DNA of 64,000 nucleotides from positions 85,125 through 149,124 of the IMG/VR virus record IMGVR_UViG_3300050120_000210. One strand, written 5' to 3'. This document shows, one piece after another, positions 1 through 64,000 of this stretch. Within the stretch, counting starts at the first letter, position 1; each line of letters opens with the position of its first letter. Both the position numbers and the translations under genes were made by a program. Source of the stretch: a virus. A model generated the notes under the pieces. That model saw only the letters and a program-made list of their open reading frames with translations, was not told the origin of the DNA and did no database searches.

Positions 1-1758
1 GCCTACATTGAGCCGGTCTTCGAAGTGGAAGGACACACCGCACCAAAGCTCGCCGTTTTCAATACGTGCGGTGTTGGCTTCGCGGGTGACGACCTCGCTG
101 ATTTGATGGAAGCCGGAGCTTCCACAAAGCTCCTGCAAGCACAGGGTGGCACGAACCACGGCGAGGGCCTGAAATATGCCTCGTGCAAGTTCAACGAACT
201 TGGCATTGTGGTGACCAGCCGCAAAGGCGACGTGATTACGCGAGTTAAGCTCTTCAAGGGCAGTGATGGTCTTTTCCATCGCGCCATGTATCTCGCGCCC
301 GGCCTTCGGCAACGCTATCTGAATCTCGGGCCGGGCGATCTGAGCGCGGAAGATACCGTGCGATATGAACGCCCCGGTGATTTCTACGACGTGAAGTTCT
401 TGGGCAACGCCACGGATCAGAACACGTTTGAGAATCCGTATGGTGTTGCGAACCCCGAACAGGATGTGATTCTCAAGGAAATCACCACACGATTTTCTAT
501 CATCGGATACATGTGCCCAAAGGCGCTGCGTCTGATTTATCGGGAACAAGATGGCACGGAAACTGTTGTTCGTTCCTTCTCGGATGCGGTGTGCGACCCC
601 TCCATCAAGTTCGAGCCTACGAAAGACCCAGTGACGGGTATTGAAGTTGATTTCTACTACTACGACGACTCCAAAACCAAAATCAATCCCTTCGAGAAGT
701 TCTTTGGTCACCAAGGTTCGCGAATTGCGCTGGAATACCGTGGTGAACAATTTGATGTTCTTCAGGGCAAGGATTGGTCCAACAAATCCGGCCAATACGG
801 ATTCGGTGGAATGGGTCGTAATATCAGCATCATCATTCGTGTGCCGGGTTGCAGCGACAATGATGATCGCACGTCATTGCTGGTCAACAGTGTTCCGGTC
901 ACTACCAAAGATTATATCAGCGAAATCCAATCTCTCATGCCGATTTGGATGGAAGATTTGATCCGCAACAATCGGCCAAAGGCCGAAAAGGATTTGCAGT
1001 CCGAATTCCAAAAGTTGCTTGATTCGCTGACGATGATTTCAGCCACCCAGTCTGCAACTGGTTCGGTGAGCGTTACTCAGCAAGTTCAGGCGACCGTGAC
1101 CAAGGGTCCGCCGCGCGGCCCAGTTATCAATCCCGGCGTCAGTCATCCCGGCGCCAAAACGCCCGGCGACGGAACCGGGACGGTCACTCAACCGAACGTC
1201 CTCGCCACTGTGACTATGAGCGGCCCGCAGTCCAAACAAGTCACAGCACCCGATGTGTCATGGGTTCTCAACCTGTCTGGTTTCATCGATCTTCAGGGTA
1301 AGGGTAGCATGTTCACCAAAGGGAGTGCCTACTATTACATGAACGAGAATTTCCCGGTCATCGACAATCTGATTAATCAGGTTTTGGTGAATTACGCTGC
1401 GCGTAGCACCAAAGCCGTTATCGGAGACGACGAGATTTATGAAATCACTCGCAACGAAGTGAAGGTCCACTGCGCGCGAGTGGTCGGGCGCTACATCGCT
1501 CGAAATCTCGCCAAGGTGAGCAATTTGGCCTATTCCGAAACGGACATTTATCGCCACGGTCTGTCAATTACGGCTCTTACGACGGTTTTCGAAAGCTGTC
1601 TTGAAGATGCGGCCGACGTTTGGAATCGTTTGCGCGGCACAACCGCATGGACGCACCGCATCGCCAAACTTAACAGCGTCACCAAGAAAGCCCACGTATC
1701 ACCGGAAGACATCGACAAGGTCGTCCCGTTCGATGCACCAACGGCCCTCACCGCCTAA
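1..1758 (+). CDS. GHKL (Hsp90/MutL/MORC-like) ATPase domain protein, 5'-truncated by window edge
   Basis: Frame open from base 1; Bergerat-fold-like motifs NTCGVGF, ASTK, NHGEGLK; followed by a terminator. Confidence 0.55.
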   Translation, partial: AYIEPVFEVEGHTAPKLAVFNTCGVGFAGDDLADLMEAGASTKLLQAQGGTNHGEGLKYASCKFNELGIVVTSRKGDVITRVKLFKGSDGLFHRAMYLAPGLRQRYLNLGPGDLSAEDTVRYERPGDFYDVKFLGNATDQNTFENPYGVANPEQDVILKEITTRFSIIGYMCPKALRLIYREQDGTETVVRSFSDAVCDPSIKFEPTKDPVTGIEVDFYYYDDSKTKINPFEKFFGHQGSRIALEYRGEQFDVLQGKDWSNKSGQYGFGGMGRNISIIIRVPGCSDNDDRTSLLVNSVPVTTKDYISEIQSLMPIWMEDLIRNNRPKAEKDLQSEFQKLLDSLTMISATQSATGSVSVTQQVQATVTKGPPRGPVINPGVSHPGAKTPGDGTGTVTQPNVLATVTMSGPQSKQVTAPDVSWVLNLSGFIDLQGKGSMFTKGSAYYYMNENFPVIDNLINQVLVNYAARSTKAVIGDDEIYEITRNEVKVHCARVVGRYIARNLAKVSNLAYSETDIYRHGLSITALTTVFESCLEDAADVWNRLRGTTAWTHRIAKLNSVTKKAHVSPEDIDKVVPFDAPTALTA

Positions 1759-1759
1759 T

Positions 1760-1792
1760 GAAAGGCCCCCGGATTTCGGGGGCCTTTCTCTT
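1760..1792 (+). terminator. Rho-independent terminator
   Basis: gaaaggcccccg-gattt-cgggggcctttc hairpin then tctt, directly after the stop codon. Confidence 0.8.
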
Positions 1793-1903
1793 GGTCCATG
1801 TCACGCTCCCCGTCTATAGAGTGAGGGCTTGTTACCCACCGCCGTCTATGATGGTAGAGGGAGACTGTCTCGCCCTCGGACTAGATATCAGGAGGACGAC
1901 ATC

Positions 1904-2122
1904 ATGGGTTGGATCAGCAAGCGGTTCTCACAGAACCGAAGCAAGTGGGGCAAGACGATCTCGGAGGAAAAGCGCCGAGCGCCTCTCCGCAGGATCGTGC
2001 ATGTCATTCGCGCTCGCGAAAGTTTGTTCGACAGCGATTGGGTCGAACTGGAATGCGGGCATCAGGTTCACGCATTCGGCGACATCCGCGCACGATGCGT
2101 GAAATGTCTCAGACAGCCTTGA
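1904..2122 (+). CDS. small Zn-ribbon-like hypothetical protein
   Basis: AGGAGG RBS before ATG 1904; LECGH...CVKC motif. Confidence 0.6.
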   Translation: MGWISKRFSQNRSKWGKTISEEKRRAPLRRIVHVIRARESLFDSDWVELECGHQVHAFGDIRARCVKCLRQP

Positions 2123-2139
2123 AGAGAATCGTGAGCAAT

Positions 2140-2174
2140 AAAAAAGGCCGGGCGAACCCGGCCTTCTCTATTTT
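2140..2174. terminator. bidirectional terminator
   Basis: aaaaaaggccggg-cgaa-cccggccttctctatttt between convergent genes. Confidence 0.8.
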
Positions 2175-2186
2175 CGGTCGAAGACC

Positions 2187-2621
2187 TTACTTCTTCTTCG
2201 AACCGGCGTCGTCTTGGCTCGGCGCCGCCGGACGTTCCGGGCGGTGACCAGCTTCGAGGATCGGCATGGCGCCCTCGGTCGGCACGTAGATGATCTGATC
2301 GTGCGACGTGGCGAGGTTGTTGATGTAGAGGTAACGGAGGTAGTCCTCGTTGCCCTTCAGGCCGTCGCCGATGATCTTGTTGGCGTCGCGGACACCTTCA
2401 GCCCGGCGGACTTCCGCCTTGGCTTCGTAGTCGGCGCTTTCATACTTCGCCTTCGCCGTCTGGACGGCGACTTGCTTGCTGGCTTCGGCCTTGGCCAACT
2501 CGGCTTGCCCTTCCATCTTGGAAGTGTAGACGTTGTAGGACGGGCAGCCATATAGACCGGTGCCGACGCAGGCCAGAACGACGAAGAGCACGATGGCTCC
2601 GAGCTTGATGATTTGGGACAA
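2187..2621 (-). CDS. membrane-anchored SPFH/band-7-like coiled-coil protein
   Basis: N-terminal TM helix; AEVRRAEG..AN..I...L...YLRYL.I..L and IIYVPTE resemble the SPFH C-terminus; upstream TTGACC-N16-TAGGGT. Confidence 0.65.
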   Translation of the reverse strand: MSQIIKLGAIVLFVVLACVGTGLYGCPSYNVYTSKMEGQAELAKAEASKQVAVQTAKAKYESADYEAKAEVRRAEGVRDANKIIGDGLKGNEDYLRYLYINNLATSHDQIIYVPTEGAMPILEAGHRPERPAAPSQDDAGSKKK

Positions 2622-2692
2622 AACGGGGTCTCCTTTGAGTTGAACTTAATTGGACCCTATCCTGAGTTTCAATCTGGTCAACGAAAATGCGC

Positions 2693-2698
2693 TAAATA
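2693..2698 (+). promoter_or_regulatory. T4-like late promoter core TAAATA, 4 nt before ATG
   Basis: gcTAAATAtcggATG; the motif recurs upstream of more than 10 genes. Confidence 0.7.
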
Positions 2699-2702
2699 TC
2701 GG

Positions 2703-3824
2703 ATGCGCTATCACGAGATCACCGAGGCCATTGCCAATCCGCCCCGTGCTCTGGGCGCTTACGTGCGTAAACGCATCTCCGAACTCAAGTCCATCGTCTC
2801 CGCAAGAGATCGCGCAGCCCAGATCGTTTCCGCAAACGAAAAACTTGGCGAGCCAATGCTGAATTATTTTCTGCGATATGGATCGGACAATGTCGAAGCG
2901 GCAAACGACCTCGGCTATGCGATCCATATCGCCAAGAACCTAGATCGCTATCGCCCGCTCGATCAACTGCTTTCCAATTTGGAAGCGTTCCTCGCGCACG
3001 GCCACGAGTTTCGTCGCTACGTGCTGAACTCATTCGCCTATGCGGAGCCGATCCCAGAAGATGCAAAAAAAACATTCTCGGTTCTTGACACGGCTGAGGT
3101 TGGCGCCGAAAAATACGGCTTCAAACCGAACGACCCCGACAACGCCAAAGACGAGGAGTTCGTAGCGGCCATGGCATTGCTTGAAGGTTTGCGACTTTTC
3201 GACGGAGCCTATCAGAAAGGCGAAACACTCTGGGCGGACGTGAGCCACAAAATTGGGCTCATCGGTCGTGGTCGCCCGGAGCATGATGCTGTTGAGACAC
3301 TCTACCACGCCACGGCGTTTGTTCCTGAGATTTTGAGAGACGGTTTTGCGGCCGAACGCCCACTGGATCGGCGCGGCCTCGGAAACCTTGGCGAAGTGAA
3401 CGCCACCATCTCCTTCACCCACGATCTCGACTTGGCGCGCAATCTAATGCGCTCGCTCAAGGAAATCTGGATGATTGCCCACGGTCAATTGAAGGCACGG
3501 CAGATCGTCAGTTGGATTCGCATCGAGGGGTTGGAGAAGCAAGTCAGTGGGATGTATCCCCACGGGACCAACCTCGACGCCCTGAACACACCGGAAGAAG
3601 CCGTCACACTCTATCGTTACTGGCTTGCGTTCTCGAAGATGCGTGTCGATCCCACGTTCGTTTCACCAGAACGTCTTCTCACGGTGATGGCTGATCGGAA
3701 AGAGTCCGACATCGGCGTGTTGGTCTGCGAAGTCGAGATCAGCATGAAGGATGAATATTTCGCGGGAGAATCGGAGTTCCGTTTGACGCCGGACAAAGTC
3801 CTATCGGTCAAACGCCAGTTCTAA
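2703..3824 (+). CDS. putative virion-internal protein with C-terminal ADP-ribosyltransferase-like domain
   Basis: Leader MRYHEITE; LYHAT...ISFT.D...ESE motif order typical of the ART fold. Confidence 0.55.
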   Translation: MRYHEITEAIANPPRALGAYVRKRISELKSIVSARDRAAQIVSANEKLGEPMLNYFLRYGSDNVEAANDLGYAIHIAKNLDRYRPLDQLLSNLEAFLAHGHEFRRYVLNSFAYAEPIPEDAKKTFSVLDTAEVGAEKYGFKPNDPDNAKDEEFVAAMALLEGLRLFDGAYQKGETLWADVSHKIGLIGRGRPEHDAVETLYHATAFVPEILRDGFAAERPLDRRGLGNLGEVNATISFTHDLDLARNLMRSLKEIWMIAHGQLKARQIVSWIRIEGLEKQVSGMYPHGTNLDALNTPEEAVTLYRYWLAFSKMRVDPTFVSPERLLTVMADRKESDIGVLVCEVEISMKDEYFAGESEFRLTPDKVLSVKRQF

Positions 3825-4450
3825 GCGCACGAGTGCCCCATGCGAAAACCCATGTTGGCAAACTTTTGCTGAAGACGTTTTCCTTCGAGTTCGTTCATCA
3901 TCCTGAATGACCACTGATTGATCTGCGTCTCCACGCCGCCGCGTGGCAGTGACTTACCGACGTTGGCGAACGTTTGCTCAATTTCCAACATCTCGCGATA
4001 GTCCAAATCGTGCTCCCATCGCCGCCGCCAGCGAATTGGCTGGAAATCGAACGTGAACATATGACTGTGGAGACCTTGATAAGTGTGCTCTTGGCGGACA
4101 CTGATGAGGCTGACCACGAAATCATTGGGCAACGTGGATCGAAACATGATTCCGTCCAACCAATCGGCGGTGGGCTCCCAGCTAAGAAACGATGTGAAAC
4201 CTTCTTCCCACAAAAACGTGGCGCGTTCGCGCGTCTTGACCATCGAACCATCGGGCATATGGGTCATCTCGATGGTGACCGGAACTCCGACGTTGAAATA
4301 TTCCTGAACGAGGTTCTTGTCGGTATCGACCCAGTTGTGGCCGCGTTTCCATTCGCCAACATGCAGGCCGCTGTGAGACAGACTTCGTTCGATGAACTCG
4401 GAGCCGAGAACTTCGTAGAGTAAGCGGGTCTCGACAACTTGCGAGATCAT
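3821..4450 (-). CDS. hypothetical protein
   Basis: 209 aa ORF; ATGA overlap with the upstream ORF. Confidence 0.6.
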   Translation of the reverse strand: MISQVVETRLLYEVLGSEFIERSLSHSGLHVGEWKRGHNWVDTDKNLVQEYFNVGVPVTIEMTHMPDGSMVKTRERATFLWEEGFTSFLSWEPTADWLDGIMFRSTLPNDFVVSLISVRQEHTYQGLHSHMFTFDFQPIRWRRRWEHDLDYREMLEIEQTFANVGKSLPRGGVETQINQWSFRMMNELEGKRLQQKFANMGFRMGHSCA

Positions 4451-4629
4451 GCAGCCAGCCGTTGTTTCGAGCCTTCGTAGTCGGCCCAGAATTGAATGGC
4501 CTGCTTAACGGCGTCGGCCGCGAAACCTTCTCGCAAGAGGATGCTTTCGAGATTCTTCAGCGAACGGATTTGCCGATCTTTGGCGATCTGAACCGCAGCA
4601 CGAACGGCTTCAAATACATCGTCGGGCAT
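4447..4629 (-). CDS. small hypothetical protein
   Basis: GGAGG RBS; upstream TTGACC-N16-TAGCTT promoter. Confidence 0.6.
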   Translation of the reverse strand: MPDDVFEAVRAAVQIAKDRQIRSLKNLESILLREGFAADAVKQAIQFWADYEGSKQRLAA

Positions 4630-4696
4630 TCGAGCCTCCGGTCTGTTGAAAAATTCTATCCAGAACAGAAGCTACCACCATTTAGCAAGTGGTCAA

Positions 4697-5470
4697 CTAA
4701 AAGGCGACCTCGACTAGCTTGTGACCCTTCTCGAAAATATTGGCCAATGCTTCCTTGTCGAGCATCTTGTAGAACGAGCCATCAATTTTGCGAGCGATGG
4801 GGAAACGCATCGCCATTTTGGTCCACTCCGGCGTAGCCACAGTATAGAGCCACATCTTGGTGTAGACTTTGCTCATGCGGCCCTGCCACTTGTGCTTGAT
4901 CGTTTCAAGTTCGGCATGGGCCAGCTTAGGAGAGATCAACGCGAACATGTAGGAGTTGTCGGCCTTCTGGACGAGGATCACGCCAACGGCCTTCAGCGCC
5001 ATCTCGTTGGCAAGTTCGTCGTCGGCCGTGCTGTCCTTCAACGGAACGCGAATGCCGCTGAGACGGCTGATCTCGCGCAGCTTGGACAAGAACTTCTGCC
5101 CATGATTTTCGGCCGTGTCCCCGATGTGGTAGAAATAGACGTGGATCATCTCGTGCAAAAGAATGCCGTCGATGGTCTCCGGGGTTCGTTTGAACATCGA
5201 CGAAATTTGCAAGATCATGCTACCGGGCACGAGCTTGGTATAGTGTGCCATCATATGGCGCGGAGCAGCTTTGTATTGCTTGCCGTTCCTAATTTTCACC
5301 GGGCCGGTATAAGTCGTGCGAGCTTTTACGACGCCACCGATGCCCTTCAATTGAGCAAACTCAACCGGAATCTTCGGGAGTTCACCGTTGAAATAGGCAT
5401 TGTTGAACTTATCGTATGTCCCCTGAAGGTCGTAGGCTTCGGGGTTTTCGTATAGCTCACGGTAGCGCAT
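4697..5470 (-). CDS. SprT-like zinc metalloprotease, putative virion-internal protein
   Basis: FN..YF.GELP, LLHEMIH, HG..F motifs; leader MRYRELYE; TAAATA 4 nt before ATG. Confidence 0.75.
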   Translation of the reverse strand: MRYRELYENPEAYDLQGTYDKFNNAYFNGELPKIPVEFAQLKGIGGVVKARTTYTGPVKIRNGKQYKAAPRHMMAHYTKLVPGSMILQISSMFKRTPETIDGILLHEMIHVYFYHIGDTAENHGQKFLSKLREISRLSGIRVPLKDSTADDELANEMALKAVGVILVQKADNSYMFALISPKLAHAELETIKHKWQGRMSKVYTKMWLYTVATPEWTKMAMRFPIARKIDGSFYKMLDKEALANIFEKGHKLVEVAF

Positions 5471-5755
5471 ACGATATTTAGCGCGGGGAGGGCTTGCCCG
5501 GCTTGTCTCTGGTCTTGGTAGCACGGGAACCACACGTCTTACATTTCGATCCAGCCGTGACCTTATCTCGATCACAGCCCGAGCACCAAAATGATTTTGA
5601 GCGGGGCTCTCGCGAAGCTTCGCGATTGGTCAGTTCGTATTGGAAATCGTTTGACATTGTTTTTGAGTATAGTAGAAAACGCCGGTCAACAGAACCCTGA
5701 TGGACAACTCTGTTGGAACTGGTCGGGTGACTGGGCCTTTTTAACGTCGAATATC

Positions 5756-5789
5756 CAGTGGCCTCGGTGAGAAATCACCGGGGCCATTG
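5756..5789. terminator. stem-loop terminator downstream of 5794..7074
   Basis: cagtggcctcggtga-gaaa-tcaccggggccattg. Confidence 0.65.
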
Positions 5790-5793
5790 TCGT

Positions 5794-7074
5794 TTACGCC
5801 TTGGCGAAAACCTCGTTCATGTTTTCCTCTGACGCATACATCTTCGTGCCATCGGGCAGCTTCACGTCGTGGAACGTGGTCGGGAAGCGATAGAAGAACG
5901 TCGGCCGAGACATGCGGAACGTCTGAACGTAGGATTGCACGATGGATTGCTTCACGTTGAAACTCGAACCATCGGGGAAGGCGAAGGTCAGCAACGCGGT
6001 GATGATACCCGAGTTCGTGTTGATGCTGACGACTTTCTCTTGGAAGTCCCCACCCTTGGTCGTCAGGATCGGCGCCAGCTTGGCGGTGTTCTTGTAGACG
6101 AACTCGTTCTGCATGGCTTCGACTTGCTCTTCCGCGATGCCGTCGAGCTTGGTCTGCCAATCGGCATACAGAGCCTTCGTCTGGTAATCCATGAGCATCA
6201 TAATCAGAGCGGAGTCCCTCGCCATTTTCTTGGCGCGTTCCGGGTCGTTGGCCATGGAGTCGATGAAACTTTGCACCGACTTGGTCATCCATTCGATCAG
6301 GTGGACCTTCTGGGCGGCGCGAACGTCGTTGGTCATTTCCTTCAGGAGAGCGAAGATTTTCTTGGTCTGGGCGCTCGATGACGGCGGCGGGGTGTAGGGT
6401 TTCTTCGGGTCTTGCTTGGCTTGCAGCGGCTCCATGCCCAGCAGAGCCAAAATTTGTTCCATGAAATCGGTTTCGGTGGCGGCCCACTTGAAGAACGTCT
6501 CGAACGTCGTCGGGTTGACCGCGCCGTTTTTGTAGTCTCCGCAGATTTCGTAGGTCGCGCCGTCCGACGAGGTGACGACGTAGGCGCTGCACCACACGAA
6601 GAACTCGAAATCGATCTCGATGCGCTGATAAGAGCCGCGCTTGGACTCGGCTGCCCGGAGGTTTCGGATTTCGTAGCGGCCTTTCTTGCTCAGGTTGGCT
6701 TGCATGAGCGGAAGGACTTGTTCCTTCATCTGGGCGTAGGCGAGCTTGCTGCGGTCGTTCCAGTCGGAATCTCGCGACGATTCCGGCGCGGGGTCGAACT
6801 CGGCGTAGTATTTTATCTCATTGGAGTGGTAGGTCTTGCCGCCATGGTTGCCATACATCTTCTTGACCATGTCGCCGAACGGCGTCGCACCGAGCACCCA
6901 GCCACCGTCTGACGGCTTGAGCACCTTGGTGTTCTCGATCTTCCAGCCTTGCAGATTGCCGATGATTTCGGTCAGAAGCTTCGCATTCAGCGCAGCAGCA
7001 CCACCCTTCCGCATCTTGAGCATCATATGTTCAACGGCGGGGGTGAGGGATTCCATGATCTCGTGGGCGCGCAT
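5794..7074 (-). CDS. putative virion-internal protein, unknown function
   Basis: 426 aa; leader MRAHEIME; GGAGG RBS and TAAATA (7097-7102) upstream. Confidence 0.7.
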   Translation of the reverse strand: MRAHEIMESLTPAVEHMMLKMRKGGAAALNAKLLTEIIGNLQGWKIENTKVLKPSDGGWVLGATPFGDMVKKMYGNHGGKTYHSNEIKYYAEFDPAPESSRDSDWNDRSKLAYAQMKEQVLPLMQANLSKKGRYEIRNLRAAESKRGSYQRIEIDFEFFVWCSAYVVTSSDGATYEICGDYKNGAVNPTTFETFFKWAATETDFMEQILALLGMEPLQAKQDPKKPYTPPPSSSAQTKKIFALLKEMTNDVRAAQKVHLIEWMTKSVQSFIDSMANDPERAKKMARDSALIMMLMDYQTKALYADWQTKLDGIAEEQVEAMQNEFVYKNTAKLAPILTTKGGDFQEKVVSINTNSGIITALLTFAFPDGSSFNVKQSIVQSYVQTFRMSRPTFFYRFPTTFHDVKLPDGTKMYASEENMNEVFAKA

Positions 7075-7251
7075 GAATAGTTCCTCCGTAATGTCCTATT
7101 TAGAATAGCTCAGTTTGAGAGTAGCGCAAGGATAAAACAAGCATAGGTCGAGTAGAATATCGCTTTCTGGGTGGAGATAAATACAAGCTCCCACACGCGT
7201 GCTGTTTGGATAAGTAAACCAAACACATCTTTGCAGAAAGTTATTACCCCC

Positions 7252-10200
7252 ATGGGCATCAAGTACGACGGTCTGAAACTTGTTTGGTTGCACCAGTTCG
7301 GGGGTTCGACGACTTTGCTGACGTGGGTCAGCCCGGATGAAGGTGATGTCGGCTCTTTTGTCGGCGGCGCCAAAGCATTCATTCCCGCCGCAGTTCGTGT
7401 CATCAATGGCCCGCGCCCGACTTTCAGCTTGTCTTCGGGTTCTCTGCCCACGGGCCTTAGCCTCGATACTTCGAGCGGCGCGGTCTCGGGTATCCTCAAC
7501 AACATCGTCGGAAGCTACTCCTACACCCTCAAGGCTCAAAGTGGTCAAGTCAGTGTTGAACGCACGTTCTCTGCAAACGTCGCGGTCAACCAAGCACCTG
7601 TGTGGAACACTCCGGCCGGTTCGCTGGGCAGCCAATTCGACAATACGCCCGTCAACCTGACGCTCGACGCTGTCGATCCTGAAGCTCAGCCCGTCACGTT
7701 CGCTCTGATCGCTGGTTCTCTGCCCGGCGGTCTGAACCTGTCCAACACCGGTGCGATCACCGGTCTGTTGAGCCCGGTCACCGACGACACGACGTTCTTC
7801 TTCACCCTGACCGCTTCGGATGGCGTGCTCAACACGCAACGTGCGTTCAGCTTCACTGCCCTGCTCGATCAAGCCCCGGTTTGGAGCACGCACGGCAATC
7901 TTGGCACGCCCATCGAAAGCAGTGCATTCACGTTCCCGCTGGTGGTCACTGGCGCCCGCGCTCTGACCTACACCGTCACTGGCGGCCAACTTCCCGTTGG
8001 TCTGACGTTGGATGCCAACACCGGCGTGATCTCCGGCACGACGCCCGCCGTCGCGCTCGACTCCACGTCTACTTTCATCGTCAGCGCGTCGGATGGCGTG
8101 AAGGCTACGGCTCAAACTCTGTCCATCATCGTCAAGAAGAACCTTCCCCCGGTTTGGAGTTCGAGCGGCACGGTCGCGACTGATTTCGGCGGCAAGGCAG
8201 TCAACTTCAACCTCATCGCGGTCGATCCCAACGGTTCGTCCGTCACCTTCACGTTGGGCAATGGTTCGGTTCTGCCGGGCGACCTGACTCTGTCGAACAC
8301 CGGTCTCATCAGCGGCAACCTGCCCGATGTGGTCGCGTCCACCGACTTCAGCTTCACGGCTGTTGCAAGCGATGGTCTGCTGACCACGCCTCGCGCCCTG
8401 AAGATTCGCACGCTCCTCAACCAACCTCCGGTTTGGGATACGGCTTCCGGCCTCTCCCCGGTTCTCGAAGAAATGGCGTTCACTCGCGTTGTGTCGGCTC
8501 ACGACCCCGCTGGTGTCCAAGCAATTCACTATAAGCTGGCGAGTGGTTCCCTGCCCGATGGCGTGACGTTGTCCAACAACGGCGTCATTAGCGGCACCCC
8601 CGGCACGGTGGTGTCTGACACCGAGTATGATTTCAACATCGAAGCGAACAACGGCGTCCTCGCGGCTTCGCAAGATTTCACGCTCATCGTCGCCAAGAAC
8701 GTGGCTCCGGTGTGGTCCAGCAACGCTGGCCTCATCAACACCGTCCAAGGTCTGTCGATCTATAACTATAACCTGTCGGGACACGACGGCAACGGCACCA
8801 TCCCGGTCTACACTCTGACGGCTGGCGCTCTGCCGGACGGCATCTCACTGTCCACGAGCGGAACCCTGTCGGGTACGGTCGGCAACGTCGCAAACGCCAC
8901 GCAGTATGACTTCACCGTCGCTCTGAACGATGGCTTCAATGCACCAGTCGGCCGTAGTTTCTCGATCATCGTCACACCGAACGCACTGCCGGTGTGGGTC
9001 ACCAACTCGGGCACCATCGCTTCGGCTTTCGAAACGGCTCCGATCAGCGTCTTCATCAACGCGTTCGACCCGGAAGGCGCGCAGATCACCTACTACATGG
9101 TTGGTTCTTCGAAGCTGCCTGATGGCGTGTTCCTGAACGGGTCCACCGGTCTCATTTCCGGCTCCCTGCCGAACGTTACGGAAGACACTGACTTCTCGTT
9201 CAACATCTACGCGGATGACGGCACCCCGAACAACGCCCGCCGCGCTGCTCGTATTTTCACGATCCACACAGTCTTCAACTCGGCGCCCGTGTTCCAGACG
9301 CCCGCAAACCTTGGCACGAGCATCGAAGGCCGCAACTATTCGCTGCAACTGAGCGCCACTGGTGTCGGTAACGGCCCGATGATCTACACCCTGTCGTCTG
9401 GCACGTTGCCCGCTGGTCTGACCCTGTCCCGCAGTGGTCTGATCTCCGGCGTGCTTCCGGCAGCCGCAACAGATACCGGCTACACCTTCACGGTCAATGC
9501 CTTCAACGGCATCAAGAACGCAACGCGTACCTTCACGCTGACGGTCGCCCACGATCTGCCCCCGGTGTGGACCAGCAACGCTGGCACGCTCGGCAGCTTC
9601 TTCGGCAACAACGCCTTCTCGATCCAACTGGCCTCGGCTGACCCGAATGGCGTTGGCGTCGTCTACTCGTTGGCGAACGCCACGACTCTGCCCCACGGCG
9701 TCTCTCTGTCTACCGGTGGTTTGGTTTCCGGTTCGCTCGACATCGTCGCGAACAACACGACCTACAACTTCACCGTTCGTTCGTCGGATGGTGTCTTGAG
9801 CGCCGACCGCAGCTTCTCGCTCACCTCGCTCGCCGAAGTGGCGCCGAACTGGGTCACCCCGGCCGGTCAAATCGCACAAGTGTTCAAGAACACGAGCTAC
9901 AGCAGCTTCTTGGTCGCTGCCGATTCGCAACATCTTCCGATCACCTACACCGTTGTGTCTGGGTCTCTGCCCACTGGTCTGACGCTGAACGCCAACACCG
10001 GCTTGCTTGCCGGTATCACGGCCAACGTTAGCATCAACACCGAATACGATTTCACTGTCCGTGCATCGAACGGCACGCTGACTTCCGACCGAGCCTTCTC
10101 GTTCGTCGTTCAATCGGTCGCAACACCAGCATGGGTCACACCGGCCGGGTCGCTGGGTTCGATCCTGTCCGGCTACACCGGTGTCTTCAGCATGGTTGCG

Positions 10201-13200
10201 ACGGACCCGCAGGGCCTTTCGCTCACCTATAGCTTCATCTCCGGCACGTTGCCCGCTGGTCTGTCGTTCTCTGGCGGGGGCTCGGCCACCATTCAGAAGA
10301 GCAGCCCGAGCGCAACTGTTCCGGTCACGTCTTCGGATCAAACCTATAGCTTCACCGTCGAAGTCACCAACGGCTTCGTGCCGGTCCAGCGCACCTTCTC
10401 GATCACGATCCTGAAGAACCTACCGCCGGTCTGGGTTTCCCCGACTGCTGGCAGCCTCGGCACCCAAAACGAAGGCACTTCCTTCACGGTCACCCTCGAC
10501 GCAACTGACCCGGAATCGCAAGGCATCTTCTATCTGGTGTCGGCGGGTTCTCTGCCGAACGGTTTTGGCCTGAATGCCAACACCGGCGTCATCAGCGGCA
10601 CCACGGGCACGGTCTCCAACACGACCACGTTCAACTTCACCATTGATGCAGACGACGGCAAGCAAACGACTTCGCGGGCCTTCAGCTTCACCACTACGTT
10701 CTCGTCCGCTCCGGCTTGGACGACGGCTTCTGGTTCTCTGGCGAGCCAACTCGAACAGACCCCGTTCTCCGTCACTGTTGCCGCCACGGCGGCTGGACAA
10801 GGTATCCACTACACGGTCGCCAACGCCAGCATTCTGCCCACCGGCTTGACCCTTGACGCAAACACGGGCGTCATCAGCGGCACCCTGCCGCCGGTGACCA
10901 CCGACACCGTTGATTCGTTCGACTTGGTCGCCACATCGGTCGTGACAGGCAAGGCAACGACTCGCTCGTTCAGCATCACCATCATCAACGATCTGCCGCC
11001 CGTTTGGAGCACGGCCGCTGGCCTGTTCCTCGACGATTTGGCTGGAACTTCGTTCACCAAGAGCCTGCTGGCCATCGACCCGAACGGCACCACCGTTACC
11101 TACACCATCGCCAATGGTACTCTGCCGGGTTCGGTGACCTTCAACCCCAACGCGGGTGGTGGCACGGCTTCGCTCTCCGGCACTCTGCCGACCGTTGCCA
11201 ACAACACGACGTATGCGATCACGGTTGGCGCGTCTGATGGCGCCTCGCAAGTTAACCGCACCTTCTCCTTCACATCCGAACTGGATGTGCCGCCGGTGTG
11301 GTCCACGAATGCTGGCGTCCTCGCCAACGCTGCCCCGGAATTCTCGACGTTCTCGACCACCGTCACTGCGGTCGATCCGAATGGTAAGGGCGTTGTCTAT
11401 GGCCTCGCAAACAGCACGTTGCTGCCGACCGGCCTTTCGCTGCAAGCCAACAACGGTTTGATCTCCGGCACGCTCCCGGCAGTCGCCAACGCTCTGGCCA
11501 ATGATACCTACAACTTCACCGTCCGTGCTTCGGATGGCGTGATGACCGCTGACCGCAACTTCTCCATCGTGGTGAAGCCGGATGCGGCACCGGTGTGGGT
11601 CACCAACGCTGGCTCTATCGGTAGCGTTCTCGAAAGCCAAACCTTCTCTACGCACCTCGTGGCAAGCGACCCCGATGGCGATACCGTCACCTATTCGTTG
11701 ACCAACGGCACCACGATGGCGCCGGGCTTCAGCCTACTCGCCAATGGTTTCGTTTCCGGCCGCGCTGGCACCACCACGGTGGACACCAGTTATCCGTTTG
11801 ATGTGGCCGCTTCGGATGGTCACAAGAGCACGAATCGTTCGTTCACTCTGACCCTGCAATTCGACACGACGAACCTCGACGCCAACTCCGCATCCGTCAC
11901 CATGCTGATGCCGTTCGAAGGCACGCCGGGCTCTAACGCTCTGGTCGATCAGCTTGGTCACGTTATCACGGACAACGGTGCGGTCATTTCGAGCACGCAA
12001 GTTCAGTTCGGCAACACTGCGGTGTTCTTCAACGGCTCTAGCTCGTTCACGACGCCGATGCTGCCCGACTTCAACATGCTCAACGTTGGCGTCTACACCG
12101 TCGAATTCTGGCTCTTCCCGACCGAGAACTCCTCGACCGAATATCTGATTTCCGAAAACGCTCTCGGAAACGACACCAACGTGAATGCTACCTACTGGGG
12201 CATCAAGAAGTCAGGCACGTCTTATGCTCTGAATGTTGGTCCGCAAACCCTGATTAACGCCAGTAGTGGTCTCATTTCGGTCGCGGGCGGCACGGTGCTT
12301 CTCAACCAATGGCAACATATCGCCGTTTGTAAGAGCGCGGCAGGCACGAAGACCTTCCTCAACGGTGTGAACATCGGCACGGCAGCCATCAATGGCACGT
12401 CCGGTAACACGGCCACGAACCTCGTCGTTGGCCTAGGCTTCACCGGTTATATGGATGATCTTCGCATCACCAATGCAGCCCGTTACTCGGCAAACTTCAC
12501 ACCCGGCAAGGCCCCGGCTATCCCCGTGTGGGTCACCCCGGCAAACACCGTGCTGGTCACCGGCAGCGAAGGCAATTCGATCACGAACGCCGTGGCGCTC
12601 TCCTTCACCGATTCATCCGGTCTCGGTATCAAGAACTACGTCACCGTTGGCGCTCTGCCGACTGGTGTGACACTTGATACTTCCAACGGCACCGTGGTTG
12701 GTGTCATCCCGCAGGCTGTCCAAGGTGGCCAGATCACGCTCACAGCGCAAGGTAAGGATGGCAACAACAACCTGACGGCCGCGCGTAACTTCATCATCCA
12801 ATCGAACGCGCTGTCGGCCCCGAGTGACCTGCAAGTTAGTTGGCGCTTCAACAAGCAGACTTCCGCGAGCGGTTTCTTGGCCGACATTGGCAATAGCGGA
12901 TTCGGAACACCGACTGCTGTGGGCACCTCATTTTCGTATGTGGCTGCTCCGAGCCCGCATGGAACAGACACCGCGCTTCAGTTCAACGGACAAACGGCAA
13001 TGTATATGTCCGACACCACGAACCTGCGGTTCTTGGAGCATAGCAATTGGACCATTGAGATGTGGGTCTGGATGTCGGATTTCACTGCCGGTAAGAGCGT
13101 TGGAACACGTCTGCTCAGCATTGGCGATGGCGCCAATGGCGGGAATGGTATTTTCTGGTTCACCGGTGGCACCGGTGCAATCGCGGGCATCTACCAAAAC

Positions 13201-16200
13201 ACATATTCTTCGACGTTCCCGCAACCGACAAATGGCGCGTGGAATCACATGGCGCTTGTTCGTAACGGGAACCAAATTACTGCCTACACCAACGGTGTTG
13301 CCGGGGCTCCGGGCACCATTACCGGAGAAGTGCCTGCCAACAATTTCGACAACTTGGGATTGGCCATCAACGGTCACTGGCAAGCGTCGCCTACCGCAAC
13401 CTTCTCGGTTGCTGGAACTATTGTGCGCGGTCTGAACATGTGGAGCACTTCGAAATACAACACCCCATTCACGCCGGTTTGGGATGACTTCCTCACGCCG
13501 GTTTGGGCGAACGCATCTGCGAATATCGCCAATGGTCTCGACGGCAACTCGTTCAATGCATCAGTCCTCGCATCTTCGTTTGGCAATACCTCCGTCACCT
13601 ATGCGGTTAGCAATGCCGGGACGATGCCTGCTGGTTTGAACCTCGTGTCGAACGGCTACGTGTATGGCACGATTCCGACCTTCAACGCCAATGCTCCGGC
13701 GACGAGTTTCTCGCTCATCGCCACGGACACGAACGCGCGGATCACCCCGCCCAAAACATTCACGGTTACTTCGCTCGATGCAAAACCGGTTTGGGTCAGC
13801 AATGGTTCGCTTGGCAACAACACCTCTAACGCAACGGTCAGCCTGCAATTGGTCGCGACCGACCCGCGTGGTGATGTTCCGGTAACCTATGCTGTCGCCA
13901 ATGGCGCTATTCCGGCTGGATTGACCTTGAACTCGAATGGTTTGATTACGGGTTCGCTCACTTTCCAGACGACGGATACGGTTTCGTCCTTCACGGTTAA
14001 TGCAGTCAACCATTCCGGCAAGTTCTCGATCTCTAATTCGCTTTCCTACACCGTGTTCACCGACTTCGATGTGAATTTTGCGAACACAATGACATTGCTC
14101 CATGCCGATGGGAACTTCACGAACAGCGGCAACAGCACTGTCACATGGTCGGCTGGTGGCACTGCCACTGTGCAGAACAGTGTTGTCAAGTTCGGCACTG
14201 GTGCATTCAGTACGACGGGCGTGGCCACTTCTTGGGTCCGTTCGTCTAACCTGTCCTCGCTATACAATCTGGGCACTCGACCCTTTACCACGGAGTTCTG
14301 GGTCAACGTCGGTGGGTTCGTAAATACAAGCGGAGCTTGGCAGGCGGCCATTCTATTCTATGGTTTGGGAAACACGACTGCCGGTAACCAAGGTAACGGT
14401 TTCGGTGTATTCGTGACCGGAACATCTGCGACCAGCGGTATTGTTAGCGTCGGTGCAGGCGGCTGGAACGCGGCTGGTACGGCTCAAAGCTTCTCGTTCG
14501 GTGGCAATATCACCGCCAATTTGAACCAATGGTATCACGTTGCTGCTCAACGTGACGCAAGCAACAATTTCTCTCTTTACTGGGATGGACAATTGGTTGG
14601 TGCAACAACTGCGGCAGTGACGGTTGGCCCGAATTTCACTACTTCTTATGTGTGGAACATCGGCACGTTGGCATCTGTTAGCGGATTTGAATATCCTCTC
14701 GTTGGTAAAGTCGATGACGTTCGTATCACTTACGATGTCGCTCGCTACACTGGAAACTCTATTACTGTTCCGAACAAGGCGTTCCCGAACACTGGACCTA
14801 TTGCTCCTGTGTTCACTTCGCCAGTTTCCTTGGGAACTTCAACCAAGCTCGCCGTGGTCAATACTACCGTGGTCGCCACCGCAAGTGTCGCTAACGCTAC
14901 ACCAATTACGTATTCTCTCGTTTCCGGGTCTCTTCCGGGCACCGCGACATTGGCCAGCAATGGCTTGATTAGCGGCCTCGCTGCGAACGTTGTCACGGAT
15001 ACCGTGGACACTTTTACTATTGCAGCAGCCGACACGCAAACCCACATCAGCAATAAGACTTTCACATATACAACATTGGTTGCCGGGGATCAGTTCTTCA
15101 GCAACGTGTCATTGCTTATCCACGGTGAAACAACCGCAAACAACGGTGTTGTCATTGACTCCGTTGGGGTCAATACATTCTCCACAAACAACGCAGCAAA
15201 CGTCTCGACCGCCGCTTCGAAGTTCGGCAATTCGGCTGTTTTCTTCAACGGAGCGAACAGCACGACAAACGTCATGAAGGGCCTTCAAGGGCCTCCGACT
15301 TGGTTATCCAATTGGTTGTCGGGAACCGATTTCACGCTCGAAGCGTGGATCAACCCCACCGATCTCCCGAACCTGACCGGCGGCGTCAACAAGACAGTCA
15401 TCATGTGCGTTGCCAACCCGTCAACACTTGCCAACTACTGGCAATGGACGCTTTCGGGCTCGAACGCGACGACGATCACCAATATGGATTGGGTCACTTT
15501 GACCCCCGGCACTGTGACCGATTTCCATACGACCGTCCCGGCTGGTTCGATTCCGATGAACGCTTGGACGCACATTGCGCTGACTCGCGCAAACGGTGTT
15601 GTACGCGGGTTCGTTAATGGTGTGTTGCTAGGCAACTCCATTGTTAACACCTCTGCATATAATGGTCCATCCTCTTTGTTCTTCGAACTCGGCGGCGAAA
15701 CGCTAACTGGTGCTCCGGGTAACTTCCATGGTTACATGGATGAAGTCCGCATCACCACCGGCACCGCGCGCTATACTGCAAACTTCACAGTGAGCGCGAA
15801 TGCATTCCCGAACTTGCTCGACCCTAGCCCGATTTGGGCGAACTCGGGCTCGCTTGGTTTTGCCTACAAAAACAGCGCGATCAACGTTCAACTTGCGGCA
15901 AACTCTCCGATCAACGCCGTACCGCTTACCTACAGCTTGCTGTCTGGTTCGTTGCCGGGGACCGCTACACTCTCCAACAGCGGATTGCTCTCGGGTGTGA
16001 CAAGCAACGTGTCTACGGATACTGTGAGCACGTTCACACTTCGTGCAACGGACGTATTGGCACACACCACCGACCGCACGTTCACCTATACAACGGTCGC
16101 AAATGCCGATGTCAATTTCGGTTTGACCTCCGCACTGTTCCACATGGAAGATACCCCAAACAGTTCGAGCACCACCGATACGTTCACCGATGCAACGGGC

Positions 16201-18651
16201 CGGACCACGATGGTCAAGTCTGGAACCACTGCCACGACTTCGACGGCGACTGCCAAATTCGGTAATTCGGCGATGTATTTCGCGGGGGCTACTAGCCAAG
16301 CAACCACAGGCTGCGCGCAGTCAACCGTCAACGCCGCAGGCTTTGGCTTCGGAACCAACGATTTCACTGTTGAATCGTGGGTTAACGTGAGTTCATTCCC
16401 GTCAACTGCGGTCGTGGCTACCTATAACAGCCCCACCACGGCCACTGTGACGAACGTCAATATTTCGTGGATTCTTCAGCTTACCGGGAACGCGACGACT
16501 ATCACGGGGATCGATTTCTACAACCAAGGCGACACCCATATCGCTAACACCGTGGTCTCCGATCTGCGTGTTACTGGTCTGAATATTCCGACCAAGACTT
16601 GGACTCACTTCGCGATCACACGTCAGGGTCAAAACCTGCGGGCCTTCGTGAACGGAACGGTTGTCGGCTCCACAATTATCACGGCCGGATTTAGTTATCC
16701 CACCATCTCGGGCAATACTTTGCAACTCGGCGGCGCCGTGGTTCCGGGCTTTGCTTCGATCTTGGATGGTTATCTCGACGAAGTTCGCATCTCCAACGGT
16801 GTTGCTCGCTATACCGCCAACTTCAGCGTGCAAACGTCGCCGTTCCCGAGCCTGATCGATCCTAGCCCGGTTTGGGCGAACTCGGGGTCGCTGGGTAGTG
16901 CTCTCCACAATAGCCCGATCAGCTTGCAATTGGTGGCGAACACCACCAACGCTGCCCCGGTTACTTACACCGTGCAATCGGGCGCTCTGCCGGGCACTGT
17001 TACGCTCGCCAGCAATGGTCTCGTGTCGGGTGTTACCGGAAATGCAGCTACGGACACGGTGAGCACTTTCACTGTTCGTGCGACAGATACGCTGACGCGT
17101 TTCACCGATCAAACGATGTCGTATACGACCATCGCAAATTCGGACGTGTTCTACAGCAACGTGTCTCTTTTGCTTCACGCGGAAGACACACCGAACGGCA
17201 CAACTATCGCGGATTCCAGCGGTAAGCAGACCTTCACTAAAAACTCGGCAAGTGTTTCGACTGCCAATCAGAAGTTCGGTAATTCTGCACTGTTCTTCAA
17301 TGGTGCAAATACGGCACTAATGGTTTCGACATCCAACCCGCCGGGTATCAGTTTCCCTACCGGAACCGATTTTACTGTCGAAATGTGGTTCAACATGACT
17401 AGCAACGGCGGAAGCAAATCAGCCGTTATGCTCGCGCATGGTCCGAATGCATTCAATCCCGCCAATACGAACAATATTTGGTGCATTCAGATTGATGCAA
17501 CGGCACCCGGTATTCAAGACATCCAGCTATACAATGGCGCTGGTGGAAATGGCGTGTCGGCTAACGTTACCAATCTTCCCTATGGAACATGGCATCACAT
17601 CGCCTTTGCCCGTCAGGGTGGCACACTCCGTGTCTTTGTCAACGGCGTTCTGAATAACACGAACCCGAATACCTTCAACTATGTCGGCAGTGCTGCAACA
17701 GCACTGACCGTGGGTGGATTGAATGTTGAAGCCTTTAGCTTGAACATGAATGGTTACATGGATGAGGTTCGTATCACCAACGGTGTTGCTCGCTATGTCT
17801 CTAATTTCTCGGTCGCCACATCGGCATATCCGAACCTTCAAGACCCGACGCCGATTTTCACGACTAACGCGGTTACTTTCACGGTCGCCAATGCGGTGAA
17901 CGTCAGCAACTCTGTGGTCGCCAATTCGCCTGTCAACCGGTCGCTCACCTATACACTGACCTCCGGTTCTCTAGCGAATGGCACAACGATGTTGAGCAAC
18001 GGTCTGATTACCGGCCAACCGTTCTCGGTGGGCAATTCGGTCTTCACCGTTTCGGCGGCAATCACGGATGCTCCGAACTCGTTCACGCCGACGACTCAGA
18101 CGATCACCTACAACGTGGTCTCGGCCGGTTGGGCAACTGCTCTTGGCGATACTGTGACCCTGCCGTCTTACCTGAGCCCGGTGTATACCGCTACAACTGG
18201 CAACAACTCCAACGGCTTCGGTGTGTTCAGCAACCTTCTTCCGGCAACTGGACAATACTTCATCGACGTTACCTTGGCCAGTGGTCAAGATTCGTCACCG
18301 GCGTCGGTTGGTTTCTTGGGCTTGTCTACAGTGGCAACCGGCTTCAACTTCAATACCTCTGCCAACTATAAGGCTTGGTATTACACGGGAGCTTGGTTCG
18401 GTGATGCAACGACGGTATCGTCTGGTGACTCGTCCAACCTCATCACCGGCACCTATCGTATCGCCATCGACCGCACCAACGGCCTGTTCTACATGCAACG
18501 GACCAGCGGAACACCTTCGACCGTCCGTTCAGCCCACCTTCCGGGCTCCGGCAATCTCTTCCTGATGATGCTTCCGCAAAGCACCTTCAGAGTTCCGGGT
18601 GTGACGATCATCAACGGTGGCATCCAAGCTGGCCACGGTGGTCTCTACTAA
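7252..18651 (+). CDS. giant Ig-like (He_PIG/cadherin-like) repeat + LamG lectin-domain fibre protein, about 3800 aa
   Basis: About 16 tandem ~95 aa repeats (PVW.T..G.L...D..G..Y....G.LP.GL.L...G.ISG), six LamG-like domains (FTVE.W, WxH.A..R, MDEVRIT), SPRY-like C-terminus; TAAATA at 7178; start could be further upstream (7171). Confidence 0.85.
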   Translation: MGIKYDGLKLVWLHQFGGSTTLLTWVSPDEGDVGSFVGGAKAFIPAAVRVINGPRPTFSLSSGSLPTGLSLDTSSGAVSGILNNIVGSYSYTLKAQSGQVSVERTFSANVAVNQAPVWNTPAGSLGSQFDNTPVNLTLDAVDPEAQPVTFALIAGSLPGGLNLSNTGAITGLLSPVTDDTTFFFTLTASDGVLNTQRAFSFTALLDQAPVWSTHGNLGTPIESSAFTFPLVVTGARALTYTVTGGQLPVGLTLDANTGVISGTTPAVALDSTSTFIVSASDGVKATAQTLSIIVKKNLPPVWSSSGTVATDFGGKAVNFNLIAVDPNGSSVTFTLGNGSVLPGDLTLSNTGLISGNLPDVVASTDFSFTAVASDGLLTTPRALKIRTLLNQPPVWDTASGLSPVLEEMAFTRVVSAHDPAGVQAIHYKLASGSLPDGVTLSNNGVISGTPGTVVSDTEYDFNIEANNGVLAASQDFTLIVAKNVAPVWSSNAGLINTVQGLSIYNYNLSGHDGNGTIPVYTLTAGALPDGISLSTSGTLSGTVGNVANATQYDFTVALNDGFNAPVGRSFSIIVTPNALPVWVTNSGTIASAFETAPISVFINAFDPEGAQITYYMVGSSKLPDGVFLNGSTGLISGSLPNVTEDTDFSFNIYADDGTPNNARRAARIFTIHTVFNSAPVFQTPANLGTSIEGRNYSLQLSATGVGNGPMIYTLSSGTLPAGLTLSRSGLISGVLPAAATDTGYTFTVNAFNGIKNATRTFTLTVAHDLPPVWTSNAGTLGSFFGNNAFSIQLASADPNGVGVVYSLANATTLPHGVSLSTGGLVSGSLDIVANNTTYNFTVRSSDGVLSADRSFSLTSLAEVAPNWVTPAGQIAQVFKNTSYSSFLVAADSQHLPITYTVVSGSLPTGLTLNANTGLLAGITANVSINTEYDFTVRASNGTLTSDRAFSFVVQSVATPAWVTPAGSLGSILSGYTGVFSMVATDPQGLSLTYSFISGTLPAGLSFSGGGSATIQKSSPSATVPVTSSDQTYSFTVEVTNGFVPVQRTFSITILKNLPPVWVSPTAGSLGTQNEGTSFTVTLDATDPESQGIFYLVSAGSLPNGFGLNANTGVISGTTGTVSNTTTFNFTIDADDGKQTTSRAFSFTTTFSSAPAWTTASGSLASQLEQTPFSVTVAATAAGQGIHYTVANASILPTGLTLDANTGVISGTLPPVTTDTVDSFDLVATSVVTGKATTRSFSITIINDLPPVWSTAAGLFLDDLAGTSFTKSLLAIDPNGTTVTYTIANGTLPGSVTFNPNAGGGTASLSGTLPTVANNTTYAITVGASDGASQVNRTFSFTSELDVPPVWSTNAGVLANAAPEFSTFSTTVTAVDPNGKGVVYGLANSTLLPTGLSLQANNGLISGTLPAVANALANDTYNFTVRASDGVMTADRNFSIVVKPDAAPVWVTNAGSIGSVLESQTFSTHLVASDPDGDTVTYSLTNGTTMAPGFSLLANGFVSGRAGTTTVDTSYPFDVAASDGHKSTNRSFTLTLQFDTTNLDANSASVTMLMPFEGTPGSNALVDQLGHVITDNGAVISSTQVQFGNTAVFFNGSSSFTTPMLPDFNMLNVGVYTVEFWLFPTENSSTEYLISENALGNDTNVNATYWGIKKSGTSYALNVGPQTLINASSGLISVAGGTVLLNQWQHIAVCKSAAGTKTFLNGVNIGTAAINGTSGNTATNLVVGLGFTGYMDDLRITNAARYSANFTPGKAPAIPVWVTPANTVLVTGSEGNSITNAVALSFTDSSGLGIKNYVTVGALPTGVTLDTSNGTVVGVIPQAVQGGQITLTAQGKDGNNNLTAARNFIIQSNALSAPSDLQVSWRFNKQTSASGFLADIGNSGFGTPTAVGTSFSYVAAPSPHGTDTALQFNGQTAMYMSDTTNLRFLEHSNWTIEMWVWMSDFTAGKSVGTRLLSIGDGANGGNGIFWFTGGTGAIAGIYQNTYSSTFPQPTNGAWNHMALVRNGNQITAYTNGVAGAPGTITGEVPANNFDNLGLAINGHWQASPTATFSVAGTIVRGLNMWSTSKYNTPFTPVWDDFLTPVWANASANIANGLDGNSFNASVLASSFGNTSVTYAVSNAGTMPAGLNLVSNGYVYGTIPTFNANAPATSFSLIATDTNARITPPKTFTVTSLDAKPVWVSNGSLGNNTSNATVSLQLVATDPRGDVPVTYAVANGAIPAGLTLNSNGLITGSLTFQTTDTVSSFTVNAVNHSGKFSISNSLSYTVFTDFDVNFANTMTLLHADGNFTNSGNSTVTWSAGGTATVQNSVVKFGTGAFSTTGVATSWVRSSNLSSLYNLGTRPFTTEFWVNVGGFVNTSGAWQAAILFYGLGNTTAGNQGNGFGVFVTGTSATSGIVSVGAGGWNAAGTAQSFSFGGNITANLNQWYHVAAQRDASNNFSLYWDGQLVGATTAAVTVGPNFTTSYVWNIGTLASVSGFEYPLVGKVDDVRITYDVARYTGNSITVPNKAFPNTGPIAPVFTSPVSLGTSTKLAVVNTTVVATASVANATPITYSLVSGSLPGTATLASNGLISGLAANVVTDTVDTFTIAAADTQTHISNKTFTYTTLVAGDQFFSNVSLLIHGETTANNGVVIDSVGVNTFSTNNAANVSTAASKFGNSAVFFNGANSTTNVMKGLQGPPTWLSNWLSGTDFTLEAWINPTDLPNLTGGVNKTVIMCVANPSTLANYWQWTLSGSNATTITNMDWVTLTPGTVTDFHTTVPAGSIPMNAWTHIALTRANGVVRGFVNGVLLGNSIVNTSAYNGPSSLFFELGGETLTGAPGNFHGYMDEVRITTGTARYTANFTVSANAFPNLLDPSPIWANSGSLGFAYKNSAINVQLAANSPINAVPLTYSLLSGSLPGTATLSNSGLLSGVTSNVSTDTVSTFTLRATDVLAHTTDRTFTYTTVANADVNFGLTSALFHMEDTPNSSSTTDTFTDATGRTTMVKSGTTATTSTATAKFGNSAMYFAGATSQATTGCAQSTVNAAGFGFGTNDFTVESWVNVSSFPSTAVVATYNSPTTATVTNVNISWILQLTGNATTITGIDFYNQGDTHIANTVVSDLRVTGLNIPTKTWTHFAITRQGQNLRAFVNGTVVGSTIITAGFSYPTISGNTLQLGGAVVPGFASILDGYLDEVRISNGVARYTANFSVQTSPFPSLIDPSPVWANSGSLGSALHNSPISLQLVANTTNAAPVTYTVQSGALPGTVTLASNGLVSGVTGNAATDTVSTFTVRATDTLTRFTDQTMSYTTIANSDVFYSNVSLLLHAEDTPNGTTIADSSGKQTFTKNSASVSTANQKFGNSALFFNGANTALMVSTSNPPGISFPTGTDFTVEMWFNMTSNGGSKSAVMLAHGPNAFNPANTNNIWCIQIDATAPGIQDIQLYNGAGGNGVSANVTNLPYGTWHHIAFARQGGTLRVFVNGVLNNTNPNTFNYVGSAATALTVGGLNVEAFSLNMNGYMDEVRITNGVARYVSNFSVATSAYPNLQDPTPIFTTNAVTFTVANAVNVSNSVVANSPVNRSLTYTLTSGSLANGTTMLSNGLITGQPFSVGNSVFTVSAAITDAPNSFTPTTQTITYNVVSAGWATALGDTVTLPSYLSPVYTATTGNNSNGFGVFSNLLPATGQYFIDVTLASGQDSSPASVGFLGLSTVATGFNFNTSANYKAWYYTGAWFGDATTVSSGDSSNLITGTYRIAIDRTNGLFYMQRTSGTPSTVRSAHLPGSGNLFLMMLPQSTFRVPGVTIINGGIQAGHGGLY

Positions 18652-18661
18652 AACCAAGATG

Positions 18662-18690
18662 TGGCCGCCCTTCGGGGCGGCCATTTTCTT
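18662..18690 (+). terminator. Rho-independent terminator
   Basis: tggccgccc-ttcg-gggcggcca-ttttctt. Confidence 0.85.
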
Positions 18691-19258
18691 ATGTGGGTGG
18701 TGGCCCGAAGCGATTGCGAATCTTCGTGCCGGGCATGACTACGAGCCACATGGCGATCAGCCATGCGGCAAGCCAACTCAGTTCATGAGCCTCTGTCGTC
18801 GCCGACAGGAAAGGCAGCAGGCTGGGTAGGAAAATCCACAGCAGATGCTTCGCTGACTTGTTCATGTCGTGCAGGCGCTTCGCGATGACGGCAAGATTGG
18901 CCCAAGTCGCCACGAGGCAGATTACGAGGACGATGCCGGTCGGCACAATGCGTCCGGCGCCGTGAATGGGAAGGACCGTCCAGATTCCCGCGAATAGGAA
19001 CACGGTCGTGAAAATGGTGATCGAGAAAACGAAGAACGCAGCGCGACGCATACGTCCTTTGAAGCTGAACAAGCCCTTGACGAAATCATCCACGACGCGT
19101 TTCCCGACCGATGGCAAAGCGTATCCACAAATTGCTGTTTCGTCTATTGAAATACACCCCCGGCCCGACTGGGGGCTCGTGTGTGACATCAAGCCGAGGG
19201 TGCTGCGTCTCCCGATTTCTCGAAGCCGCAAGAGGGAGGTTGATCCTCCTTTTTCCAC
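18689..19258 (-). CDS. DUF805-like inner membrane protein (start probably near 19100)
   Basis: FSFKGRMRR..F, AKRLHD, PG...NRFG motifs; several TM helices. Confidence 0.7.
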   Translation of the reverse strand: MEKGGSTSLLRLREIGRRSTLGLMSHTSPQSGRGCISIDETAICGYALPSVGKRVVDDFVKGLFSFKGRMRRAAFFVFSITIFTTVFLFAGIWTVLPIHGAGRIVPTGIVLVICLVATWANLAVIAKRLHDMNKSAKHLLWIFLPSLLPFLSATTEAHELSWLAAWLIAMWLVVMPGTKIRNRFGPPPT

Positions 19259-19407
19259 CTGTCAACTGGTCAACGAAACTACGTAATTAACAGTGGTGTT
19301 TTGTCGCATATGGTGGGTGTAAATACACTTCCCCGTTGGACGCAACGAGGTATTGGCAAATATTTGACAAGCAAAATCAACTACTTATTAGCAAAAGAGA
19401 AAGTAAA

Positions 19408-19839
19408 ATGAATATCAATCAACCTTACAAAATCACACAAATCGTTCTGAATGCAAGTGTCAATGAGAACATTCTTCCTTCTGAAGGAGAACAGTTCGAT
19501 CTCTACACAAACTATCAAGAAAATACTACCATCAACGTCAAACTGCCGCCCGGTGACTTCGTTGGTGAAGAAAAAGTCATCCATTGGGTTGACCAATATG
19601 GCCATGGACTGGGCGATCTAGAAAATCCGGCACCAACTAATACTTCGATCTATATTCGATCCGAGGGTTGGATGGATGACCAGAGAACTGGTATTGTCCA
19701 TCGAACATTTACTGCCATTCGCGCAGGAGGTTACGCATTTTTCAAATGGGCTGGCGACCGCTGGCTGATTACCGCCTACTCGTCTAATGTCGATGAAAAT
19801 ACGGGGAATCCATATTTCTCGGGTGTATCCTCGGTTTAA
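19408..19839 (+). CDS. late hypothetical protein, possibly virion-associated
   Basis: TAAATA at 19320; AT-rich leader; terminator follows. Confidence 0.6.
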   Translation: MNINQPYKITQIVLNASVNENILPSEGEQFDLYTNYQENTTINVKLPPGDFVGEEKVIHWVDQYGHGLGDLENPAPTNTSIYIRSEGWMDDQRTGIVHRTFTAIRAGGYAFFKWAGDRWLITAYSSNVDENTGNPYFSGVSSV

Positions 19840-19843
19840 GAAT

Positions 19844-19881
19844 GGCGGCCCCTTCCTCACGGTTGGGGCCGTTTCCTTTTT
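19844..19881 (+). terminator. Rho-independent terminator
   Basis: ggcggcccc...ggggccgtt-tccttttt. Confidence 0.7.
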
Positions 19882-19916
19882 GACTAAATATCGTCACCGA
19901 CCTACATTGGTTTTAT

Positions 19917-19991
19917 GGACGCTTAGCTCAGCGGCAGAGCGCCTCGTTGACATCGAGGAAGTCAGTAGTTCGATCCTACTAGTGTCCACCA
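19917..19991 (+). tRNA. tRNA-Val(GAC)
   Basis: Acceptor GGACGCT/AGTGTCC + ACCA; anticodon arm cctcg-ttGACat-cgagg; T-loop TTCGATC; TAAATA at 19885. Confidence 0.95.
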
Positions 19992-20000
19992 ACACCGAAG

Positions 20001-20327
20001 ATGGTCATGCGTCACAAACCGCTCCCGCCTCTTCCGCGCAATCCGTTCTGGCCGTTGAGCCCGATCAAATCGACACCGATGACGATTCACATCCCGGTCG
20101 ATTGTCTCCACAGCGTCAACCAACACGGCGCCGCCCTTAAGACAGAGGTGCGGCAATGGCTCGTCGAGAACACCACCTCTTATGCCTGTCGTGTGATCGA
20201 GAACATCTGGGTCACCCCGGCCGAAAATGCCGCGTGGCGAAACCACCCACTCAATCGCCAGAACATGGCCTTCATCACTTTCGAAAACGAAAATGATCTC
20301 CTGCATTTCAAAATGCGCTGGTCATAA
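20001..20327 (+). CDS. small paralog-family protein (W..EN...F..E.D...FK..W)
   Basis: VRQWLVEN...AFITFENENDLLHFKMRWS. Confidence 0.7.
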   Translation: MVMRHKPLPPLPRNPFWPLSPIKSTPMTIHIPVDCLHSVNQHGAALKTEVRQWLVENTTSYACRVIENIWVTPAENAAWRNHPLNRQNMAFITFENENDLLHFKMRWS

Positions 20328-20399
20328 ATCGGCTGCAACGCCGTCACGAAACCGTCAACCCCAACAATCTTCTTATCCACATATCTTTCATATTGCGTC

Positions 20400-20830
20400 C
20401 GGTGTGGGGCACGGTTAGAAAGAGATTGTTCCGGTCACGGACGGCTTCGGCCGACCAAGACCAGCACAGAAACCGAAAGGCCAATGTGTAGAGGGTAACC
20501 AAAGGAACTATCTAGTCACAGAACCATCGGTTCACCTCGTGAGTTACTGAGCAAACAGTGGTTAGCGCCACAAGGTTACTCAAAAAACAACGAATCAGAT
20601 CGTTAGTTACTGAGCAGGTATTCGGAGGATCGAAGAGCAACGCCTCACCGCCGCGCCCGTAGGTTCACGATAGGTCAAGGGTCCGCCCTTATAGCGGAGA
20701 CGAGAGGTAGCCGTCTTAAAAGGACTAACACTACCCGGAGACGAGATTACTCCGAAACCCGCAAGGGCCAACCCAATCTCAGGTCTCGCTTCGGACCTGT
20801 GACATTCGCGTTCGCGACACGATGGCACTT
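20400..20830 (+). ncRNA. unassigned large structured RNA candidate
   Basis: No credible ORF; UUCG/GAAA/GCAA-capped hairpins on the + strand; several long-range and pseudoknot pairings; downstream hairpin. Confidence 0.7.
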
Positions 20831-20832
20831 TA

Positions 20833-20864
20833 AGGGCCGGAAGTTTTGACCAGCTTCCGGCCCT
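20833..20864. terminator. stem-loop between the ncRNA candidate and the convergent operon
   Basis: agggccggaagt...gcttccggccct 12-bp stem. Confidence 0.7.
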
Positions 20865-20892
20865 GAGCATGTCTGGGATCATTCTGGACCGC

Positions 20893-21171
20893 TCATTCGC
20901 CTCTCCAAAACAGTTCGAACATCAGAGCATCGCGTTCCTCGTAGAAAAGGATCGTCTCGCGTGTTTTCTCCTGCCATTGATTTTCTTGGCTGGGGGCCTC
21001 GATACGCTGGGAATAAAGTCCCCAGCCGCCCCTCGTATTCATATGCAGCCAATCCTTGATGTGCTGACGGACGCGCGACGAGCGCCAACTCGGCTCGCGG
21101 CGATTCACACCCGATTCGGGAATGTCGGCCTTGATGACGTGGGTTGAGCCGAAGGTAAAAGGTTCAAGCAT
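20893..21171 (-). CDS. small paralog-family protein
   Basis: IKDWLHMN...ILFYEERDALMFELFW. Confidence 0.7.
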   Translation of the reverse strand: MLEPFTFGSTHVIKADIPESGVNRREPSWRSSRVRQHIKDWLHMNTRGGWGLYSQRIEAPSQENQWQEKTRETILFYEERDALMFELFWRGE

Positions 21172-21418
21172 CGGTGGACCCCCAGAACATGAAAAACAGC
21201 ACAGCGTCCCGTTCAAGCTCGAACAGCGCCACCGGCGAGGTTACCGATGGATGATAGAACAATGTGACGGTATACAACGCCTGCATATTTGCTTTGAGCC
21301 AGTCCGCGACTGTCGGCGTGAATTTAAGGCCGCGTGTGCCTTCGTAGTAGGCCCCGCCGCCGACGACTAGGTCTACCCGAAAACGATACGAGATACCATT
21401 GATGGGCTGCACGCTCAC
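21164..21418 (-). CDS. small paralog-family protein
   Basis: VADWLKAN...LFELERDAVLFFMFWG. Confidence 0.7.
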   Translation of the reverse strand: MSVQPINGISYRFRVDLVVGGGAYYEGTRGLKFTPTVADWLKANMQALYTVTLFYHPSVTSPVALFELERDAVLFFMFWGSTDA

Positions 21419-21729
21419 TCGAAACCCCAGAACATTTTGAAGAGGGCGGCATCAGATCGGGTGCGAAACAACACTCGGCAGAAATTAACGGTGAACGAAC
21501 TCTGGCCGCTGGCGTCTCGGCGCCAGCCATTCCCGAATTGCACCAGCCACCCCAATTTCGAGCTTCCGAGCAACCATGCGACCACTTCCGACTTGAGGGC
21601 CTTGTCGGCGAAATATGCCGGAGGCACATCGACGATGAACCAGTTCTTCAACAGAGGATCGGCCGGGAAGTGCACCGTTTCGCCGTCGTATCCGACCACG
21701 TCTTTCAGGATGTCTTCCGGCTCCCTCAT
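21415..21729 (-). CDS. small paralog-family protein
   Basis: VVAWLLGS...VLFRTRSDAALFKMFWG. Confidence 0.7.
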   Translation of the reverse strand: MREPEDILKDVVGYDGETVHFPADPLLKNWFIVDVPPAYFADKALKSEVVAWLLGSSKLGWLVQFGNGWRRDASGQSSFTVNFCRVLFRTRSDAALFKMFWGFE

Positions 21730-21983
21730 GACCGGTCCAACGCCCAGACCAAGTTCCAGCGAATGCAGAACACCAGTCGGTCGGCCTCTGTGGCGAATTG
21801 AAGCTCACACGAATCGTCGGGCCAGTGCACGACAACTATGACGATGCTCGTTTCCGCGCACCATCGTGCAGCCTCGTCAGCCAATCGATATTCGCCGCAT
21901 TCGGCGTACACGCTCGGATCGTAGATGCACGCTTTCGCCGACGTGAAGACTTGGCCATCGGTCAGATGGAGGGAAATTGTCAT
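21726..21983 (-). CDS. small paralog-family protein
   Basis: AARWCAET...LQFATEADRLVFCIRW. Confidence 0.7.
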   Translation of the reverse strand: MTISLHLTDGQVFTSAKACIYDPSVYAECGEYRLADEAARWCAETSIVIVVVHWPDDSCELQFATEADRLVFCIRWNLVWALDRS

Positions 21984-22297
21984 GTCAGGTAGAACATCTT
22001 GAAGAGCACGGCGTCTTCCTTGGACCATATCGTGATCCACGTCAGGCCATAGCCCGCAAGAATGGAGATGTCATCGCGCTGGATGGACCGCAGCCATCCT
22101 CGCACATCTGCATTCAAGGTCGTGCGGCGCTGACCTTGGGGCGCGATATATTCCTCCATGATCTCGCCTTCACCGACTTTCGTTTCGTTGAACGTCTTGA
22201 GGAAGACATAGCGCCGCGATCTGTCGATGCGGTCGCGACCGGGCATCAACAGGTTAATGCGATAGAGCGGGTGCTTCATATCGTCGGCGATGGACAT
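21980..22297 (-). CDS. small paralog-family protein
   Basis: VRGWLRS...ITIWSKEDAVLFKMFY; AGGA RBS and TTGACG upstream. Confidence 0.7.
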   Translation of the reverse strand: MSIADDMKHPLYRINLLMPGRDRIDRSRRYVFLKTFNETKVGEGEIMEEYIAPQGQRRTTLNADVRGWLRSIQRDDISILAGYGLTWITIWSKEDAVLFKMFYLT

Positions 22298-22367
22298 GAT
22301 TTTCCTTTCCTCACCGCATGGTCGCATCAAACTTGTTTTCGTCAACCAAAAGCGCCTAAATACCGAA

Positions 22368-22985
22368 ATGCGCGATCTCATCGACCTTGTCACGAACAGC
22401 CTCACAGACGTGATGCCGCTCGCCGAGAGCGTGGGAAGCCTCGAAACCCCCGCCGACATGGATCACCTCCACAGCGTGCTCTCTGCGCTCCGCAAGAGCC
22501 CTCTGGCGCCGTTCATTCGTATTTTCGGCTCAGCCGGTCAGGTTCCGGCGACCAAGGTCCCCGGCGACATCGACGCCTTCATCGACATGAGCGAAGTGGC
22601 GCTCGACAACGAAACTCGCAAGGAAGCTACTCGCGATTTGCTGGCCATTGCCGCAGCAAACTATGGCTCGTTCGATCCATTCATCCTGACGAAAAAGCAC
22701 GTCGGAACGGACCCCGATGGCAAGCCCGTCGTCCACCTGATGTTGTGGTCGCGAGACGACAACGCTCGGTCTTGGATTCCCTCCAAGAATGCCGTGAAGC
22801 TTACCAAGGCTGGCCGGGCTGGCATCCCACTGTCGGAAGTCAATCTGGGCGAGCTTCACGAGAAAGCGAACAGCAAGCGCGGCCGGAAGTTCGTCAAAAA
22901 ACACGAACAAGAATTCAAAGATCGGTACGGAGATGCGTGGAAACACGTCCTCTACGCCACCGCCAATAAAAGGTTCAAGGACTGA
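22368..22985 (+). CDS. Pol-beta superfamily nucleotidyltransferase-like, putative virion-internal protein
   Basis: IRIFGS...GDIDAFID motif; leader MRDLIDLV; TAAATA 5 nt before ATG; C-terminal FKDRYG...VLYATA. Confidence 0.65.
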   Translation: MRDLIDLVTNSLTDVMPLAESVGSLETPADMDHLHSVLSALRKSPLAPFIRIFGSAGQVPATKVPGDIDAFIDMSEVALDNETRKEATRDLLAIAAANYGSFDPFILTKKHVGTDPDGKPVVHLMLWSRDDNARSWIPSKNAVKLTKAGRAGIPLSEVNLGELHEKANSKRGRKFVKKHEQEFKDRYGDAWKHVLYATANKRFKD

Positions 22986-23491
22986 TGCTACCCGTAGCCG
23001 ACGAAGCCATGAATGCGATCCGAGCAAAGCATGTTCGTGCTTTGGCGTTTGCGAACCGCCGGGCGCCGTCAATGACGCGCGTGATCGTGCGGCCGAATCT
23101 CAATTTCTCCGTCACTGGCGAGGATGGCAAAAAATATTCGATCCAGACGATCCACGACAAGGGCAGCATCAACGGCGGGGTCATTGGGTTCGATCTCTCG
23201 GCCACCGTCTGCGGGGTTCACTTCATCGTCGATGAGCAAGCTCGAACGAAGATCGCCGGTGGTCGTCACAAGTTTCCAATGGCCGGTGTTGCCGGTTTCC
23301 TTGCTCAGATCGAACCCAGCCTTGAAGGCGTGGAGATTCGATTCAACCCCAAGACCGACAACCTGTTCACGCGTGTCGATGACGGGCGGCCGGTCAAGAC
23401 TGCCGACTTGGTGACGGTGTTCCACAATCGCGTCTATGCTCGCGGGAAGATCACGTATTGGGAGGGCATCGCCTCGGATGCACCGGCTTAA
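22985..23491 (+). CDS. hypothetical protein
   Basis: TGATG coupling with the upstream gene; FPMAGVAG...IRFNP motif. Confidence 0.6.
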   Translation: MLPVADEAMNAIRAKHVRALAFANRRAPSMTRVIVRPNLNFSVTGEDGKKYSIQTIHDKGSINGGVIGFDLSATVCGVHFIVDEQARTKIAGGRHKFPMAGVAGFLAQIEPSLEGVEIRFNPKTDNLFTRVDDGRPVKTADLVTVFHNRVYARGKITYWEGIASDAPA

Positions 23492-24255
23492 TGCGCGTCG
23501 GTGACATCTTCGAAGACGCCCACGCCGACTTCCATGCCAACCGTCTTGCGACCACCATTGCGAGCACGTTCGTCTCATGGCTAGCTCAGCACAACGAGAG
23601 CACACCTCTGGGCGACTTGCTGCATCGCTATCGCTATCGAGACGATATCATCCTCTACGCAACTGGCCCCGAGATCGGCTTGCCCAATTGCCCGGACCTC
23701 TTCATTGGCTTCGCTTGGAATCCCAAGAAGGCAGCCAACGGTGAACCCTACGGCGCCACCAAGGGCTATCACTCTCCGGCAAAGAACACGACAACCGGCG
23801 AGATGGTCTACTTCGTCGTGGTCACCGAAGATCGCGATCCATCAAACGAAACCGACGTGGCATTCGGCGTGAGCAGCGAGTTTCTCGTCCACGAGCTTAC
23901 GCATTATCTCGACCGCAAGCGCCAGTCGCCGACCGCGAAATATGCGGGACCGAATGCGTCGAGCGACCCAGCCGGTTACGTCAACAGTCCCTTCGAATTC
24001 AACGCGTTCTTCCAGCAGGGAATGCACAACATCCTGAAGGATTTGAACCGGCGTTCGACCAAAGACGAACTCGCCACGTTTGAAAGTTTCCAGAAAAACA
24101 ATCTCTGGCATTTCGACCATGGCTTCCGGGCGAACCTGTCGCCTGCCAACCAGCGCCGGTTCACCAAGCGTCTCTATCGTCTGTGGATGCTCATCAAGGC
24201 CAACTATCCGAACATGCACCTCATCGCCAAACAGGCGGACGCAATCACGGATTGA
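23491..24255 (+). CDS. HExxH metallopeptidase-like, putative virion-internal protein
   Basis: LVHELTHYLD...Y..SP.EFNAF; leader MRVGDIFE. Confidence 0.65.
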   Translation: MRVGDIFEDAHADFHANRLATTIASTFVSWLAQHNESTPLGDLLHRYRYRDDIILYATGPEIGLPNCPDLFIGFAWNPKKAANGEPYGATKGYHSPAKNTTTGEMVYFVVVTEDRDPSNETDVAFGVSSEFLVHELTHYLDRKRQSPTAKYAGPNASSDPAGYVNSPFEFNAFFQQGMHNILKDLNRRSTKDELATFESFQKNNLWHFDHGFRANLSPANQRRFTKRLYRLWMLIKANYPNMHLIAKQADAITD

Positions 24256-24378
24256 AGAAACGATGGCGCTCCGTGAGCCAAAGATCGAGCGCGATCATCA
24301 GTCGATACACCGGCGGAAACTGGATCGCTGCGGCGATCATGTAAACCGTGAGAGAAGTGTATCCGATGATCGATAACA

Positions 24379-24813
24379 TCACCTCTCGAATTCAGGATCA
24401 AACTTCGGAGGCTGCGACACCAACAGCCGAATGGCTTCCAATTTTGCAGCAGCCTGCTGCGCTTCCTCCTCGACCCACCCCACCGTCTGTTTCAGGTCTT
24501 CGAGGACAGATGCCTCGACAGCCTCGCGACTGGTCCAGAAATACGGGGTGTAGGAGGGGTTGAAGGCGTTGATCTTGAACGACCGTGGCCCGATGTGCTC
24601 GAACTCGACCAGCCATTCTTCTTCGACGTGGTCACCGCGTTTCTGCATTCCGACCTGTTCAACCTTGGTCACGGTGTCACGAAAGATGGTCGGCTCATCG
24701 TAGTCGTATTTGACGTGATGCCAGAACACCGACCAGAGCACATCGCCGACCTTCAAAGGCCGGGGATCGAAGCTCGGGGTGTCACCATCGGTGACAGCGT
24801 AGTGGCCGCCCAT
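24379..24813 (-). CDS. hypothetical protein
   Basis: 144 aa ORF in a co-directional operon. Confidence 0.6.
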   Translation of the reverse strand: MGGHYAVTDGDTPSFDPRPLKVGDVLWSVFWHHVKYDYDEPTIFRDTVTKVEQVGMQKRGDHVEEEWLVEFEHIGPRSFKINAFNPSYTPYFWTSREAVEASVLEDLKQTVGWVEEEAQQAAAKLEAIRLLVSQPPKFDPEFER

Positions 24814-24816
24814 GGA

Positions 24817-25422
24817 TCAGCCTTTCGCGATCTGACTGGCCATCTTGCCGTCGTAGAGACCGGCGAAATTGGTTTTCAGATGGGCCATGATGACGCCCAT
24901 GTTCGCGTCGGGGTTGGCCGCCTTGAAAGTCGAGACCGCCTCTCGCAATTCGTCCTCCGTCATCTGCTTGGGCAGATAGCTGGTGAGGATTTCGATTTCA
25001 CGGTCGGTGGCGCGCATCTTCGGCACGATGTTCGCCATGAACTCGCGTTGACCGTCTTCCAGCAGACGGGTCTTACCGTCAGTGGACGGGTGACCCATTG
25101 CACGCTCGAACTCCTTTTCAAGAAGCTCGGCGTTCGACTTCGCACCCTTCAGGAACTTGGTGATGGTCGCGATGACCTTCTCGTCCGTGATGGGAACGGT
25201 GACCGGGATCGGAGGCACCACGAAGCCGTCACCGGACGCCCGCCGCGCATCACGATCTTCGACACTCTCAGCTTTGAGAGCGACGGCTTCGGCCGCCTTG
25301 AACTCGTCTTCGGTCACCATGCTGGCTTCGCCGAGCAGAGTCGTCAGTAAGGTCGCAGCAACGGTGTCGCGCGATTTGCGAGCTTCGAGTTGGTCGGCCT
25401 TCAATTTGGCGATCAGGCTCAT
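24817..25422 (-). CDS. GatB/YqeY domain protein
   Basis: LK.D...A.K..D......L..LLGE and EIEIL..YLPKQM...MG.IM..LK...G..DG. Confidence 0.85.
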   Translation of the reverse strand: MSLIAKLKADQLEARKSRDTVAATLLTTLLGEASMVTEDEFKAAEAVALKAESVEDRDARRASGDGFVVPPIPVTVPITDEKVIATITKFLKGAKSNAELLEKEFERAMGHPSTDGKTRLLEDGQREFMANIVPKMRATDREIEILTSYLPKQMTEDELREAVSTFKAANPDANMGVIMAHLKTNFAGLYDGKMASQIAKG

Positions 25423-25431
25423 GGTAGTCTC

Positions 25432-26094
25432 CTACGCATCTTCATCCGATGCTTCGATATGTTTTAGTTCATCGTAAAGCATTTCGAGAAAGGAAATGAC
25501 TTTGCACTCGTCGTTTGGGCTCCAAACATCCGGCGCGTCGATTTCCACACCCGTGCCTTTGCTCTTAGCACTCACCAGCCAAAAATACAGCCCCTCGTGT
25601 TCAAGATGCCAAATATCGAAACGAAACTCGCTGGTGAACGTCTGTTGACGTTTTCCGAAAATCTTTGCGAGTGTTTCGCGTTCCGCACCCATGACGGTCA
25701 TCGTGCGGTCGAAACCAAGACGCTTATCTCCGTGGCCCGCGAACCAGTCCCGCACAGCGGGTAGATTGGACGAGTTAAGCGGATGAGCATCTTTGTATCG
25801 TGCACGAGTCATAAACTCGACGTTAGGCAGCACCGACTTTGTGGTCAACCAATTTTGGTGCCGAGTATGATATCGTTTCCCAATTGCCAACGACGGTTGA
25901 CCATGATTTCCAGAACAGCCGGAATCATGACAAGCAATTGGCCAGCCGATGATCCAGACAAATGCAGCCCTTGCAGGTTGGTGCAGTCGGTATAAAAGCG
26001 AGGGGCCGCGCCCGGCGGTGAATATGCAACTGGAACAGTCTTGATCGTTGACCGCGAGGGTCGCGACTGGACTAGTTGCAATATCAGGCGTCAC
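25432..26094 (-). CDS. hypothetical protein (true start possibly 25812)
   Basis: ORF coupled to the thrS stop; only the C-terminal 126 aa look protein-like. Confidence 0.45.
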
Positions 26095-27353
26095 CGACCG
26101 AGAACCAATGCCGCCAAATCTTCTCGCTTGACGATATGTTGACCCTTCTCGCCAAGATTTCGAACTGCCGCCGTTCCGGCTTCTTGTTCTCGTCCGCCAA
26201 CCGCGATGATGTAGGGCACAGCCATGAGACTATGCTCTTTCACCTTCTGAGAAACGTTCTCGTCCCGCACGTCCAAACTGACACGGGCGCCAGAGGCTTC
26301 CAGATCGTCACAGACGGCCTTTGCGTATTCTGCGGCCTCCGGCTTGATCGACATCACAACGGCCTGCACAGGGCTCAGCCAAGCCGGTAGACGGCCATCG
26401 TAGTGTTCCAGCAGGATACCGATGAACCGTTCCATCGATCCGAGGATCGCACGGTGTAGCATGACGGGAGTATGGGCCTTGCCATCTTCGCCGGTGTAAC
26501 GCGCGCCGAGCGCCTGTGGCAGCACGAAGTCGAGTTGCAGGGTGCCGCATTGCCATTCGCGACCCTTGTTGTCCTTGAGGGCGAATTCGAGCTTCGGGCC
26601 ATAGAAGGCGCCCTCGCCCGGATAGACCTCATAGACCAGCCCAGCAGCGGTCACAGCCTGAGCCAAAGCGGCCTCGGCACGATCCCACACTTCGTCCTCG
26701 CCAGCACGGACTTCCGGCCGGGTGGAGAAACCGATCTTCACGTCTTCGAACCCAAAGTCCTTGTAGACGGCAAGCAGCAGTTCGCAGAAAGCCTTGGTCT
26801 CGGCCACGACCTGATCTTCAGCGCAGAAAATATGCGCGTCATCTTGAGTGAATTGACGAACGCGCATGATGCCATGCAGTGACCCGGAAGGTTCGTTGCG
26901 ATGGCAGCAACCAAACTCGGCCATCCGCATCGGAAGCTGGCGATAGCTCACGGTATCGGCGTTGAAAATCTGAACGTGGGCCGGACAGTTCATCGGTTTG
27001 AGCACATGAGTCGCCTTGGCGGCTTCATGCAGATCGCCGGGCACGAAATGTCCGCCGGAGCCGATATCGTCGCGATAGCTGTAGAAATCCCCGGTAGAGA
27101 AAATCTTGTCACCATAGTTCGCCCAGTGTCCCGATTTCTCGAACAGGGATCGGTCGAACAGTTGCGGGGTCTTCACCTCGAAATAGCCACCCGCCTTCAG
27201 CTTGCTGCGGATATAGTTCTCGATGGTGTTGAACAGGGTGAAGCCATTGGCGTGCCAAAACACGCTGCCTGCGGCTTCTTCTTGGATGTGGAAAAGACCA
27301 AGCTCGCGGCCGAGCCGTCGATGGTCGTTGTCAGCAAGCGAATCGTCGCTCAT
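26091..27353 (-). CDS. thrS: threonyl-tRNA synthetase lacking the N-terminal TGS/editing domains
   Basis: [68 protein letters not shown]. Confidence 0.95.
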
Positions 27354-27364
27354 GGGAGTAACCT

Positions 27365-27745
27365 CTAATCCGAGAGGCCCCCGACCAATCGGAGATCACT
27401 CTCTGTAAGTGTGATATTTTGGAAATTGGGCTCGTGGGCCAGATCGCGGATTTCCGCGAGTCGGTAAAGGTCGCGTTTGGCGTTCAGAACCTCTCGTTCT
27501 TCCTGTCTGCACCAACCCCACGGGTATTGGCTGTTCAGATAGGCGATAGCTTCGTCACGCGTCCTAGTTCGACGCGTCCAAAATGTCTTCTTTGTTTCGA
27601 TAGTCTTGGTGATGATCGCGTCGCTGGCGGCCTCATAGGCGGCCTCGGCCACGGCCAATTGTTCGGCGACGACTTCAGTCCGTTCGTTGGTCATGCGAAC
27701 GAGTTCGTCGTTGGCGACCTTGGCGGTGATGACTTCGTCGGACAC
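27365..27745 (-). CDS. hypothetical protein
   Basis: AGGAG RBS, GTG start, 126 aa. Confidence 0.6.
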
Positions 27746-27831
27746 GGTGATGTTCTCCTGAAGCCGCCATCATAGACAGCTTCAAATGGTTTTCCAAATT
27801 GATTTATCGCCAACCCGCTCGGTAGACGATG

Positions 27832-28341
27832 TCAGGAAGCATCGCGGATAACTCTCACGAACTTACTGCATACTCCGAAATAATCTGTCGTGTTGAACTC
27901 GGAAGGATCGTCAAACCATCCCTTCGCCCATTCTGGTTGATTGCGGATGCTGCTATAGTTCAGCTTTCCACCGGGGTAGGTCCAAACAAACCCACGACTC
28001 GTCAGGGTGTAATCGTCATTTTGGTGCCAGAAATAATTGGCGTTCGCCAGTCGGATTGACAACAAGGGATCGGAAAACTCCACACCCAAATGGGACATGA
28101 GTGTCATACGAGATAGAGCGTCGAGGTTCTTGCAGTGAATCCAAAGACCTTCTTTCGAAAGGAAGTTGTCATCCACTTCATACGTCGCTTCGTCGTGGCC
28201 CAGCCACCATTTGCCGTCGATCAAACGCACGTCGATCTCCGCATTGAACCCTTCGGCCAATGCTTGTTCGATCTGCTCGGGAAGATTTTCCCGAGCTTCA
28301 TCGTAACCGTTGAAGAGACCTCGGTGCGCGATCAGGATCAC
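27832..28341 (-). CDS. glycerophosphodiester phosphodiesterase/PI-PLC-like protein
   Basis: IAHRG...EN......A...GF..EIDV...LGHD...WIHCKN...FWHQ.D..TLTS.G..W.YPG. Confidence 0.75.
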   Translation of the reverse strand: MILIAHRGLFNGYDEARENLPEQIEQALAEGFNAEIDVRLIDGKWWLGHDEATYEVDDNFLSKEGLWIHCKNLDALSRMTLMSHLGVEFSDPLLSIRLANANYFWHQNDDYTLTSRGFVWTYPGGKLNYSSIRNQPEWAKGWFDDPSEFNTTDYFGVCSKFVRVIRDAS

Positions 28342-28949
28342 TTAATCGGCCGGAAATAGATGTTGTCCTCGTTCTGTTGCTTCATAGTCTTGAAGACTTC
28401 GTATCCCTTGTCACTCAAGAAATCCAAAGCCTCTTCCATGGTGTGCTGGCCTTTGTAGAGCATGACTTCTTCGCTCTGCGGAACTTCGATGACGCCTTCT
28501 TGGATCAGGGCAAAATAATCGGCCATACCACGAAGAACCGCCAGATCACTTCCTTGCGTGTCACAATGGAAGAAGTCGATTTTGTTGATCTTGACCACTT
28601 CCAGCCACGTATCCAGACGAATCACCGGCACCACGAGGGATGTCTCGTAGAAGAAATCTGTCCGATCCGGCCAAGTCACGTCGAGACCGTCAGCAAATTC
28701 CAGCAAGGAACTGCAACCCCAATCTGCGTGGGCGGTGATGTTGAACTTGGCGACGCCATTGAAGTCGCTAACAGCAGACGGGATAGCGGAAAATCGCTCC
28801 CTGAACGGCGCGCTCTGTTGCATGAGATGCACGTACAATTCCGGCGTCGGCTCGAACGCATACGCACGATAGTGCGGGTTGTTGCGAGTAATGTCGAGAC
28901 AGTCAGCGCCCCAGTTGGCCCCCACGTCGAAAAGAGTGAACTGATCCAT
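28338..28949 (-). CDS. FkbM-family SAM methyltransferase
   Basis: FDVGAN.G, AFEP, A+SD, RLD, D.QGSDL.VL.G; TATAAATA upstream. Confidence 0.85.
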   Translation of the reverse strand: MDQFTLFDVGANWGADCLDITRNNPHYRAYAFEPTPELYVHLMQQSAPFRERFSAIPSAVSDFNGVAKFNITAHADWGCSSLLEFADGLDVTWPDRTDFFYETSLVVPVIRLDTWLEVVKINKIDFFHCDTQGSDLAVLRGMADYFALIQEGVIEVPQSEEVMLYKGQHTMEEALDFLSDKGYEVFKTMKQQNEDNIYFRPIK

Positions 28950-28973
28950 AAAAAACCTCTGTAATAGCCGTAT

Positions 28974-29678
28974 TTATACGGGTTGATATTGACCAGCCGG
29001 AGTGTGCTGGATTGTTTTGTTAATGTGGAACTCATTCCACGGCAGACCCAATTTCTGGATGTGATGGACTGATAAAGTGTGGGGGCAAAGCAGGCCCGTC
29101 TCGGCGTAATATTCTTCGAGCTTCATGCCGATTGTCGCGAAACGAGAGACGTTCTCATAGGAGCCGATCTGGAACATATCGCCGGTCCCGCCGCCCATGT
29201 GGTTGCGGTGAGCCAGCGTATAGAACGTGTTCGGATCGAAGTTCGGCATGGCGTCGTGCAAGATCATGTCCGGCCGCATCCGAATCACGAGATCGTATTT
29301 CTTGCCGGTCTGCATGATGTGCTCTTCGAGCAGGTTCATGGCGGCGCCCATCTTGTAGAACATCGAGATAATGTTCCGGGGCCGGTGATAGAAGTTCGGG
29401 AACCCTTCGGCACGCTTCGCGAAAGTCGTCAGATAGTTGTCGAAATGCTCGACCACCATCTTGATCGGCTTGTATGCATCACAGGCCGCGTGCGGGTCGA
29501 GGGCATCACTCTGCTCATGAATGCCGATGGCGCCTTCCTGCGGCACCCACCAGCCTTCGTTGTCCCACGTATGGATGAAAACGTCGGGACTGTAGCGGTC
29601 GATGAACTGCTCTTTGAAATTGGGGAACACTTGGTTCCAGCAGCGCATGTGACCAGAAAGAACAACAGCGACGTTCAT
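28974..29678 (-). CDS. putative glycosyltransferase
   Basis: AVVLSGHMR...DVFIHTW...YDLVIRMRPD; located in a glycan cluster. Confidence 0.6.
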   Translation of the reverse strand: MNVAVVLSGHMRCWNQVFPNFKEQFIDRYSPDVFIHTWDNEGWWVPQEGAIGIHEQSDALDPHAACDAYKPIKMVVEHFDNYLTTFAKRAEGFPNFYHRPRNIISMFYKMGAAMNLLEEHIMQTGKKYDLVIRMRPDMILHDAMPNFDPNTFYTLAHRNHMGGGTGDMFQIGSYENVSRFATIGMKLEEYYAETGLLCPHTLSVHHIQKLGLPWNEFHINKTIQHTPAGQYQPV

Positions 29679-29935
29679 TTGCCGTTTAGCCCTTCGAGGA
29701 AAGGCGTGATGACATCGCCGGGAATCTTCTGGCCACGCGGTGCGTGACCCATTTGCCTGACGAAAATGTTCACGGCTTGCCGAATGGCATCAGCTTCAAG
29801 CTGAAGGCCATACGCCTTATAGTCGTCACAGACCGTGCCGCGACAGTTGTTGGCTTCTTGCTGAAGTCGATCACCCGCCTTTTGGAGGATGTAGACCATC
29901 TCTTCGTTAATTACCATCAGCAGCCTCGTCAGCAA
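29675..29935 (-). CDS. small hypothetical protein
   Basis: Coupled ORF within the cluster; start uncertain. Confidence 0.45.
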   Translation of the reverse strand: MLTRLLMVINEEMVYILQKAGDRLQQEANNCRGTVCDDYKAYGLQLEADAIRQAVNIFVRQMGHAPRGQKIPGDVITPFLEGLNGK

Positions 29936-30092
29936 TAACCAAATTGAGATTGTCTCGGGCGACGTTCAGTTTTTCGATTGCTTTCTCAAGGTGAAAATTG
30001 TCTTCACCTTCAATGAACTCATCTCGAATTTTAGACATCGTCTCCTCGATTTCAGACACGGTGTCAGTCAACCTATCAGCAAGAGCGGTCAT
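29907..30092 (-). CDS. small coiled-coil hypothetical protein
   Basis: TGATG coupling to the upstream gene. Confidence 0.5.
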   Translation of the reverse strand: MTALADRLTDTVSEIEETMSKIRDEFIEGEDNFHLEKAIEKLNVARDNLNLVIADEAADGN

Positions 30093-31471
30093 CAGACTTT
30101 GCCCTTGTATTCTTGGAGGAAGGCATTCAGGTCTTCGGGCGTGCCGATGCCCCACATCGCGTCGATGGTCTTAACGCGAATTTTCTTGCCGTCTTCGATG
30201 GCTTGGTTGAACACCGGCGCCACGTAGAACTCGCCGTTGACACGAATGTCTTTCTCGATCATCTGCTCGGCGTATTTCACGAAATCCGATCCGTGCTGCC
30301 AGTAGTAGAAGCCAACCGTGGCTTGGTCGCTGATGACGCGTTTCTCAGCCACCTCGGAGACGAAACCGTCTTCGCCGACCTTGGCGTAGGACCACTTCGG
30401 GTGGTTGGCTTCGAATGTTAGGATGCCGCCGTCGATGGTGTCGGCCTTGAAGGCATACATGCATTCGTTGGCGTTCCACTGCACGAATTGGTCAGAGTTG
30501 GCGAAAAACAACGGAGCATCGCTGTCGATGTGCTTTTTTGCCAAAAGGGCTGTGCAAGCTGCACCCTCGGTGATGCCCTCGGTGAGCACGATCTTACAGC
30601 CCGGCGCGATCTTTGTCAGAACGTTTTCCAGATCGTATTTCTCGTAATGCTCTTTCTGAGCGACGAAAATGTAGTTCGCCTCGATGTTGAGGTTCTCGAC
30701 GACCACTTGGATCATGGGTTTGCCGTGGACCTCAATCAGCGGCTTCGGGAACGTGTAGCCCGCTTGAGCGAACCGCGATCCGGCGCCAGCCATTGGGATC
30801 AGAACGTTGAGCTTCTTGTCCCGCCAAGGAATAGCCTTGCCGGTGTTCTTGTTTTCCATGACTGCGATTTCCTCAAAGATGCGAGCTTGGTCCCAGTCGG
30901 CGGCGTGCTCGACGGGCAAAAGGTGGGCTCCCGAATCTAGCGCGCCTTGGCGGCCGATGTGAGAGTCTTCCACAATGATGGTGTTCTTGGGCAACGCGTT
31001 GAGCGCCGTCATGCACTGCCAATACATTTCAGGATAGGGCTTGGTGCGTTTCACGTCCTCATTGCTGACGTAGAAATCCACGTATTCGAGCACCCCGATG
31101 GCCATGAGCGCCAGCTTGACCGTCTCGCGAATGCTGTTGCTCGCGCAGGCGATTTTCCAACCGTGGGCTTTGATCGCCTTGAAGGTCTCGACCGCACGCT
31201 CATCGACCGGAAATTGCTTGATGAGTTCGAAGGTCGCGGTCTGTTTGTCCTGCCACACCTTGTTGTAGGCGCCCTTCGGAAGACCCTTGCGCTCACTGAG
31301 CATCTCAAGTTTCCGCGTGGTGTTGAGACCATCGTAGAGGCTGAGATGTTCTTCGCGCGAGATGACGAATTGCTCGCCCGCATCAGCCAGCGCCGCGTTC
31401 AAGGCATGGTAATGCAAGTCCCGACTATCGAGCAGCACACCATCCAAATCGAAGATGATGAGCCTAGTCAT
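30092..31471 (-). CDS. HAD phosphatase fused to GT-A sugar-phosphate nucleotidyltransferase
   Basis: FDLDGVL, ASNS, KP.P, VEDS (HAD) followed by IPMAGAGSRF...PKPLI...EK...GEFYVAPVFN...GTPEDL. Confidence 0.9.
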   Translation of the reverse strand: MTRLIIFDLDGVLLDSRDLHYHALNAALADAGEQFVISREEHLSLYDGLNTTRKLEMLSERKGLPKGAYNKVWQDKQTATFELIKQFPVDERAVETFKAIKAHGWKIACASNSIRETVKLALMAIGVLEYVDFYVSNEDVKRTKPYPEMYWQCMTALNALPKNTIIVEDSHIGRQGALDSGAHLLPVEHAADWDQARIFEEIAVMENKNTGKAIPWRDKKLNVLIPMAGAGSRFAQAGYTFPKPLIEVHGKPMIQVVVENLNIEANYIFVAQKEHYEKYDLENVLTKIAPGCKIVLTEGITEGAACTALLAKKHIDSDAPLFFANSDQFVQWNANECMYAFKADTIDGGILTFEANHPKWSYAKVGEDGFVSEVAEKRVISDQATVGFYYWQHGSDFVKYAEQMIEKDIRVNGEFYVAPVFNQAIEDGKKIRVKTIDAMWGIGTPEDLNAFLQEYKGKV

Positions 31472-32285
31472 TGTAGTCACGGAACACGATGAAGGGATCG
31501 TTGTAATCGAGCGGATGAAGCTCGAACAGGTCCGGGTTGCCGAAATAGCACATGAGCCACAGACCTTGGTCGTCATCGACCAACCCAACGTTCATGAGGT
31601 TGTCCAAGGACTGCTGCATACCTTCGGCGAGCGGCTTCCAAAATGAGCGGTTCGCAACGACCATGGCGCCGAAAATCACCACGCTGTTGTTGGTGACCGC
31701 GTGCATGATGTGCTCGTTCATTTTGTCCACTTGCGGAACTTGGCAGTTCCAGAAATGGACTTTCTTGGGATCGAAATCGTAAGTCCATTTGCGCTTGCCA
31801 GCGAGCGACTTGGTGTCTCGGCAATAACCGAAATCCAGCCATGCCACGGTGGTGTTGCTGACCAGATCGCGAGCAATGGCTTCCTGAACGAAGTGGGCTT
31901 TCAGCGAAGTGACCAGCACGTAATCCTCGCACCAATATTCCGGGTTGCGGATTTGGCTCGGGTTGATCTTGGCCGGGAAATTCGGGTCATCCATGACGGC
32001 CCGGATTTGAGCGCGTCGTGCCGCGAACTCGGTATTCAAGTCTACTTCTTGAACACGGAAATTGACCTTGGCTGCTCCAAGTTCTCGCAGCTTGGGGGCG
32101 ATCTCAGGAGAGGTGAACACGATCACTTCATTGTCCAGAGCCAGAAGGTGCGCGAAGCGGTCGATGTAGGTATCGGTGCTACGCTCAAGATAGTGAGGCA
32201 AAGCGCCGCCTCGTTGCTGCACACTTTGGTTCCAGCCTCCACGACCAATGTCGAAGAAGGCAGTTACAATGGTAATATCGGTCAC
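31464..32285 (-). CDS. HtrL/YibB (WlaTC)-family putative glycosyltransferase
   Basis: TIVTAFFDIGR, Y...F..L, NPEYW...Y, AW+DFGY, DDDQ; GGAG RBS with GTG; TATAAATA upstream. Confidence 0.8.
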   Translation of the reverse strand: MTDITIVTAFFDIGRGGWNQSVQQRGGALPHYLERSTDTYIDRFAHLLALDNEVIVFTSPEIAPKLRELGAAKVNFRVQEVDLNTEFAARRAQIRAVMDDPNFPAKINPSQIRNPEYWCEDYVLVTSLKAHFVQEAIARDLVSNTTVAWLDFGYCRDTKSLAGKRKWTYDFDPKKVHFWNCQVPQVDKMNEHIMHAVTNNSVVIFGAMVVANRSFWKPLAEGMQQSLDNLMNVGLVDDDQGLWLMCYFGNPDLFELHPLDYNDPFIVFRDYND

Positions 32286-32347
32286 GAATACTCTCCGAGG
32301 ATTATAGTAGTATTTATATCCCACGAAAGTAATGGTGTTGGCGATAT

Positions 32348-32884
32348 TTACTCGCTCATCATGTCTGCATATTCTTCTTCGATTTTCTTCTCACGCAGCA
32401 ACGTGAACAGCTTGCCGAGCACAACCATGGCCGTGCGTTCGGGGTTGAAACCCCGTTGATCTTTCATACTCAGATGGTAGCCAAGTTTGACCAGTCGTGC
32501 TTCGAGCACGCGAGCCATTTTGGTATAGAGTTCACCCCGGCCGGTTGTGACCTTACCGACGAACTCCACACCATAGGGATGACGTTGGTTAATGAACGTT
32601 TCCAAGCATTCGAGAGCTTTGCCAAACACTTTGACGCTCTGCGTTCCGACCTTACCGGTGTTGTCAATACGATCCTTGACGCCATCTTCGGCGGTGGGGT
32701 CTGCTTCGGCGGCGTAAAACAGGAAATGGTAGAAATTGCTTCCACCCGCATCTTGGATGAACTTGGCAACAAAGCTCTCGCCGCCGACTTCGAAAGTCGC
32801 AGTCTTGTAGTCTGTCCAGTTTACACCGGTCGAATCGAACAGTTCGTCAATTCGATTTTCGACTAGGTCGATTAGCTCTCTCAT
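32348..32884 (-). CDS. putative virion-internal protein
   Basis: Leader MRELIDLVE..IDELFD; coupled to the upstream late gene. Confidence 0.65.
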   Translation of the reverse strand: MRELIDLVENRIDELFDSTGVNWTDYKTATFEVGGESFVAKFIQDAGGSNFYHFLFYAAEADPTAEDGVKDRIDNTGKVGTQSVKVFGKALECLETFINQRHPYGVEFVGKVTTGRGELYTKMARVLEARLVKLGYHLSMKDQRGFNPERTAMVVLGKLFTLLREKKIEEEYADMMSE

Positions 32885-33729
32885 TTAAGTTTCCGCCGAT
32901 ACTGCGTCGCGTTCTGAATGACCCATTTGACGCAACTCTCAAAATCACCAGTGAACAGAGTAGTTTCCCCGTTGCGTAGGCGATACCGACTCTTGACGTT
33001 CCAGTCGTCGCGCTTCGACGCGCGATAGAGAACGACAATGTCTTGCGGCGAAACGTCGGCGCCCCAAAACATGACCTGATCTTCTTCGTCACCGTGGTGA
33101 TAGGCGTGAACACCCGAGTTTTGAAAAAGGACTGCACACTGTCCATAGCTTCCTTTGTTCGCTGCATTGCTTGCGTAGCGGCTCTGTGCAGTGAACGCGA
33201 AATTGTAGCCGCCTTCTTTTTTGTCCCATCCGTCGTTCTTGAACCACGTCGTGAGACCGAGTTTGTCCATTTGATCGATGCCGATGGTGAAACCCTGTGC
33301 AGCGATGTCGTAAGGATGATCGGTGAAATGAACCAACCACGTTGTTCTCGGCAGAAGCGTTTTACCTTTGCTCTGCATGTGAGCCCACGTCGGGGCTTCG
33401 GCCGGATCATGTTGGAGGAGTTCTTCGACCACGTCTTCGGCGCTTCGGCTCTGAAGGTCTTCCGGCAGCTTGTAGAAGATTTCCGGGTCTTCTTCTTGAA
33501 GCTGTTCTTCGTCGTGGATTTCGTGCCCTGCGGCCTCTGACGCTTCTTCCAGATAGCCGTTTCGGGCCAGCCAGTTGCACACGTCATTCCAGTGACGATA
33601 TGGATCGAACTCGCCTTTTTGCATATACTGTTTCAAGTAGACGTTGTCGCGCGTATACTTCTCATCTAGCTCCGGGGCTTCAGCCACCGTCGCCTCTACA
33701 ATGTTGATGAGTTTACGCATTCCCGACAT
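32881..33729 (-). CDS. putative virion-internal protein with ART-like C-terminal domain
   Basis: Leader MRKLINIVE; WLVHFT...I...GF, GYNFAF, YG..AV+F, DEE.Q; TAAATA 5 nt before ATG. Confidence 0.55.
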   Translation of the reverse strand: MSGMRKLINIVEATVAEAPELDEKYTRDNVYLKQYMQKGEFDPYRHWNDVCNWLARNGYLEEASEAAGHEIHDEEQLQEEDPEIFYKLPEDLQSRSAEDVVEELLQHDPAEAPTWAHMQSKGKTLLPRTTWLVHFTDHPYDIAAQGFTIGIDQMDKLGLTTWFKNDGWDKKEGGYNFAFTAQSRYASNAANKGSYGQCAVLFQNSGVHAYHHGDEEDQVMFWGADVSPQDIVVLYRASKRDDWNVKSRYRLRNGETTLFTGDFESCVKWVIQNATQYRRKLK

Positions 33730-33779
33730 AGGATTATTTAGGCTTGACCTCGCTTTCGAAATTGGGTTTGGTTCCCCAG

Positions 33780-34517
33780 ATGAGTCAGACCGGCACCAAT
33801 GGCATCACAGTCACTTACAATGTGACCTGTTACACCACGAGCGGTGTGACCTACGCTTCGAATGATGTGAAGCTCACTCCGAAAGAACGCAGGCGGCGAG
33901 AGAGCACGCGCAAGTGGCTCGAAAAATGCCGCGTTCGTTTTGAAGCTAGCCACAAACTCGAAATGGCTCGGATTCATGCCGAATCCAAAGCCAACGCATG
34001 GCGCCCGCATGTTTCCAGCGGGAAGGTGAGCAATCCCTACGAGTTCAATTTTTGGACGATCACGCCCGGCGAAGAGAACGAGATGGACCGACTGTGGCGG
34101 ACGACTGTCGTTCGCTACAAGAAGGGTTGGTGCGGCATGACCCTGAACGATCCGAGTCTCTACGAGCGGGAGCGGATCGATGCCTTCATCAAGAAACTCG
34201 GCAAGAAAAACGTCCTCATCGATCACGATGGGACGTGGTTCGAATGGGATGAATCCTGCGGTCATATCGGCAGCTTCACGGCCGTGCAAATGGGCGTGTG
34301 GTTTCGCACGCTCGACGATCACAATGCGTTCGTCGCCTTGATCCAAAGTTTTCCGAAGCGGGACCAGATGTTCATTCTGGGAGATGCGGCCGACGTGGGC
34401 GCCATTCGACATTTGCTCGAAGGCGAAAACTATCTAATCGTCAAGGGCAGCCACGGTGTTGCGCTTACGATGCCTACGGGCAACAACGCCGTTCTTGTTA
34501 AGATGTTTGTCGGGTAG
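33780..34517 (+). CDS. hypothetical protein with paralog-family-like C-terminus
   Basis: VWFRTLDDHNAF and NNAVLVKMFVG; TTGACC upstream. Confidence 0.6.
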   Translation: MSQTGTNGITVTYNVTCYTTSGVTYASNDVKLTPKERRRRESTRKWLEKCRVRFEASHKLEMARIHAESKANAWRPHVSSGKVSNPYEFNFWTITPGEENEMDRLWRTTVVRYKKGWCGMTLNDPSLYERERIDAFIKKLGKKNVLIDHDGTWFEWDESCGHIGSFTAVQMGVWFRTLDDHNAFVALIQSFPKRDQMFILGDAADVGAIRHLLEGENYLIVKGSHGVALTMPTGNNAVLVKMFVG

Positions 34518-34808
34518 CACTTTCAGAGTCATGTGCTCGCCGTAGTGCAGCTTGAAATAGACGGCCTCTGCCTCAGACTCGAACTCCATCGTCAGAATGA
34601 CCGTGTGCTGAAGACCATCCGGGCGTTCGTGCGTGAGCACTTGGGCGCGGACGTGGGTGATGAACAGATTCCAATCCACGATGTCGGCCGCCGGGTCCAC
34701 CTCCCGTTTCAGCGCATCGCGCATCAGATTGACGACGGCCATGTGGATCGCGTCTTGGCGATTGTAGGCGGGGCCACAGCCCATCCGCATGACTTCGTAT
34801 TCGAGCAT
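34434..34808 (-). CDS. small paralog-family protein
   Basis: MEFESEAEAVYFKLHYG. Confidence 0.65.
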   Translation of the reverse strand: MLEYEVMRMGCGPAYNRQDAIHMAVVNLMRDALKREVDPAADIVDWNLFITHVRAQVLTHERPDGLQHTVILTMEFESEAEAVYFKLHYGEHMTLKVLPDKHLNKNGVVARRHRKRNTVAALDD

Positions 34809-35089
34809 CAGAACCACCGAAGCTTGAACAGTGTCGCGTCTTCAACGAACTCGAACCAGACCAGATAGGCGAACGAACCATCCACGATGTCCATGCCGGA
34901 TGCGTAAATCTTCGGAGAGACTTCGACTGCGTCGTAGTGTCCGCGCATGTTCTTCTTGCACCATGTTTCGCAGGCAGGCTGGAACACCGGCTTGGTCGTC
35001 ACGGGCATATCGCCACGCAAAATTTGCTCGAAGGCGATGTCGAGTGGCAGATGGACCCGCGTGGCCTGACGGGCGAAGTCCATGCTCAT
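34808..35089 (-). CDS. small paralog-family protein
   Basis: CETWCKKN...VWFEFVEDATLFKLRWF. Confidence 0.7.
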   Translation of the reverse strand: MSMDFARQATRVHLPLDIAFEQILRGDMPVTTKPVFQPACETWCKKNMRGHYDAVEVSPKIYASGMDIVDGSFAYLVWFEFVEDATLFKLRWF

Positions 35090-35262
35090 GGAAGGCGGAA
35101 CTTCCCGCTGAACCATTTCACCACGAGATAGAGAACAAAGGTGACCCCGATGCCCCAGATGAGCAACCACGCCAAGGCGTGAGCGATCCACGACAACGGG
35201 ATGGCGATGACCAGCCCGAGACACAGTCCGAACAGGAACGCTTCTTGACGAGAGAAATGCAT
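35086..35262 (-). CDS. small two-TM membrane protein
   Basis: MHFSRQ... two hydrophobic helices; coupled ORFs. Confidence 0.55.
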   Translation of the reverse strand: MHFSRQEAFLFGLCLGLVIAIPLSWIAHALAWLLIWGIGVTFVLYLVVKWFSGKFRLP

Positions 35263-35654
35263 CAGGCGGCTTTCTTCAAAAGTTTTTCGGCTTCGGCGTA
35301 GCCCTTGGCGGTTGGCGCGAGGACCGACCATGTGATGTCGTTGGACCCGCCATGGGATGACGACTTCACCCTGAAGTTGACCATCTTCAACAGGCCATCC
35401 TTGACCAGTCGCCGACAGTGGCGGCAGTAGGCTCGCCCACCCTCGTGATGCAGAGACACGCCGGGGACGCCCAGATAGCCGGGTTTCACCGTTCCGTTTC
35501 GGACAGCAGTCGCTTTCTGCACAGCTTCAAGCAGAACCTCACGGCGGATGTCCGCACCCTTCTTGACGAAGGCCGACGCACCCCACCAGTAGGACCAGCG
35601 ATAGTCTGCAACGGGTTTGATGTTTCGACCGATCATCAGAAGTCGCGCTCCCAT
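35262..35654 (-). CDS. hypothetical protein, possibly winged-helix
   Basis: C..LVK.GLL...PTAKG pattern; start uncertain. Confidence 0.45.
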   Translation of the reverse strand: MGARLLMIGRNIKPVADYRWSYWWGASAFVKKGADIRREVLLEAVQKATAVRNGTVKPGYLGVPGVSLHHEGGRAYCRHCRRLVKDGLLKMVNFRVKSSSHGGSNDITWSVLAPTAKGYAEAEKLLKKAA

Positions 35655-35824
35655 TCCTCGTCGGACGCTTCATCGAGCATCTTCTTGGCGTCAGCACGCC
35701 ACTTGTCCCGTTGCTTGGATGACATGGCGCCCCACGACGGAGACAGACCCGGCGGCGCGGCGCGCACATGGCTCTCGTAGAGAGCGATGGCCACGAGTTC
35801 GAGATGAGCAACATCCTTTTTCAC
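35636..35824 (-). CDS. small hypothetical protein
   Basis: GTGA coupling to the LysRS stop. Confidence 0.5.
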   Translation of the reverse strand: MKKDVAHLELVAIALYESHVRAAPPGLSPSWGAMSSKQRDKWRADAKKMLDEASDEEWERDF

Positions 35825-37389
35825 AGGACGCTCCGCAAGAGTTCGATGGATCGCTCACGACCATAGGCGGCGATAAACGAGCCGAAGCGCGGCCCTTGTT
35901 CGTCGCCGAAATAGACCTCGTAGATGGCCTTGAACCAGTCGCGCAGCGGCTCGAACATGAACGACTTGCCAATCTCGTAGACATGCCACTGGTAGCCTTC
36001 ACCATCCAGTTCATCACTGAGGTTTTCGAGGGTGTCAGCCAGTTCGGAGAACGCTCGTGCTTCATACTCGGTCGGGGGGCGGCGGGGCTTCCGCTCAACA
36101 TGCTCACGCACGTAGGCGATGACACCGGGAACAAGGCTCCCAATGAATGCGCGGTCGCCAACACTCAGCGACTTGTATTGGTCGAGGTAGTTCATCAGTG
36201 TTTCGGCATCCTGCGCGCCCGAAACGGTCGCGAGGTTGATGAGCAGGCTATAGCTCACGTCCGCGTTGTAGGGCGGGGGCGAGCCTTCATGAACGTGCCA
36301 CACGGGCGAGTCGAGGCGAGCCTTCCCTTCGAGCGCCGGGAAGGCGGTAAGAGCCTTGAGATATTCATCGGTCACACGAGGGATCACCGAAGGCGTAAAC
36401 GCCTTCGCCGAGCGCGGCGACATGAACATGAACTGTGCCAGTGGGCCGGACGCACTATAGCGGTTCCACGTTTCCGTGGTCATGCCGTTGCCCAGCGACT
36501 TCGAAAGCTTGCGGCCTTCGTCGTCAAGGAACAGTTCATAGAAATAGGTCAACGGCGCCTTGCGGCCGACCGCCTTGCAGATACGGGTACTGAGCACGGC
36601 GCTGTCGATCAAATCCTTGCCGTGCATCTCGTAATCGATGTTGAACGCCATCCAGCGCATCGCCCAGTCAACCTTCCATTGAAGCTTGACCTGACCACCA
36701 AAGATGCTGGTCTGATGAATCGAACCGTCTTCGTCGGTGAACGTGATTTCGTAATCGCCGAGAAGACACACGTTCGCATTGTCCAACACCTTGCCGGTGT
36801 TGGGGCTGAGCGGCATGAACGGCGAATAGGTTTCGGCACGATTGCCGCCTTGACCACCGAGCGACGGCAGCATGATCTTCATGACCGCGTCATAGTGATC
36901 GTAGATGAGCTTCAGAGCTTCATTGAATCCACCACCGGCATAAATCTCCGTGGACGACACGAACTCGTAGCCCACTTCCATGCGGTCCAAGAAATGTCGA
37001 AGAGCGATGTTGTTTCGGGCGGCGAAACTCGAAAACTCACCGAACGGATCACACACACGCGTCAACGGAAGACCGATGTCTTCGCTCATTGATGCGGGCA
37101 TACCGTCCGGTACGCGGCGGAAGCCGTCGTAATCATCCGAGAAAACGATCAGACGAGTTTCGACCTTACCTTCGGTCAGTTCCTCGAACGCGCAGCGGAC
37201 CATGTTCGTGCGAACGACTTCACCGAACGTGCCGATGTGCGGGGCGCCAGAAGGACCGAAGCCAGTCTGAAAAGTCACGAGGGGTTGCCCTTCCACACGC
37301 TGCAACAGCGCGCGGGCTTGTTCGAACGGCCATGACTTGGCTTCGAGGGCACTCACGTCGAGACTCCTTTTAGGCGGCGGCCAATTCAC
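35821..37389 (-). CDS. lysS: class I lysyl-tRNA synthetase
   Basis: WPFEQA, TGFGPSGAPHIGTFGEV, KLQWKVDWAMRW, YE.HGKDL, KLSKS.GN, GPRFGSF. Confidence 0.95.
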   Translation of the reverse strand: MNWPPPKRSLDVSALEAKSWPFEQARALLQRVEGQPLVTFQTGFGPSGAPHIGTFGEVVRTNMVRCAFEELTEGKVETRLIVFSDDYDGFRRVPDGMPASMSEDIGLPLTRVCDPFGEFSSFAARNNIALRHFLDRMEVGYEFVSSTEIYAGGGFNEALKLIYDHYDAVMKIMLPSLGGQGGNRAETYSPFMPLSPNTGKVLDNANVCLLGDYEITFTDEDGSIHQTSIFGGQVKLQWKVDWAMRWMAFNIDYEMHGKDLIDSAVLSTRICKAVGRKAPLTYFYELFLDDEGRKLSKSLGNGMTTETWNRYSASGPLAQFMFMSPRSAKAFTPSVIPRVTDEYLKALTAFPALEGKARLDSPVWHVHEGSPPPYNADVSYSLLINLATVSGAQDAETLMNYLDQYKSLSVGDRAFIGSLVPGVIAYVREHVERKPRRPPTEYEARAFSELADTLENLSDELDGEGYQWHVYEIGKSFMFEPLRDWFKAIYEVYFGDEQGPRFGSFIAAYGRERSIELLRSVL

Positions 37390-37639
37390 GTTGCCGCGCC
37401 TTGCTCAATTGGTCAGGCGACGGGCGATTTCGCCAGTCGTATACCAAATCGATCTGCTTGAAAACCACCGGCGTGGCAGTCTCCGCACAGGGTTGGCCAT
37501 TGTCCAACATGATGTGGCCACGGCCACCGTTCGCCGGACCCGGCACGATGCCCCCGCCGAACAGACTGGTCATGAACGCCAGACGTAGTTCACCATTATG
37601 CCGGACTAAGGTCCACGGCTTGTAGAGATTGCTTCGCAC
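37370..37639 (-). CDS. hypothetical protein
   Basis: AGGAGG RBS, GTG start; TAAATA at 37670-37675. Confidence 0.6.
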   Translation of the reverse strand: MRSNLYKPWTLVRHNGELRLAFMTSLFGGGIVPGPANGGRGHIMLDNGQPCAETATPVVFKQIDLVYDWRNRPSPDQLSKARQRELAAA

Positions 37640-37653
37640 AGTGATCCTCCTTG

Positions 37654-38169
37654 CTAGGTAGGCAGAATGTATTTACTGAACAACAAAGTGAATGAAGCGA
37701 ACGACGCCATGATATTTGTTCGTAGGGGAAGCTTATACACCGACATGCTCGATTTCATAAGCATAATGTTGTGCGTAATCCCGAGATTTTCCGAACACCA
37801 AACACATACACGGTCGGTAACATTGCTAAACATCGGATTTACGGCGGCACTTCTGAGTTTCGGATTGAGGCGAATTTCATCCGACAGTTCTCGATACATT
37901 TCATCGGCTAACTGACTCAATTCAGCAGTCAATTGCCCTACCAGTTCCCAACATCGCGCATCAAAGTCTCCGGGGTCATCATGCCGCCGGTATTTCATCT
38001 CTCTGAAAAAATCCCGTGAATCCTCAGTGGGACCGCCCATGAATGTTTTTACCAATGCGCTGATTTCGGCATCGGTGGGGTTTTCGAACTTCACGGGCAA
38101 GTTGGGTTCCGTGCCGACAATAATTCGAGCAACCGAAATCTCATAGTCGGGATCAAGATACTGCCTCAT
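37654..38169 (-). CDS. hypothetical protein with paralog-family-like C-terminus
   Basis: VCVWCSENL...ASFTLLFS. Confidence 0.55.
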   Translation of the reverse strand: MRQYLDPDYEISVARIIVGTEPNLPVKFENPTDAEISALVKTFMGGPTEDSRDFFREMKYRRHDDPGDFDARCWELVGQLTAELSQLADEMYRELSDEIRLNPKLRSAAVNPMFSNVTDRVCVWCSENLGITHNIMLMKSSMSVYKLPLRTNIMASFASFTLLFSKYILPT

Positions 38170-38489
38170 TCCAGCAACATCTTCAGATAGAGCAGATCGC
38201 CCGGTTTGCTGAACGCGAGAACAAGCGTCATTGGCCCGCGTGTCAACAGGCCAATCCACGGCGACAATTGTTGTCCTTCGTTTCGAAGTTTGATGATCGC
38301 GGGGTTGATTGCTTGCCCCATTGGCGTGCCGAGCGAATATTCCAAGACGTGCTCGAACCCCGCCGCCTTCAGCGCAGCAATTGTCCCGACTCTGTCTTCA
38401 AGATTGATGCCCGGAATGTCCGCAGACGATACCGAGCCCACGTTGTAGGCGACCCAGAGATCGCCACGCCGGTGCTTTTCCGGCTTCAT
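38166..38489 (-). CDS. small paralog-family protein
   Basis: LAFSKPGDLLYLKMLLE. Confidence 0.55.
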   Translation of the reverse strand: MKPEKHRRGDLWVAYNVGSVSSADIPGINLEDRVGTIAALKAAGFEHVLEYSLGTPMGQAINPAIIKLRNEGQQLSPWIGLLTRGPMTLVLAFSKPGDLLYLKMLLE

Positions 38490-38722
38490 GCCCGGCGAGC
38501 GATGGCCGTGAGCGCATCTTCCAAGGCGTCGGCCGCGCGGTTGTAGTCTTCTTGCTCTTGGGCGTAATAATCCTTGGACGACCACTGGCCGGTGTAGTTC
38601 GGCACCTTGCCTTTGGCGACGGTCAAGTCTCTGTCGGCCGCGAGGAACGCGGTCAGAGCCGCACCAAGCACCGCCGCTTCCGGGCGCGCGGGAGTGGGCT
38701 CTTGTTCTCCGTAACCAAACAT
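38486..38722 (-). CDS. small hypothetical protein
   Basis: AGGAG RBS; KVPNYTGQW...YYAQE. Confidence 0.6.
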   Translation of the reverse strand: MFGYGEQEPTPARPEAAVLGAALTAFLAADRDLTVAKGKVPNYTGQWSSKDYYAQEQEDYNRAADALEDALTAIARRA

Positions 38723-38780
38723 TGCGGACTCCTGTGAAATGATCTCAGGATCATCCTCTCACGGAAGTCGATTTGGTCAA

Positions 38781-39305
38781 CTATTTCTTGGTGGTGATTA
38801 CCGTGGTCACAACTGCCGCCGGAGCGACAGGCGCGCTGGGAACGACAACTGTTGGTTTGACTACCGGGCACCAGATAGACTTGGTGCCGCCGTCATATGG
38901 CTTGGCGAACCCGCCATCAACCATGAGCTTTCCGTAGTCTCGGCCATCCTCAAGCGTAACCGTTCCGAGCAGGCGGCCGTATTTGTCATGCTTGGTGGTG
39001 TCGTAGTGCACAACGACCGTCGAACCCAAACGAATGACCGTCTTTGCGTAGGCGGACGCTGCTTCTCCGAGTTTCACTTCGCATAGGCTCTTGCCGGGTG
39101 GCATACGCTTTTCGGGGGTATCGATACCGTCGATCCTCACATCATCGGGATTGTAAGGCACGGGCCAACCGGCGATCACAACCTTGATGGTGTCGCCGTC
39201 GATAACCTTGATGACTTTGGCTTGGTAGTCGATTGTCGCTGCGGCGGCGGGAGCAACTCCCAATAGATTGAAAGCGGCCAGCAGGATAAGTGCATACTTT
39301 TTCAT
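38781..39305 (-). CDS. secreted thermonuclease (SNase family)
   Basis: Signal peptide; VIDGDTI, RIDGIDTPE, DKYGRLL; TAAATA 4 nt before ATG. Confidence 0.9.
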   Translation of the reverse strand: MKKYALILLAAFNLLGVAPAAAATIDYQAKVIKVIDGDTIKVVIAGWPVPYNPDDVRIDGIDTPEKRMPPGKSLCEVKLGEAASAYAKTVIRLGSTVVVHYDTTKHDKYGRLLGTVTLEDGRDYGKLMVDGGFAKPYDGGTKSIWCPVVKPTVVVPSAPVAPAAVVTTVITTKK

Positions 39306-39327
39306 CGTGTATTTAGTATGCAGTGAA

Positions 39328-39403
39328 TGGCTCCCTCGGCAGGACTCGAACCTGCGACAACTCGATTAACAATCGAAAACTCTACCAACTGAGCTACAAG
39401 GGA
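39328..39403 (-). tRNA. tRNA-Asn(GTT)
   Basis: Acceptor TCCCTTG/CGAGGGA + GCCA; loop ttGTTaa; T-loop TTCGAGT; TTGACG-N17-TAGACA promoter. Confidence 0.95.
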
Positions 39404-39441
39404 TCACCTGTCCCCATGTCTATCGGGGACAGTCTTTTTCG

Positions 39442-39543
39442 TCAAGCAATATGCGCGATGAACGATCCGGCCAGCAAAAACGGAATGGCCAAGAAGAACA
39501 GCGAGCTAAGCTTGTCGAGTTTGGTTGCAAATGTGGTTTTCAT
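39442..39543 (-). CDS. 33-aa single-TM peptide (not in ORF track)
   Basis: MKTTFATKLDKLSSLFFLAIPFLLAGSFIAHIA; AAGGA RBS; TAAATA at 39578-39583. Confidence 0.5.
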   Translation of the reverse strand: MKTTFATKLDKLSSLFFLAIPFLLAGSFIAHIA

Positions 39544-39618
39544 AACTAGGTTCCTTTCAATTTCTTGATAATGAACCTATTTATGTTGCGCTGCAATATC
39601 TATCTGAACAGTGTTTAC

Positions 39619-40140
39619 TTAGGCCCAATTCTCGAACTTCACGAGATCATCATAGGGCAAATTATAGCAATCCGCCGAGACCTTCCAACCGTTCGATGGA
39701 TCAACGTCACCGACCTTCAGGAACTTTGCCCGATCCTTGTAGGTCTCTTTCTGAATGATGCCGATGATATATCCACGCGTGTAGTCTCCGGTCTCCTTGA
39801 CGCGGTAGAGCGACACGAACACATAGAAGTCGGCGCGTTGAGCCGTGTTGAAGTTCGCGACCGATGCTTCGTAGCCAGCGCGCGGCGCCACGGTACGATC
39901 CTTGGTCTTCACCTCAAACGATGTGCCTTCGAAAGTGATGTCATGCTGATAGGTGTTGTGGGACTCCGAACCACCCCAAGCAGCGAGTACGATTTCCTCG
40001 CCCAAGAAGCCTGCAAGATTACCGGAGCCCCTGCGGATCGAGTTACGCAGTTCACCCATCTCCTGAGCCTTCTCTGAGGCTCTATCGACCATCTCCTGAG
40101 TGATATCGATCTCGATGAAACCTTCGCGGGTGATGTTCAT
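39619..40140 (-). CDS. PD-(D/E)xK nuclease-like protein
   Basis: GFLGE...HD.......EVKT...D.YVF pattern. Confidence 0.65.
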   Translation of the reverse strand: MNITREGFIEIDITQEMVDRASEKAQEMGELRNSIRRGSGNLAGFLGEEIVLAAWGGSESHNTYQHDITFEGTSFEVKTKDRTVAPRAGYEASVANFNTAQRADFYVFVSLYRVKETGDYTRGYIIGIIQKETYKDRAKFLKVGDVDPSNGWKVSADCYNLPYDDLVKFENWA

Positions 40141-40520
40141 CAGATTGAGTGCCGCATTTGGACTGCCTGATCGCGCGCCGCATTCATTACGACTTGCGCG
40201 ATGGGCGGTAGGTTGGTCGCCTTGGCGAAGTTGAACGTCAGGCCATCGGCCGCAGCGAGAAGCGTGAAAAACGGTGCTTCTCCGTCCGGGGTGAACACCG
40301 TGACATTGACTTCAAACGGTCTGCCACCGGCCCGGTAGCGGAACCACTGGCCGTTGCAGTCGTAGGTGGCCTCTCGCGTGCCCTTGTTGAACGAAAGTTG
40401 GGCGGCCATGACCAAGGTCTCACCAAGTAGTCTCGGTTCGGTTCGACCATAATGGAGTGCGGGAGGTGGCTTGTCGTCGAGATGATCTTCAATTTCGACT
40501 TGGGCAGCGGCAGTCAACAT
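40140..40520 (-). CDS. hypothetical protein
   Basis: TGATG coupling to the downstream gene. Confidence 0.55.
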   Translation of the reverse strand: MLTAAAQVEIEDHLDDKPPPALHYGRTEPRLLGETLVMAAQLSFNKGTREATYDCNGQWFRYRAGGRPFEVNVTVFTPDGEAPFFTLLAAADGLTFNFAKATNLPPIAQVVMNAARDQAVQMRHSI

Positions 40521-40593
40521 GGGCCATCACTTGTCAGGAATGAACCTTCAAAGTAGCCCGTGCACGGACCTATCTGCAATATTTTCGTAAACC

Positions 40594-40636
40594 AAAATAG
40601 GCCCACCGGGTGGGCACATGGCGTGACCGGTGGGCC
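40594..40636 (-). terminator. Rho-independent terminator
   Basis: ggcccaccgg...ccggtgggcc followed by tatttt on the - strand. Confidence 0.7.
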
Positions 40637-40639
40637 GTA

Positions 40640-40740
40640 ATGGCTTCGGACGGGCTGCCATCAACCGTTCAGGAGCCCGGCGCCGAACATCCTGACTCAG
40701 GGGTATGTCCTAAAAGGGCAGTGACCGTTCTGATCCTTAC
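40640..40740 (-). ncRNA. possible small rod-shaped RNA
   Basis: Nested inverted repeats with a central bubble, bracketed by two - strand terminators. Confidence 0.35.
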
Positions 40741-40750
40741 CCTAGACACG

Positions 40751-40781
40751 AAAAAGCCGCCCCGGATTTGCCGGAGCGGCT
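40751..40781 (-). terminator. terminator of the GOLLD-like transcript
   Basis: agccgctccgg-caaat-ccggggcggct-tttt. Confidence 0.8.
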
Positions 40782-40832
40782 GGGAGTCCCGCGCTAGTCG
40801 GGATATGAGAACTGCCGGAGCAGTTTGATGTT

Positions 40833-41980
40833 AAAGCCGTGAGACTACAGGCTTAATGACTGGCCTTCCGAGATTATAGCCCACTTGCGATGGACCTTCC
40901 CCGATCATCCACCCTCTGCTCTTGCGAGTCAAAAGGTAACCAGCCGATGCCGCCTTTTCCCTATCGAAGCCCGAAGGCATAGGCGAGTGGCTTATCTCGC
41001 GTCGTAGTGTGTCCTCGGCGGTTCCTTCTCCGTTGACCATCGCTGGCCATTCAGGGTTGCAGCCCCTACGAAAACCTTCCCACCAACGTCCGGTTGCCTT
41101 GCGAGCTTCCGACCGTCTCGGTTCCAAATCGCCACCCGAAGATGACGACCCAGCCGAGAATTAGGCATCTTGTTACACACTACCGGGGCAGAACTTTGCG
41201 TTTTTCTAAGACAGTTGGAATTGAACCAACGACCTCATCCTATGCAGGGATGCGCTCTACCAGAGTGAGCTATATCGCAATCCACCAAGACGTGCTGCCC
41301 CAGTTGCTTCACCAGCCTTTCAGCCGACAAAATACAACACGCCTCATCCCTTTCATCCGGCTAAGACTACTCAGGTGTCCTTTTGGACCTAGTGACGTTT
41401 TCACGCCCCAAGACCCTGAAGACTGCCACCCGCCCTAAGCTGCGAAGCCTCGGACCTGATGACTACCCGTTAACTCTCGACCATGGACGTGCTTTGCATG
41501 TCTCGGTGCAGGACGCAAACCCCGCTTGGACCGACCTGCTTTCCCCACCGGCGAACCGACAAGGGCATCGAGCCTAGTCCTATCCCCTCTCAGGGACCAA
41601 AACGCACATCGTCCGATCTATCTCCTATCCCGAAGGTAGAAGACCCTCTTTAGGAGGGTAGTTCGGGCCTCTTTGGATGGACTACAGTTGCCTGTAGGGA
41701 CGGTATGTGGACCTTCCGCCCTTATCCCACCTCGCGGCGGGTTATCCGATTATACTGGCGCCAAATCGCCAGTTCTCAACACCCGTCCTATCGGTCGAAC
41801 GAACTACCCCGCACATCGACCGAAGCCGACGTGCAAAGTGATCCAGTAGGATCGAAGAGACGTTCCGCACGCCGCCCGAAGGCGACTTAACCCGACCGAA
41901 GCCGAGAGGCACGGAGTGCCGAAACTTGTGTGCTAGGAGCGGGTTTTCCCGCTCTCAGCGAAATTTTTTGGTCTGTGACC
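40833..41980 (-). ncRNA. GOLLD-like giant ornate RNA, about 1.15 kb
   Basis: No credible ORF; dense GNRA/UUCG hairpins on the - strand; segments GUGUUGUAUU...GAAAGG...GGGGCAGCAC, GCAAAGUUCUGCC and 3' AAGCCUGUAGUCUCACGGCUUU resemble GOLLD as I recall it; own promoter and terminator. Confidence 0.8.
41206..41279 (-). tRNA. degenerate tRNA-like element (anticodon position GCA) embedded in the GOLLD-like RNA
   Basis: Intact D arm (GCTC..GAGC), anticodon arm catcc-ctGCAta-ggatg, T arm gttgg-TTCAATT-ccaac; weak acceptor, no CCA, U37. Confidence 0.7.
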
Positions 41981-41988
41981 GAAACACC

Positions 41989-42017
41989 AACCTAACAACT
42001 CGCCATTTTCTGGTCAA
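41989..42017 (-). promoter_or_regulatory. sigma70-type promoter for the GOLLD-like RNA
   Basis: TTGACC-N17-TAGGTT. Confidence 0.75.
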
Positions 42018-42481
42018 CTACTTTTTACGATCTCTCGTAATTATTTTCGTTCACCAGATGGTGGAAGCCGTTGGGAGAGCGCCGCTGCCCCAGCCGTGAT
42101 TTGGAAAGTAGCGACCCCTTTCGGAAGACGCAATATCCTTTTTCGCAATTTCGTGACGAAGCCTGTGGATAACTCGCAAACGAAACAACGAGGGGTCGTC
42201 AAGCCGTTTGGCCCGGCATTCTCGTTGAGCCAGCAGCCTCGTATCTTGATGACTGAGAGCAAACTCCCGCCTGTGGGAATGGCGTCCCCGGCACGTTCCC
42301 GAGGCCCTCCACTCAAAACCGCACAAGGCTCCAAAGCCCGCCGGTCCACAGCCCGTGTCATACCACGGCGCCACTCGTCCAGTTCTGATTAGCAGACAAC
42401 AAGTTACCAGTCAATCTGCGCGAAAACTCCAATTTTGAGTTTCGATAAATACTCGAAGCCTAATTGGATCATCTCCCTTCA

Positions 42482-45400
42482 ATGACACTGCGTCTCACAA
42501 CTCTGAATCTATCAGGATCGCTCACAGTGGGTAGGGATACCAATCCCGCTATCATGTGGGTTGCTCCGATGAACAAGGTTCTGGGTGCATTCAACGAAGG
42601 CGACGAGATCGAAACCGTCTTCAAGGCGACCGGCAAGAACCTCACCGCGCCCATCACCTATGAGCTTCACGTTGGTTCGCTGCCGGACGGCATCAGCTTT
42701 GATGAGACCAGCGGTTTGATGAGCGGTATTTTCACCGATCAAGTTGGCCTGTTCGATATCATCATTCGCGCGCAGAGTGGCGGAACGTTCCTCGATCATC
42801 CGTTCCGGCTCATCACCGGGCCGCATCCGTCGCCTGTCTGGATCACGCCTTCAGAGATTCTTGATTTTGGAAACGTAAACGAAACGGCGAACACCGCAGT
42901 TGAAGCCGTCGATCCCTATGAGCTTCCGGTTCAATATTCTGTGGTCGGCGGGCAGCTTCCGAGCGGGGTGTTCTTGGACCCCAACACCGGCGCCATCACT
43001 GGCACCTACCCGAACCTCGACGATGACCGCGAATACGATTTCACGTTGGCCGCGTCGAACGGCGACACCGCAGTGTTCCGTGACTTCAGCATCTATGTCG
43101 CAGCCGTCCCGCCTGAGTTCGCTTCGATTTGGGTCACTCCGGCCGGTTCGATTGGCTCTGGTTACGAACTCTCGTTCTTTGAGAGCACCGTGCTGGCCAT
43201 CGACCCGCGAGACGATCACATCACTTACGTGCGTGTGGCTGGCAACATTCCGCCGGGTCTGCAACTGGACGCGAACACCGGCCTGATGTCTGGCACGCTC
43301 GACGCGCAGCCGGACGACACCGAGTTCAAGATGATCTTGGGGGCGCGAAACAGCGTCTACACCACGAAGCGTCTGTTCCTCATCACCGTCAAACACGACG
43401 TTGCCCCGAGCTTCGAGATTCCGGGCGGGGACACGGGTCATCCGTTCCCCATCGGTCAGTTCATCGAAGGTTTCTCGATGAGATTCACACCGAACGTCAC
43501 GTCGAATCCTGAACTCCCGATCAGCTACACGGCGGTCGGTCTGCCTGATAACGTTGGCATCGACGTGAACAACGGCATGGTTTCGTCCGATTCCTTGCCG
43601 CTGGTGCCAGAGCCGCGCAACAGCGACGAGACCGTTCAGTTCTCGATCACCGCATCCGATGGTTTGAAGTCAGCTTCGCATCAATTCGTTTTCGTGATCC
43701 TGCGCGACTTGCCGCCGGTCTGGCAGCCGGTCGGCAACAGCCTCGGCCAAGATTTCGGAGGCACGGTGTTTGCTTCTCCGTTGCCGCTCGCCGTTGATGT
43801 TTACGCCCGTCCCGTTGTCTACACGCTATCCGATCAAACTCCGCTTCCCGATGGTCTGACGTTCGACCCGGATCAAGGCGAAATCAGCGGCAACCTTCCG
43901 CCCACACCCGATGACGATATCGACATTCCGCTGACGATCACTGCGGTCAGCGGTGTCAATCCGGCGATCAAGGATTGGACGATTACGGCATGGCACAACA
44001 TCCCGGCTATCTGGGATACTGACGCTGGCTCGCTCGGCATCATCATCGAGAACACCAACTCATCGGTAAGCGTCGCCGCGCACGATTTCCACGGTGAGCA
44101 GGCCGTGACCTACGCGATGGCGAACGCGACAGTTCTGCCGCCGGGTCTCACGTTGATCGCGAACTCAGGCGCCATCGTCGGCACGACGCAGAGCATTTCC
44201 GATCCCAATCTGGAAACGACGGTCTTCACCATCGAAGCGTCGTTCAACGGTCTGCTGCCGACCACTCGCGATTTCTCGATCAGCGTGCAAAAGAACTATC
44301 CGCCCGTGTGGGACACCCCGGCCGGAAGCCTGCTCTCTGTCCTCGCCCAGCAAGATTTCGGCGTTTCCGTCGTCGGTCACGATCCGAACGGCTCGCCGTT
44401 GATCTATGCGATTATCGACACGAACATTCCTGATATTCCCGACATCGTCACGACGCCCACTGACGTGACGGGTCGATTCCCGCCGACAACCGTCGATCAA
44501 ACATTTTTCTACAAAGTTTCGATCAGCGATGGCGTGAACCTGCCTATCGAACGAGACTTCACGCTGACTTCGTTGGCCAACTTGCCGCCGGTTTGGGTGA
44601 CGAACGCGGGTACTATTCTCGACGCATTCGAACATACTGACGTGAGCATTCAACTCGATGCGTTCGACCCAGAGGGTGCGGATATCGAGTTCTACATCAC
44701 GCCCAACACCAACGATATCTACAAAGAAGGCAACACTGTCTACCTTACGATGTCAAACACCGGCCTCGTCACCGGCACCCTTCCGCACGTCGATTCAGAC
44801 ACGACCATTTCGTTCACCGCAATTGCGTGGGATCAAACCGGCGAGCGCGGTAACAATCGCTATCTGGCAACGAGCCAGAGTTTCGACATCGTCGTGCGGT
44901 TCAACACCCCGCCGACGTGGAATACGGCCGCCGATATTGAAGGTCTTGAACGCACTGCGTTCTCCTTGACGTTCAGCGCCAGCGGCGCGGGTAATCTTCC
45001 GCAAATCGTTTACACGCTGAAGAGTGGATCGTTCCCCACAGGTCTGACCATGGATGCCAACGGCGTGCTGAGTGGTATCCTTCCGGCCGTAAGCTCGGAC
45101 CAAGATTTCATCTTCACGATGACCGCCGACAACGGCATCAAGCAGTCCGACCGAACCTTCACATTCACGGTGGTTGAGAATGTGCCCCCGGTTTGGGACA
45201 CCCCCGCCGGAGAGTTCATCAGTCATCTTGGACAGATTCCGTTCAGCGCCCAAATCATCGGCCACGATGACAACTCGCCGCTTGGTAACCCGGTGACGTA
45301 TACCCTCACCGATGTGGGTAATGTGCCTGTCACCGTCTCCTTCACCGCCGCCAATCCGATCACCGCCAACTCGAACATCACCGGCGTGATGAGCGGGCAT

Positions 45401-48400
45401 TTGCCGCTCGTGGAGAACTCGGACGCGCTTTACACCTTCACCGCCGCACTGAACGATGGTCTTGCCCCGCCGGTCAGCCGCACGTTCACAATTCGCAATC
45501 TGGCCGACCGTGATCCCCTGTGGGGAACACCCGCTGGCTCGATTGGCGTCGGCACTGAAAACAAGCCCTTCACGTTCACGCTTGGTGCAACGGACCCCGA
45601 AGCAAACACGGTTGTGTATGCTCTCGCCAATGGCACCAATTTGCCGGATGGACTTACGCTTTCGAGCAGCGGCTTCATCAGCGGCACTATGCCGCCCGCA
45701 GCATCCGATACCGATTATCCGTTCTCGGTTTTCGCGAGTGATGGAACACACGAATCGTTCCGCGATTTCACCGTCACGGTGCAGCATGATTTCCCGCCTG
45801 TCTGGGTTACTCCCGCAGGTAGCTTGGGCACGATCCTTGGTGGTTTCAGTTCAAGTTTCCGCATCGAAGCGACCGATCAAAACCCGCACGACACGGTCAC
45901 TTACAGCGTGGTCAGTGGCTCATTGCCGCCCGGCCTTGCGCTACTAGACACCGGTTTCATCAACGGCGCCATGGACACTATCCCTGCCGATGAAGACTAT
46001 AACTTCACGGCACAAGCGACAGACGGCACGAACCCGATCACACGGGCGTTCGCGATCTCTGGTGTGCGAAACCAGCCTCCGGTGTTTGTGCCGGGTGGCA
46101 GCCGCCTTGCTCGTCAAAAAGAACAGACGAACTTCACCGCGTTCATCGACGTGTTCGATCCTGACGGTGGTGATATTGCCGAACGCAAAGTCACCGGCTT
46201 GCCTGATGGCCTGACCTTCAACACCAGCACATTCAACATCGAAGGTGTGCTGCCTGCGGTCACCGAAGACAAAACGTATTCGTTCGATTATCTGGCGAAT
46301 GACGGCATTGTCGCGAACACGCAGACTTACACCATCGACGTGCTGTTTAGCTCTCCACCGGTCTTCCAAGGGTCTTCTACGCTCAATCGAGCGGTTGAGG
46401 GTCAAATCTACGCTGGCGACCAGATCACGGCCCTCTCAAATGGGTCCACGGTATTCTATTCGGTGTCTGGTGGCGAAATGCCGGACGGCATCAACTTGGC
46501 GTCCAACGGACAGGTTACCGGCGTGGCGCCGGGTATAGACACCGACACCAACTTCATCTTTGACGTGACCGCATCGACTGGCATCAAGTCCAGCGTTCGC
46601 ACCTACACGCTATCGGTCATCAAAAACCAGCCGCCTGTGTGGGACAGCAATGCAACGATCTCGCCGTTCGCGCAAGAAGGCCAGCACATCTCCTACTCGT
46701 TGGTCGCTCACGACATCAACGGGCAGAACCTCACTTACACCTTCCAGAGCGGTGCGATCCCTTCCGGTTGGATTTACAACGCTACCAGCAATGGCGTGAC
46801 CATTTCGGGGACCGGTCAAGACCTGACCTCTCTGGCCAACGACGCGGTCTATACCTTCACGATTGGCGCGTCGAACGGCTTCATCCGTACTGATCGTCTG
46901 TTTACGATTGTCGTGCATTACAATTCGCCGCCGATTTGGGGTGGTAATTCCGTCGTCGCGAACGTGGTCGAACAGACTGCGGTGGTGACCAGCGTGCACG
47001 CCACCGATCCCGAAGGCAACGCGGTGACTTACGCGGCCAACACCGCGACCTTTGGTTTCCCGTCGTGGCTGACGCTCAATGCGAACAGCGGGCAACTGAG
47101 CGGCACCGTGCCGCCGGTGCTCTCCAATTCGTCTGTGCCGTTTACGATTGCAGCGTCGGACGGCAATCGTTCGGCCAATCGCGACTTCTCGATCAACATC
47201 ATCCACAACGTCTCGAAGGTCGATCCCTTCGCAAATGCCGTGTCGCTCATCATGCACATGGAAAACTTCAACGACTTCGCGACGCTTCCTCCGCGCACAT
47301 TCTCGGTGACTTCTCCGGCCGCGTTGTCTTCCGCGCAGTTCCTCTTCGGGAGCAAGAGCCTGTTCGCCAATGGCGGCGCCATCACTACCCCATCTACGAC
47401 GGACACGTTGCTGGCGAACTCTGAATGGACTGTGGAGTTCTGGGCTTTCCCGACTTCCACGGGAACACAGCGCGTGTTGAACAGCAACGGACCTACCAAT
47501 TTCTGGAACGTGAACATCGCTTCTGGAAATTGGGTGTTCAACGCAACGAATAGCGGCGGGACGATCATCGGTGGTGGGCTCACTCTTGGCGCCATCGTCT
47601 TGAATCAGTGGCAGCACGTCGCGATCACCCGAGGCACGGATGGTGTCATTCGTGGGTTCGTCAATGGTGTCGTCGCTGGGGCCACGATCTCTGGCGCCGT
47701 CAGCAGCAGCGGCGGTAGCGGCTTGTTCTCGATTGGCGGCGATAGCAATGACAGTGTGTTCTCGACCGTCTTCATGGACGAGGTTCGTATCACGCAGAAG
47801 CAACGCTACACCGCGACCTTCACGCCCGTCACAAACCCGTTCCCGAATCCGCCTCTGTGGTTGACCGCCAACGCAACACTGATCGCTAGCGGCCCGGAAA
47901 ACAGTGTCGTGACAGCCCCAACCCCGGTGGTTGCTTACGACAACGACAACACTGGCTCAATGTCGTCATATACGATCACTTCGACAACGCCATTCTCCTA
48001 TGGCGTTGCGGGGAACACCGGCGTCTTGAACGGTTTCTTCCCGACGCTAGTGACTGACGCGAACTTCCCGATTGTGACTGTGGCCCGTGATGGCAACGGC
48101 AACTGGACCGCACCGCGCACTTTCTTCGCCAAGTCCAATGCCGCCACCGCCGCCAACATGGTCATGTCGTGGCGCTTCAACAAAGACATGACTTCGAGCG
48201 ACTTCTCGCTATCGACTGGCAACGCGGTTGTTGGACAACCGGGCATCAGCGGAGGCACGGCGACTTATGCTCAGGCGCCCGCTCCGCATGGCACTGAAAC
48301 AGCCATGTGGACAGGGAACACCGGCACCGGGCTCTCGTGGGATACAGGTGTTGGTCATTTCAACTTCCTGTCCGGCTCGTTCACGCTTGAAATGTGGGTC

Positions 48401-48841
48401 TATATGGCTGGCGGTTATCCGCAAAATGTGGGCGGCGGAAACCGGGCGCTATTCATCATCACGCCGTCAGCCTTCAACAGCAATTTCCGACTGTTCCGAT
48501 ATGAGTCGTCGCCATCTCCGACCGGAAACATGGCTATGACCTTCATGGACATCAACCGACCGGCCGGGTGCCCAACGGGTCAGGATTTGGTGCCAAATGC
48601 ATGGCAGCACGTCGCGTTCACCAGAAACGCAACCACCAGCACGAACACGCTTTGGTTGAATGGTGTTGCCGGGCCGAGCACAACGACATCAAGTCCCGCA
48701 ATCGGGACATTCGATAACTGCAACCTGCTGATAAACCCGGCGGCGTCCACAGCTTATGTGAACGTCTTCTATCACTCGATCATTTTCTGGAACGTGCTGA
48801 AATACACGAGCACGTTCACCCCGGTCTGGCCGGGCTACTAA
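42482..48841 (+). CDS. second giant Ig-repeat + LamG fibre protein, about 2120 aa, paralog of 7252..18651
   Basis: About 16 He_PIG-like repeats, LamG, Ig, SWRFNK..APxPHGT LamG-like module; TAAATA at 42446. Confidence 0.85.
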   Translation: MTLRLTTLNLSGSLTVGRDTNPAIMWVAPMNKVLGAFNEGDEIETVFKATGKNLTAPITYELHVGSLPDGISFDETSGLMSGIFTDQVGLFDIIIRAQSGGTFLDHPFRLITGPHPSPVWITPSEILDFGNVNETANTAVEAVDPYELPVQYSVVGGQLPSGVFLDPNTGAITGTYPNLDDDREYDFTLAASNGDTAVFRDFSIYVAAVPPEFASIWVTPAGSIGSGYELSFFESTVLAIDPRDDHITYVRVAGNIPPGLQLDANTGLMSGTLDAQPDDTEFKMILGARNSVYTTKRLFLITVKHDVAPSFEIPGGDTGHPFPIGQFIEGFSMRFTPNVTSNPELPISYTAVGLPDNVGIDVNNGMVSSDSLPLVPEPRNSDETVQFSITASDGLKSASHQFVFVILRDLPPVWQPVGNSLGQDFGGTVFASPLPLAVDVYARPVVYTLSDQTPLPDGLTFDPDQGEISGNLPPTPDDDIDIPLTITAVSGVNPAIKDWTITAWHNIPAIWDTDAGSLGIIIENTNSSVSVAAHDFHGEQAVTYAMANATVLPPGLTLIANSGAIVGTTQSISDPNLETTVFTIEASFNGLLPTTRDFSISVQKNYPPVWDTPAGSLLSVLAQQDFGVSVVGHDPNGSPLIYAIIDTNIPDIPDIVTTPTDVTGRFPPTTVDQTFFYKVSISDGVNLPIERDFTLTSLANLPPVWVTNAGTILDAFEHTDVSIQLDAFDPEGADIEFYITPNTNDIYKEGNTVYLTMSNTGLVTGTLPHVDSDTTISFTAIAWDQTGERGNNRYLATSQSFDIVVRFNTPPTWNTAADIEGLERTAFSLTFSASGAGNLPQIVYTLKSGSFPTGLTMDANGVLSGILPAVSSDQDFIFTMTADNGIKQSDRTFTFTVVENVPPVWDTPAGEFISHLGQIPFSAQIIGHDDNSPLGNPVTYTLTDVGNVPVTVSFTAANPITANSNITGVMSGHLPLVENSDALYTFTAALNDGLAPPVSRTFTIRNLADRDPLWGTPAGSIGVGTENKPFTFTLGATDPEANTVVYALANGTNLPDGLTLSSSGFISGTMPPAASDTDYPFSVFASDGTHESFRDFTVTVQHDFPPVWVTPAGSLGTILGGFSSSFRIEATDQNPHDTVTYSVVSGSLPPGLALLDTGFINGAMDTIPADEDYNFTAQATDGTNPITRAFAISGVRNQPPVFVPGGSRLARQKEQTNFTAFIDVFDPDGGDIAERKVTGLPDGLTFNTSTFNIEGVLPAVTEDKTYSFDYLANDGIVANTQTYTIDVLFSSPPVFQGSSTLNRAVEGQIYAGDQITALSNGSTVFYSVSGGEMPDGINLASNGQVTGVAPGIDTDTNFIFDVTASTGIKSSVRTYTLSVIKNQPPVWDSNATISPFAQEGQHISYSLVAHDINGQNLTYTFQSGAIPSGWIYNATSNGVTISGTGQDLTSLANDAVYTFTIGASNGFIRTDRLFTIVVHYNSPPIWGGNSVVANVVEQTAVVTSVHATDPEGNAVTYAANTATFGFPSWLTLNANSGQLSGTVPPVLSNSSVPFTIAASDGNRSANRDFSINIIHNVSKVDPFANAVSLIMHMENFNDFATLPPRTFSVTSPAALSSAQFLFGSKSLFANGGAITTPSTTDTLLANSEWTVEFWAFPTSTGTQRVLNSNGPTNFWNVNIASGNWVFNATNSGGTIIGGGLTLGAIVLNQWQHVAITRGTDGVIRGFVNGVVAGATISGAVSSSGGSGLFSIGGDSNDSVFSTVFMDEVRITQKQRYTATFTPVTNPFPNPPLWLTANATLIASGPENSVVTAPTPVVAYDNDNTGSMSSYTITSTTPFSYGVAGNTGVLNGFFPTLVTDANFPIVTVARDGNGNWTAPRTFFAKSNAATAANMVMSWRFNKDMTSSDFSLSTGNAVVGQPGISGGTATYAQAPAPHGTETAMWTGNTGTGLSWDTGVGHFNFLSGSFTLEMWVYMAGGYPQNVGGGNRALFIITPSAFNSNFRLFRYESSPSPTGNMAMTFMDINRPAGCPTGQDLVPNAWQHVAFTRNATTSTNTLWLNGVAGPSTTTSSPAIGTFDNCNLLINPAASTAYVNVFYHSIIFWNVLKYTSTFTPVWPGY

Positions 48842-49098
48842 AGATAAAGCGAGATCGATTTGCGGAAATCGTCAACCTCACGCTTTTGCGTGGGATTGAG
48901 ATTGGCCGGATGCGTTCGTTTGCCATCCAGTGACACCGAGATACCGGACAATGTTTTGTGGTGCTCACGCCATGTCCAGAGCGGCGGGCCAAACGGAACC
49001 GGTAGACCTTTCATGATCCAACGCGGGGGCGGTGGAACTGGCATAGGAACTCCGGTCATTTGGATTTCACGAGTTCCGCGAAATCCTGCATAAGCCAC
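48838..49098 (-). CDS. small hypothetical protein (start probably 49059)
   Basis: ATGA-type coupling with the upstream ORF. Confidence 0.45.
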   Translation of the reverse strand: MAYAGFRGTREIQMTGVPMPVPPPPRWIMKGLPVPFGPPLWTWREHHKTLSGISVSLDGKRTHPANLNPTQKREVDDFRKSISLYL

Positions 49099-49553
49099 AT
49101 GAGCATAGTGGTGTCGTCCACGGGCAGCTTAATACAGCGCACTGGATCGACGTTGACTACGTTATGCCGCCATTGATCTGGTGGCACTCGTTCGCCGTTC
49201 CGAACGGTTGAGCGAGCCTTCAGGCCACCGAGCCGCGTCAATTCCAAGACTTTGCCGATTTCCAAGGCGTGCGTGTTGCTGGTCTTCACCGAATAGCACA
49301 CGTAGGAATCAACGACGATCTCGCGGCCGGTCATATCCATGACTGGAAGCACTTTTGGATCACCGAACTCGTCCAATTCTTCCAGTGCCGAGTAGTGCAG
49401 GTTGATTTCGGTTCCACTGTCGAGAGACAGGTAAATCTTGCCCCCACTTTCGTATTGGAATTTACCGAAGTTGCCCTTGTCTTTGCCGGTCGCCACGTAG
49501 AGACGTGGACGATCCTTGTTCTTCACGATACGCTTGAACTGCCACTGTTTCAT
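49056..49553 (-). CDS. hypothetical protein (SH3/KOW-like beta-rich)
   Basis: 165 aa coupled ORF; DMTGREI.V..YV.Y. Confidence 0.6.
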   Translation of the reverse strand: MKQWQFKRIVKNKDRPRLYVATGKDKGNFGKFQYESGGKIYLSLDSGTEINLHYSALEELDEFGDPKVLPVMDMTGREIVVDSYVCYSVKTSNTHALEIGKVLELTRLGGLKARSTVRNGERVPPDQWRHNVVNVDPVRCIKLPVDDTTMLMWLMQDFAELVKSK

Positions 49554-50074
49554 GAAAACTTCAGCTTCGCATTGATCGCATCCACGCTCGACTCGAACGT
49601 GATTATCATGGTCGTCTTGCCTTGGATGTGAAAGCGGTTACGGAGGTTGGCGATGCACCATTCCGACACGATTTCTTTGTCTTCACCGTTGCGGACTTCG
49701 ATTGTGTAGAACTCGCCATTTGCGTCGCGCTCCCACGTCTGCGCTTGCACGCTTTTCAGACGACTGAACTGACGATGCGTCAGGCGTTTGCCCTCATGGA
49801 ACGGAAGAACCATTTGAGTGCGGGCGCCGTAATCGGTTGGGTGCAGAAGACGGAACCGGTCATCGATTTTGGCGAAGAGAGATACTTTGAAATGATGGCG
49901 TGTGTAAGGAGCCGTGGGCTCCGGGTCTGGGTGCGATTGAAAGATCGCTCGATCCATGAATGAGAACCACAGTTGGCGAGGATCATACTTGCCGCGCATC
50001 ATCATGAAGTCGTCGCCGACCACATAGAAGTTACCCTGTTCCGGGGTCTTAGCTGCAAGCTTGGTGACGCGCAT
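49550..50074 (-). CDS. protein with paralog-family C-terminal domain
   Basis: VSEWCIANL...IITFESSVDAINAKLKF. Confidence 0.7.
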   Translation of the reverse strand: MRVTKLAAKTPEQGNFYVVGDDFMMMRGKYDPRQLWFSFMDRAIFQSHPDPEPTAPYTRHHFKVSLFAKIDDRFRLLHPTDYGARTQMVLPFHEGKRLTHRQFSRLKSVQAQTWERDANGEFYTIEVRNGEDKEIVSEWCIANLRNRFHIQGKTTMIITFESSVDAINAKLKFS

Positions 50075-50204
50075 GTGGTAAACGAAACCCTCTCAGTTCT
50101 GGACTTTACTCGAAGGGAATCGGTGGTGCAATAAACGAAAAGCTCGAAGCCATTTCTGACTTCGAGCTTCGTTATCCAGAGTAAGTGGACAGGGAGGGTC
50201 ACAC

Positions 50205-50621
50205 CTACTTATGTCGGGTTTTACCTAGTTCTAAGTGGTCTTTTTGGACCAACAAAGATCGAGCATCATAGGCCGACAGGCGACGCAAAAGCTCGTATTT
50301 GTCCCACTCGCGATCCCACTCGTCATTCGCGTCCGAAAGTTGCTGTTTTCCGTCACGCCCGAGTGGTTTTCTCTTCAAAGGAACCAATTTACTGGTCCAA
50401 ATGCTCAACAAAACGATTAGTTGTTCATTGAGGTTTGGGTACTGTTCGAGCGCCGTGATTGTCCGATCTTGCGAATAGGGCAAAACAAAAATCTTCTTGA
50501 ACGCGGTATCAGCTTCATCGGCCGTCATTCCGATGTCCAAGGCATCATGACGTGCCTTTAGCGAGCGGGCGAGCAGCAGAAGGGAATAGGGATCGAGGAT
50601 AATTTCGTTCAAGGTCCCCAC
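50205..50621 (-). CDS. hypothetical protein
   Basis: ORF in a co-directional run; start uncertain. Confidence 0.5.
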   Translation of the reverse strand: MGTLNEIILDPYSLLLLARSLKARHDALDIGMTADEADTAFKKIFVLPYSQDRTITALEQYPNLNEQLIVLLSIWTSKLVPLKRKPLGRDGKQQLSDANDEWDREWDKYELLRRLSAYDARSLLVQKDHLELGKTRHK

Positions 50622-50815
50622 CCATGTTCGGCCACGCGGTGTCGGCCGGACAAGAAGACCTCGGTGAACGCCTTGGCGTCGTCAAAACGCGCCATACGAA
50701 ATGCCTTGAGGCTATCGTAGCTCCAATCGATCTGACCTTTATCCAACACAAGATACATCGGGTGACTTTGCTCTGAATCTTCGTGCTCGATGCACCAACC
50801 GTTTTCCCAACCCAT
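50609..50815 (-). CDS. small hypothetical protein
   Basis: Coupled ORF; W..D...A.R.AR..DA....HR+AEH.W. Confidence 0.55.
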   Translation of the reverse strand: MGWENGWCIEHEDSEQSHPMYLVLDKGQIDWSYDSLKAFRMARFDDAKAFTEVFLSGRHRVAEHGWGP

Positions 50816-51144
50816 CAGTCGGTCATTTTCATGAACAAAAGTTCGCGAGCGAATTGACCTTCATCGTATATCGTGACGCTACCGGTGTTTCCGGCTTCTT
50901 GGCTCCGAGTCGTCGGCAAGACGTAGAACCATCCACTACCGGGGTGGCCAGACTGAAGCGATTGAATACCGTGGTGATGGTATTCCAGCATCAATTCCAT
51001 TCCAGCTTCCGATAACTTAAAGCGCGAAACCACATCGAAGATTGTCCGCGCCAGAGGCAAGGTCACGTCCTTATGCCTCCGCACCTGAGAGACGGCGCGG
51101 AGCAGAAGGTTGAACTCTTCCTCGGTTGGGACGTGAGTCCGCAT
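50815..51144 (-). CDS. hypothetical protein
   Basis: MRTHVPTEEEF..., TGATG coupling. Confidence 0.55.
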   Translation of the reverse strand: MRTHVPTEEEFNLLLRAVSQVRRHKDVTLPLARTIFDVVSRFKLSEAGMELMLEYHHHGIQSLQSGHPGSGWFYVLPTTRSQEAGNTGSVTIYDEGQFARELLFMKMTD

Positions 51145-52616
51145 CACATCGCGTTGAGGGCGATTTGGAGCATCAGGTTTTCCTTGAACCCACGCGAGTT
51201 CATGTCGAACGAGATGTGGTTCCAATCGCGGGCGTTCGAACGATAGAGGCCCGGCCCGATTTCCTTGAAGTCCATCGGCAGGAGGTGTTGGATGTCGAGC
51301 GGTTGATCCCACATCTTGCCGTGCTCTTTGAAGTAGCTCTTCGGTGTCACGTAGATGATCGTGCCGTGCACGGCGCCTTCGTAGTTGCCGCAGAAAATGA
51401 ACTCGCCCGGCTTGATCGTCTTCCGGTTCGCGTCCTTCTCGGCCTTCTTCATCTTGCGGATTTCCTTCGCGCGGAAGTTCCACACGCGGGGATGTTCCTC
51501 GCCTTCGCGATCCGCATCGACGACTTGCACGCCTTTGGGCACGAGTCGCTCACCGGCGTCGTTGACCGCGTAGGTCTCGACGGTCATCCCGGCCGCGACG
51601 AGGAACGCCACGGTTTCTTCGGCCTGCATCTGGCGAATGAAGGTGAACCAGCAGCCCACAGCGTTGTTGCGTTGGACGATGGCCGTATGGTTCAGGTCGA
51701 TTTCGTTAGTCAGGAGCAGCGCCCGCACTTCGGCGAGCTTCGACCCGGTGACTTCGACCTTGTGATAGATGGCGATGACGCCCTTCGTATCGACTTCGAG
51801 GTTTTCGTCGTCGGCGTCCGCATCCGGCTCTTTGGACAGGTCTTCGAACGCGCCGCGCAGTTCGTCCAGAAGAGGGTTCGACGCGTTGGCGATGGAATTG
51901 GCCAGCGTGGCGCCCGGCTTGTTGGGATCGTGCGGAACCTTCATCCGGTCCTCATAGGTGTCCCCTTCGCCCTCACGAGGCTCGTAGAGGCCCTTGACGG
52001 CCAAGACGGTGTCGATCTCGATGTTGCCGTCATCGTCGCGCACGGCCTTGATATCGGTGACGGTGGCAAGCGGGTTGCCGTGTTCGTCGGTCGTCTTCTT
52101 CGGCTTCTTGCGGTTCGGGTTCGGGCCGAAGGAGTCGCCGGAAATGTCTCCCTTCTTCTGAGCCTTGTTGAACTCTTTCTTGTCTTCTTCGTCCTTGGCC
52201 TTTTGCTCGTCGCTGCGTTTGTCCCAGCGATCATCGACATCGAGACCATGAACTTCTTCGATGGGACGAAGATCGGTCGCCTGTGCGGAATAGGGATCAG
52301 GCACGGCTTCGAGCAACATGTCTTCTTGCTTGCCCACGACGGCGTTGCGCTTCACGATGATGATGCCGAACTTCTCGATGAACGCGTCACGCGCGGTCGG
52401 CGTCGGGTGTTCGACCACGACCGGGGCTTTCTTGAAGCCTTGGAATTTGTCTTCGGTCAGCATGTCCATCAGCGAGGCTTGTTCGGCGCTCACGATGCCC
52501 AGCGTTTCGGCCGGAAACCGAGTGGTGTCGGTGGCCATCACGAAGTCTTCGAACTCGACCAGCGTATCGGCGGCGCCCACGATGGTAGTCAGCGATTCTT
52601 GAAATGCATAACGCAT
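51144..52616 (-). CDS. large acidic hypothetical protein
   Basis: 490 aa; GGAGG RBS. Confidence 0.75.
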   Translation of the reverse strand: MRYAFQESLTTIVGAADTLVEFEDFVMATDTTRFPAETLGIVSAEQASLMDMLTEDKFQGFKKAPVVVEHPTPTARDAFIEKFGIIIVKRNAVVGKQEDMLLEAVPDPYSAQATDLRPIEEVHGLDVDDRWDKRSDEQKAKDEEDKKEFNKAQKKGDISGDSFGPNPNRKKPKKTTDEHGNPLATVTDIKAVRDDDGNIEIDTVLAVKGLYEPREGEGDTYEDRMKVPHDPNKPGATLANSIANASNPLLDELRGAFEDLSKEPDADADDENLEVDTKGVIAIYHKVEVTGSKLAEVRALLLTNEIDLNHTAIVQRNNAVGCWFTFIRQMQAEETVAFLVAAGMTVETYAVNDAGERLVPKGVQVVDADREGEEHPRVWNFRAKEIRKMKKAEKDANRKTIKPGEFIFCGNYEGAVHGTIIYVTPKSYFKEHGKMWDQPLDIQHLLPMDFKEIGPGLYRSNARDWNHISFDMNSRGFKENLMLQIALNAM

Positions 52617-52618
52617 GG

Positions 52619-53035
52619 TCAGCCTCCGATAATTTCAAGGGCGAACGAATTGGGTTCGTTTACCAGATTGAGAATGTTCAGCCAATAGGAACCCGGCAGA
52701 ACTCCGATATTGATGCCCTCCGTCGCCGGGGCATCGGACAGCAAATCATAGACCACGACGATGCGCTTTTGCATCGCCGTGATGTTGAAGTTCGCATCGG
52801 CAGCCGGTGAGTCGATCACCGGGTTGCCGCCCTGTTGATTGCTGATCCATCCGCGCATGGAAAAGTCCTGCGGGCGGTGATCCGGGTCGGCGATCAGTTG
52901 GTTCATGGTCAGCACGATGTGACCACCGCTCGCGACGGTGAACGGGATCACGCCGAGTTGGCCGGACGGGATCGTGTCACGCACTGGGTCACCACCCGGC
53001 GTCGGAAGTTCGAAGGCGATCACTGTGTAGAGCAT
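52619..53035 (-). CDS. hypothetical beta-rich protein
   Basis: GAGG RBS, 138 aa. Confidence 0.6.
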   Translation of the reverse strand: MLYTVIAFELPTPGGDPVRDTIPSGQLGVIPFTVASGGHIVLTMNQLIADPDHRPQDFSMRGWISNQQGGNPVIDSPAADANFNITAMQKRIVVVYDLLSDAPATEGINIGVLPGSYWLNILNLVNEPNSFALEIIGG

Positions 53036-53625
53036 AGGGCCGCCTCTTCGTTCATGAACGCCACCACGTCGAACTCATCGAGCGACGGCGCCTCGTAGCT
53101 TCCGAGCATGTCTTGCACGACTTGGCGCGGGATCGTCTTACCCGTGGCCACGCCGCGCGCAAACAGGCGTTGATGCAGAATGGCCAGCGGCAGTTCGAAC
53201 ACGAGGGCGATGCGGACATAGTGCTTCGGCACCTGAGACATCCACCGATTGCGCGACTTCACGCGCATGTTGGTGCGGTCCACGATGATGTCCTTACGCT
53301 CGGCGACCGCCGTGCGAAGTTGTCCACCCATCACGCTTTCCAGCGCCTTCATGTCGATCCCGGCCGCATAGACTTCAGAGTAGGTCTTGCCTTCGGCTTG
53401 GCCCTTGGCTTCGATCTGATCGTCGCTGCTCAGCACAACGACATCCCGCGTGGTTTCGTCGAGGTGCTGCTTGATCCAAGTGCTCTTGCCCGTGCCCGGA
53501 GCCCCAACGGGGATAATGAGATTCGGACAGCGATCCATCACCCGTCCAATCGAAATCAGACGGTGTTCGATGACCGCACGTTCGCGCTCCGAAAGCGCCC
53601 CGATGATTTGTTCCACCGACTTCAC
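53020..53625 (-). CDS. P-loop kinase (AAA_33, polynucleotide-kinase-like)
   Basis: GAPGTGKST, SSD, VDRTN....R, R...R lid, P...E.FD. Confidence 0.8.
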   Translation of the reverse strand: MKSVEQIIGALSERERAVIEHRLISIGRVMDRCPNLIIPVGAPGTGKSTWIKQHLDETTRDVVVLSSDDQIEAKGQAEGKTYSEVYAAGIDMKALESVMGGQLRTAVAERKDIIVDRTNMRVKSRNRWMSQVPKHYVRIALVFELPLAILHQRLFARGVATGKTIPRQVVQDMLGSYEAPSLDEFDVVAFMNEEAALCSTQ

Positions 53626-54197
53626 GCGGCTTCTCCAAGAAATTGATCGATCTGCTCTGCCACGGAAGGGTCCAGCAGGACTTCGAAATGGTTTTGCGGG
53701 ACGGTGATGTATCGCGGGCCGGGCAGGGCCATTTGGCTCCGCACGGTGACAACCCCGTCCGTCCGTTCACCCATGACGCTCAGACCGGAGTCGGTCACGA
53801 ACGACAGGATTGGAATCTGCGGCGGATCATTCTGAAGCGCCGCAAGGATGGGGCTCTGCTGACTGATGTCCCGCATAAGCTGGGTGGGCATGAACCAGCG
53901 CATGACCGATGCCGCGAAACTTCCACCGAAGGGCGTTCCCATGGTGGCGATCTTGGCAACCGGCGAGACTTGGGCCACCGACGCGGCGATTACACCGCCG
54001 AGGCTGTGACCGATGATAATCGGCGGGACCGTGCACTTCGCGACTTCGGCGCGGAGGTAGGAGATGGTTTCGACCAGCGGAGTGATGCTCTCGTAGGAAA
54101 TATCCACTGCTTCATGCGGACGCAGTTGCCCCTTCAGCCAATTAAAGCTGAGAGAGGTGCTCGCTGCACCGTGTATGAACCAGATTTGAGGCTTCAC
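53622..54197 (-). CDS. alpha/beta hydrolase
   Basis: FIHG, GHSLGG, TPFGGS, DGVV...SQ, NHFEVL. Confidence 0.85.
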   Translation of the reverse strand: MKPQIWFIHGAASTSLSFNWLKGQLRPHEAVDISYESITPLVETISYLRAEVAKCTVPPIIIGHSLGGVIAASVAQVSPVAKIATMGTPFGGSFAASVMRWFMPTQLMRDISQQSPILAALQNDPPQIPILSFVTDSGLSVMGERTDGVVTVRSQMALPGPRYITVPQNHFEVLLDPSVAEQIDQFLGEAA

Positions 54198-54264
54198 GCT
54201 TCCCCGCCATAGTTGGACACTTACGAACCAAACTATGGTGGAATATCAATTTCGTCAACGAAAA

Positions 54265-54711
54265 TCAGTTGCCTTTGGCTGCGGCATTTCTCGCAGCATT
54301 CGTGGCTCGCTCCGTTGCGTCCCCTGCTCGTTTCGCAGCCGCGCTGGCGTTCTTCATCAGACCGTCGATGCTGGTGTCCACGCCCTTGAACAAGCCGTCC
54401 ATTGTGCGGTCGAAGTCCTTGAAGATCGTGTCCATGTCTTCGTCGAAAGTGGCGATGGCTTCGTCCATCATCTTCCGAGTTTCGTCGTCGAGTTCGGCGT
54501 CCGTCAAATGTACGGTCTCACCATTGCGAGTGAAGGTGAACGATCTGCTCGTGGTGGTCGCGCTACCTGATGGATTCGTGAATTTCTGATAGCTCGACGA
54601 GGACGAGTAGTTCGTCCCGGCGCCCATGATCGAGGCCATGCCTTCGAAAATCGAGGCGAGACCTTCACCGAGTGAAGCAAAGCCGGAACGGAAAGAGCGC
54701 AACATGGACAT
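54265..54711 (-). CDS. hypothetical amphipathic protein
   Basis: TTGACG-N17-CATATC promoter; 148 aa. Confidence 0.6.
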   Translation of the reverse strand: MSMLRSFRSGFASLGEGLASIFEGMASIMGAGTNYSSSSSYQKFTNPSGSATTTSRSFTFTRNGETVHLTDAELDDETRKMMDEAIATFDEDMDTIFKDFDRTMDGLFKGVDTSIDGLMKNASAAAKRAGDATERATNAARNAAAKGN

Positions 54712-54801
54712 TTGGAAGATATGGACCGATTTTGTTAGATCGTCAAGACCGCTAAGTAATTGAGTAATCGCGAAAAGTAAGGTCTACCCGTGAAGAAAAA
54801 C

Positions 54802-54948
54802 ATGACCAAAGCCATCTTTGTTATCCTTCACTTGCTTGCAATGATGGCGATCATGGCTGGGCTGAACTATTTCCAGATGCGAGCCATGCAGAAAGCTGCT
54901 CATCCGGCGCCGCATCACACCACGATCACAACGATTACCGCATCTTAA
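54802..54948 (+). CDS. 48-aa single-TM peptide (not in ORF track)
   Basis: MTKAIFVILHLLAMMAIMAGLNYFQMRAMQKAAHPAPHHTTITTITAS; TAAGTA upstream. Confidence 0.4.
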   Translation: MTKAIFVILHLLAMMAIMAGLNYFQMRAMQKAAHPAPHHTTITTITAS

Positions 54949-55663
54949 AGACCAACGCATCCTTGTCATTGGTGAAGAGCCAACCGTTCGACATTCGATA
55001 GACCGGATGGCTGCAATGGCCGACGATCCACGCCCACGTCGTCAAGTCTCCGAGCTTGCGAGGATTTGAAAACGTGATGTATCCGTTCGAATCAGGAACC
55101 GGCAGAGGGTCCTCGAACCAGATGCCTTTCACTTCCCCGGACGAGAGCGTCGGAATCTTCGTTTCGGCGAGGTCAAAATCGTAGAAAAATGTCCACTTGT
55201 AGTGATCGAGCCATGAGACGAAATGCTCACGCGTCTCTTCTGATCCGAACGCAGGGACTATCCCGATTCGGCTACGAAGCACGGCGCCGTAGTCCGTCAA
55301 ATCCGCCCCGTGCAATTCCACCCAGACCTTGTAGTGATGATGGTTGCAGGCATTGTCGTCGATCCTCATTTCTACGAGGAAGAGTTCATTGCAGAGATTG
55401 AACGTTTTGCCCTCCGGCATCTCGCCGCCGGGTCCGCCAAGAACAAGACCGGAAAGAGAGATAGCCTGTGACGAACCAATCGTCACAGTAGTGGCGTGGC
55501 CATATCCGAACCCCATGCCTCCGGCCACACCCATTCCGATGCCACCAGCGCCACCCGCGCCAACTATGCCGTGTATGATGCCGGTATTTCCGTTGAATAC
55601 TCCTCCCGTGGGATAAGGAACAGCGGCGGCAGTTAGATTGGGTTTGGTTATGGTCGTCTTCAT
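54935..55663 (-). CDS. Gly-rich N-terminus plus paralog-family C-terminus
   Basis: WAWIVGHC...WLFTNDKDALVFKMR. Confidence 0.65.
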   Translation of the reverse strand: MKTTITKPNLTAAAVPYPTGGVFNGNTGIIHGIVGAGGAGGIGMGVAGGMGFGYGHATTVTIGSSQAISLSGLVLGGPGGEMPEGKTFNLCNELFLVEMRIDDNACNHHHYKVWVELHGADLTDYGAVLRSRIGIVPAFGSEETREHFVSWLDHYKWTFFYDFDLAETKIPTLSSGEVKGIWFEDPLPVPDSNGYITFSNPRKLGDLTTWAWIVGHCSHPVYRMSNGWLFTNDKDALVFKMR

Positions 55664-55735
55664 GAAATACACCAAAGTATATCATAGACAGTATCGTGGG
55701 TCGTGGTATCATGTATATATTGAATTGGAGAACCC

Positions 55736-56893
55736 ATGGACCTGACCACGATCATCACCCCCGAACTGGCCCGCCTGCGCGGCGCCTTTGTCGCGGCTGG
55801 GTTTGATCTGCGTCTGGTCGGTGGTGTGGTTCGCGATCTGCTGCGCGACATCGACCCCAAAGATATCGACCTGTGCACGGACGCCAACCCCGACGAGCAG
55901 ATCGCGATCTACAAAGCCGGTGGCTTCAGCTACCACGAAACGGGTCTGCAACACGGCACCCTGACCGTGGTTCTGGATCACGAGCCCTACGAGATCACGA
56001 GCCTGCGAACCGAAAGCGACCACGATGGTCGCCATGCCGTCGTGGATTATACCCGCGATTGGCTGGCCGATCTGGGTCGCCGGGACCTGACCTTCAACGC
56101 CATGTCCCTGACATTCGATGGCGAACTGTTCGACCCGTTCGGCGGCGTCAAAGACCTACACAACGGCATCGTTCGCTTTGTCGGCAATCCCGATGATCGA
56201 ATGCAGGAAGACTATCTGCGTATCCTGCGTTGGCTGCGGTTCCATGGGCGGATCGCTCCGAACAGTCCGCTGGATAAAGCCACGGTCGAAGCGGCCATGC
56301 GGAACGCCAAAGGTCTGATCGGTATCTCCCGTGAACGAGTTTGGATGGAAATGTCCAAGATCGTCGTGGGGCGGGCGGCGCCCGCTCTGGTGGACTCCAT
56401 GTATGACATGGAACTGGCCGGGCCGATGGGACTGCCTGCGGGTCACGTTGAGCGAATGCTGGACATTCAGGGCGTCACTGCCAATCCAGTCACCGTCATG
56501 GCCGCACTGGTCATGGTGGACGATCCCGGCATCGACGCACACACCGTTTCCAAGCTGGCTACGGACTGGAAGTGGAGTGCGGCCGAGCGCGACCTGATCG
56601 TGTTTCTGGCCAAGAACTTCGATGTCAACGGTTCAGACTACATGTGGCTGCTGGCCCACGACGGCTACCCGCGCGAGTGGGTTGTTGAACTGGCCCGGCT
56701 GGGTGGATCAAAGGTCGTCGGCGATGGTCTGATGACCATGGACATCCCTGTGTTCCCGGTCGCCGGACAAGACCTGATCGACGCAGGTATGGCGCCGGGC
56801 AAGGAAATGGGTGTGGCTCTGAAGAACATGAAAGTTCGGTGGGCCACCAGCCGTTACACCCTGACCAAGGACGATCTGCTGGCCAATGGGTAA
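55736..56893 (+). CDS. cca: class II tRNA nucleotidyltransferase (CCA-adding enzyme)
   Basis: LVGGVVRD...DIDL, G..HGT, RRDLTFNAM, EDYLRILR, ISRER. Confidence 0.9.
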   Translation: MDLTTIITPELARLRGAFVAAGFDLRLVGGVVRDLLRDIDPKDIDLCTDANPDEQIAIYKAGGFSYHETGLQHGTLTVVLDHEPYEITSLRTESDHDGRHAVVDYTRDWLADLGRRDLTFNAMSLTFDGELFDPFGGVKDLHNGIVRFVGNPDDRMQEDYLRILRWLRFHGRIAPNSPLDKATVEAAMRNAKGLIGISRERVWMEMSKIVVGRAAPALVDSMYDMELAGPMGLPAGHVERMLDIQGVTANPVTVMAALVMVDDPGIDAHTVSKLATDWKWSAAERDLIVFLAKNFDVNGSDYMWLLAHDGYPREWVVELARLGGSKVVGDGLMTMDIPVFPVAGQDLIDAGMAPGKEMGVALKNMKVRWATSRYTLTKDDLLANG

Positions 56894-57107
56894 GTCTCAG
56901 GAGCAGGAAGAGTGTGATTCTCTGAACATGCTCTTCCTGCTCTTCGAGATAGACGCATACCTCTGGTACGGGGCGGCGAACCCGTCTCCCTACTATCTGT
57001 CTTGGAGGCGCGTCCGGCGCGGCAAACTATATCGCCGATGGTTCACGCGCGTCGAAAGCGCCGAACGCTACGCGAAGAAACACTTGTTCAAACCCCCGAC
57101 AGTTTGA
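56886..57107 (+). CDS. small hypothetical protein
   Basis: Coupled to the cca stop. Confidence 0.4.
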   Translation: MGKSQEQEECDSLNMLFLLFEIDAYLWYGAANPSPYYLSWRRVRRGKLYRRWFTRVESAERYAKKHLFKPPTV

Positions 57108-57423
57108 GCAGAGACGCGTCACGCATCCAGCGATCAAAACTGCCCCGACCATACCATTTGTCGTCAGTCATCATCGTATGATTGACCGGATCAAACGTCA
57201 TCTCTACGGCCCATTTGTCCGTATAGATCGCGTAGTAATACATGAGTATTCTAGCTTTGATATCGGCTGATCGCTCGGTGACGCGTTCGTATGTCAGTTC
57301 GATACCGAAGATTGTCTTCTTCGCAACGAAGGCATCCGTTATAGCCTTATCGGGCGAGGCTGATACGATAGCTTCGCCTAGATGGGTCATGAATAGATCA
57401 TTGTCCAGCACCCATCTATCCAT
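57088..57423 (-). CDS. hypothetical protein
   Basis: TGATG coupling; ends RDASLLKLS. Confidence 0.55.
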   Translation of the reverse strand: MDRWVLDNDLFMTHLGEAIVSASPDKAITDAFVAKKTIFGIELTYERVTERSADIKARILMYYYAIYTDKWAVEMTFDPVNHTMMTDDKWYGRGSFDRWMRDASLLKLSGV

Positions 57424-57692
57424 CAGAAATCCTCGTCGAACTTCCCAGCATTGAAACGATCAGCGACATCGCTTTGGGTCAAATCAGTGTAACCGCCGAC
57501 GCGGGCATCATCCACGAAAATCTGCGGAACAGTGCGCTGATTTCCTTCGAGACCGAAACGGTCATACATGGCCGCGCGCTCTTTTTCGTCATCGTAGACG
57601 AAAAGTTCAAAGGGGATATTGCGTTCGTTCAGCCATGCCTTGGCTTTTACGCAATAGGGGCAGTCGGTCTTGGAGTGAACATCAATCTTCAT
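57423..57692 (-). CDS. glutaredoxin
   Basis: CPYC, TVPQIF, GGYTDL. Confidence 0.9.
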   Translation of the reverse strand: MKIDVHSKTDCPYCVKAKAWLNERNIPFELFVYDDEKERAAMYDRFGLEGNQRTVPQIFVDDARVGGYTDLTQSDVADRFNAGKFDEDF

Positions 57693-58362
57693 CGTCGTTT
57701 TCTTCGGGGAGCCTTTCGAGTTGTTGCAGGATATCTGCCGCTTGACGGAGAAGGTATTTACGTTCGTGTGAACCTTCGATCTCGTCGCCCTCGGCTGCTG
57801 CGCGGATATCGCAGCAAAGATTTTCGAGCTTGCGATGGCGGGTGAGAAAATCATCCATGTCGAACACACCGGCATCCGCCGCCTCGGCAATAGCCTCCTT
57901 GAAAGGCTTGGGCTCCGGTGTTTGCAGGAAATGAATTGCCTTCTCGACGTGCGGAATTGCGGCATGGGCCGGACGCCAGATGCGATCCTCGCCCTGTCTC
58001 GTCATGGCATTGAGATAGCCAAGAAGTTCTTGGAGCGAGTCAATGATGAGATTCGCTTCGTCTTCCGGTTCCGGTTCCGGGGCGGAGATCATTTTGTAAC
58101 CCCAATGCTGATCGAGCTTTTGGAGTTTCCAATCCACACGCGCGTGAATTTCGTCCGTCTGAAACGTGCCCATGTTCAGGAGCAGAGACATGATCGCGTA
58201 GACATCACCGATCTCGTCGGTGGCGAGCGTGCGATTGTCTTTACCACTCGGATCATAGGGGTTTTTGCTGTCGAAGCCGAAGCGCCGAACCTTGGAAATG
58301 ATCTGAATGACTTCGGCACATTCTTCTTGAAGAAGGCCGAGCAGTTCGAGTTCGTTATTCAT
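57682..58362 (-). CDS. MazG-like NTP pyrophosphohydrolase with C-terminal extension
   Basis: LQEECAEVIQ...DEIGDV (ExxE...ExxD). Confidence 0.75.
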   Translation of the reverse strand: MNNELELLGLLQEECAEVIQIISKVRRFGFDSKNPYDPSGKDNRTLATDEIGDVYAIMSLLLNMGTFQTDEIHARVDWKLQKLDQHWGYKMISAPEPEPEDEANLIIDSLQELLGYLNAMTRQGEDRIWRPAHAAIPHVEKAIHFLQTPEPKPFKEAIAEAADAGVFDMDDFLTRHRKLENLCCDIRAAAEGDEIEGSHERKYLLRQAADILQQLERLPEENDDED

Positions 58363-58786
58363 CGAAGGATTGCCTAGCGGCGGTGTTCCACTTGCGGGAG
58401 CGCCATTTTGAATTGCGGGGAATTGCGTCACTGTTGAAAATATCCTGCACGGCGCTGGTCAGGGCCGAACCTTCTTTCGCGGTGAGCACTTGCCGCGAAT
58501 TACCAAGCCCCGCGTTTCGCGGGTTGCAGCATGACCAGCAAGAACAACGCTTCGGATTGTCACGGTTTTTCTTGGCCATATGATCGAGGTAGCACACGTA
58601 ATGGTAACGCGTGTCTACACGAACATCGATTGTTTCCGTAACGCTGTTCTTCTTTTCGTAAGTAAACCCGTACCCTCGACCACTATCGAGGCCCCAACCC
58701 CAAGTGTGGAGCGTGAATTGCGTCTGACGAAGATAGCGAACTTTCAGGTCGCCTTTCCATCGCCGCCACGCACGCCCCCTACACAC
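58355..58786 (-). CDS. basic Cys-motif hypothetical protein
   Basis: CSCWSCCNPR; GTG 4 nt after the rIIB stop. Confidence 0.55.
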   Translation of the reverse strand: MCRGRAWRRWKGDLKVRYLRQTQFTLHTWGWGLDSGRGYGFTYEKKNSVTETIDVRVDTRYHYVCYLDHMAKKNRDNPKRCSCWSCCNPRNAGLGNSRQVLTAKEGSALTSAVQDIFNSDAIPRNSKWRSRKWNTAARQSFDE

Positions 58787-58790
58787 CGGT

Positions 58791-60221
58791 TCAGTCCTTT
58801 TTCGCCGCCTTGGAGATTTCAGCCACGAGGCGGGCGAAAGCTTCACGGACGGCATCTTCCGTGGCGGGAGAGATATTGGCGGGCTCATAAGCAAGCGGAT
58901 CGGGCGCTTCACTGCCTTCTTCGACCACGTCGATCAGGTGACGCATCACCTCGCCATCTTCGGTATGAGGCGTTTCGACCGTGTCCATGATTTGACGCAT
59001 GTCTTCGCCTTCGCCGGACAGAAATGCCGGAGGCACTTCATCAGCGACGGCGTTCTCGTTGCCCTTGTAGTAACGAGCGATGTCGAAAGTAGACAGAGCC
59101 GAGTTATCCGGCACCAGCGCATCGGCCGCTTTGGCGATCAGGGCCGCGCGTTCCGCACGATGTTCATATTCGCGCTCCTGTGCGAGACGTTTGAACTCCA
59201 TAGCTTCTCGGGCGGCGCGCAGGGCAGCCTCGGGACCTGTTTCCGGCACAATGGCTTCGACCGAACACGCTTCTTCTTCGGCCATGTCTTCTAGTTCATC
59301 GGACATGTCTTCGACATCGTCATCGACGAGTTCGTCCGATTCCCATTCCATGACATCGTCGTCATCATCGGCATCGAAATCGTCGTCCGACCAGACGGCC
59401 TTCGTTCCCAGAAGGTCTTCCTTGTCGTCGCCCGTGTATTCGGCGAGGACTTGGTATTCGCAGCAGCGAACCTTGGCGTGATCGTAGTCGATGGGGACCG
59501 ACACGATGTCGCGCGGGTTGACCTTCACGATGACAATTTTGTCGCCGGGACCACAGCCGTAGTGTGGCAGATAGGACATCGAACAGAAATGAAGGCCCTT
59601 GGAGCACGTCCGGCGGCCGTCATCGTCCACCTTGTTGCGCTTCATCTGAACAATCTCGCCGGGCGAGTTGTCGAACTTGCCGGAGTAGATGTCGCGGAAG
59701 TTTTCCTTCACCTTCTTGTAGCCGAGGATATAGCCATCGGCTGTGATCCCCATGTTGTTCTTTTCCATAAAGGAATACATCTCGTCCACGGCGCGGGCGG
59801 ACGGGTTTTCCATGGCATTGTCGAGGAACAACATGTAGGCAGTCATGTCGAAGCCTTCCGACAGACCTTGCAGGATGCGTTCGGTAACCGCGCTGTTGAC
59901 CGGCTCTTCTTCGTAGTAGACGACACCCGCGACCACGGTAACGCGTCCGGCGCCAGCTTCGATGATTTTGCGTGTCGGAGCGGCCACCAATTCGGCCAAG
60001 CTCTCGTGGCAATCCTCGGGAGCACCGTGGGGGTTGATCGCATTGTCGCGGAAGATCGCGACAGCGTTCTCGGCATCCCACTTCATGGAAGCCTGAATTT
60101 GCTTCACAGCGTCGCGGATAGCCAGCCAGTTCTTGTGGGATTCCGTAACGTTGTGGACTTTGCCGTCAGGTGTCGTGAACGACACCGATTGCGGCGTGAT
60201 GATAGCCGAAAATTGGGTCAT
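58791..60221 (-). CDS. rIIB: RIIB lysis-inhibition/protector protein with acidic tail
   Basis: ENPS..AV..+Y.F, IT.DG..+.YK.V, CS.GLH, VKVNP.D+VSVP.DY...K.R.C.Y; adjacent to rIIA. Confidence 0.9.
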   Translation of the reverse strand: MTQFSAIITPQSVSFTTPDGKVHNVTESHKNWLAIRDAVKQIQASMKWDAENAVAIFRDNAINPHGAPEDCHESLAELVAAPTRKIIEAGAGRVTVVAGVVYYEEEPVNSAVTERILQGLSEGFDMTAYMLFLDNAMENPSARAVDEMYSFMEKNNMGITADGYILGYKKVKENFRDIYSGKFDNSPGEIVQMKRNKVDDDGRRTCSKGLHFCSMSYLPHYGCGPGDKIVIVKVNPRDIVSVPIDYDHAKVRCCEYQVLAEYTGDDKEDLLGTKAVWSDDDFDADDDDDVMEWESDELVDDDVEDMSDELEDMAEEEACSVEAIVPETGPEAALRAAREAMEFKRLAQEREYEHRAERAALIAKAADALVPDNSALSTFDIARYYKGNENAVADEVPPAFLSGEGEDMRQIMDTVETPHTEDGEVMRHLIDVVEEGSEAPDPLAYEPANISPATEDAVREAFARLVAEISKAAKKD

Positions 60222-60253
60222 GAAATTGCTTTCTAATATGAACGTAGATTACG

Positions 60254-62371
60254 TCAGACCTTGGTTGGAACGCAATTTTTATCGACCAACGAAATATATT
60301 GGGCGGTTTCGTTTGCAACCCGATCCTCTTGCCGATCCCACCGACTGATCGATAGGACGTAGTTCAGCATCGGGTAATCCTTCGCGGATTCTTTCCACAA
60401 AGAGACCAGATCATGCGTGCCCTTCATCGGGATCGGGATGCCGAGCGTCGCCGACATGCTGAGGTGTTGCACATAGTCTTTCGGAACCAGAGTTTCTGAC
60501 CACTTGGTCACGAACTTACCGAGCGCATGATTCTCGGGGAGACGCTTGGACAGCATTTCCAAGAACGGGCGCTCCCCCGAAACCTTCGGAAAGGCGTCAC
60601 TGAACCTCTTGAGGGCTTGGATTTTGGCAAGATCGTTGCCCCACTTCTGCTCTTCCATGATGCGCGAAAACTCCGCGCGAATGAGAGAGAAGAAATCGAC
60701 CCAGCCATCTTCCTCGGTGAAATTGGCCGCCAGACTTTTCGGGATCGAGTAAAGCTCGTTGTCGGTCGGCTTGAACAAGTCCAGCTTGATCGCTTGCCCA
60801 TAGAGGCTTGAAAAATTGGACACCCGCTCGCCAGCATCATTCTGAATGGAGCCGGACAGCGTCCGCACGAACACCCCGCCTTCGGCGGGCTCAACGATGG
60901 TCCTCTCCCACGAGTCGCGCTTGATGTTGTAGCCCGATTTCTTTTCGTAGGCGGACAGCTTGAGCACGCTGGTGGGCTGCCGTTGCTGAACCGGGCTCTT
61001 CGGGAGAGTCGAGATCAGGATCGGCGTGACGCCTTCCATTCGCGCGAGGAACGCATCCAATTGCTCTTGGTCGCCGTAGCGGATCACGAACACATCTGCG
61101 TCCGGGTGGTCCTCGTGATATTGCCGGACGCGAGTGACCGTGTGCACACCACGCATGTCGTCGATGATGAGCGTCAGATTGTCATTGGCGGGCAAGGAAA
61201 CGTCGAGAGAGCGATCTGAACTGAAAATCGCGGCGGACGGCTTGCTGTAGTCGAAGCTGTAGTGGAGGAACGTCAGGCCCTTGAAGTCTTCCCGCAAATT
61301 GATGCGGAAATGACCGCCATCGATCATCCGGCCGCGATACAAAATGGCCGAGCTTGGGAACAGGCGTTTCAACGCCGGGAAACGATTGAGGAACTTGCCG
61401 TAATAACGACGTGCCGCGAACTCGGTTTCGCACGCCATCACATCCCTAAAAATTCGGCGCGTAAGATCATCCATGATCGAATCGACCCGCGCCGAAATCG
61501 TGTTCTTGGTTTTCTGATCGTAAGAAAGTTCTTCACGGCCTGCCGTGATTTCGATCTCACCAACTTCGAACCGAACATCGAGTGCGGTGCTGCTGATGAA
61601 ATCGCGACCCACGCTGGTCAGCTTAACCGAACCGGCATCGAGCGGATAAGCGACAACCCCCATGATGGCGTGCGAATTACCGTGACCCGCGACGAGTTCG
61701 TATCCCGGCCCAGCCATAACGACTTCCGGCACATCCACCTTGTATTCGCCGCTGCCAATCACATTCGGCTGGGGATCGAAGTATCGAAAAACCTGCTGAG
61801 CTTTTTCTTTGAACTCTCGGTAGGATTCCGACCGAACGGCCAGTTGCACTTCAAGCCCGGCTTCTTCGAACGTGTCGGGCTGGCTGATATCATCTTCGGA
61901 CATCAAGACGATGGAAGGCGTATCCTGCTCGTCGAAGAACACGGTGTAGGTGCGCTTGAAACCCTCGAAGCGCGAGATGACAGTGAAACTATCCACGTAG
62001 GCGAGAGGGGATTTGCACCCGAGACCAAAGCCACCGATCTGATCGTTGGTCTCCGTTTTGGTGCTCTCGAAGTAGGTGGTGAACACGTTGGCGATCTGGT
62101 CGGGCGAGAGCGCCGGGCCATAGTCGCGCACGGAGAAAAACGGTTCGAAATTGTTGGGCAGATGCACGTCGAAGGGTCGGGCGGCCCAGCCCGCCGACAC
62201 ATGGGCGTCGAAGGCGTTGCACGAAAGCTCGCGGACGATTGCGAGGATTTTTTCCTTGTAGAGGCTGCTCGACAGAATGCGAAAAGCCTTGCCGGTCGCC
62301 TTGATGGTGAATTGGCGTTCGGTGTTAGTGCTGATGCGGTCAATCGGCCGCTCGACAGTGGCGAGCTTCAT
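60254..62371 (-). CDS. rIIA: RIIA protein (GHKL ATPase N-terminus)
   Basis: AF.ILS..LY.....A+VREL..NA.DAH, RDYG, STK...N..IG.FGLG.KSP.AY, RE.LSY. Confidence 0.92.
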   Translation of the reverse strand: MKLATVERPIDRISTNTERQFTIKATGKAFRILSSSLYKEKILAIVRELSCNAFDAHVSAGWAARPFDVHLPNNFEPFFSVRDYGPALSPDQIANVFTTYFESTKTETNDQIGGFGLGCKSPLAYVDSFTVISRFEGFKRTYTVFFDEQDTPSIVLMSEDDISQPDTFEEAGLEVQLAVRSESYREFKEKAQQVFRYFDPQPNVIGSGEYKVDVPEVVMAGPGYELVAGHGNSHAIMGVVAYPLDAGSVKLTSVGRDFISSTALDVRFEVGEIEITAGREELSYDQKTKNTISARVDSIMDDLTRRIFRDVMACETEFAARRYYGKFLNRFPALKRLFPSSAILYRGRMIDGGHFRINLREDFKGLTFLHYSFDYSKPSAAIFSSDRSLDVSLPANDNLTLIIDDMRGVHTVTRVRQYHEDHPDADVFVIRYGDQEQLDAFLARMEGVTPILISTLPKSPVQQRQPTSVLKLSAYEKKSGYNIKRDSWERTIVEPAEGGVFVRTLSGSIQNDAGERVSNFSSLYGQAIKLDLFKPTDNELYSIPKSLAANFTEEDGWVDFFSLIRAEFSRIMEEQKWGNDLAKIQALKRFSDAFPKVSGERPFLEMLSKRLPENHALGKFVTKWSETLVPKDYVQHLSMSATLGIPIPMKGTHDLVSLWKESAKDYPMLNYVLSISRWDRQEDRVANETAQYISLVDKNCVPTKV

Positions 62372-62432
62372 TTGGGAAAAATGCTTTCATCGAAATGATC
62401 TTAATTTTGGTTTACCAAAAACGTAAACCAAG

Positions 62433-62642
62433 TCAATTGCGAAAATCGGCGAGCATCTCTCCCCCGCCCGTTACGACCCAGACTTCCTGAAAATAGATGA
62501 AATCGGCCCGCAGATTATCCGGTTGGAAACGCTGCACCCAGTCCAAAAAATCAACGGTGATCCCGTCATCAGCGATGCTCTTCACGCGGCCTTCACTGAA
62601 CCATTCGCCGTCGTATATGCGAACGGGGTCGTTGATCTTCAT
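62433..62642 (-). CDS. small SH3/KOW-like hypothetical protein
   Basis: MKINDPVRIYDG...G.V; TTGACG upstream. Confidence 0.5.
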   Translation of the reverse strand: MKINDPVRIYDGEWFSEGRVKSIADDGITVDFLDWVQRFQPDNLRADFIYFQEVWVVTGGGEMLADFRN

Positions 62643-62733
62643 GTTACGCGCACCACTCGGGTTAACCATTTTCGTAAACCATATCTCGCCCATCTAAACG
62701 GGCTCGTCAACCACCAACTCGCTAAATAGATGC

Positions 62734-63549
62734 GTGAATTTTCTAGGAATCTCTCCCCCTCTCCAAAGCCAAGTCACTGAGTTGACGAGTCGGATCATCA
62801 TGCCTGTCATGGACATGGATTTCGGAACCCAAGCGCATCTGTTCTGCGAGCTTTCAATTCTCGCCTATTTCGATCTGCCGGGGGCGACCATGTGGGGCAC
62901 CCAGATGGGTTTCACCCGGATCACGCAGACGGCGATTCCCAACGATCTCGCAGTCACCATTTTTTCAAACGACTCCGATATTATCATCTCGTTTCGAGGC
63001 ACACAGGATTTCGACAACGTCGAAGAAGACCTAGCCGTCGAATTGGTCGCGGACGGCGACCTACAAGGGAAAGTCCACGAAGGCTTCCTCACCAGTTTCA
63101 ATCGTATCTGGGAAAAATTGCTCCCCTGTATCGATGCTCGCAGGCACCGTGTCTGGGTGACTGGTCATTCACTCGGTGGGGCATTGGCTGCAATCGCGGC
63201 CGTCCGAGCAGCACGACGTGAGGGCGCCAATGTGGATGGCCTATTCACTTTCGGGCAACCCCGCGTAGGCAGCGCCGCATACACCGCGAGCTTGGGCATC
63301 GATTCGTATCGATGGGTCAATCATTTGGACCTAGTTCCCGCTCTCCCTCCCCGGTTCATGGGATATTCTCATTTCGGTAAAGAGTTCTACATCGACAGAC
63401 GAGGAATCGTCCGAGAACGAACAACCTTCAATTTGTTCAAGAGGTTGATCGACAGACTCTACCTCACTCCCACAGCAATTGGAGATCACAACATGCTCAA
63501 ATACAGAGCCGCAATTTTGCGAACTAACCAAGAAAGCATTCATGGCTAA
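62734..63549 (+). CDS. class 3 lipase
   Basis: SFRGT, VHEGF, TGHSLGGALA, TFGQPRVG, D.VP.LP, DH; TAAATA 5 nt before GTG. Confidence 0.9.
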   Translation: MNFLGISPPLQSQVTELTSRIIMPVMDMDFGTQAHLFCELSILAYFDLPGATMWGTQMGFTRITQTAIPNDLAVTIFSNDSDIIISFRGTQDFDNVEEDLAVELVADGDLQGKVHEGFLTSFNRIWEKLLPCIDARRHRVWVTGHSLGGALAAIAAVRAARREGANVDGLFTFGQPRVGSAAYTASLGIDSYRWVNHLDLVPALPPRFMGYSHFGKEFYIDRRGIVRERTTFNLFKRLIDRLYLTPTAIGDHNMLKYRAAILRTNQESIHG

Positions 63550-63760
63550 AGACGATATTATGCGCTTCGAAGGACGTATCATCGACGTTCTTCCAAACAC
63601 CAATTTCAAAGTAGAACTTATCAACAAGATGGTTCTCCTCTGCCATTTGAGCGGAAAGATGCGGAAGAACAACATCCGTGTGCTCATGGGAGACAAGGTC
63701 GAAGTCGAACTCAGTTCATACGATTTGACCAAGGGGCGTATTGCATTCCGCCATCGGTGA
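63542..63760 (+). CDS. infA: translation initiation factor IF-1
   Basis: MAKDD....EG.....LPN..F.V.L.N......H+SGKMRKN.IR+L.GDKV.VE+S.YDLTKGRI..R. Confidence 0.95.
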   Translation: MAKDDIMRFEGRIIDVLPNTNFKVELINKMVLLCHLSGKMRKNNIRVLMGDKVEVELSSYDLTKGRIAFRHR

Positions 63761-63820
63761 TTATTGTTGACGGAATCTAGTTCCGGGGTAGCCTCCAAGT
63801 AACAATTCTTGGAGGCACAT

Positions 63821-64000
63821 ATGAATCTCAATCGTCGTGGATTTCTCGCCACCATCCTCGCTTCCCTCGTCGGCGGCACGACCGTCTCCGTTAGCACCGA
63901 AGCACTGGCTGACCCGGTGCTGGGTCGCTACGCCATGGCGATCAAGCTTCAGCAAGACCTCTACGCCAAGAACCTGCGCTGTCGCGAACTGGTGCAGGCG
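63821..64000 (+). CDS. Tat-signal-bearing protein, 3'-truncated by window edge
   Basis: GGAGG RBS; MNLNRRGFL, hydrophobic core, ALA cleavage site. Confidence 0.65.
   Translation, partial: MNLNRRGFLATILASLVGGTTVSVSTEALADPVLGRYAMAIKLQQDLYAKNLRCRELVQA

Follow-up and report, generated by a model that had tools for sequence, protein, structure and literature searches.

On a 149-kb contig, part of the genome of a very large T4-like phage (soil/peat), there are 19 credible copies of a small domain that are mutually very different, and we propose, with a probability of about one half and judging from sequence features, that they may form a diversified set of mostly acidic protein binders that serve host takeover or counter-defence. 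The family is recognized by its C-terminal signature, E-[IV]-x-E-W-[CL]-x-E-N-x-x-G-x-W ... F-x-F-E-D-E-x-D-A-x-x-F-K-[LM]-R-W-stop. Eleven copies lie in the window (the whole stretch of 64,000 nucleotides analysed, positions 85,125 to 149,124 of record IMGVR_UViG_3300050120_000210), and eight lie upstream of it, at contig positions 12170, 18373, 36313, 36591, 65905, 68926, 69240 and 81381. A search of all six-frame ORFs of the contig with an HMM derived from these copies gave 20 matches at E ≤ 2e-6, cleanly separated from the 21st match (E 0.35) and from the best reversed sequence (E 0.28). The model was trained on the same copies that it scores on the contig, so independent support weighs more; it recovered three non-seed ORFs, two of which (68926 and 81381) are credible members. 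The third, which is the twentieth match and lies at contig position 34414, is probably false, being without the motif and having a pI of 11.8. By pattern, F-x(4)-D-A-x-x-F-K-[LM]-x-[WF] stands near the stop codon in 17 of the 19 copies, the remaining two being divergent, and the helix-1 signature W-[CL]-x-E-N followed by G-x-[WY] was seen in most window members. Codons vary synonymously across the motif, and mean nucleotide identity there is only 50%, which shows that the motif is conserved as protein and not as a DNA repeat. The common C-terminal motif is genuine and far above chance. The preliminary description had counted about 12 ORFs with a strong motif and two with a weaker one; 11 of the 12 strong ORFs hold. 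The exception, listed at 33780, is the plus-strand ORF 33744-34517, whose tail (...AVLVKMFVG) is a mere look-alike and which is absent from the HMM list at E ≤ 10, and the two weaker ORFs, at 37654 and 57088, both fall outside the family.

Six of the window members lie on the two sides of a non-coding gap at 20328..20892 that holds an RNA outside the family. On the plus strand, the 108-aa member at 20001..20327 (HMM, 49 bits; identical to public gene call P0007) begins 10 nt past tRNA-Val, ends in ...FENENDLLHFKMRWS-stop and borders the gap with its end. The other five form a minus-strand array (20893-22297) with ATGA/GTGA stop-start overlaps between genes. The array opens with 21980..22297 (61 bits; ortholog in L142, a syntenic relative, at 9116-9448); its start is probably the ATG at 22297, from about which the L142 ortholog is conserved, and the longest ORF reaches 22459. 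It is followed by 21726..21983 (65 bits; ortholog in L142 at 9160-9702), which has a 9-aa tail after the motif and whose probable start, the ATG at 21983, gives an ATGA overlap, the longest ORF reaching 22040. Next come a 104-aa member at 21415..21729 (42 bits; gene call P0021; orthologs P0024 at 56% and P0094 at 45%), which has an ATGA overlap with the upstream gene, and an 84-aa member at 21164..21418 (53 bits; gene call P0009), whose GTG start overlaps the upstream stop (GTGA). The final gene, 20893..21171, encodes a 92-aa member (70 bits; gene call P0153) with orthologs P0154 (74%) and P0015 (63%).

The other five window members are also encoded on the minus strand. The weakest of all the window members, 34434..34817, scores 27.6 bits (E 4e-7) in an alignment that covers the C-terminal half only; after its motif, ...EAEAVYFKLHY, comes a tail of 35 aa, which shares 84 nt with the convergent gene 33744-34517. 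At 34808..35089 (50 bits) lies a member of ~93 aa as counted from an ortholog-supported start (P0019, 71% over 92 aa), the longest ORF reaching 35224. The member at 38166..38585 (37 bits, E 6e-10) is divergent (...GDLLYLKMLLE-stop), has an uncertain start and lies 743 nt from tRNA-Asn. The top score on the contig, 71 bits, belongs to 49550..50074, a protein of 174 aa with a 90-aa N-terminal extension, and the member at 54935..55663 (~242 aa, 37 bits) has a Gly-rich N-terminal half and ends in ...DKDALVFKMR-stop, without the final Trp.

Beyond the contig, a profile search of 1.84 billion proteins returned 600 cluster representatives at E ≤ 1e-3, many of them proteins of 60-110 aa, the domain alone or tandem two-domain proteins. 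Five records of uncultured, gp23-bearing T4-like giant phages contain 47 (608 kb), 28 (480 kb), 48 (436 kb), 71 (415 kb) and 36 (266 kb) matches; a tandem run of nine members was found in G004, and 120 further viral loci, 1.0 Mb in total, hold 302 members. The domain is also present in integrated elements of Microvirga and Methylobacterium genomes, beside integrase, VapE-like and resolvase genes, and hence functions in the absence of the RNA and in elements other than giant phages. Among cultured phages, T4 has no family member; of the large ones searched, seven gave no match and one, Agrobacterium phage Atu_ph07 (Polybotosvirus), a 490-kb T4-like jumbo phage, gave three weak matches, compared with the 19 copies on the present 149-kb fragment. 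Its protein AUZ95014.1, annotated as hypothetical, is a divergent member (HMM E 1.6e-6) with ...SWCRENCSGYY... and a degenerate tail; its BFVD model is a weak fold match to the family, and no study of it was found in the literature searched. Searches of Pfam, PHROGs, NCBIfam and PDB sequences with 74 members gave zero matches, known domains were looked for and not found in ten longer members, and the atlas neighbours of the family are viral clusters, every one without a name. The ORFs are genuine genes, encoding a domain of ~60-75 residues that is absent from the catalogues and occurs in phages and mobile elements; the giant carrier phages are T4-like, apparently phages of Alphaproteobacteria.

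The copies are far closer to their orthologs than to one another. Full-length orthologs at 53-74% identity were found for five copies, two of these outside the window. Between paralogs, BLASTP gives E < 1e-3 for just 8 of the 190 pairs, and identity over alignments of at least 30 residues is at most 35%. The N-terminal extension and the hairpin loop vary between paralogs and are kept between orthologs. L142 (~70% nucleotide identity) keeps the synteny of four array genes, and orthologs of 20001 and 21164 are both missing there. Conservation of full-length orthologs at this level points to purifying selection on individual copies.

The AF2 model of the 20893 protein (74 sequences, pLDDT 78) has the order beta-alpha-beta-beta-alpha, with strands at residues 12-15, 49-56 and 68-75 and helices at 35-44 and 78-89, and predicts a three-stranded ferredoxin-like half sandwich (strand-helix-hairpin-helix) whose end is the C-terminus of the protein. 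Over 179 aligned domains, the most conserved positions are W (99%), N (84%), F (92%), D (94%), F (97%), K (79%) and W (87%), together with acidic E/D positions, and the position that follows the helix-1 signature (G-x-[WY]) is aromatic in 87%. In the predicted fold, the Trp of helix 1, the Trp at the start of strand 2, the Phe-x-Phe at the end of strand 3 and the Phe/Leu/Trp of helix 2 are buried, and the Asn and Asp of the signature are helix caps. Basic residues are fairly conserved only at the tail (Lys, 79%; Arg, 52%); otherwise conservation falls on aromatics in the core, on helix caps and on acidic positions, and no basic patch is seen. Median pI is 5.3 and median net charge −3 among 117 small members; domain pI is at least 7 in 5 of the 19 credible copies, so the acidity speaks against general nucleic-acid binding without excluding it.

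These features bear on the reading of the preliminary description, in which the copies would be RRM-like proteins with the adjacent ornate RNA, further RNAs of the phage or tRNAs as ligands, together forming a possible RNA-protein system. The RRM (PF00076) is a four-stranded antiparallel sheet in the order beta1-alpha1-beta2-beta3-alpha2-beta4, with an RNP1 octamer, [RK]-G-[FY]-[GA]-[FY]-[ILV]-x-[FY], on strand 3 and an RNP2 hexamer, [ILV]-[FY]-[ILV]-x-N-L, on strand 1. Like RRM and UHM domains, the family has the strand-helix-strand-strand-helix order and, after strand 3, an acidic loop and an Asp-Ala helix start; the F-x-F-x4-D-A spacing resembles the RRM beta3/helix-2 region, so that the likeness drawn earlier to the RNP1 strand and helix B holds for the spacing. 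It does not hold for RNP1 itself: the strand-3 consensus in the 179 domains is x-[FIV]-x-F-E-[DN]-E, without a conserved basic-Gly-aromatic start. The RNP2 consensus was not found either, strand 1 reading [VI]-x-[IVL]-P and being alignable in only about one third of members. The fourth strand is absent from the AF2 model of three strands and two helices, and because the chain stops 1-3 residues past helix 2 in most members, there is none in the protein. The RRM profile gave zero matches with the 10 window members searched at E ≤ 1 and with the 74 members searched at E ≤ 0.1. A UHM has an acidic helix A and, in the loop before strand 4, an R-x-F motif that binds a Trp-bearing peptide; the family chain stops short of the position of this loop and has no R-x-F motif, and its helix 1 is acidic (E-x-x-E-W-x-x-E-N), an acidity shared with UHMs that would suit peptide or protein ligands. 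In structural comparison, PUF60 UHM, U2AF35 UHM and eIF3b RRM align with the family model at Z 5.0-5.6, alongside ACT (5.8), SPOR (5.3) and S6 (4.8-5.1), all below the Z of 8 that the tool takes as the level for a common arrangement and in the range (Z < 6) reached by unrelated small alpha/beta domains. With these folds tied, the match is not diagnostic and the common ground is the general fold class only; Foldseek gave no match at E ≤ 1e-3. Membership of the RRM family is not supported, given the missing fourth strand, RNP consensuses and profile match, and what survives of the earlier proposal is a diversified alpha/beta family with a ferredoxin-like predicted topology.

A functional tie to the RNA is likewise not supported. 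The RNA in the gap is apparently real and abundant: in a soil RNA library, one contig of 205 nt is identical to 20622-20826 and has a depth of 562. The gap has no Rfam match. The window also has many genes for translation, among them those for two aminoacyl-tRNA synthetases, a CCA-adding enzyme and three tRNAs, and 3 of its 6 independent gene clusters lie no more than 1 kb from an RNA gene or non-coding gap, somewhat above the ~12% of the window that such zones cover. That six members flank the RNA is true geometrically, but they amount to just two units, gene 20001-20327 and the five-gene array, with only 20001 and 20893 bordering the gap directly. Across the contig, 13 of the 19 copies have no gap of at least 250 nt within 0.5 kb, and 8 are in its first 85 kb, where neither a tRNA gene nor an Rfam match was found. 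Nor was the RNA seen to travel with the family: BLAST found no match to it in the five giant phages with 28-71 family matches, the 120 member-bearing viral loci or GenBank phages, and the only relative found with part of it is L142, in which the alignment is limited to 172 nt at the 3′ side of the gap, adjoining the array, and which is without the 20001 and 21164 orthologs. Given also the low pI and the few conserved basic residues, we regard RNA binding by the copies as unlikely; the best explanation of their adjacency to the RNA is that the two sit in an accessory part of the genome with many small genes and tRNA genes.

It is similarly improbable that the copies are packaged and injected proteins, which would use their constant C-terminal domain to attach to a common partner in the virion (capsid interior, portal or tail) and bring a variable N-terminal cargo into the cell, as internal proteins do in T4. 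The phage is T4-like and has gp23, the C-terminus is fixed 1-3 residues from the stop codon in most members, and constant ends are joined to a variable remainder with N-terminal extensions of differing length. T4-type internal proteins have a common N-terminal capsid-targeting leader that is cleaved by the prohead protease, and the early genes of the T4 hyperplastic regions are small, fast-evolving, located beside tRNA genes and thought to target the host. The present family resembles both in that its numerous small proteins evolve fast, are specific to phages and are encoded in accessory regions near tRNA genes, but its constant part is a C-terminal domain, folded in prediction, rather than an N-terminal leader. 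The N-termini of the 19 copies have no leader or cleavage-type motif in common, all conservation being C-terminal; moreover, many members are the bare domain without cargo, and those in integrated elements adjoin integrase, VapE-like and resolvase genes and not virion genes.

The copies could instead be small regulators that act on DNA or on the transcription machinery, or acidic DNA mimics that block DNA-binding host proteins, although we consider this unlikely. Their mostly acidic charge suits a candidate mimic, and their small size and operon layout are like those of T4 early genes; on the other hand, the charge disfavours direct DNA binding, and profile searches found no helix-turn-helix, zinc ribbon or other DNA-binding signature. 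A precedent for an expanded small-domain family is Bacillus jumbo phage G, which has a lineage-specific expansion of ~35 zinc-ribbon proteins, proposed to be transcription factors and termed "unprecedented" in number (Iyer et al. 2021, PMC7824862). In both cases a jumbo phage carries one small domain in dozens of diverged versions, the function of which is inferred only; the present family differs in its alpha/beta fold, its want of zinc ligands and its T4-like phage lineage, and its counts, 28-71 matches per genome, are equal or higher.

Mostly selfish or neutral amplification, with the conserved C-terminal coding segment serving as a recombination junction for cassettes and the proteins having little function, would fit the tandem arrays with overlapping stop/start codons and the entire genes gained or lost between the window and L142, but is very improbable, since a motif with 50% nucleotide identity and free synonymous variation is a poor substrate for homologous recombination and full-length orthologs are kept.

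We favour diversified protein binders among these readings. The analysis shows the family, its copy numbers and spread, its predicted topology, its acidity and the pattern of orthologs and paralogs; that the copies bind proteins, which proteins these would be and when the copies would be expressed is inference. A stable, mostly acidic scaffold would have been multiplied and diversified by very large T4-like phages, with every copy binding a different partner, most likely a host protein, and the copies may act in host takeover or counter-defence.

We built an HMM from family copies and iterated it over all six-frame ORFs of the contig. Twenty ORFs were recovered at E ≤ 2e-6 and stood apart from the rest of the contig, with the next match at E 0.35 and the best match among reversed sequences at 0.28. 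One of the twenty, at contig positions 34414-34692, was rejected as a member, as it is without the motif and has a pI of 11.8, which left 19 credible copies on the contig, 11 of them within the window. The C-terminal motif noticed in the preliminary description is directly visible in the translations of the ORFs named there, and the HMM bears out that its carriers form one family. The accompanying ORF list held for the 11 window members, but not for an ORF placed at 33780 or for two weaker candidates at 37654 and 57088. The first of these is a plus-strand ORF at 33744-34517, encoding a 257-aa protein of no known family whose tail only mimics the family motif; it converges with the minus-strand ORF at 34434-34817, with an 84-nt overlap between the two 3′ ends. 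It is the protein sequence of the motif that is conserved: the nucleotides across it average 50% identity, and codon choice is free at the invariant Asp, Ala, Lys, Leu, and Arg. Several family ORFs coincide with public gene calls. Five minus-strand members running from 22297 down to 20893 overlap one another by ATGA, GTGA, or 8 nt as read from the sequence, an arrangement that points to one translationally coupled array.

The family is genuine and large, and it is uncatalogued. Searching 1.84 billion proteins with a profile made from the 19 domains gave 600 cluster representatives at E ≤ 1e-3, which are mostly 60-110 residues long, barely more than the domain; some consist of two tandem domains. 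Comparison of 74 members with Pfam, PHROGs, NCBIfam, and PDB sequences gave no meaningful match, no known domain was found in ten longer members, and the Atlas neighbors of the family were unnamed viral clusters throughout. A search for longer fused forms, which is weak evidence, found none, and a literature search with the motif string returned nothing relevant. When IMG/VR was searched with a back-translated motif pattern, at least 120 loci matched; among the matches listed, 118 of 120 loci contained HMM-confirmed members (at least 302 within 1.0 Mb), and 11 contigs exceeded 250 kb. Whole-record profile searches yielded 47, 28, 48, 71, and 36 matches in phages of 608, 480, 436, 415, and 266 kb, respectively, and gp23 is present in all five; the giant phage record G004 has nine adjacent members in one run. 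Among cultured phages, this whole-record search detected three weak matches, annotated as hypothetical, in Agrobacterium phage Atu_ph07, where tblastn had given none, and a profile search of T4, KVP40, P-SSM2, phiM12, HTVC008M, XacN1, and SCTP-2 gave zero matches. An expectation that T4-like cyanophages carry the motif was thus not confirmed among these records. With tblastn, three members found nothing among GenBank phages even at E 0.1-1. Searches of viral contigs with a single protein or a three-ortholog alignment, and a first metagenome scan with a single protein, gave no related loci; a second metagenome scan led to a syntenic contig, L142.

In 596 billion bases of prokaryote genomes, the motif pattern had only 21 matches, 16 of them at loci with an HMM-supported member. 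Microvirga and Methylobacterium account for 8 of the 21 (L149, L155, L156, L158, L159, L161, L163, and L167), and a locus in a Sphingobium MAG (L162) holds four family copies. Because integrase, VapE-like, and resolvase genes are among the neighbors in the Microvirga and Methylobacterium loci checked, the members in Alphaproteobacteria assemblies probably lie in integrated mobile elements. These occurrences give a hint of the host range of the phages.

The window corresponds to bases 85125-149124 of the 149,124-bp contig. CheckV estimated the completeness of the contig at 26%, so the full phage genome probably spans several hundred kb. The contig includes a T4-type major capsid gene, and near-identical DNA was found in one run only, a peat metagenome from which the contig probably derives. 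The window has three tRNA genes. It also encodes a class II aminoacyl-tRNA synthetase with an HGTP anticodon domain (26091-27353, minus strand), a class I lysyl-tRNA synthetase (35821-37389, minus strand), a CCA-adding or poly(A) polymerase-type enzyme (55736-56893, plus strand), a HAD-nucleotidyltransferase fusion (30092-31588, minus strand), and a staphylococcal-nuclease homologue (38781-39305, minus strand). Two giant plus-strand genes encode proteins of 3826 residues (7171-18651) and 2125 residues (42464-48841) with 19 and 11 He_PIG Ig-like repeats, respectively, and Laminin_G_3 lectin-like domains; these are probably fibres or decoration proteins. The exact T4-type late promoter TATAAATA occurs just five times in the entire contig and never close to a family gene, in what is a low-power scan for expression timing. 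On the minus strand of the window it is found at 28971-28978 and 32311-32318, with 0.11 expected by chance. Around the array, sites resembling sigma-70-type promoters and terminators were no more numerous than in shuffled sequence.

Across 179 aligned domains, the consensus opens with [VI]-x-[IVL]-P ... E-[IV]-x-E-W(99%)-C(63%)-x-E-N(84%)-C-x-G-x-W, and, further on, closes with [FIV]-x-F(92%)-E-[DN]-E-x-D(94%)-A-[VI]-L-F(97%)-K(79%)-[LM]-R-W(87%), followed by the stop codon. The fixed positions are mainly aromatic or aliphatic, together with two helix caps and acidic residues, and the Lys-x-Arg closing helix 2 is the sole fairly conserved basic feature; the hairpin loop and the N-terminal extension vary in length and sequence. 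AlphaFold2, given 74 sequences, predicted (pLDDT 78) a strand at 12-15, a helix at 35-44, strands at 49-56 and 68-75, and a helix at 78-89, which is a ferredoxin-like order. Foldseek found no match in the PDB or BFVD at E ≤ 1e-3. With an exhaustive structural aligner, the top match of the predicted model was an ACT domain (Z 5.8), followed at Z 4.5-5.6 by the PUF60/U2AF35 UHMs, a SPOR domain, ribosomal protein S6, and assorted RRMs, all of which are ferredoxin-like and all of which fall below the aligner's level for more than a common arrangement. The RRM-like fold proposed from the motif was therefore a reasonable guess at the fold class, as far as a predicted model can tell, but membership in the RRM family is not supported, since the predicted fold is without a fourth strand, RNP1 and RNP2 are both absent, and no RRM profile matched. 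A homodimer prediction for two domain copies with the family alignment scored 0.02, which is neutral on dimerisation.

For five copies, full-length relatives elsewhere share 53-74% identity. Within the contig, by comparison, only 8 of 190 paralog pairs are significant by BLASTP and none exceeds 35% identity over at least 30 aligned residues, and the paralog-specific N-termini and loops are preserved in the ortholog alignments. This suggests old duplications, with every copy kept for a surface of its own, a pattern that would be expected of a diversified binder and not of a single shared ligand. The proteins are mostly acidic, with a median pI of 5.3 and a median net charge of −3 among 117 small members, and domain pI values of 4.4-9.9 among the 19 credible copies (5 at 7 or above). 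We consider their most likely role, with a probability of about 0.5, to be that of a repertoire of putative acidic protein binders used against the host.

A more elaborate proposal, which we regard as rather improbable, is that the phage maintains a library of dozens of variants of one scaffold, each of which would inactivate its own host sensor or factor, some with bait peptides and with capsid fusions as decoys. Such fusions occur in other giant phage records, where small ORFs in G005 (L133:497-958) and G004 (L131:1033-1584, minus strand) encode the family domain fused with a major-capsid-protein fragment, in reversed order between the two; a small ORF in G002 (L143:474-1076, minus strand) has this same capsid fragment attached to a different carrier. 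Gp23 matches also occur in 13% of the members of one Atlas cluster near the family. The capsid fragment aligns with T4 gp23 residues 89-133 (E 5e-11), where conservation of the major capsid protein is highest, and the Gol peptide presumably lies within these residues. Lit is an abortive-infection protease. Its activator is the Gol peptide, which comprises 29 residues from the most conserved part of gp23 and binds EF-Tu (PMC3014915). The fusions could be decoys against capsid- or EF-Tu-sensing defence; since no fusion of a capsid fragment with the family domain was found on the contig, this hypothesis concerns the family and not the window.

The preliminary description had instead proposed that the family binds the neighboring RNA or tRNAs, but such an RNA-protein system is not supported: the proteins are mostly acidic, and 8 of the 19 copies are encoded within the initial 85 kb of the contig, a stretch with zero tRNA genes and zero Rfam matches. 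A crude gene map places 13 of the 19 copies more than 0.5 kb away from every non-coding gap of at least 250 nt. The RNA interval next to the array (20328-20892) has no Rfam match, and BLAST found no match to it in five giant phages, in GenBank phages, or in the 120 member-bearing loci listed. The lone exception is L142, which is syntenic with window positions 10-30 kb at about 70% nucleotide identity and has, in order, orthologs of 21980, 21726, 21415, and 20893, then 172 nt of the RNA (82.6% identical to window 20710-20879), then tRNA-Val. This joint presence is shared ancestry and not independent linkage. L142 is without orthologs of 21164 and 20001, so there has been gain or loss of entire genes both within the array and next to the RNA. 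The segments compared are L142 9694-9981 and 10498-10959 against window 21190-21737 and 19991-20710, and a different minus-strand ORF is found where 20001 would stand.

The RNA itself looks real. In a soil metatranscriptome, a 205-nt contig was identical to 20622-20826 at a depth of 562, and three partial variants had 90-95% identity. The contigs of this small run gave no cover on flanking or family genes and are uninformative on family expression. The 205-nt contig, its depth, and the lack of cover on the genes to either side suggest that the "ornate RNA" may be a stable molecule of some 200-250 nt that does not fill the 450-560 nt gap. The useful negative is that this RNA merits study alone, not as a partner of the family proteins.

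Nineteen genes on this contig and 28-71 matches in each related giant genome examined belong to one uncatalogued domain, compared with roughly 35 zinc-ribbon copies in phage G, an expansion called "unprecedented" in a jumbo-phage review (PMC7824862). The family is among the largest gene-family expansions in phages. Giant phages have hundreds of genes annotated without a function, and with the family defined, annotation pipelines can put a name to many "hypothetical proteins." At 60-90 residues the domain is a compact experimental target, and a cultured carrier exists in Agrobacterium phage Atu_ph07. If the members are binders of host proteins, they would amount to a library of small inhibitors supplied by nature and would show which targets a giant phage has to disarm.

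Follow-up and report, generated by a model that had tools for sequence, protein, structure and literature searches.

Introduction

GOLLD RNAs belong to a small group of natural RNAs that are known to form protein-free closed cages, and a rise in transcription during phage lytic growth counts among the traits of the family. Env-38 GOLLD, an 833-nt RNA from a marine metagenome, forms a 14-mer cage (PDB 9MEE; Kretsch et al. 2025, PMC12286853), and its residues 1–420 have been termed the 5' region (PMC12286853). GOLLD cages assemble from RNA only, with the 5' domains as caps and the linker in the interior, where tRNAs are occasionally embedded (PMC12286853, PMC12990946). The subunit number is determined by the composition of the 5' domain, a reduced domain giving a 12-mer and a consensus domain a 14-mer, and an 'inhibited storage' of the embedded tRNAs has been proposed (PMC12990946).

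Here we describe a GOLLD locus in a 64-kb stretch of viral DNA (the window), which is the terminal 64 kb of an IMG/VR virus record of 149 kb. CheckV estimates the record to be 26% complete, so the full genome should be roughly half a megabase, and a relative of the locus is carried by a 578-kb viral contig. We conclude with good confidence that the locus is the GOLLD gene of an uncultured giant phage and that it forms one unit. Our literature search found no paper that pairs GOLLD with jumbo or mega phages.

Results and Discussion

Genomic setting

The features of the locus are collected in Table 1. As is typical of the family, it is phage-borne and close to tRNA genes: the window contains three phage tRNA genes; tRNA-Asn lies 1.4 kb downstream of the GOLLD, and tRNA-Val is also in the window. 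The window also encodes a class I lysyl-tRNA synthetase, a class II synthetase and a CCA-adding-enzyme-like gene, and tRNA arrays precede most of the related GOLLD loci. The interval 40521–42463 is without a convincing gene.

Table 1. Features of the GOLLD locus, with positions in the window
Feature	Position	Strand	Basis
Sigma-70-type promoter	-35 TTGACC 42017..42012, N17, -10 TAGGTT 41994..41989	minus	read from sequence
Clade-specific 5' extension	41773..41981 (209 nt)	minus	fold and four-sequence consensus
Hairpin E1	41980..41970	minus	consensus fold, four sequences
Hairpin E2	41959..41932	minus	consensus fold, four sequences
Closing helix E3, 10 bp	41924..41915 with 41783..41774	minus	consensus fold, four sequences
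Canonical GOLLD 5' domain (core)	41346..41772 (427 nt)	minus	profile and covariation
GOLLD conserved 3' domain and linker	40835..41345 (511 nt)	minus	Rfam RF02032 match
tRNA-Cys(GCA)-like element	41205..41280	minus	Rfam tRNA, 52 bits; ARAGORN tRNA-Cys GCA
Intrinsic terminator	stem-loop 40781..40755, to 40747 with U-tract	minus	11-bp stem, 9 G-C pairs, 5-nt loop, TTTTT

Related loci were gathered via a neighbouring protein, from cultured phages, with conserved DNA patterns in IMG/VR, and from JGI metagenomes and bacterial genomes. The adjacent 126-aa protein returned no matches when used as a search query. A 14-base pattern, GAGAGGGGATAGGA, hit 104 loci that are mostly random, the only related ones being L012 and a known relative, and a search with the promoter pattern returned only the contig of L002. 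The junction pattern that is specific to the clade of the window copy was found in the viral contig collection only in contigs already known and in three more contigs of the metagenome collection; a search of bacterial genomes found none. The clade thus comprises four full-length sequences (the window, L156, L002 and L158) and two that are cut. Over the whole RNA, L156 is 83% identical to the window copy and L002 about 70%.

The 3' domain

The 3' part of the locus, corresponding to the conserved domain P14–P27 of the family, matches Rfam model RF02032 from end to end (positions 1–416 of 416) with 143.4 bits and an E-value of 1.7e-39 in a search run with E-value thresholds. The initial annotation had noted that the 3' ~500 nt resemble GOLLD, and this assignment is correct. 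When the phage's own genome is searched with the GOLLD model, the same place is returned with an E-value of 2.7e-41. The window contains no match to ROOL.

The score falls 6.6 bits short of the Rfam gathering score of 150, a curated operational cut-off and not a structural feature, and we do not treat the shortfall as excluding GOLLD membership. With Rfam gathering thresholds, only a tRNA is reported in 40521–42463. Four of the five related copies pass the cut-off (L003 and L156, 159.3 bits each; L158, 160.9 bits; L157, 163.6 bits), the exception being L002 with 129.6 bits. The window copy departs from the model in having a 76-nt tRNA-like insert in the unpaired linker and two hairpins that are ~20 nt longer than the consensus; we infer that these three enlargements cause the shortfall. 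With its 511 nt, the 3' domain is the longest of the 26 measured (median 468 nt, range 461–511 nt).

The RNA had also been described as packed with tetraloop hairpins, an impression that the counts bear out. Six UUCG-capped and seven GNRA-capped hairpins (stems ≥3 bp) are present, compared with 0.28 and 2.6, respectively, in mononucleotide shuffles.

The 5' domain

The initial annotation had suggested that the region of ~650 nt upstream of the 3' domain may be expanded or novel. This proposal stands for the first 209 nt, which are indeed extra, but not for the remaining 427 nt, which are an ordinary GOLLD 5' domain. Since the Rfam GOLLD model spans only the 3' half of the RNA, with the 5' domain outside it, a long unmatched 5' region beside a GOLLD match represents mostly the ordinary domain and not a new RNA. 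In the env-38 construct, the first hairpin of the Rfam model starts only after about 415 nt (supplement of PMC12286853).

The core opens with hairpin CUGGCG-AUUUGG-CGCCAG (41772..41755). In the 45 GOLLD loci that we examined, nhmmer detects a homologous core, mostly in full length, ahead of the 3' domain. The window thus shares with the rest of the family a less conserved yet structured 5' domain (P1–P13) of ~400 nt that immediately precedes the 3' domain. By its HMM boundary, the window core has 426 nt and is the longest of 32 distinct loci (median 400 nt, range 362–426 nt).

In an alignment of 30 sequences (the window and 29 other GOLLD loci), the core has 71 consensus pairs with 96% of the cells paired. 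Compensatory changes occur in 51 of these pairs; none of 500 shuffles was as good, and in slid controls 37–50% of the cells are paired. The covarying helices include a long-range one, between the 5'-domain loop CCACA and a GUGG sequence just past the first hairpin of the 3' region. The homology to 29 loci, the shared covarying helices and a length similar to the ~415 nt of env-38 identify 41772..41346 as an ordinary GOLLD 5' domain. The profile of the 5' core gave no nhmmer match to the first 116 nt of env-38, and the correspondence of the first env-38 nucleotide to 41772 was mapped by inspection and length only.

A coding function of the 5' region can be dismissed. On either strand, 41346–41981 contains no open reading frame longer than 64 aa. 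Moreover, all ten indels that separate the window from L156 in the extension, the 5' core and the first 3'-domain hairpin have lengths that are not multiples of three and would break a frame, indicating that the region is non-coding.

The 5' extension

Only 41981..41773 falls outside the published P1–P27 architecture. Downstream of hairpins E1 and E2, helix E3 encloses a variable set of hairpins, which in the window are three UUCG-capped ones. The minimum free energy of the extension is -106.3 kcal/mol, compared with -80.4 ± 4.8 kcal/mol for shuffled sequences (z = -5.39). When 158 loci (1.28 Mb) were searched with an HMM of the extension, only the window, L156, L002 and L158 matched. A known RNA family is ruled out by the lack of any Rfam match at E ≤ 10.

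The length of the extension or leader differs within the clade (209 nt in the window, about 205 nt in L156, about 150 nt in L158 and 272 nt in L002), and there is little sequence conservation outside the 5' hairpins and the closing helix. The consensus has 27 pairs with 89.7% of the cells paired, against 32–51% when slid, and ten pairs changed on both sides; as only four sequences are available and they also served to derive the structure, the pairing is supportive but not decisive.

In the window, a single nucleotide separates the end of E3 from the first hairpin of the core, and the distance is 0–1 nt in all four sequences. This points to a junction that is fixed and may be stacked, not to a spacer. 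It argues against the extension being situated outside the functional GOLLD, either as a leader that is cleaved off or as an independent element (e.g., for processing or stability), with a GOLLD of ordinary size remaining. The same is true for the lack of a terminator and of a conserved promoter between extension and core. We have rejected a candidate promoter inside the unit, TTGAGA-N19-TATAAT (about 41780..41750): it overlaps an RNA hairpin that is conserved, and of the other clade members only L156 has it, whereas L002 and L158 do not. Some observations are nevertheless in line with a separate leader: the extension is self-contained, being closed by its own helix, its sequence drifts as described above, and several other clades have strong promoters only 10–44 nt before the core, so that the core folds without an extension and the latter is dispensable for the GOLLD class. 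On balance we regard a separate leader as unlikely, and we lean slightly towards the extension surviving in the mature RNA.

Long predicted leaders are not confined to this clade. Other phage GOLLD clades have near-consensus promoters (TTGACA-N17-TACAAT) that are situated 10–44, 140–190 or, in L140, about 280 nt before the core. In the AT-rich clades, the long leaders likewise fold into a module with a long closing helix, but their sequence is unrelated to that of the window extension. A common origin of the extension and these leaders of 140–280 nt is unsupported by sequence, given that the HMM of the extension matches its own clade only; the layouts are loosely similar. Predicted totals of ~1.15 kb are reached by L002 and L140 as well. 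Within the set, the window GOLLD ranks first in the length of both core and 3' domain, and its leader is among the longest; because other clades carry unrelated leaders of up to about 280 nt, the oversize of this RNA is real but not unique. The window RNA is thus a clade-specific enlargement in a family with a plastic 5' end.

Promoter, terminator and predicted transcript

The promoter reported in the initial annotation, which gave no strand, is present on the minus strand. It has an A-rich tract directly upstream, and transcription is predicted to start at ~41981. Judged by the E. coli consensus, the -10 element is weak; it fits at only three of six bases, which is why a generic promoter scan missed this site. 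The promoter is kept in four contigs (the window, L156, L002 and L158) with equal spacing and diverged spacer sequence. Their shared pattern consists of GTTGACSAG, fifteen unconserved bases and TARRWT, preceded by the A-tract, and the -10 variants are TAGGTT, TAGGAT, TAAGTT and TAGATT. The DNA upstream of the promoter resembles that of the window in L156 only and is unrelated in L002 and L158. Conservation of a promoter next to differing upstream DNA is the pattern expected of a real promoter that starts a unit.

An intrinsic terminator was likewise found on the minus strand, 54 nt past the start coordinate given in the initial annotation. L003 has a terminator at the equivalent place with a different stem and an identical TTTTTCGTGT tail, and in L156 the 3' half of the terminator and the tail are conserved. 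Together with the promoter kept in four contigs and upstream DNA that is retained only in the closest relative, these terminators support the view that the locus is an autonomous transcription unit. From the predicted start to the GOLLD 3' end at 40835, the RNA has 1147 nt, in agreement with the ~1150 nt estimated before; to the end of the terminator U-tract, the distance is about 1235 nt.

Accordingly placed signals suggest the following transcript. A host-type (sigma-70-like) promoter would initiate minus-strand transcription near 41981, and the intrinsic terminator would stop it at about 40750, yielding a primary transcript of about 1.23 kb. Its structured body (41981..40835) would consist of four modules: the 209-nt extension, the 427-nt 5' domain, the linker with its tRNA-Cys-shaped insert and the 3' domain. 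That transcription starts near 41981, that the transcript is continuous and that the mature RNA retains the extension or the tRNA-like insert are predictions made from the sequence.

A longer transcript is conceivable, in which a promoter-like site further upstream (TTGACT-N17-TAATCA, about 42413..42385, minus strand) would read through 42059–42381 into the GOLLD. This motif is conserved in L156, and the interval from it to the GOLLD promoter shows no intrinsic terminator. However, the upstream region is kept in L156 only and is replaced by unrelated sequence in L002 and L158, both of which retain the GOLLD promoter, and it folds no better than shuffled sequences (z = -0.57). We therefore consider such read-through to be quite improbable; since tandem promoters are possible, it would in any case be compatible with a GOLLD unit that starts at its own promoter.

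The tRNA-Cys-like insert

The tRNA-Cys-like element inside the RNA was absent from the initial annotation of the GOLLD unit. It is located in the unpaired linker of the GOLLD model, the part of the RNA that is variable in the family. The D, anticodon and T arms are intact. The acceptor stem contains one C-U mismatch and two G-U pairs, CCA is not encoded, a U is positioned 3' of the anticodon and a G follows the acceptor stem. The sequences that flank the element, UUGCG and CGCAA, are able to pair with each other.

In 35 of the 45 listed loci, ARAGORN places a tRNA-like element at the equivalent linker position, with many different anticodons. In L156 and L003 the T-loop of the element has drifted (Rfam score of 41 bits in both), and ARAGORN no longer calls the linker tRNA in L156. 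The 149-kb record contains no other tRNA-Cys.

It is very unlikely that the unit mainly makes tRNA-Cys, with the GOLLD flanks as a precursor or storage scaffold from which RNase P and 3' processing would free the tRNA: the 52-bit score with intact arms, the recurrence of inserts with many anticodons at one site in related GOLLDs, the status as sole tRNA-Cys, the CCA-adding-enzyme-like gene in the window and the 'inhibited storage' proposal (PMC12990946) are all consistent with it, but the irregular acceptor stem, the U next to the anticodon, the G after the acceptor stem, the T-loop drift in the closest relatives and the flanking pentamers, which can lock the element into its host RNA, speak against it, and a covarying GOLLD body of 1 kb would be left unexplained.

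Proposed assembly and significance

By homology to the env-38 and S. agalactiae structures, copies of the window GOLLD would assemble into a closed, protein-free cage. As in the solved structures, the 3' domains would form a ring and the 5' domains two caps. The linker would face the interior of the cage, and the tRNA-like insert would do so too. The extension would add about a quarter more mass per subunit at the cap, where it may decorate the cap or change the packing.

Since the subunit number is governed by how the 5' domain is composed, a module that is joined to the first cap hairpin could alter the packing or decorate the cap. That the extension changes the particle is a tentative idea, less probable in our estimation than its mere survival in the mature RNA. 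Equally tentative is the more specific proposal that it represents a retained, functional fifth structural module, which would either alter the cage geometry or subunit number or form a docking surface on the cap. If this were true, the module and the near-universal tRNA-shaped insert, which would face the lumen, would together point to a cage built around a tRNA-like cargo.

If the extension is retained, simple arithmetic gives about 380 kDa per chain, which would be the largest GOLLD-type cage subunit so far, and a 14-mer of about 5.3 MDa compared with about 3.8 MDa for env-38. As 5'-domain make-up determines subunit number, a natural enlargement of 209 nt offers a ready-made test of how the cap controls assembly.

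A tRNA-shaped insert in the putatively lumen-facing linker is the rule in the set examined and is one of the few clues to the function of GOLLD. The tRNA, synthetase and CCA-enzyme-like genes of the phage and published ribosome pull-downs suggest that the role is most likely an infection-stage function tied to tRNA or translation.

Comparison with known GOLLDs and ROOL

The window RNA shares the two-domain plan of env-38, in which a 5' domain of ~415 nt leads via a hairpin and a variable linker to the conserved 3' domain, and in both RNAs the 5' domain opens with a similar GGC-rich hairpin and then a GNRA hairpin. In contrast to env-38, the window RNA has 209 additional nucleotides 5' of the first hairpin, giving a total of 1147 instead of 833 nt. 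Its linker holds the 76-nt tRNA-like insert, whereas the disordered stretch of env-38 comprises 42 nt (residues 497–538) with no tRNA reported. Two hairpins of the 3' domain are longer, with 24 versus 5 nt and 27 versus 4 nt.

The best matches in the phage collection, with 71–73% identity, are Caulobacter phage phiCbK and its relatives and Erythrobacter phage vB_EliS-L02. The identity spans the junction of the 5' core and the 3' domain as well as the linker tRNA. Both GOLLDs match the full model and have an embedded tRNA-like element (165.3 bits for phiCbK and 141.9 bits for vB_EliS-L02). These cultured phages of Alphaproteobacteria possess a 5' core homologous to that of the window, but neither has an extension of the window type. 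In phiCbK, at most about 500 nt are available between the opposite-strand tmRNA and the 3' domain, and vB_EliS-L02 has a different leader of ~120 nt after TTGACA-N17-TATACA. The anticodons of their linker elements are those for Gly, Lys or Glu, compared with Cys in the window. The GOLLD copies of phiCbK are included in the published alignment.

The Streptococcus agalactiae GOLLD (700 nt, PDB 9L0R, 12-mer) belongs to the same family as the window RNA and is set apart from it, going by the published description, by a reduced 5' domain that lacks P1, P9 and P11a–c, whereas that of the window is enlarged. ROOL, which occurs close to tRNA arrays, is, like GOLLD, a large, ornate, phage-borne and tRNA-associated RNA that forms an RNA-only cage, but the two are unrelated in sequence and fold.

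Long-range pairing between the two domains

The 5′ and 3′ domains of the GOLLD RNA are joined by a 5-bp helix, which couples the two halves of the molecule at the point where the linker begins. One strand (CCACA, CCUAC or CCCAU) comes from a loop that is conserved in the 5′ domain, and its partner (GUGG or GUAGG) lies directly 3′ of the hairpin with which the Rfam model opens. The helix covaries, and pairing is kept in all 30 sequences of our alignment (A7). Column pair 82:570 is U-A in 22 sequences and C-G in 8; column pair 80:572 is C-G in 26, U-A in 3 and G-C in 1.

Features of the window in and around the GOLLD locus
Feature	Window position	Strand	Basis
5-bp long-range helix	~41697..41693 with 41289..41285 (A7 columns 80-84 with 568-572)	-	covariation
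tRNA-like element in GOLLD linker	41205-41280	-	ARAGORN
Gene-free region upstream of GOLLD promoter	42059-42413	-	sequence
Class I lysyl-tRNA synthetase	35821-37389	-	PF01921, E 9e-100
Class II aminoacyl-tRNA synthetase, HGTP anticodon-binding domain	26091-27353	-	
Poly(A) polymerase / CCA-adding-enzyme head-domain protein	55736-56893	+	
Staphylococcal-nuclease-like protein	38781-39305	-	
Very long ORF, 3826 aa	7171-18651	+	
Very long ORF, 2125 aa	42464-48841	+	

Variation at the 5′ end

UCCCUGAGAGGGGAUAGGACU, a motif of the 5′ core in the window, has a 21-nt exact match in a 2.5-kb, AT-rich contig, L012 (IMGVR_UViG_3300004789_000053). The match lies at the contig end (L012:2456-2476), and the sequence stops 26 nt beyond it. 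Downstream of the match, L012 has a hairpin and a GAAGAC motif, as does the window, and the sequence upstream is unrelated; L012 may represent a GOLLD RNA with a shorter or different 5′ domain.

Three AT-rich marine GOLLD loci (L137, L138 and L139) have leaders of 150-190 nt, measured from a TTGACA-N17-TAYAAT promoter to the GOLLD core. In all three, a long UAUAAGAA/UUCUUAUA helix closes the leader. Since each also contains the T-arm-like sequence GGCAGGUUCGAAUCCUGU, these leaders appear to incorporate part of a tRNA or a mimic of one.

Genomic surroundings

The GOLLD promoter is preceded by a gene-free region, of which ~330 nt follow a further promoter-like sequence, TTGACT-N17-TAATCA (~42413..42385, minus strand). 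The region is conserved only with L156, the closest relative of the window's locus; L002 and L158, which share its 5′ extension, carry unrelated DNA in its place. The fold z-score of the region is −0.57.

About 450 nt separate the GOLLD promoter from the start of the 2125-aa ORF, which is encoded on the opposite strand. With twelve He_PIG Ig-like repeats and a laminin-G/concanavalin-like domain, its product is probably a surface or fibre protein. Four RNA-related protein genes of the phage each lie within ~15 kb of GOLLD.

The tRNA-like insert of the linker

ARAGORN detects a tRNA-like element in the linker of 35 of the 45 GOLLD loci listed, with an abnormal anticodon loop in three; such an element is also present in all three bacterial-genome copies (Thalassospira, Pseudaminobacter and a gammaproteobacterial MAG). 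Its position is constant across loci, 58-67 nt past the start of the 3′ domain. The anticodons among the 45 loci are diverse, comprising Lys, Asn, Arg, Thr, Pro, Gln, Ser, Glu, Gly, Cys, 'AUG' His and UCA. Whereas published descriptions of GOLLD report a linker tRNA as 'sometimes' present (PMC12286853, PMC12990946), the tRNA-like insert is the rule in the subfamily examined here.

Follow-up and report, generated by a model that had tools for sequence, protein, structure and literature searches.

GOLLD RNAs are among the largest structured RNAs of bacteria and phages, and they form hollow cages made of RNA only. The cage is a 10- to 14-mer with the linker inside, an arrangement known only for the env-38 and S. 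agalactiae GOLLDs (PMC12286853, PMC12990946). The protomers are glued together mainly by kissing loops, and the solved cages assemble without a tRNA insert (PMC12286853). The linker J13/15, which lies in the cage interior, sometimes holds tRNAs (PMC12286853). In the GOLLD of a mycobacterium, M. aubagnense, a “pseudo tRNA” has been described for which northern blots gave no transcript of its own (PMC6582537). A tRNA-like insert at this site is therefore of a kind described before (PMC12286853, PMC12990946, PMC6582537). The published inserts have been treated as tRNAs that are “sometimes present”, possibly as cargo or as stored tRNA.

Here we describe a GOLLD RNA with a tRNA-shaped insert in the window, by which we mean the whole stretch of 64,000 nucleotides of viral DNA that was analysed. 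With the published GOLLDs that carry a linker tRNA (PMC12286853, PMC12990946) it shares the RNA family, the insertion site and the setting in a phage and a tRNA array. We consider it likely that the insert is a retained, structural mimic of a tRNA that cannot be charged.

The GOLLD RNA of the Window

That the element belongs to the GOLLD family had been proposed by an earlier reader who had only the sequence, and the Rfam GOLLD model, RF02032, bears this out. The model matches positions 40835–41345 on the minus strand over its full length (model positions 1–416 of 416) with an E value of 3.5e-39 and a score of 143.4 bits, slightly lower than the gathering cut-off of 150 bits. For comparison, the GOLLDs of the Caulobacter phiCbK-like phages, with an insert at the same site, score 165–170 bits. 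The match marks the conserved 3′ domain. Judging from the cover by contigs of RNA libraries, the transcript extends over about 40841–41913, although its exact ends cannot be fixed from contigs. These and all features below are on the minus strand.

In the analyses that follow, pairing and covariation were scored in 63 homologues, changes on a tree in 96 inserts, and loops in 61 clusters, and 54 embedded elements were compared with 694 free tRNAs. The 3′ domain opens with a hairpin at 41287–41345, in which the Rfam alignment has an inner hairpin below two stems, the outer GAGGCGU/ACGUCUU and a second one, GUUGU/GCAAC. Among the 63 homologues, pairing in the outer stem reaches 98.4%, with six of seven pairs covarying. 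About 55 nt past the Rfam 3′ end, a consensus scan places an intrinsic-terminator-like hairpin at 40755–40781; the RNA contigs end short of it.

The source virus record is 149 kb long and is estimated to be 26% complete. The phage encodes a nucleotidyltransferase of the CCA-adding type, and ARAGORN calls a tRNA-Asn 1.8 kb from the GOLLD gene. GOLLD genes sit in tRNA arrays, as seen from 781 tRNA calls over 124 related loci.

The tRNA-Shaped Domain

The variable linker of the GOLLD RNA contains a tRNA-shaped domain at 41206–41279. ARAGORN calls it a tRNA-Cys(GCA) at 41205–41280, and the Rfam tRNA model, RF00005, for which the cut-off is 29 bits, matches over positions 1–71 with 52 bits and an E value of 2e-9. 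Both programs thus recover the cloverleaf with intact D, anticodon and T arms that the sequence-only reading had drawn. The D arm, at 41254–41270, has the stem GCUC/GAGC and the elbow residues G18 and G19. In the anticodon arm, at 41236–41252, the stem CAUCC/GGAUG closes the loop CUGCAUA (41247–41241), with the triplet GCA at 41245–41243. The T arm, at 41214–41230, has the stem GUUGG/CCAAC and the loop UUCAAUU.

The acceptor is broken, again in line with the earlier reading. Its 5′ strand, GAUA at 41273–41276, pairs with UGUC at 41213–41210 to form a stub of four contiguous pairs, A7-U66, U6·G67, A5-U68 and G4-C69. Then come the mismatch C3×U70, the wobble G2·U71 and the pair U1-A72. The full acceptor potential is six of seven pairs, two of which are wobbles, with one mismatch.

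The anticodon loop, which had been called atypical, is non-canonical as described: U33 is present, and position 37 (41242) is a U and not a purine, as compared with purine 37 in 676 of the 694 free tRNAs of related loci. It was also correct that no CCA is encoded, position 73 being a G (41206). The 3′ side of the insert instead continues into a GOLLD helix, helix Y of the next section, and RNA contigs bridge the junction. The main identity element of tRNA-Cys is the discriminator U73, together with the GCA anticodon. With G73 in place of U73, the window element does not have the full tRNA-Cys identity set. Since the phage has an enzyme of the CCA-adding type, the missing CCA does not settle the matter by itself.

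Helices around the Insert

An outer helix between GGGGCAGCAC (41301–41292) and GUUCUGCCCC (41194–41185) had been proposed to enclose the insert. The strands were placed correctly, but support is confined to a 7-bp core of this helix. The core, which we call helix X, pairs GGGGCAG (41295–41301) with CUGCCCC (41185–41191). It is 96.8% paired in the 63 homologues, and six of its seven pairs show changes on both sides. Since the first hairpin of the 3′ domain holds the 5′ strand in its internal loop, helix X is a pseudoknot rather than a plain stem enclosing the insert. The additional CAC/GUU pairs of the proposed helix compete with the Rfam-modelled stem GAGGCGU/ACGUCUU.

The inner stem of the earlier reading, UUGCG/CGCAA, stands as proposed: it closes the minimum-energy fold and shows a double compensatory swap among relatives. 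The 5′ strand of this stem, helix Y, is at 41276–41280 and overlaps acceptor positions 1–4, and the 3′ strand, at 41196–41200, is part of the conserved linker motif AAAAACGCAAAG (41205–41194). As for the swap, a 5′ U(U)CGC is found in eight of nine relatives with a 3′ GCGAA and in none of 87 with (N)GCAA. Helix Y was found in only about 30% of homologues. The linker motif, AAAA-N-GCAAAG, is near-invariant, also in a sample that was picked independently of the motif.

In the energy fold, it is helix Y that closes the domain, and the acceptor stem does not form. On the 3′ side, an A-rich bulge or trailer, UUAGAAAAA (41201–41209), separates the acceptor stub from helix Y. The trailer is variable in length and sequence among homologues, with 23–32 changes per site. 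Energy z-scores for the region are not significant, which is usual for tRNA-sized RNAs and hence is evidence neither way.

Conservation among Homologous Inserts

The insert occurs at the same site in Caulobacter phiCbK-like phages, in an Erythrobacter phage and in more than 90 uncultured phage contigs, and the site is held from the Caulobacter phages to giant phages of peat and soil. In a sample of 97 loci picked only via the upstream hairpin, about half carry the insert, and the linker length peaks at 90–102 nt. Outside the records of its own genome, a GC-rich pattern aimed at close relatives of the window GOLLD picked up only two viral and three metagenome contigs, with a different loop in each.

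The three arms are strongly maintained. Taken together, their stems reach 97–98% pairing in the homologues with 12 of 14 pairs covarying, a result matched by none of 500 shuffles. The D stem is 96.8% paired with four of four pairs covarying, the anticodon stem 97.5% paired with five of five pairs covarying, and the T stem 98.4% paired (63 homologues each). On the tree of 96 inserts, the elbow residue G18 has no changes and G19 has four; T-loop positions 54, 55, 56 and 58 have zero or one. U33 (four tree changes), A37 and A38 are conserved across inserts, the window itself having U37, and the anticodon loop is canonical in 42 of 54 embedded elements.

The acceptor is a different matter. Of the 63 homologues, 87–98% can form pairs 4-69 to 7-66 versus about 50% when shuffled, and 46–54% can form pairs 1-72 to 3-70 versus 39–48%, that is, at chance level. 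By ARAGORN, all seven acceptor pairs are present in 600 of the 694 free tRNAs on these contigs versus three of the 54 embedded elements. By their Rfam tRNA bit scores, the embedded elements cannot be told apart from the free tRNAs. In two distant homologues, L014 and L081, the acceptor has all 7 bp and runs into ACCA, so that they resemble real tRNAs; judging from these two sequences, some GOLLD inserts may be released.

Comparison of the inserts over 63 to 96 homologues therefore upholds the view of the sequence-only reading that the elbow and the shape of the anticodon arm are kept while the features for aminoacylation are absent. Neutral decay of the arms in relatives, the outcome that would have spoken against that view, is not what is seen; instead, the D, anticodon and T stems covary. 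Since the arms are not decaying neutrally, the element is under selection.

Variation of the Anticodon Loop

The anticodon itself is not conserved among orthologues at the insert site. More than 22 “anticodons” occur among the 61 clusters, including A34 types and stop-readers, and eight clusters have a loop length other than 7 nt (6-, 8- and 9-nt loops are seen). On the tree, the triplet sites have 24–31 changes, similar to the unconstrained trailer sites (23–32). An instructive case is provided by phiCbK, Magneto and BL57, in which an aligned module of about 170 nt is identical except for the anticodon loop. The loops are CGUCCUA in phiCbK, CUCUUAA in Magneto and CAUCCUA in BL57; position 33 is G or A in phiCbK and BL57. 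In the 1400 nt around the module, about 17 differences separate phiCbK from Magneto, and five of these stand side by side in the anticodon loop.

A fixed intramolecular partner for the loop was considered and rejected, as the comparison of phiCbK with Magneto reveals no complementary change elsewhere in GOLLD. Evolution of the loop at a faster than neutral rate was likewise rejected as a general pattern: overall, the loop diverges at about the rate of the body, and the triplet at the rate of unconstrained sites. An excess of loop changes is confined to nearly identical pairs, mostly in the phiCbK group. A free tRNA with the same anticodon is present nearby in eight of 24 tRNA-rich loci and absent in 16, these loci being fragments.

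Retention of the Insert in RNA

In four soil metatranscriptomes, the cover by RNA contigs is confined to about 40841–41913, with none at 40600–40815 or at 41950–42200. One of them, the 883-nt contig X2 (99+% identity, depth 80.8), spans 41031–41913 and bridges the insert, and a second bridging contig is 607 nt long. Since these contigs run straight through it, the insert is retained in RNA; they show the existence of an uncut form but do not give its proportion. A natural variant in the RNA keeps the pairing. In this variant, U6·G67 becomes U6-A67, a U-A pair in the T stem becomes U·G, and the loop is unchanged. A deletion of two nucleotides at 41205 is likewise seen in a natural variant.

Contig breaks at 41175–41205 in two runs were considered as processing sites and set aside, since the loose ends lead into other variants, as is typical of assembly branching. 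Efficient excision or processing is made less likely by the bridging contigs and by the GOLLD helix that closes the acceptor end.

A Proposed tRNA Mimic inside the Cage

The proposal is that the insert is a lasting domain of GOLLD and no ordinary tRNA gene. It would go back to a tRNA that was taken up by the variable linker, which joins the first hairpin of the 3′ domain to the next strand of the pseudoknot. The features kept are those that make the L-shape, namely, the D/T elbow, the 5-bp anticodon stem and, in most relatives, a canonical U33...A37 A38 loop. The features lost would be those needed for work as a tRNA: the acceptor is reduced to a 4-bp stub, the discriminator and CCA end would be gone, and the triplet is free to change. 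Both acceptor strands continue into GOLLD, in the window through the helix UUGCG/CGCAA and the pseudoknot GGGGCAG/CUGCCCC, and the domain would stay covalently in the mature RNA. From the published cryo-EM placement of the linker in the cage lumen, each particle would have 10–14 look-alikes facing inward, a position borrowed from other GOLLD structures, where the linker was not itself resolved.

A docking partner would read the tRNA shape, that is, the elbow and the anticodon arm. Candidate partners are a host nuclease that targets tRNAs, a tRNA-modifying or tRNA-repair enzyme, and the ribosome. The sequence-only reading had offered three candidate functions, a decoy for anticodon nucleases, a ribosome handle and an RNase P/Z signal, and the present data do not discriminate among these. 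Judging from which features are conserved, we tentatively suggest that the insert is a bait or a docking site. The combined reading, a permanent non-chargeable tRNA mimic inside the cage that probably serves as such a site, has in our estimation slightly better than an even chance of being right. It is tempting to go further and to see the GOLLD cage of this phage branch as a multivalent tRNA-decoy particle in which 10–14 tethered look-alikes soak up a tRNA-targeting defence enzyme of the host, for instance an anticodon nuclease or some other reader of tRNA shape. The rapid turnover of the loop in phiCbK, Magneto and BL57 would then track the nucleases of local hosts. We think this extension unlikely.

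Other explanations for the insert have to be weighed against the proposal. Inhibited storage has already been put forward for a mycobacterial GOLLD with a tRNA-Phe (PMC12990946); applied to the present branch, the insert would be a functional tRNA, inactive in the cage, and opening of the cage would lead to release by RNase P and RNase Z, CCA addition and charging. The 7-bp acceptor and ACCA of L014 and L081, the canonical loops of 42 of the 54 embedded elements, the CCA-adding-type nucleotidyltransferase of the phage, and the lack of a free-standing anticodon twin nearby in 16 of 24 tRNA-rich loci would fit this scheme. However, acceptor pairs 1–3 are at chance family-wide, and the anticodon is unconstrained and often nonsensical (A34, loops of 6, 8 or 9 nt, G33 or A33 in phiCbK and BL57). 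In the window, U37 and G73 are unlike tRNA-Cys, in which position 73 is, by textbook knowledge, a U. The acceptor, moreover, is closed by a GOLLD helix, RNA contigs traverse the insert, and the M. aubagnense pseudo-tRNA has no separate transcript (PMC6582537). Storage is thus improbable as an account of this insert. The same RNA contigs bear on the idea that the domain is a processing signal that recruits RNase P or RNase Z, so that GOLLD is cut into 5′ and 3′ pieces and a tRNA-like by-product, as with MALAT1. The insert marks the very point at which the divergent 5′ region gives way to the conserved 3′ domain, and the parts that these enzymes are known from textbooks to read, the elbow and the stack of T stem and acceptor, are the conserved ones. 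The contigs of two runs do break at 41175–41205, though into other variants, and the 883-nt and 607-nt contigs bridge the insert. Further, a 4-bp stub and a 5′ leader paired with the trailer in helix Y should, on textbook grounds, disfavour RNase P, and the surroundings of positions 1 and 73 show no conservation of a cleavage site. We hold out little hope for a processing role.

No outside partner is needed if the L-shape simply fills or braces the cage as an architectural brick, with the anticodon loops of protomers perhaps kissing through palindromic tetrads. Self-complementary tetrads are UGCA in the window, where it is preserved in the natural variant, and UUAA in many relatives. Such 4-nt palindromes occur in the loops of 30 of 61 clusters versus 21.7 expected, a count of 30 being reached in seven of 1000 shuffles, and in only 166 of the 694 free tRNAs; kissing loops are also the main glue of GOLLD cages (PMC12286853). 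But the enrichment is modest and driven by U35-U36-A37-A38, which Lys/Asn-type ancestry can account for as well, and the loops of phiCbK and BL57 are not self-complementary. About half of the related GOLLDs are without an insert, the solved cages assemble insert-free (PMC12286853), and retention of the full tRNA elbow would be left unexplained. A purely structural role is, in our view, rather unlikely. There is also the possibility that a tRNA gene of the surrounding array was trapped in the linker and is decaying there without function. The location of GOLLD genes within tRNA arrays, the degraded acceptor and anticodon identity, and the variability of the linker compared with the rest of GOLLD are what such a neutral relic predicts. 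It is very hard to reconcile with compensatory changes in three arms over very divergent sequences, with near-invariant elbow residues and with a site held from Caulobacter phages to the giant phages of peat and soil, and we give it hardly any weight.

Comparison with Known Systems

The retained tRNA mimic proposed here differs in several respects from the published GOLLD inserts. In the present branch, the insert is found in about half of 97 loci, it has a 4-bp acceptor stub and a free-running triplet, and its closing helix is contributed by GOLLD. The combination of stub, free triplet and GOLLD closing helix was not found in the literature searched, which included Weinberg 2009 and Morgado 2020 via citing papers. 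A selected, non-chargeable tRNA shape, as opposed to a spare tRNA gene, narrows the role of the cage, in that a reader of tRNA shape probably meets GOLLD there. The decoy reading, if true, would give a counter-defence function to GOLLD, which has been unexplained since 2009. The phiCbK-like Caulobacter phages have the same architecture together with natural loop variants, Gly-like in phiCbK and Lys-like in Magneto and Karma, which makes the proposal testable in the laboratory. Their insert is now listed in databases as an ordinary tRNA-Gly or tRNA-Lys gene, a mis-annotation that affects counts of phage tRNA genes.

The YrlA-type Y RNAs reportedly have a tRNA-shaped module with an elbow of D and T arms inside a larger non-coding RNA (PMC4201824; bioRxiv 10.1101/312249). 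The YrlA module is reported to have an acceptor closed by a helix, which keeps it from being charged, and probably serves as a protein-binding mimic (PMC4201824; 10.1101/312249). The YrlA model, RF02553, has no match in 39000–43500 at E up to 1. Unlike YrlA, the insert is part of another host RNA, no Ro60 context is seen, and it would be present in multiple copies in a cage; the likeness is conceptual only.

Mimicry of tRNA within a long RNA, read by tRNA enzymes, is also known from mascRNA-type signals (MALAT1 and MEN-beta) and from the 3′ tRNA-like structures of plant viruses. There, the acceptor stem is complete, and cutting or aminoacylation takes place at a free end, whereas the GOLLD insert lies within its RNA, retains only a 4-bp stub and is spanned by RNA contigs. 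Finally, the phage tRNAs that escape anticodon nucleases (PMC10264068; PMC11555353) are also phage-borne, have unusual loops, occur in genomes with genes of the tRNA-repair type and belong to the same field of defence by attack on tRNAs. The escape tRNAs, however, are chargeable and replace cleaved host tRNAs (PMC10264068; PMC11555353), whereas the GOLLD insert, not being chargeable in its present form, could be only a decoy or a binding site.

GOLLD Match and Genome Setting

The sequence-only reading had placed the flagged minus-strand stretch inside a GOLLD RNA, and that placement is borne out by a match to RF02032 at 40835-41345 (-) that covers all 416 model positions (Rfam, permissive filters; 143.4 bits, E 3.5e-39). 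Since the score falls slightly short of the curated cut-off of 150 bits, a default Rfam scan of the window reports only tRNAs. The tRNA-shaped element occupies the unaligned linker of this match, between the first hairpin of the 3′ domain and the next pseudoknot strand. ARAGORN calls it tRNA-Cys(GCA) at 41205-41280 (-), and the Rfam tRNA model matches 41206-41279 (-) with 52 bits over model positions 1-71. The acceptor is broken, as had been read, with four contiguous pairs followed by a C3×U70 mismatch; position 37 of the anticodon loop is U, and CCA is not encoded at the 3′ end. Position 73 is G, and tRNA-Cys identity is based on U73.

The source record is that of an uncultured virus, 149 kb long and estimated to be 26% complete, so the window is a piece of a very large phage. 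Besides the element, the record has just two tRNA calls, Val and Asn. The tRNA-Asn adjoins a gene for a staphylococcal-nuclease-like protein (38781-39305, -). On the opposite strand, about 550 nt past the 5′ end of GOLLD, starts the gene of a 2125-aa probable fibre or surface protein (42464-48841, +), in which eleven He_PIG Ig-like repeats are accompanied by two Laminin_G_3 domains. The window also encodes an AAA_33 kinase (53020-53625, -) and a PolyA_pol-head nucleotidyltransferase of the CCA-adding type (55736-56893, +), whose family includes CCA-adding enzymes.

Relatives

A pattern scan of viral contigs with a profile filter yielded 65 distinct modules of this arrangement in uncultured phages. 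A second scan queried the upstream hairpin alone and was therefore blind to linker content. The insert is present in 39 of its 97 new loci and in all 11 re-found loci identifiable among the matches listed, from which about half of this GOLLD branch carries it; linker lengths show a sharp peak at 90-102 nt. In total, 96 inserts were parsed and grouped in 61 clusters. At six loci (L135, L141, L171, L172, L180 and L206), the linker is constant at about 108 nt, has no tRNA-like signal, and may represent another conserved insert in this position.

The phiCbK-like Caulobacter phages have the same arrangement, with GOLLD scores of 165-170 bits, above the Rfam cut-off, at 1510-1996 of the loci from phiCbK (L002) and Magneto (L003) and at 1544-2030 of that from BL57 (L005). 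In these phage records GOLLD is unannotated and the insert is listed as an ordinary tRNA-Gly(TCC) or tRNA-Lys(CTT) gene; a literature search found no connection of GOLLD with Caulobacter phages. Erythrobacter phage vB_EliS-L02 shows the arrangement as well. The phiCbK-like phages also have a permuted tmRNA (RF04321, ~70 bits; L002 683-1001, L003 682-1001, L005 648-966, -) beside tRNA-Met genes; it lies upstream of GOLLD, at a distance of about 500 nt, and is encoded on the other strand. Directly downstream of GOLLD is an 89-nt "tRNA-Cys(GCA)" call, unusually long for tRNA-Cys and low in score (Rfam 34-35 bits; 2227-2315 in L002 and L003, 2259-2347 in L005).

Features under Selection

Across 63 homologous modules, pairing reaches 96.8% in the D stem, 97.5% in the anticodon stem and 98.4% in the T stem, and 12 of the 14 pairs of these stems show changes on both sides. 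For the whole 42-pair structure, GOLLD helices included, none of 500 shuffles matches the observed values, and pairing drops to 34-48% in slid controls. On the tree of 96 modules, G18 has no changes and G19 four, and T-loop positions 54, 55, 56 and 58 have 0-1 each. The stem covariation, together with the near-invariant G18/G19 and T loop, upholds the proposal that the elbow and anticodon-arm shape are kept. The arms covary in relatives rather than decaying neutrally, and this contradicts the reading of the element as a neutral relic: it is a tRNA-shaped domain under selection. In two GC-rich relatives, L226 and L229, the D-loop G18 is replaced by A and the T-loop U55 by G, which may be a compensated change of the elbow tertiary pair.

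Of the enclosing helices, the outer one has a real 7-bp core, GGGGCAG (41301-41295) with CUGCCCC (41191-41185), which is 96.8% paired in the 63 aligned modules, with changes on both sides at six of seven pairs. Because its 5′ strand falls within the internal loop of that first 3′-domain hairpin, the helix is a pseudoknot and not a simple stem. Three further pairs that had been assigned to it compete with the modelled stem GAGGCGU/ACGUCUU. The proposed inner stem, UUGCG (41280-41276) with CGCAA (41200-41196), closes the minimum-energy fold, from which the tRNA acceptor stem itself is absent. It is also supported by a double compensatory swap: relatives with the 3′ motif GCGAA have 5′ U(U)CGC in 8 of 9 cases, versus 0 of 87 for those with (N)GCAA. 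This inner stem occurs in just ~30% of homologues.

Non-conserved Acceptor Pairs and Anticodon Triplet

The four acceptor pairs next to the T stem, 7-66 to 4-69, are present in 87-98% of sequences, versus about 50% with partners shuffled; for pairs 3-70, 2-71 and 1-72, the shares are 46-54% observed and 39-48% shuffled. By ARAGORN, free-standing tRNAs from the same contigs have all seven acceptor pairs in 600 of 694 cases, embedded ones in 3 of 54. In the anticodon loop, the frame is kept across the family and the triplet is not. U33 is found in 95% of clusters (4 changes on the tree), A37 in 77% (16 changes) and A38 in 85% (12 changes); the variable positions 34, 35 and 36 changed 31, 24 and 25 times, and trailer sites, assumed to be unconstrained, 23-32 times. 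More than 22 different triplets occur, some of the A34 type and three of them stop-codon readers; the loop departs from seven bases in 8 of 61 clusters. The aligned module of about 170 nt is identical in phiCbK, Magneto and BL57 outside the anticodon loop, which reads CGUCCUA, CUCUUAA and CAUCCUA, respectively. Between phiCbK and Magneto, about 17 sites differ within the surrounding 1400 nt, five of them contiguous in this loop, with no compensating change elsewhere in the RNA. The chargeable end and the decoding identity of the element are not maintained.

In two distant GOLLD homologues, L014 (~12285-12484) and L081 (~10729-10934), the insert at the same linker site has a full 7-bp acceptor followed by ACCA. 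By sequence, these two, alone among the inserts examined, resemble real tRNAs; on this evidence, genuine tRNAs may persist in some GOLLD linkers, and the two suggest how the tRNA-shaped domain arose.

RNA Evidence

Of the 20 public runs containing part of this stretch, 17 are recorded as RNA libraries (soil, litter, biocrust and freshwater). When contigs of four soil metatranscriptomes were mapped over 40600-42200, cover was confined to ~40841-41913 with both flanks bare, which favours a discrete, well-expressed RNA over carried-over DNA. An 883-nt RNA contig (41031-41913, >99% identity, depth 80.8) runs unbroken across the insert, as does a 607-nt contig from a relative that has 32 differences; the element is thus present in RNA joined to both flanks, with the contigs giving neither exact RNA ends nor the fraction of cut molecules. 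Within the insert, the relative differs from the window at four sites, two of them in loops; U6·G67 becomes U6-A67, a T-stem U-A becomes U·G, and the anticodon loop is the same. Past the Rfam 3′ end (40835) and the limit of RNA-contig cover (~40841), in each case by ~55-60 nt, lies the sole terminator-like hairpin (40755-40781, -), so the abundant GOLLD RNA may be trimmed at its 3′ end. At 41175-41205, contigs of one soil metatranscriptome run share a 30-nt conserved linker motif and then diverge into other sequences, the T-arm-like stretch being different in one of them. It seems that multiple GOLLD variants, differing in their inserts, are expressed side by side in these soils.

Interpretation and Published Context

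The original observation is thus confirmed and its interpretation supported in part, in that the shape is kept and the charging end is not maintained. Judging from which features are kept, the element would be a docking or bait site for some reader of tRNA shape; judging from other GOLLD structures, it would sit inside the cage, 10-14 copies lining the lumen. A stored pro-tRNA, a processing signal and a purely architectural brick are less probable alternatives. One possible role is that of a decoy for anticodon nucleases, which would be in keeping with the tRNA-care genes of the phage, the CCA-adding-type enzyme and the AAA_33 kinase, and with current research on phage tRNAs and tRNA-targeting defence (PMC10264068, PMC11555353).

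A tRNA-like insert in the GOLLD linker is a known kind of feature. In the 14-mer GOLLD cage solved by Kretsch et al. (PMC12286853), the variable linker was unresolved and placed in the interior; the authors noted that it sometimes holds phage tRNAs and drew "covalently linked tRNAs". In a mycobacterial GOLLD cited in a 2026 review (PMC12990946), J13/15 contains a tRNA-Phe that faces inward, and the review proposes "inhibited storage". For the GOLLD of M. aubagnense, Behra et al. (PMC6582537) predicted an internal pseudo-tRNA, of which they observed no separate transcript. The family-wide combination of a four-pair acceptor stub, a free triplet and a closing helix supplied by GOLLD was not found in our literature search. 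The comparative result gives a sharper form to the known picture of tRNA-like GOLLD inserts, and phiCbK with Caulobacter offers a place where this reading of the insert could be tested.
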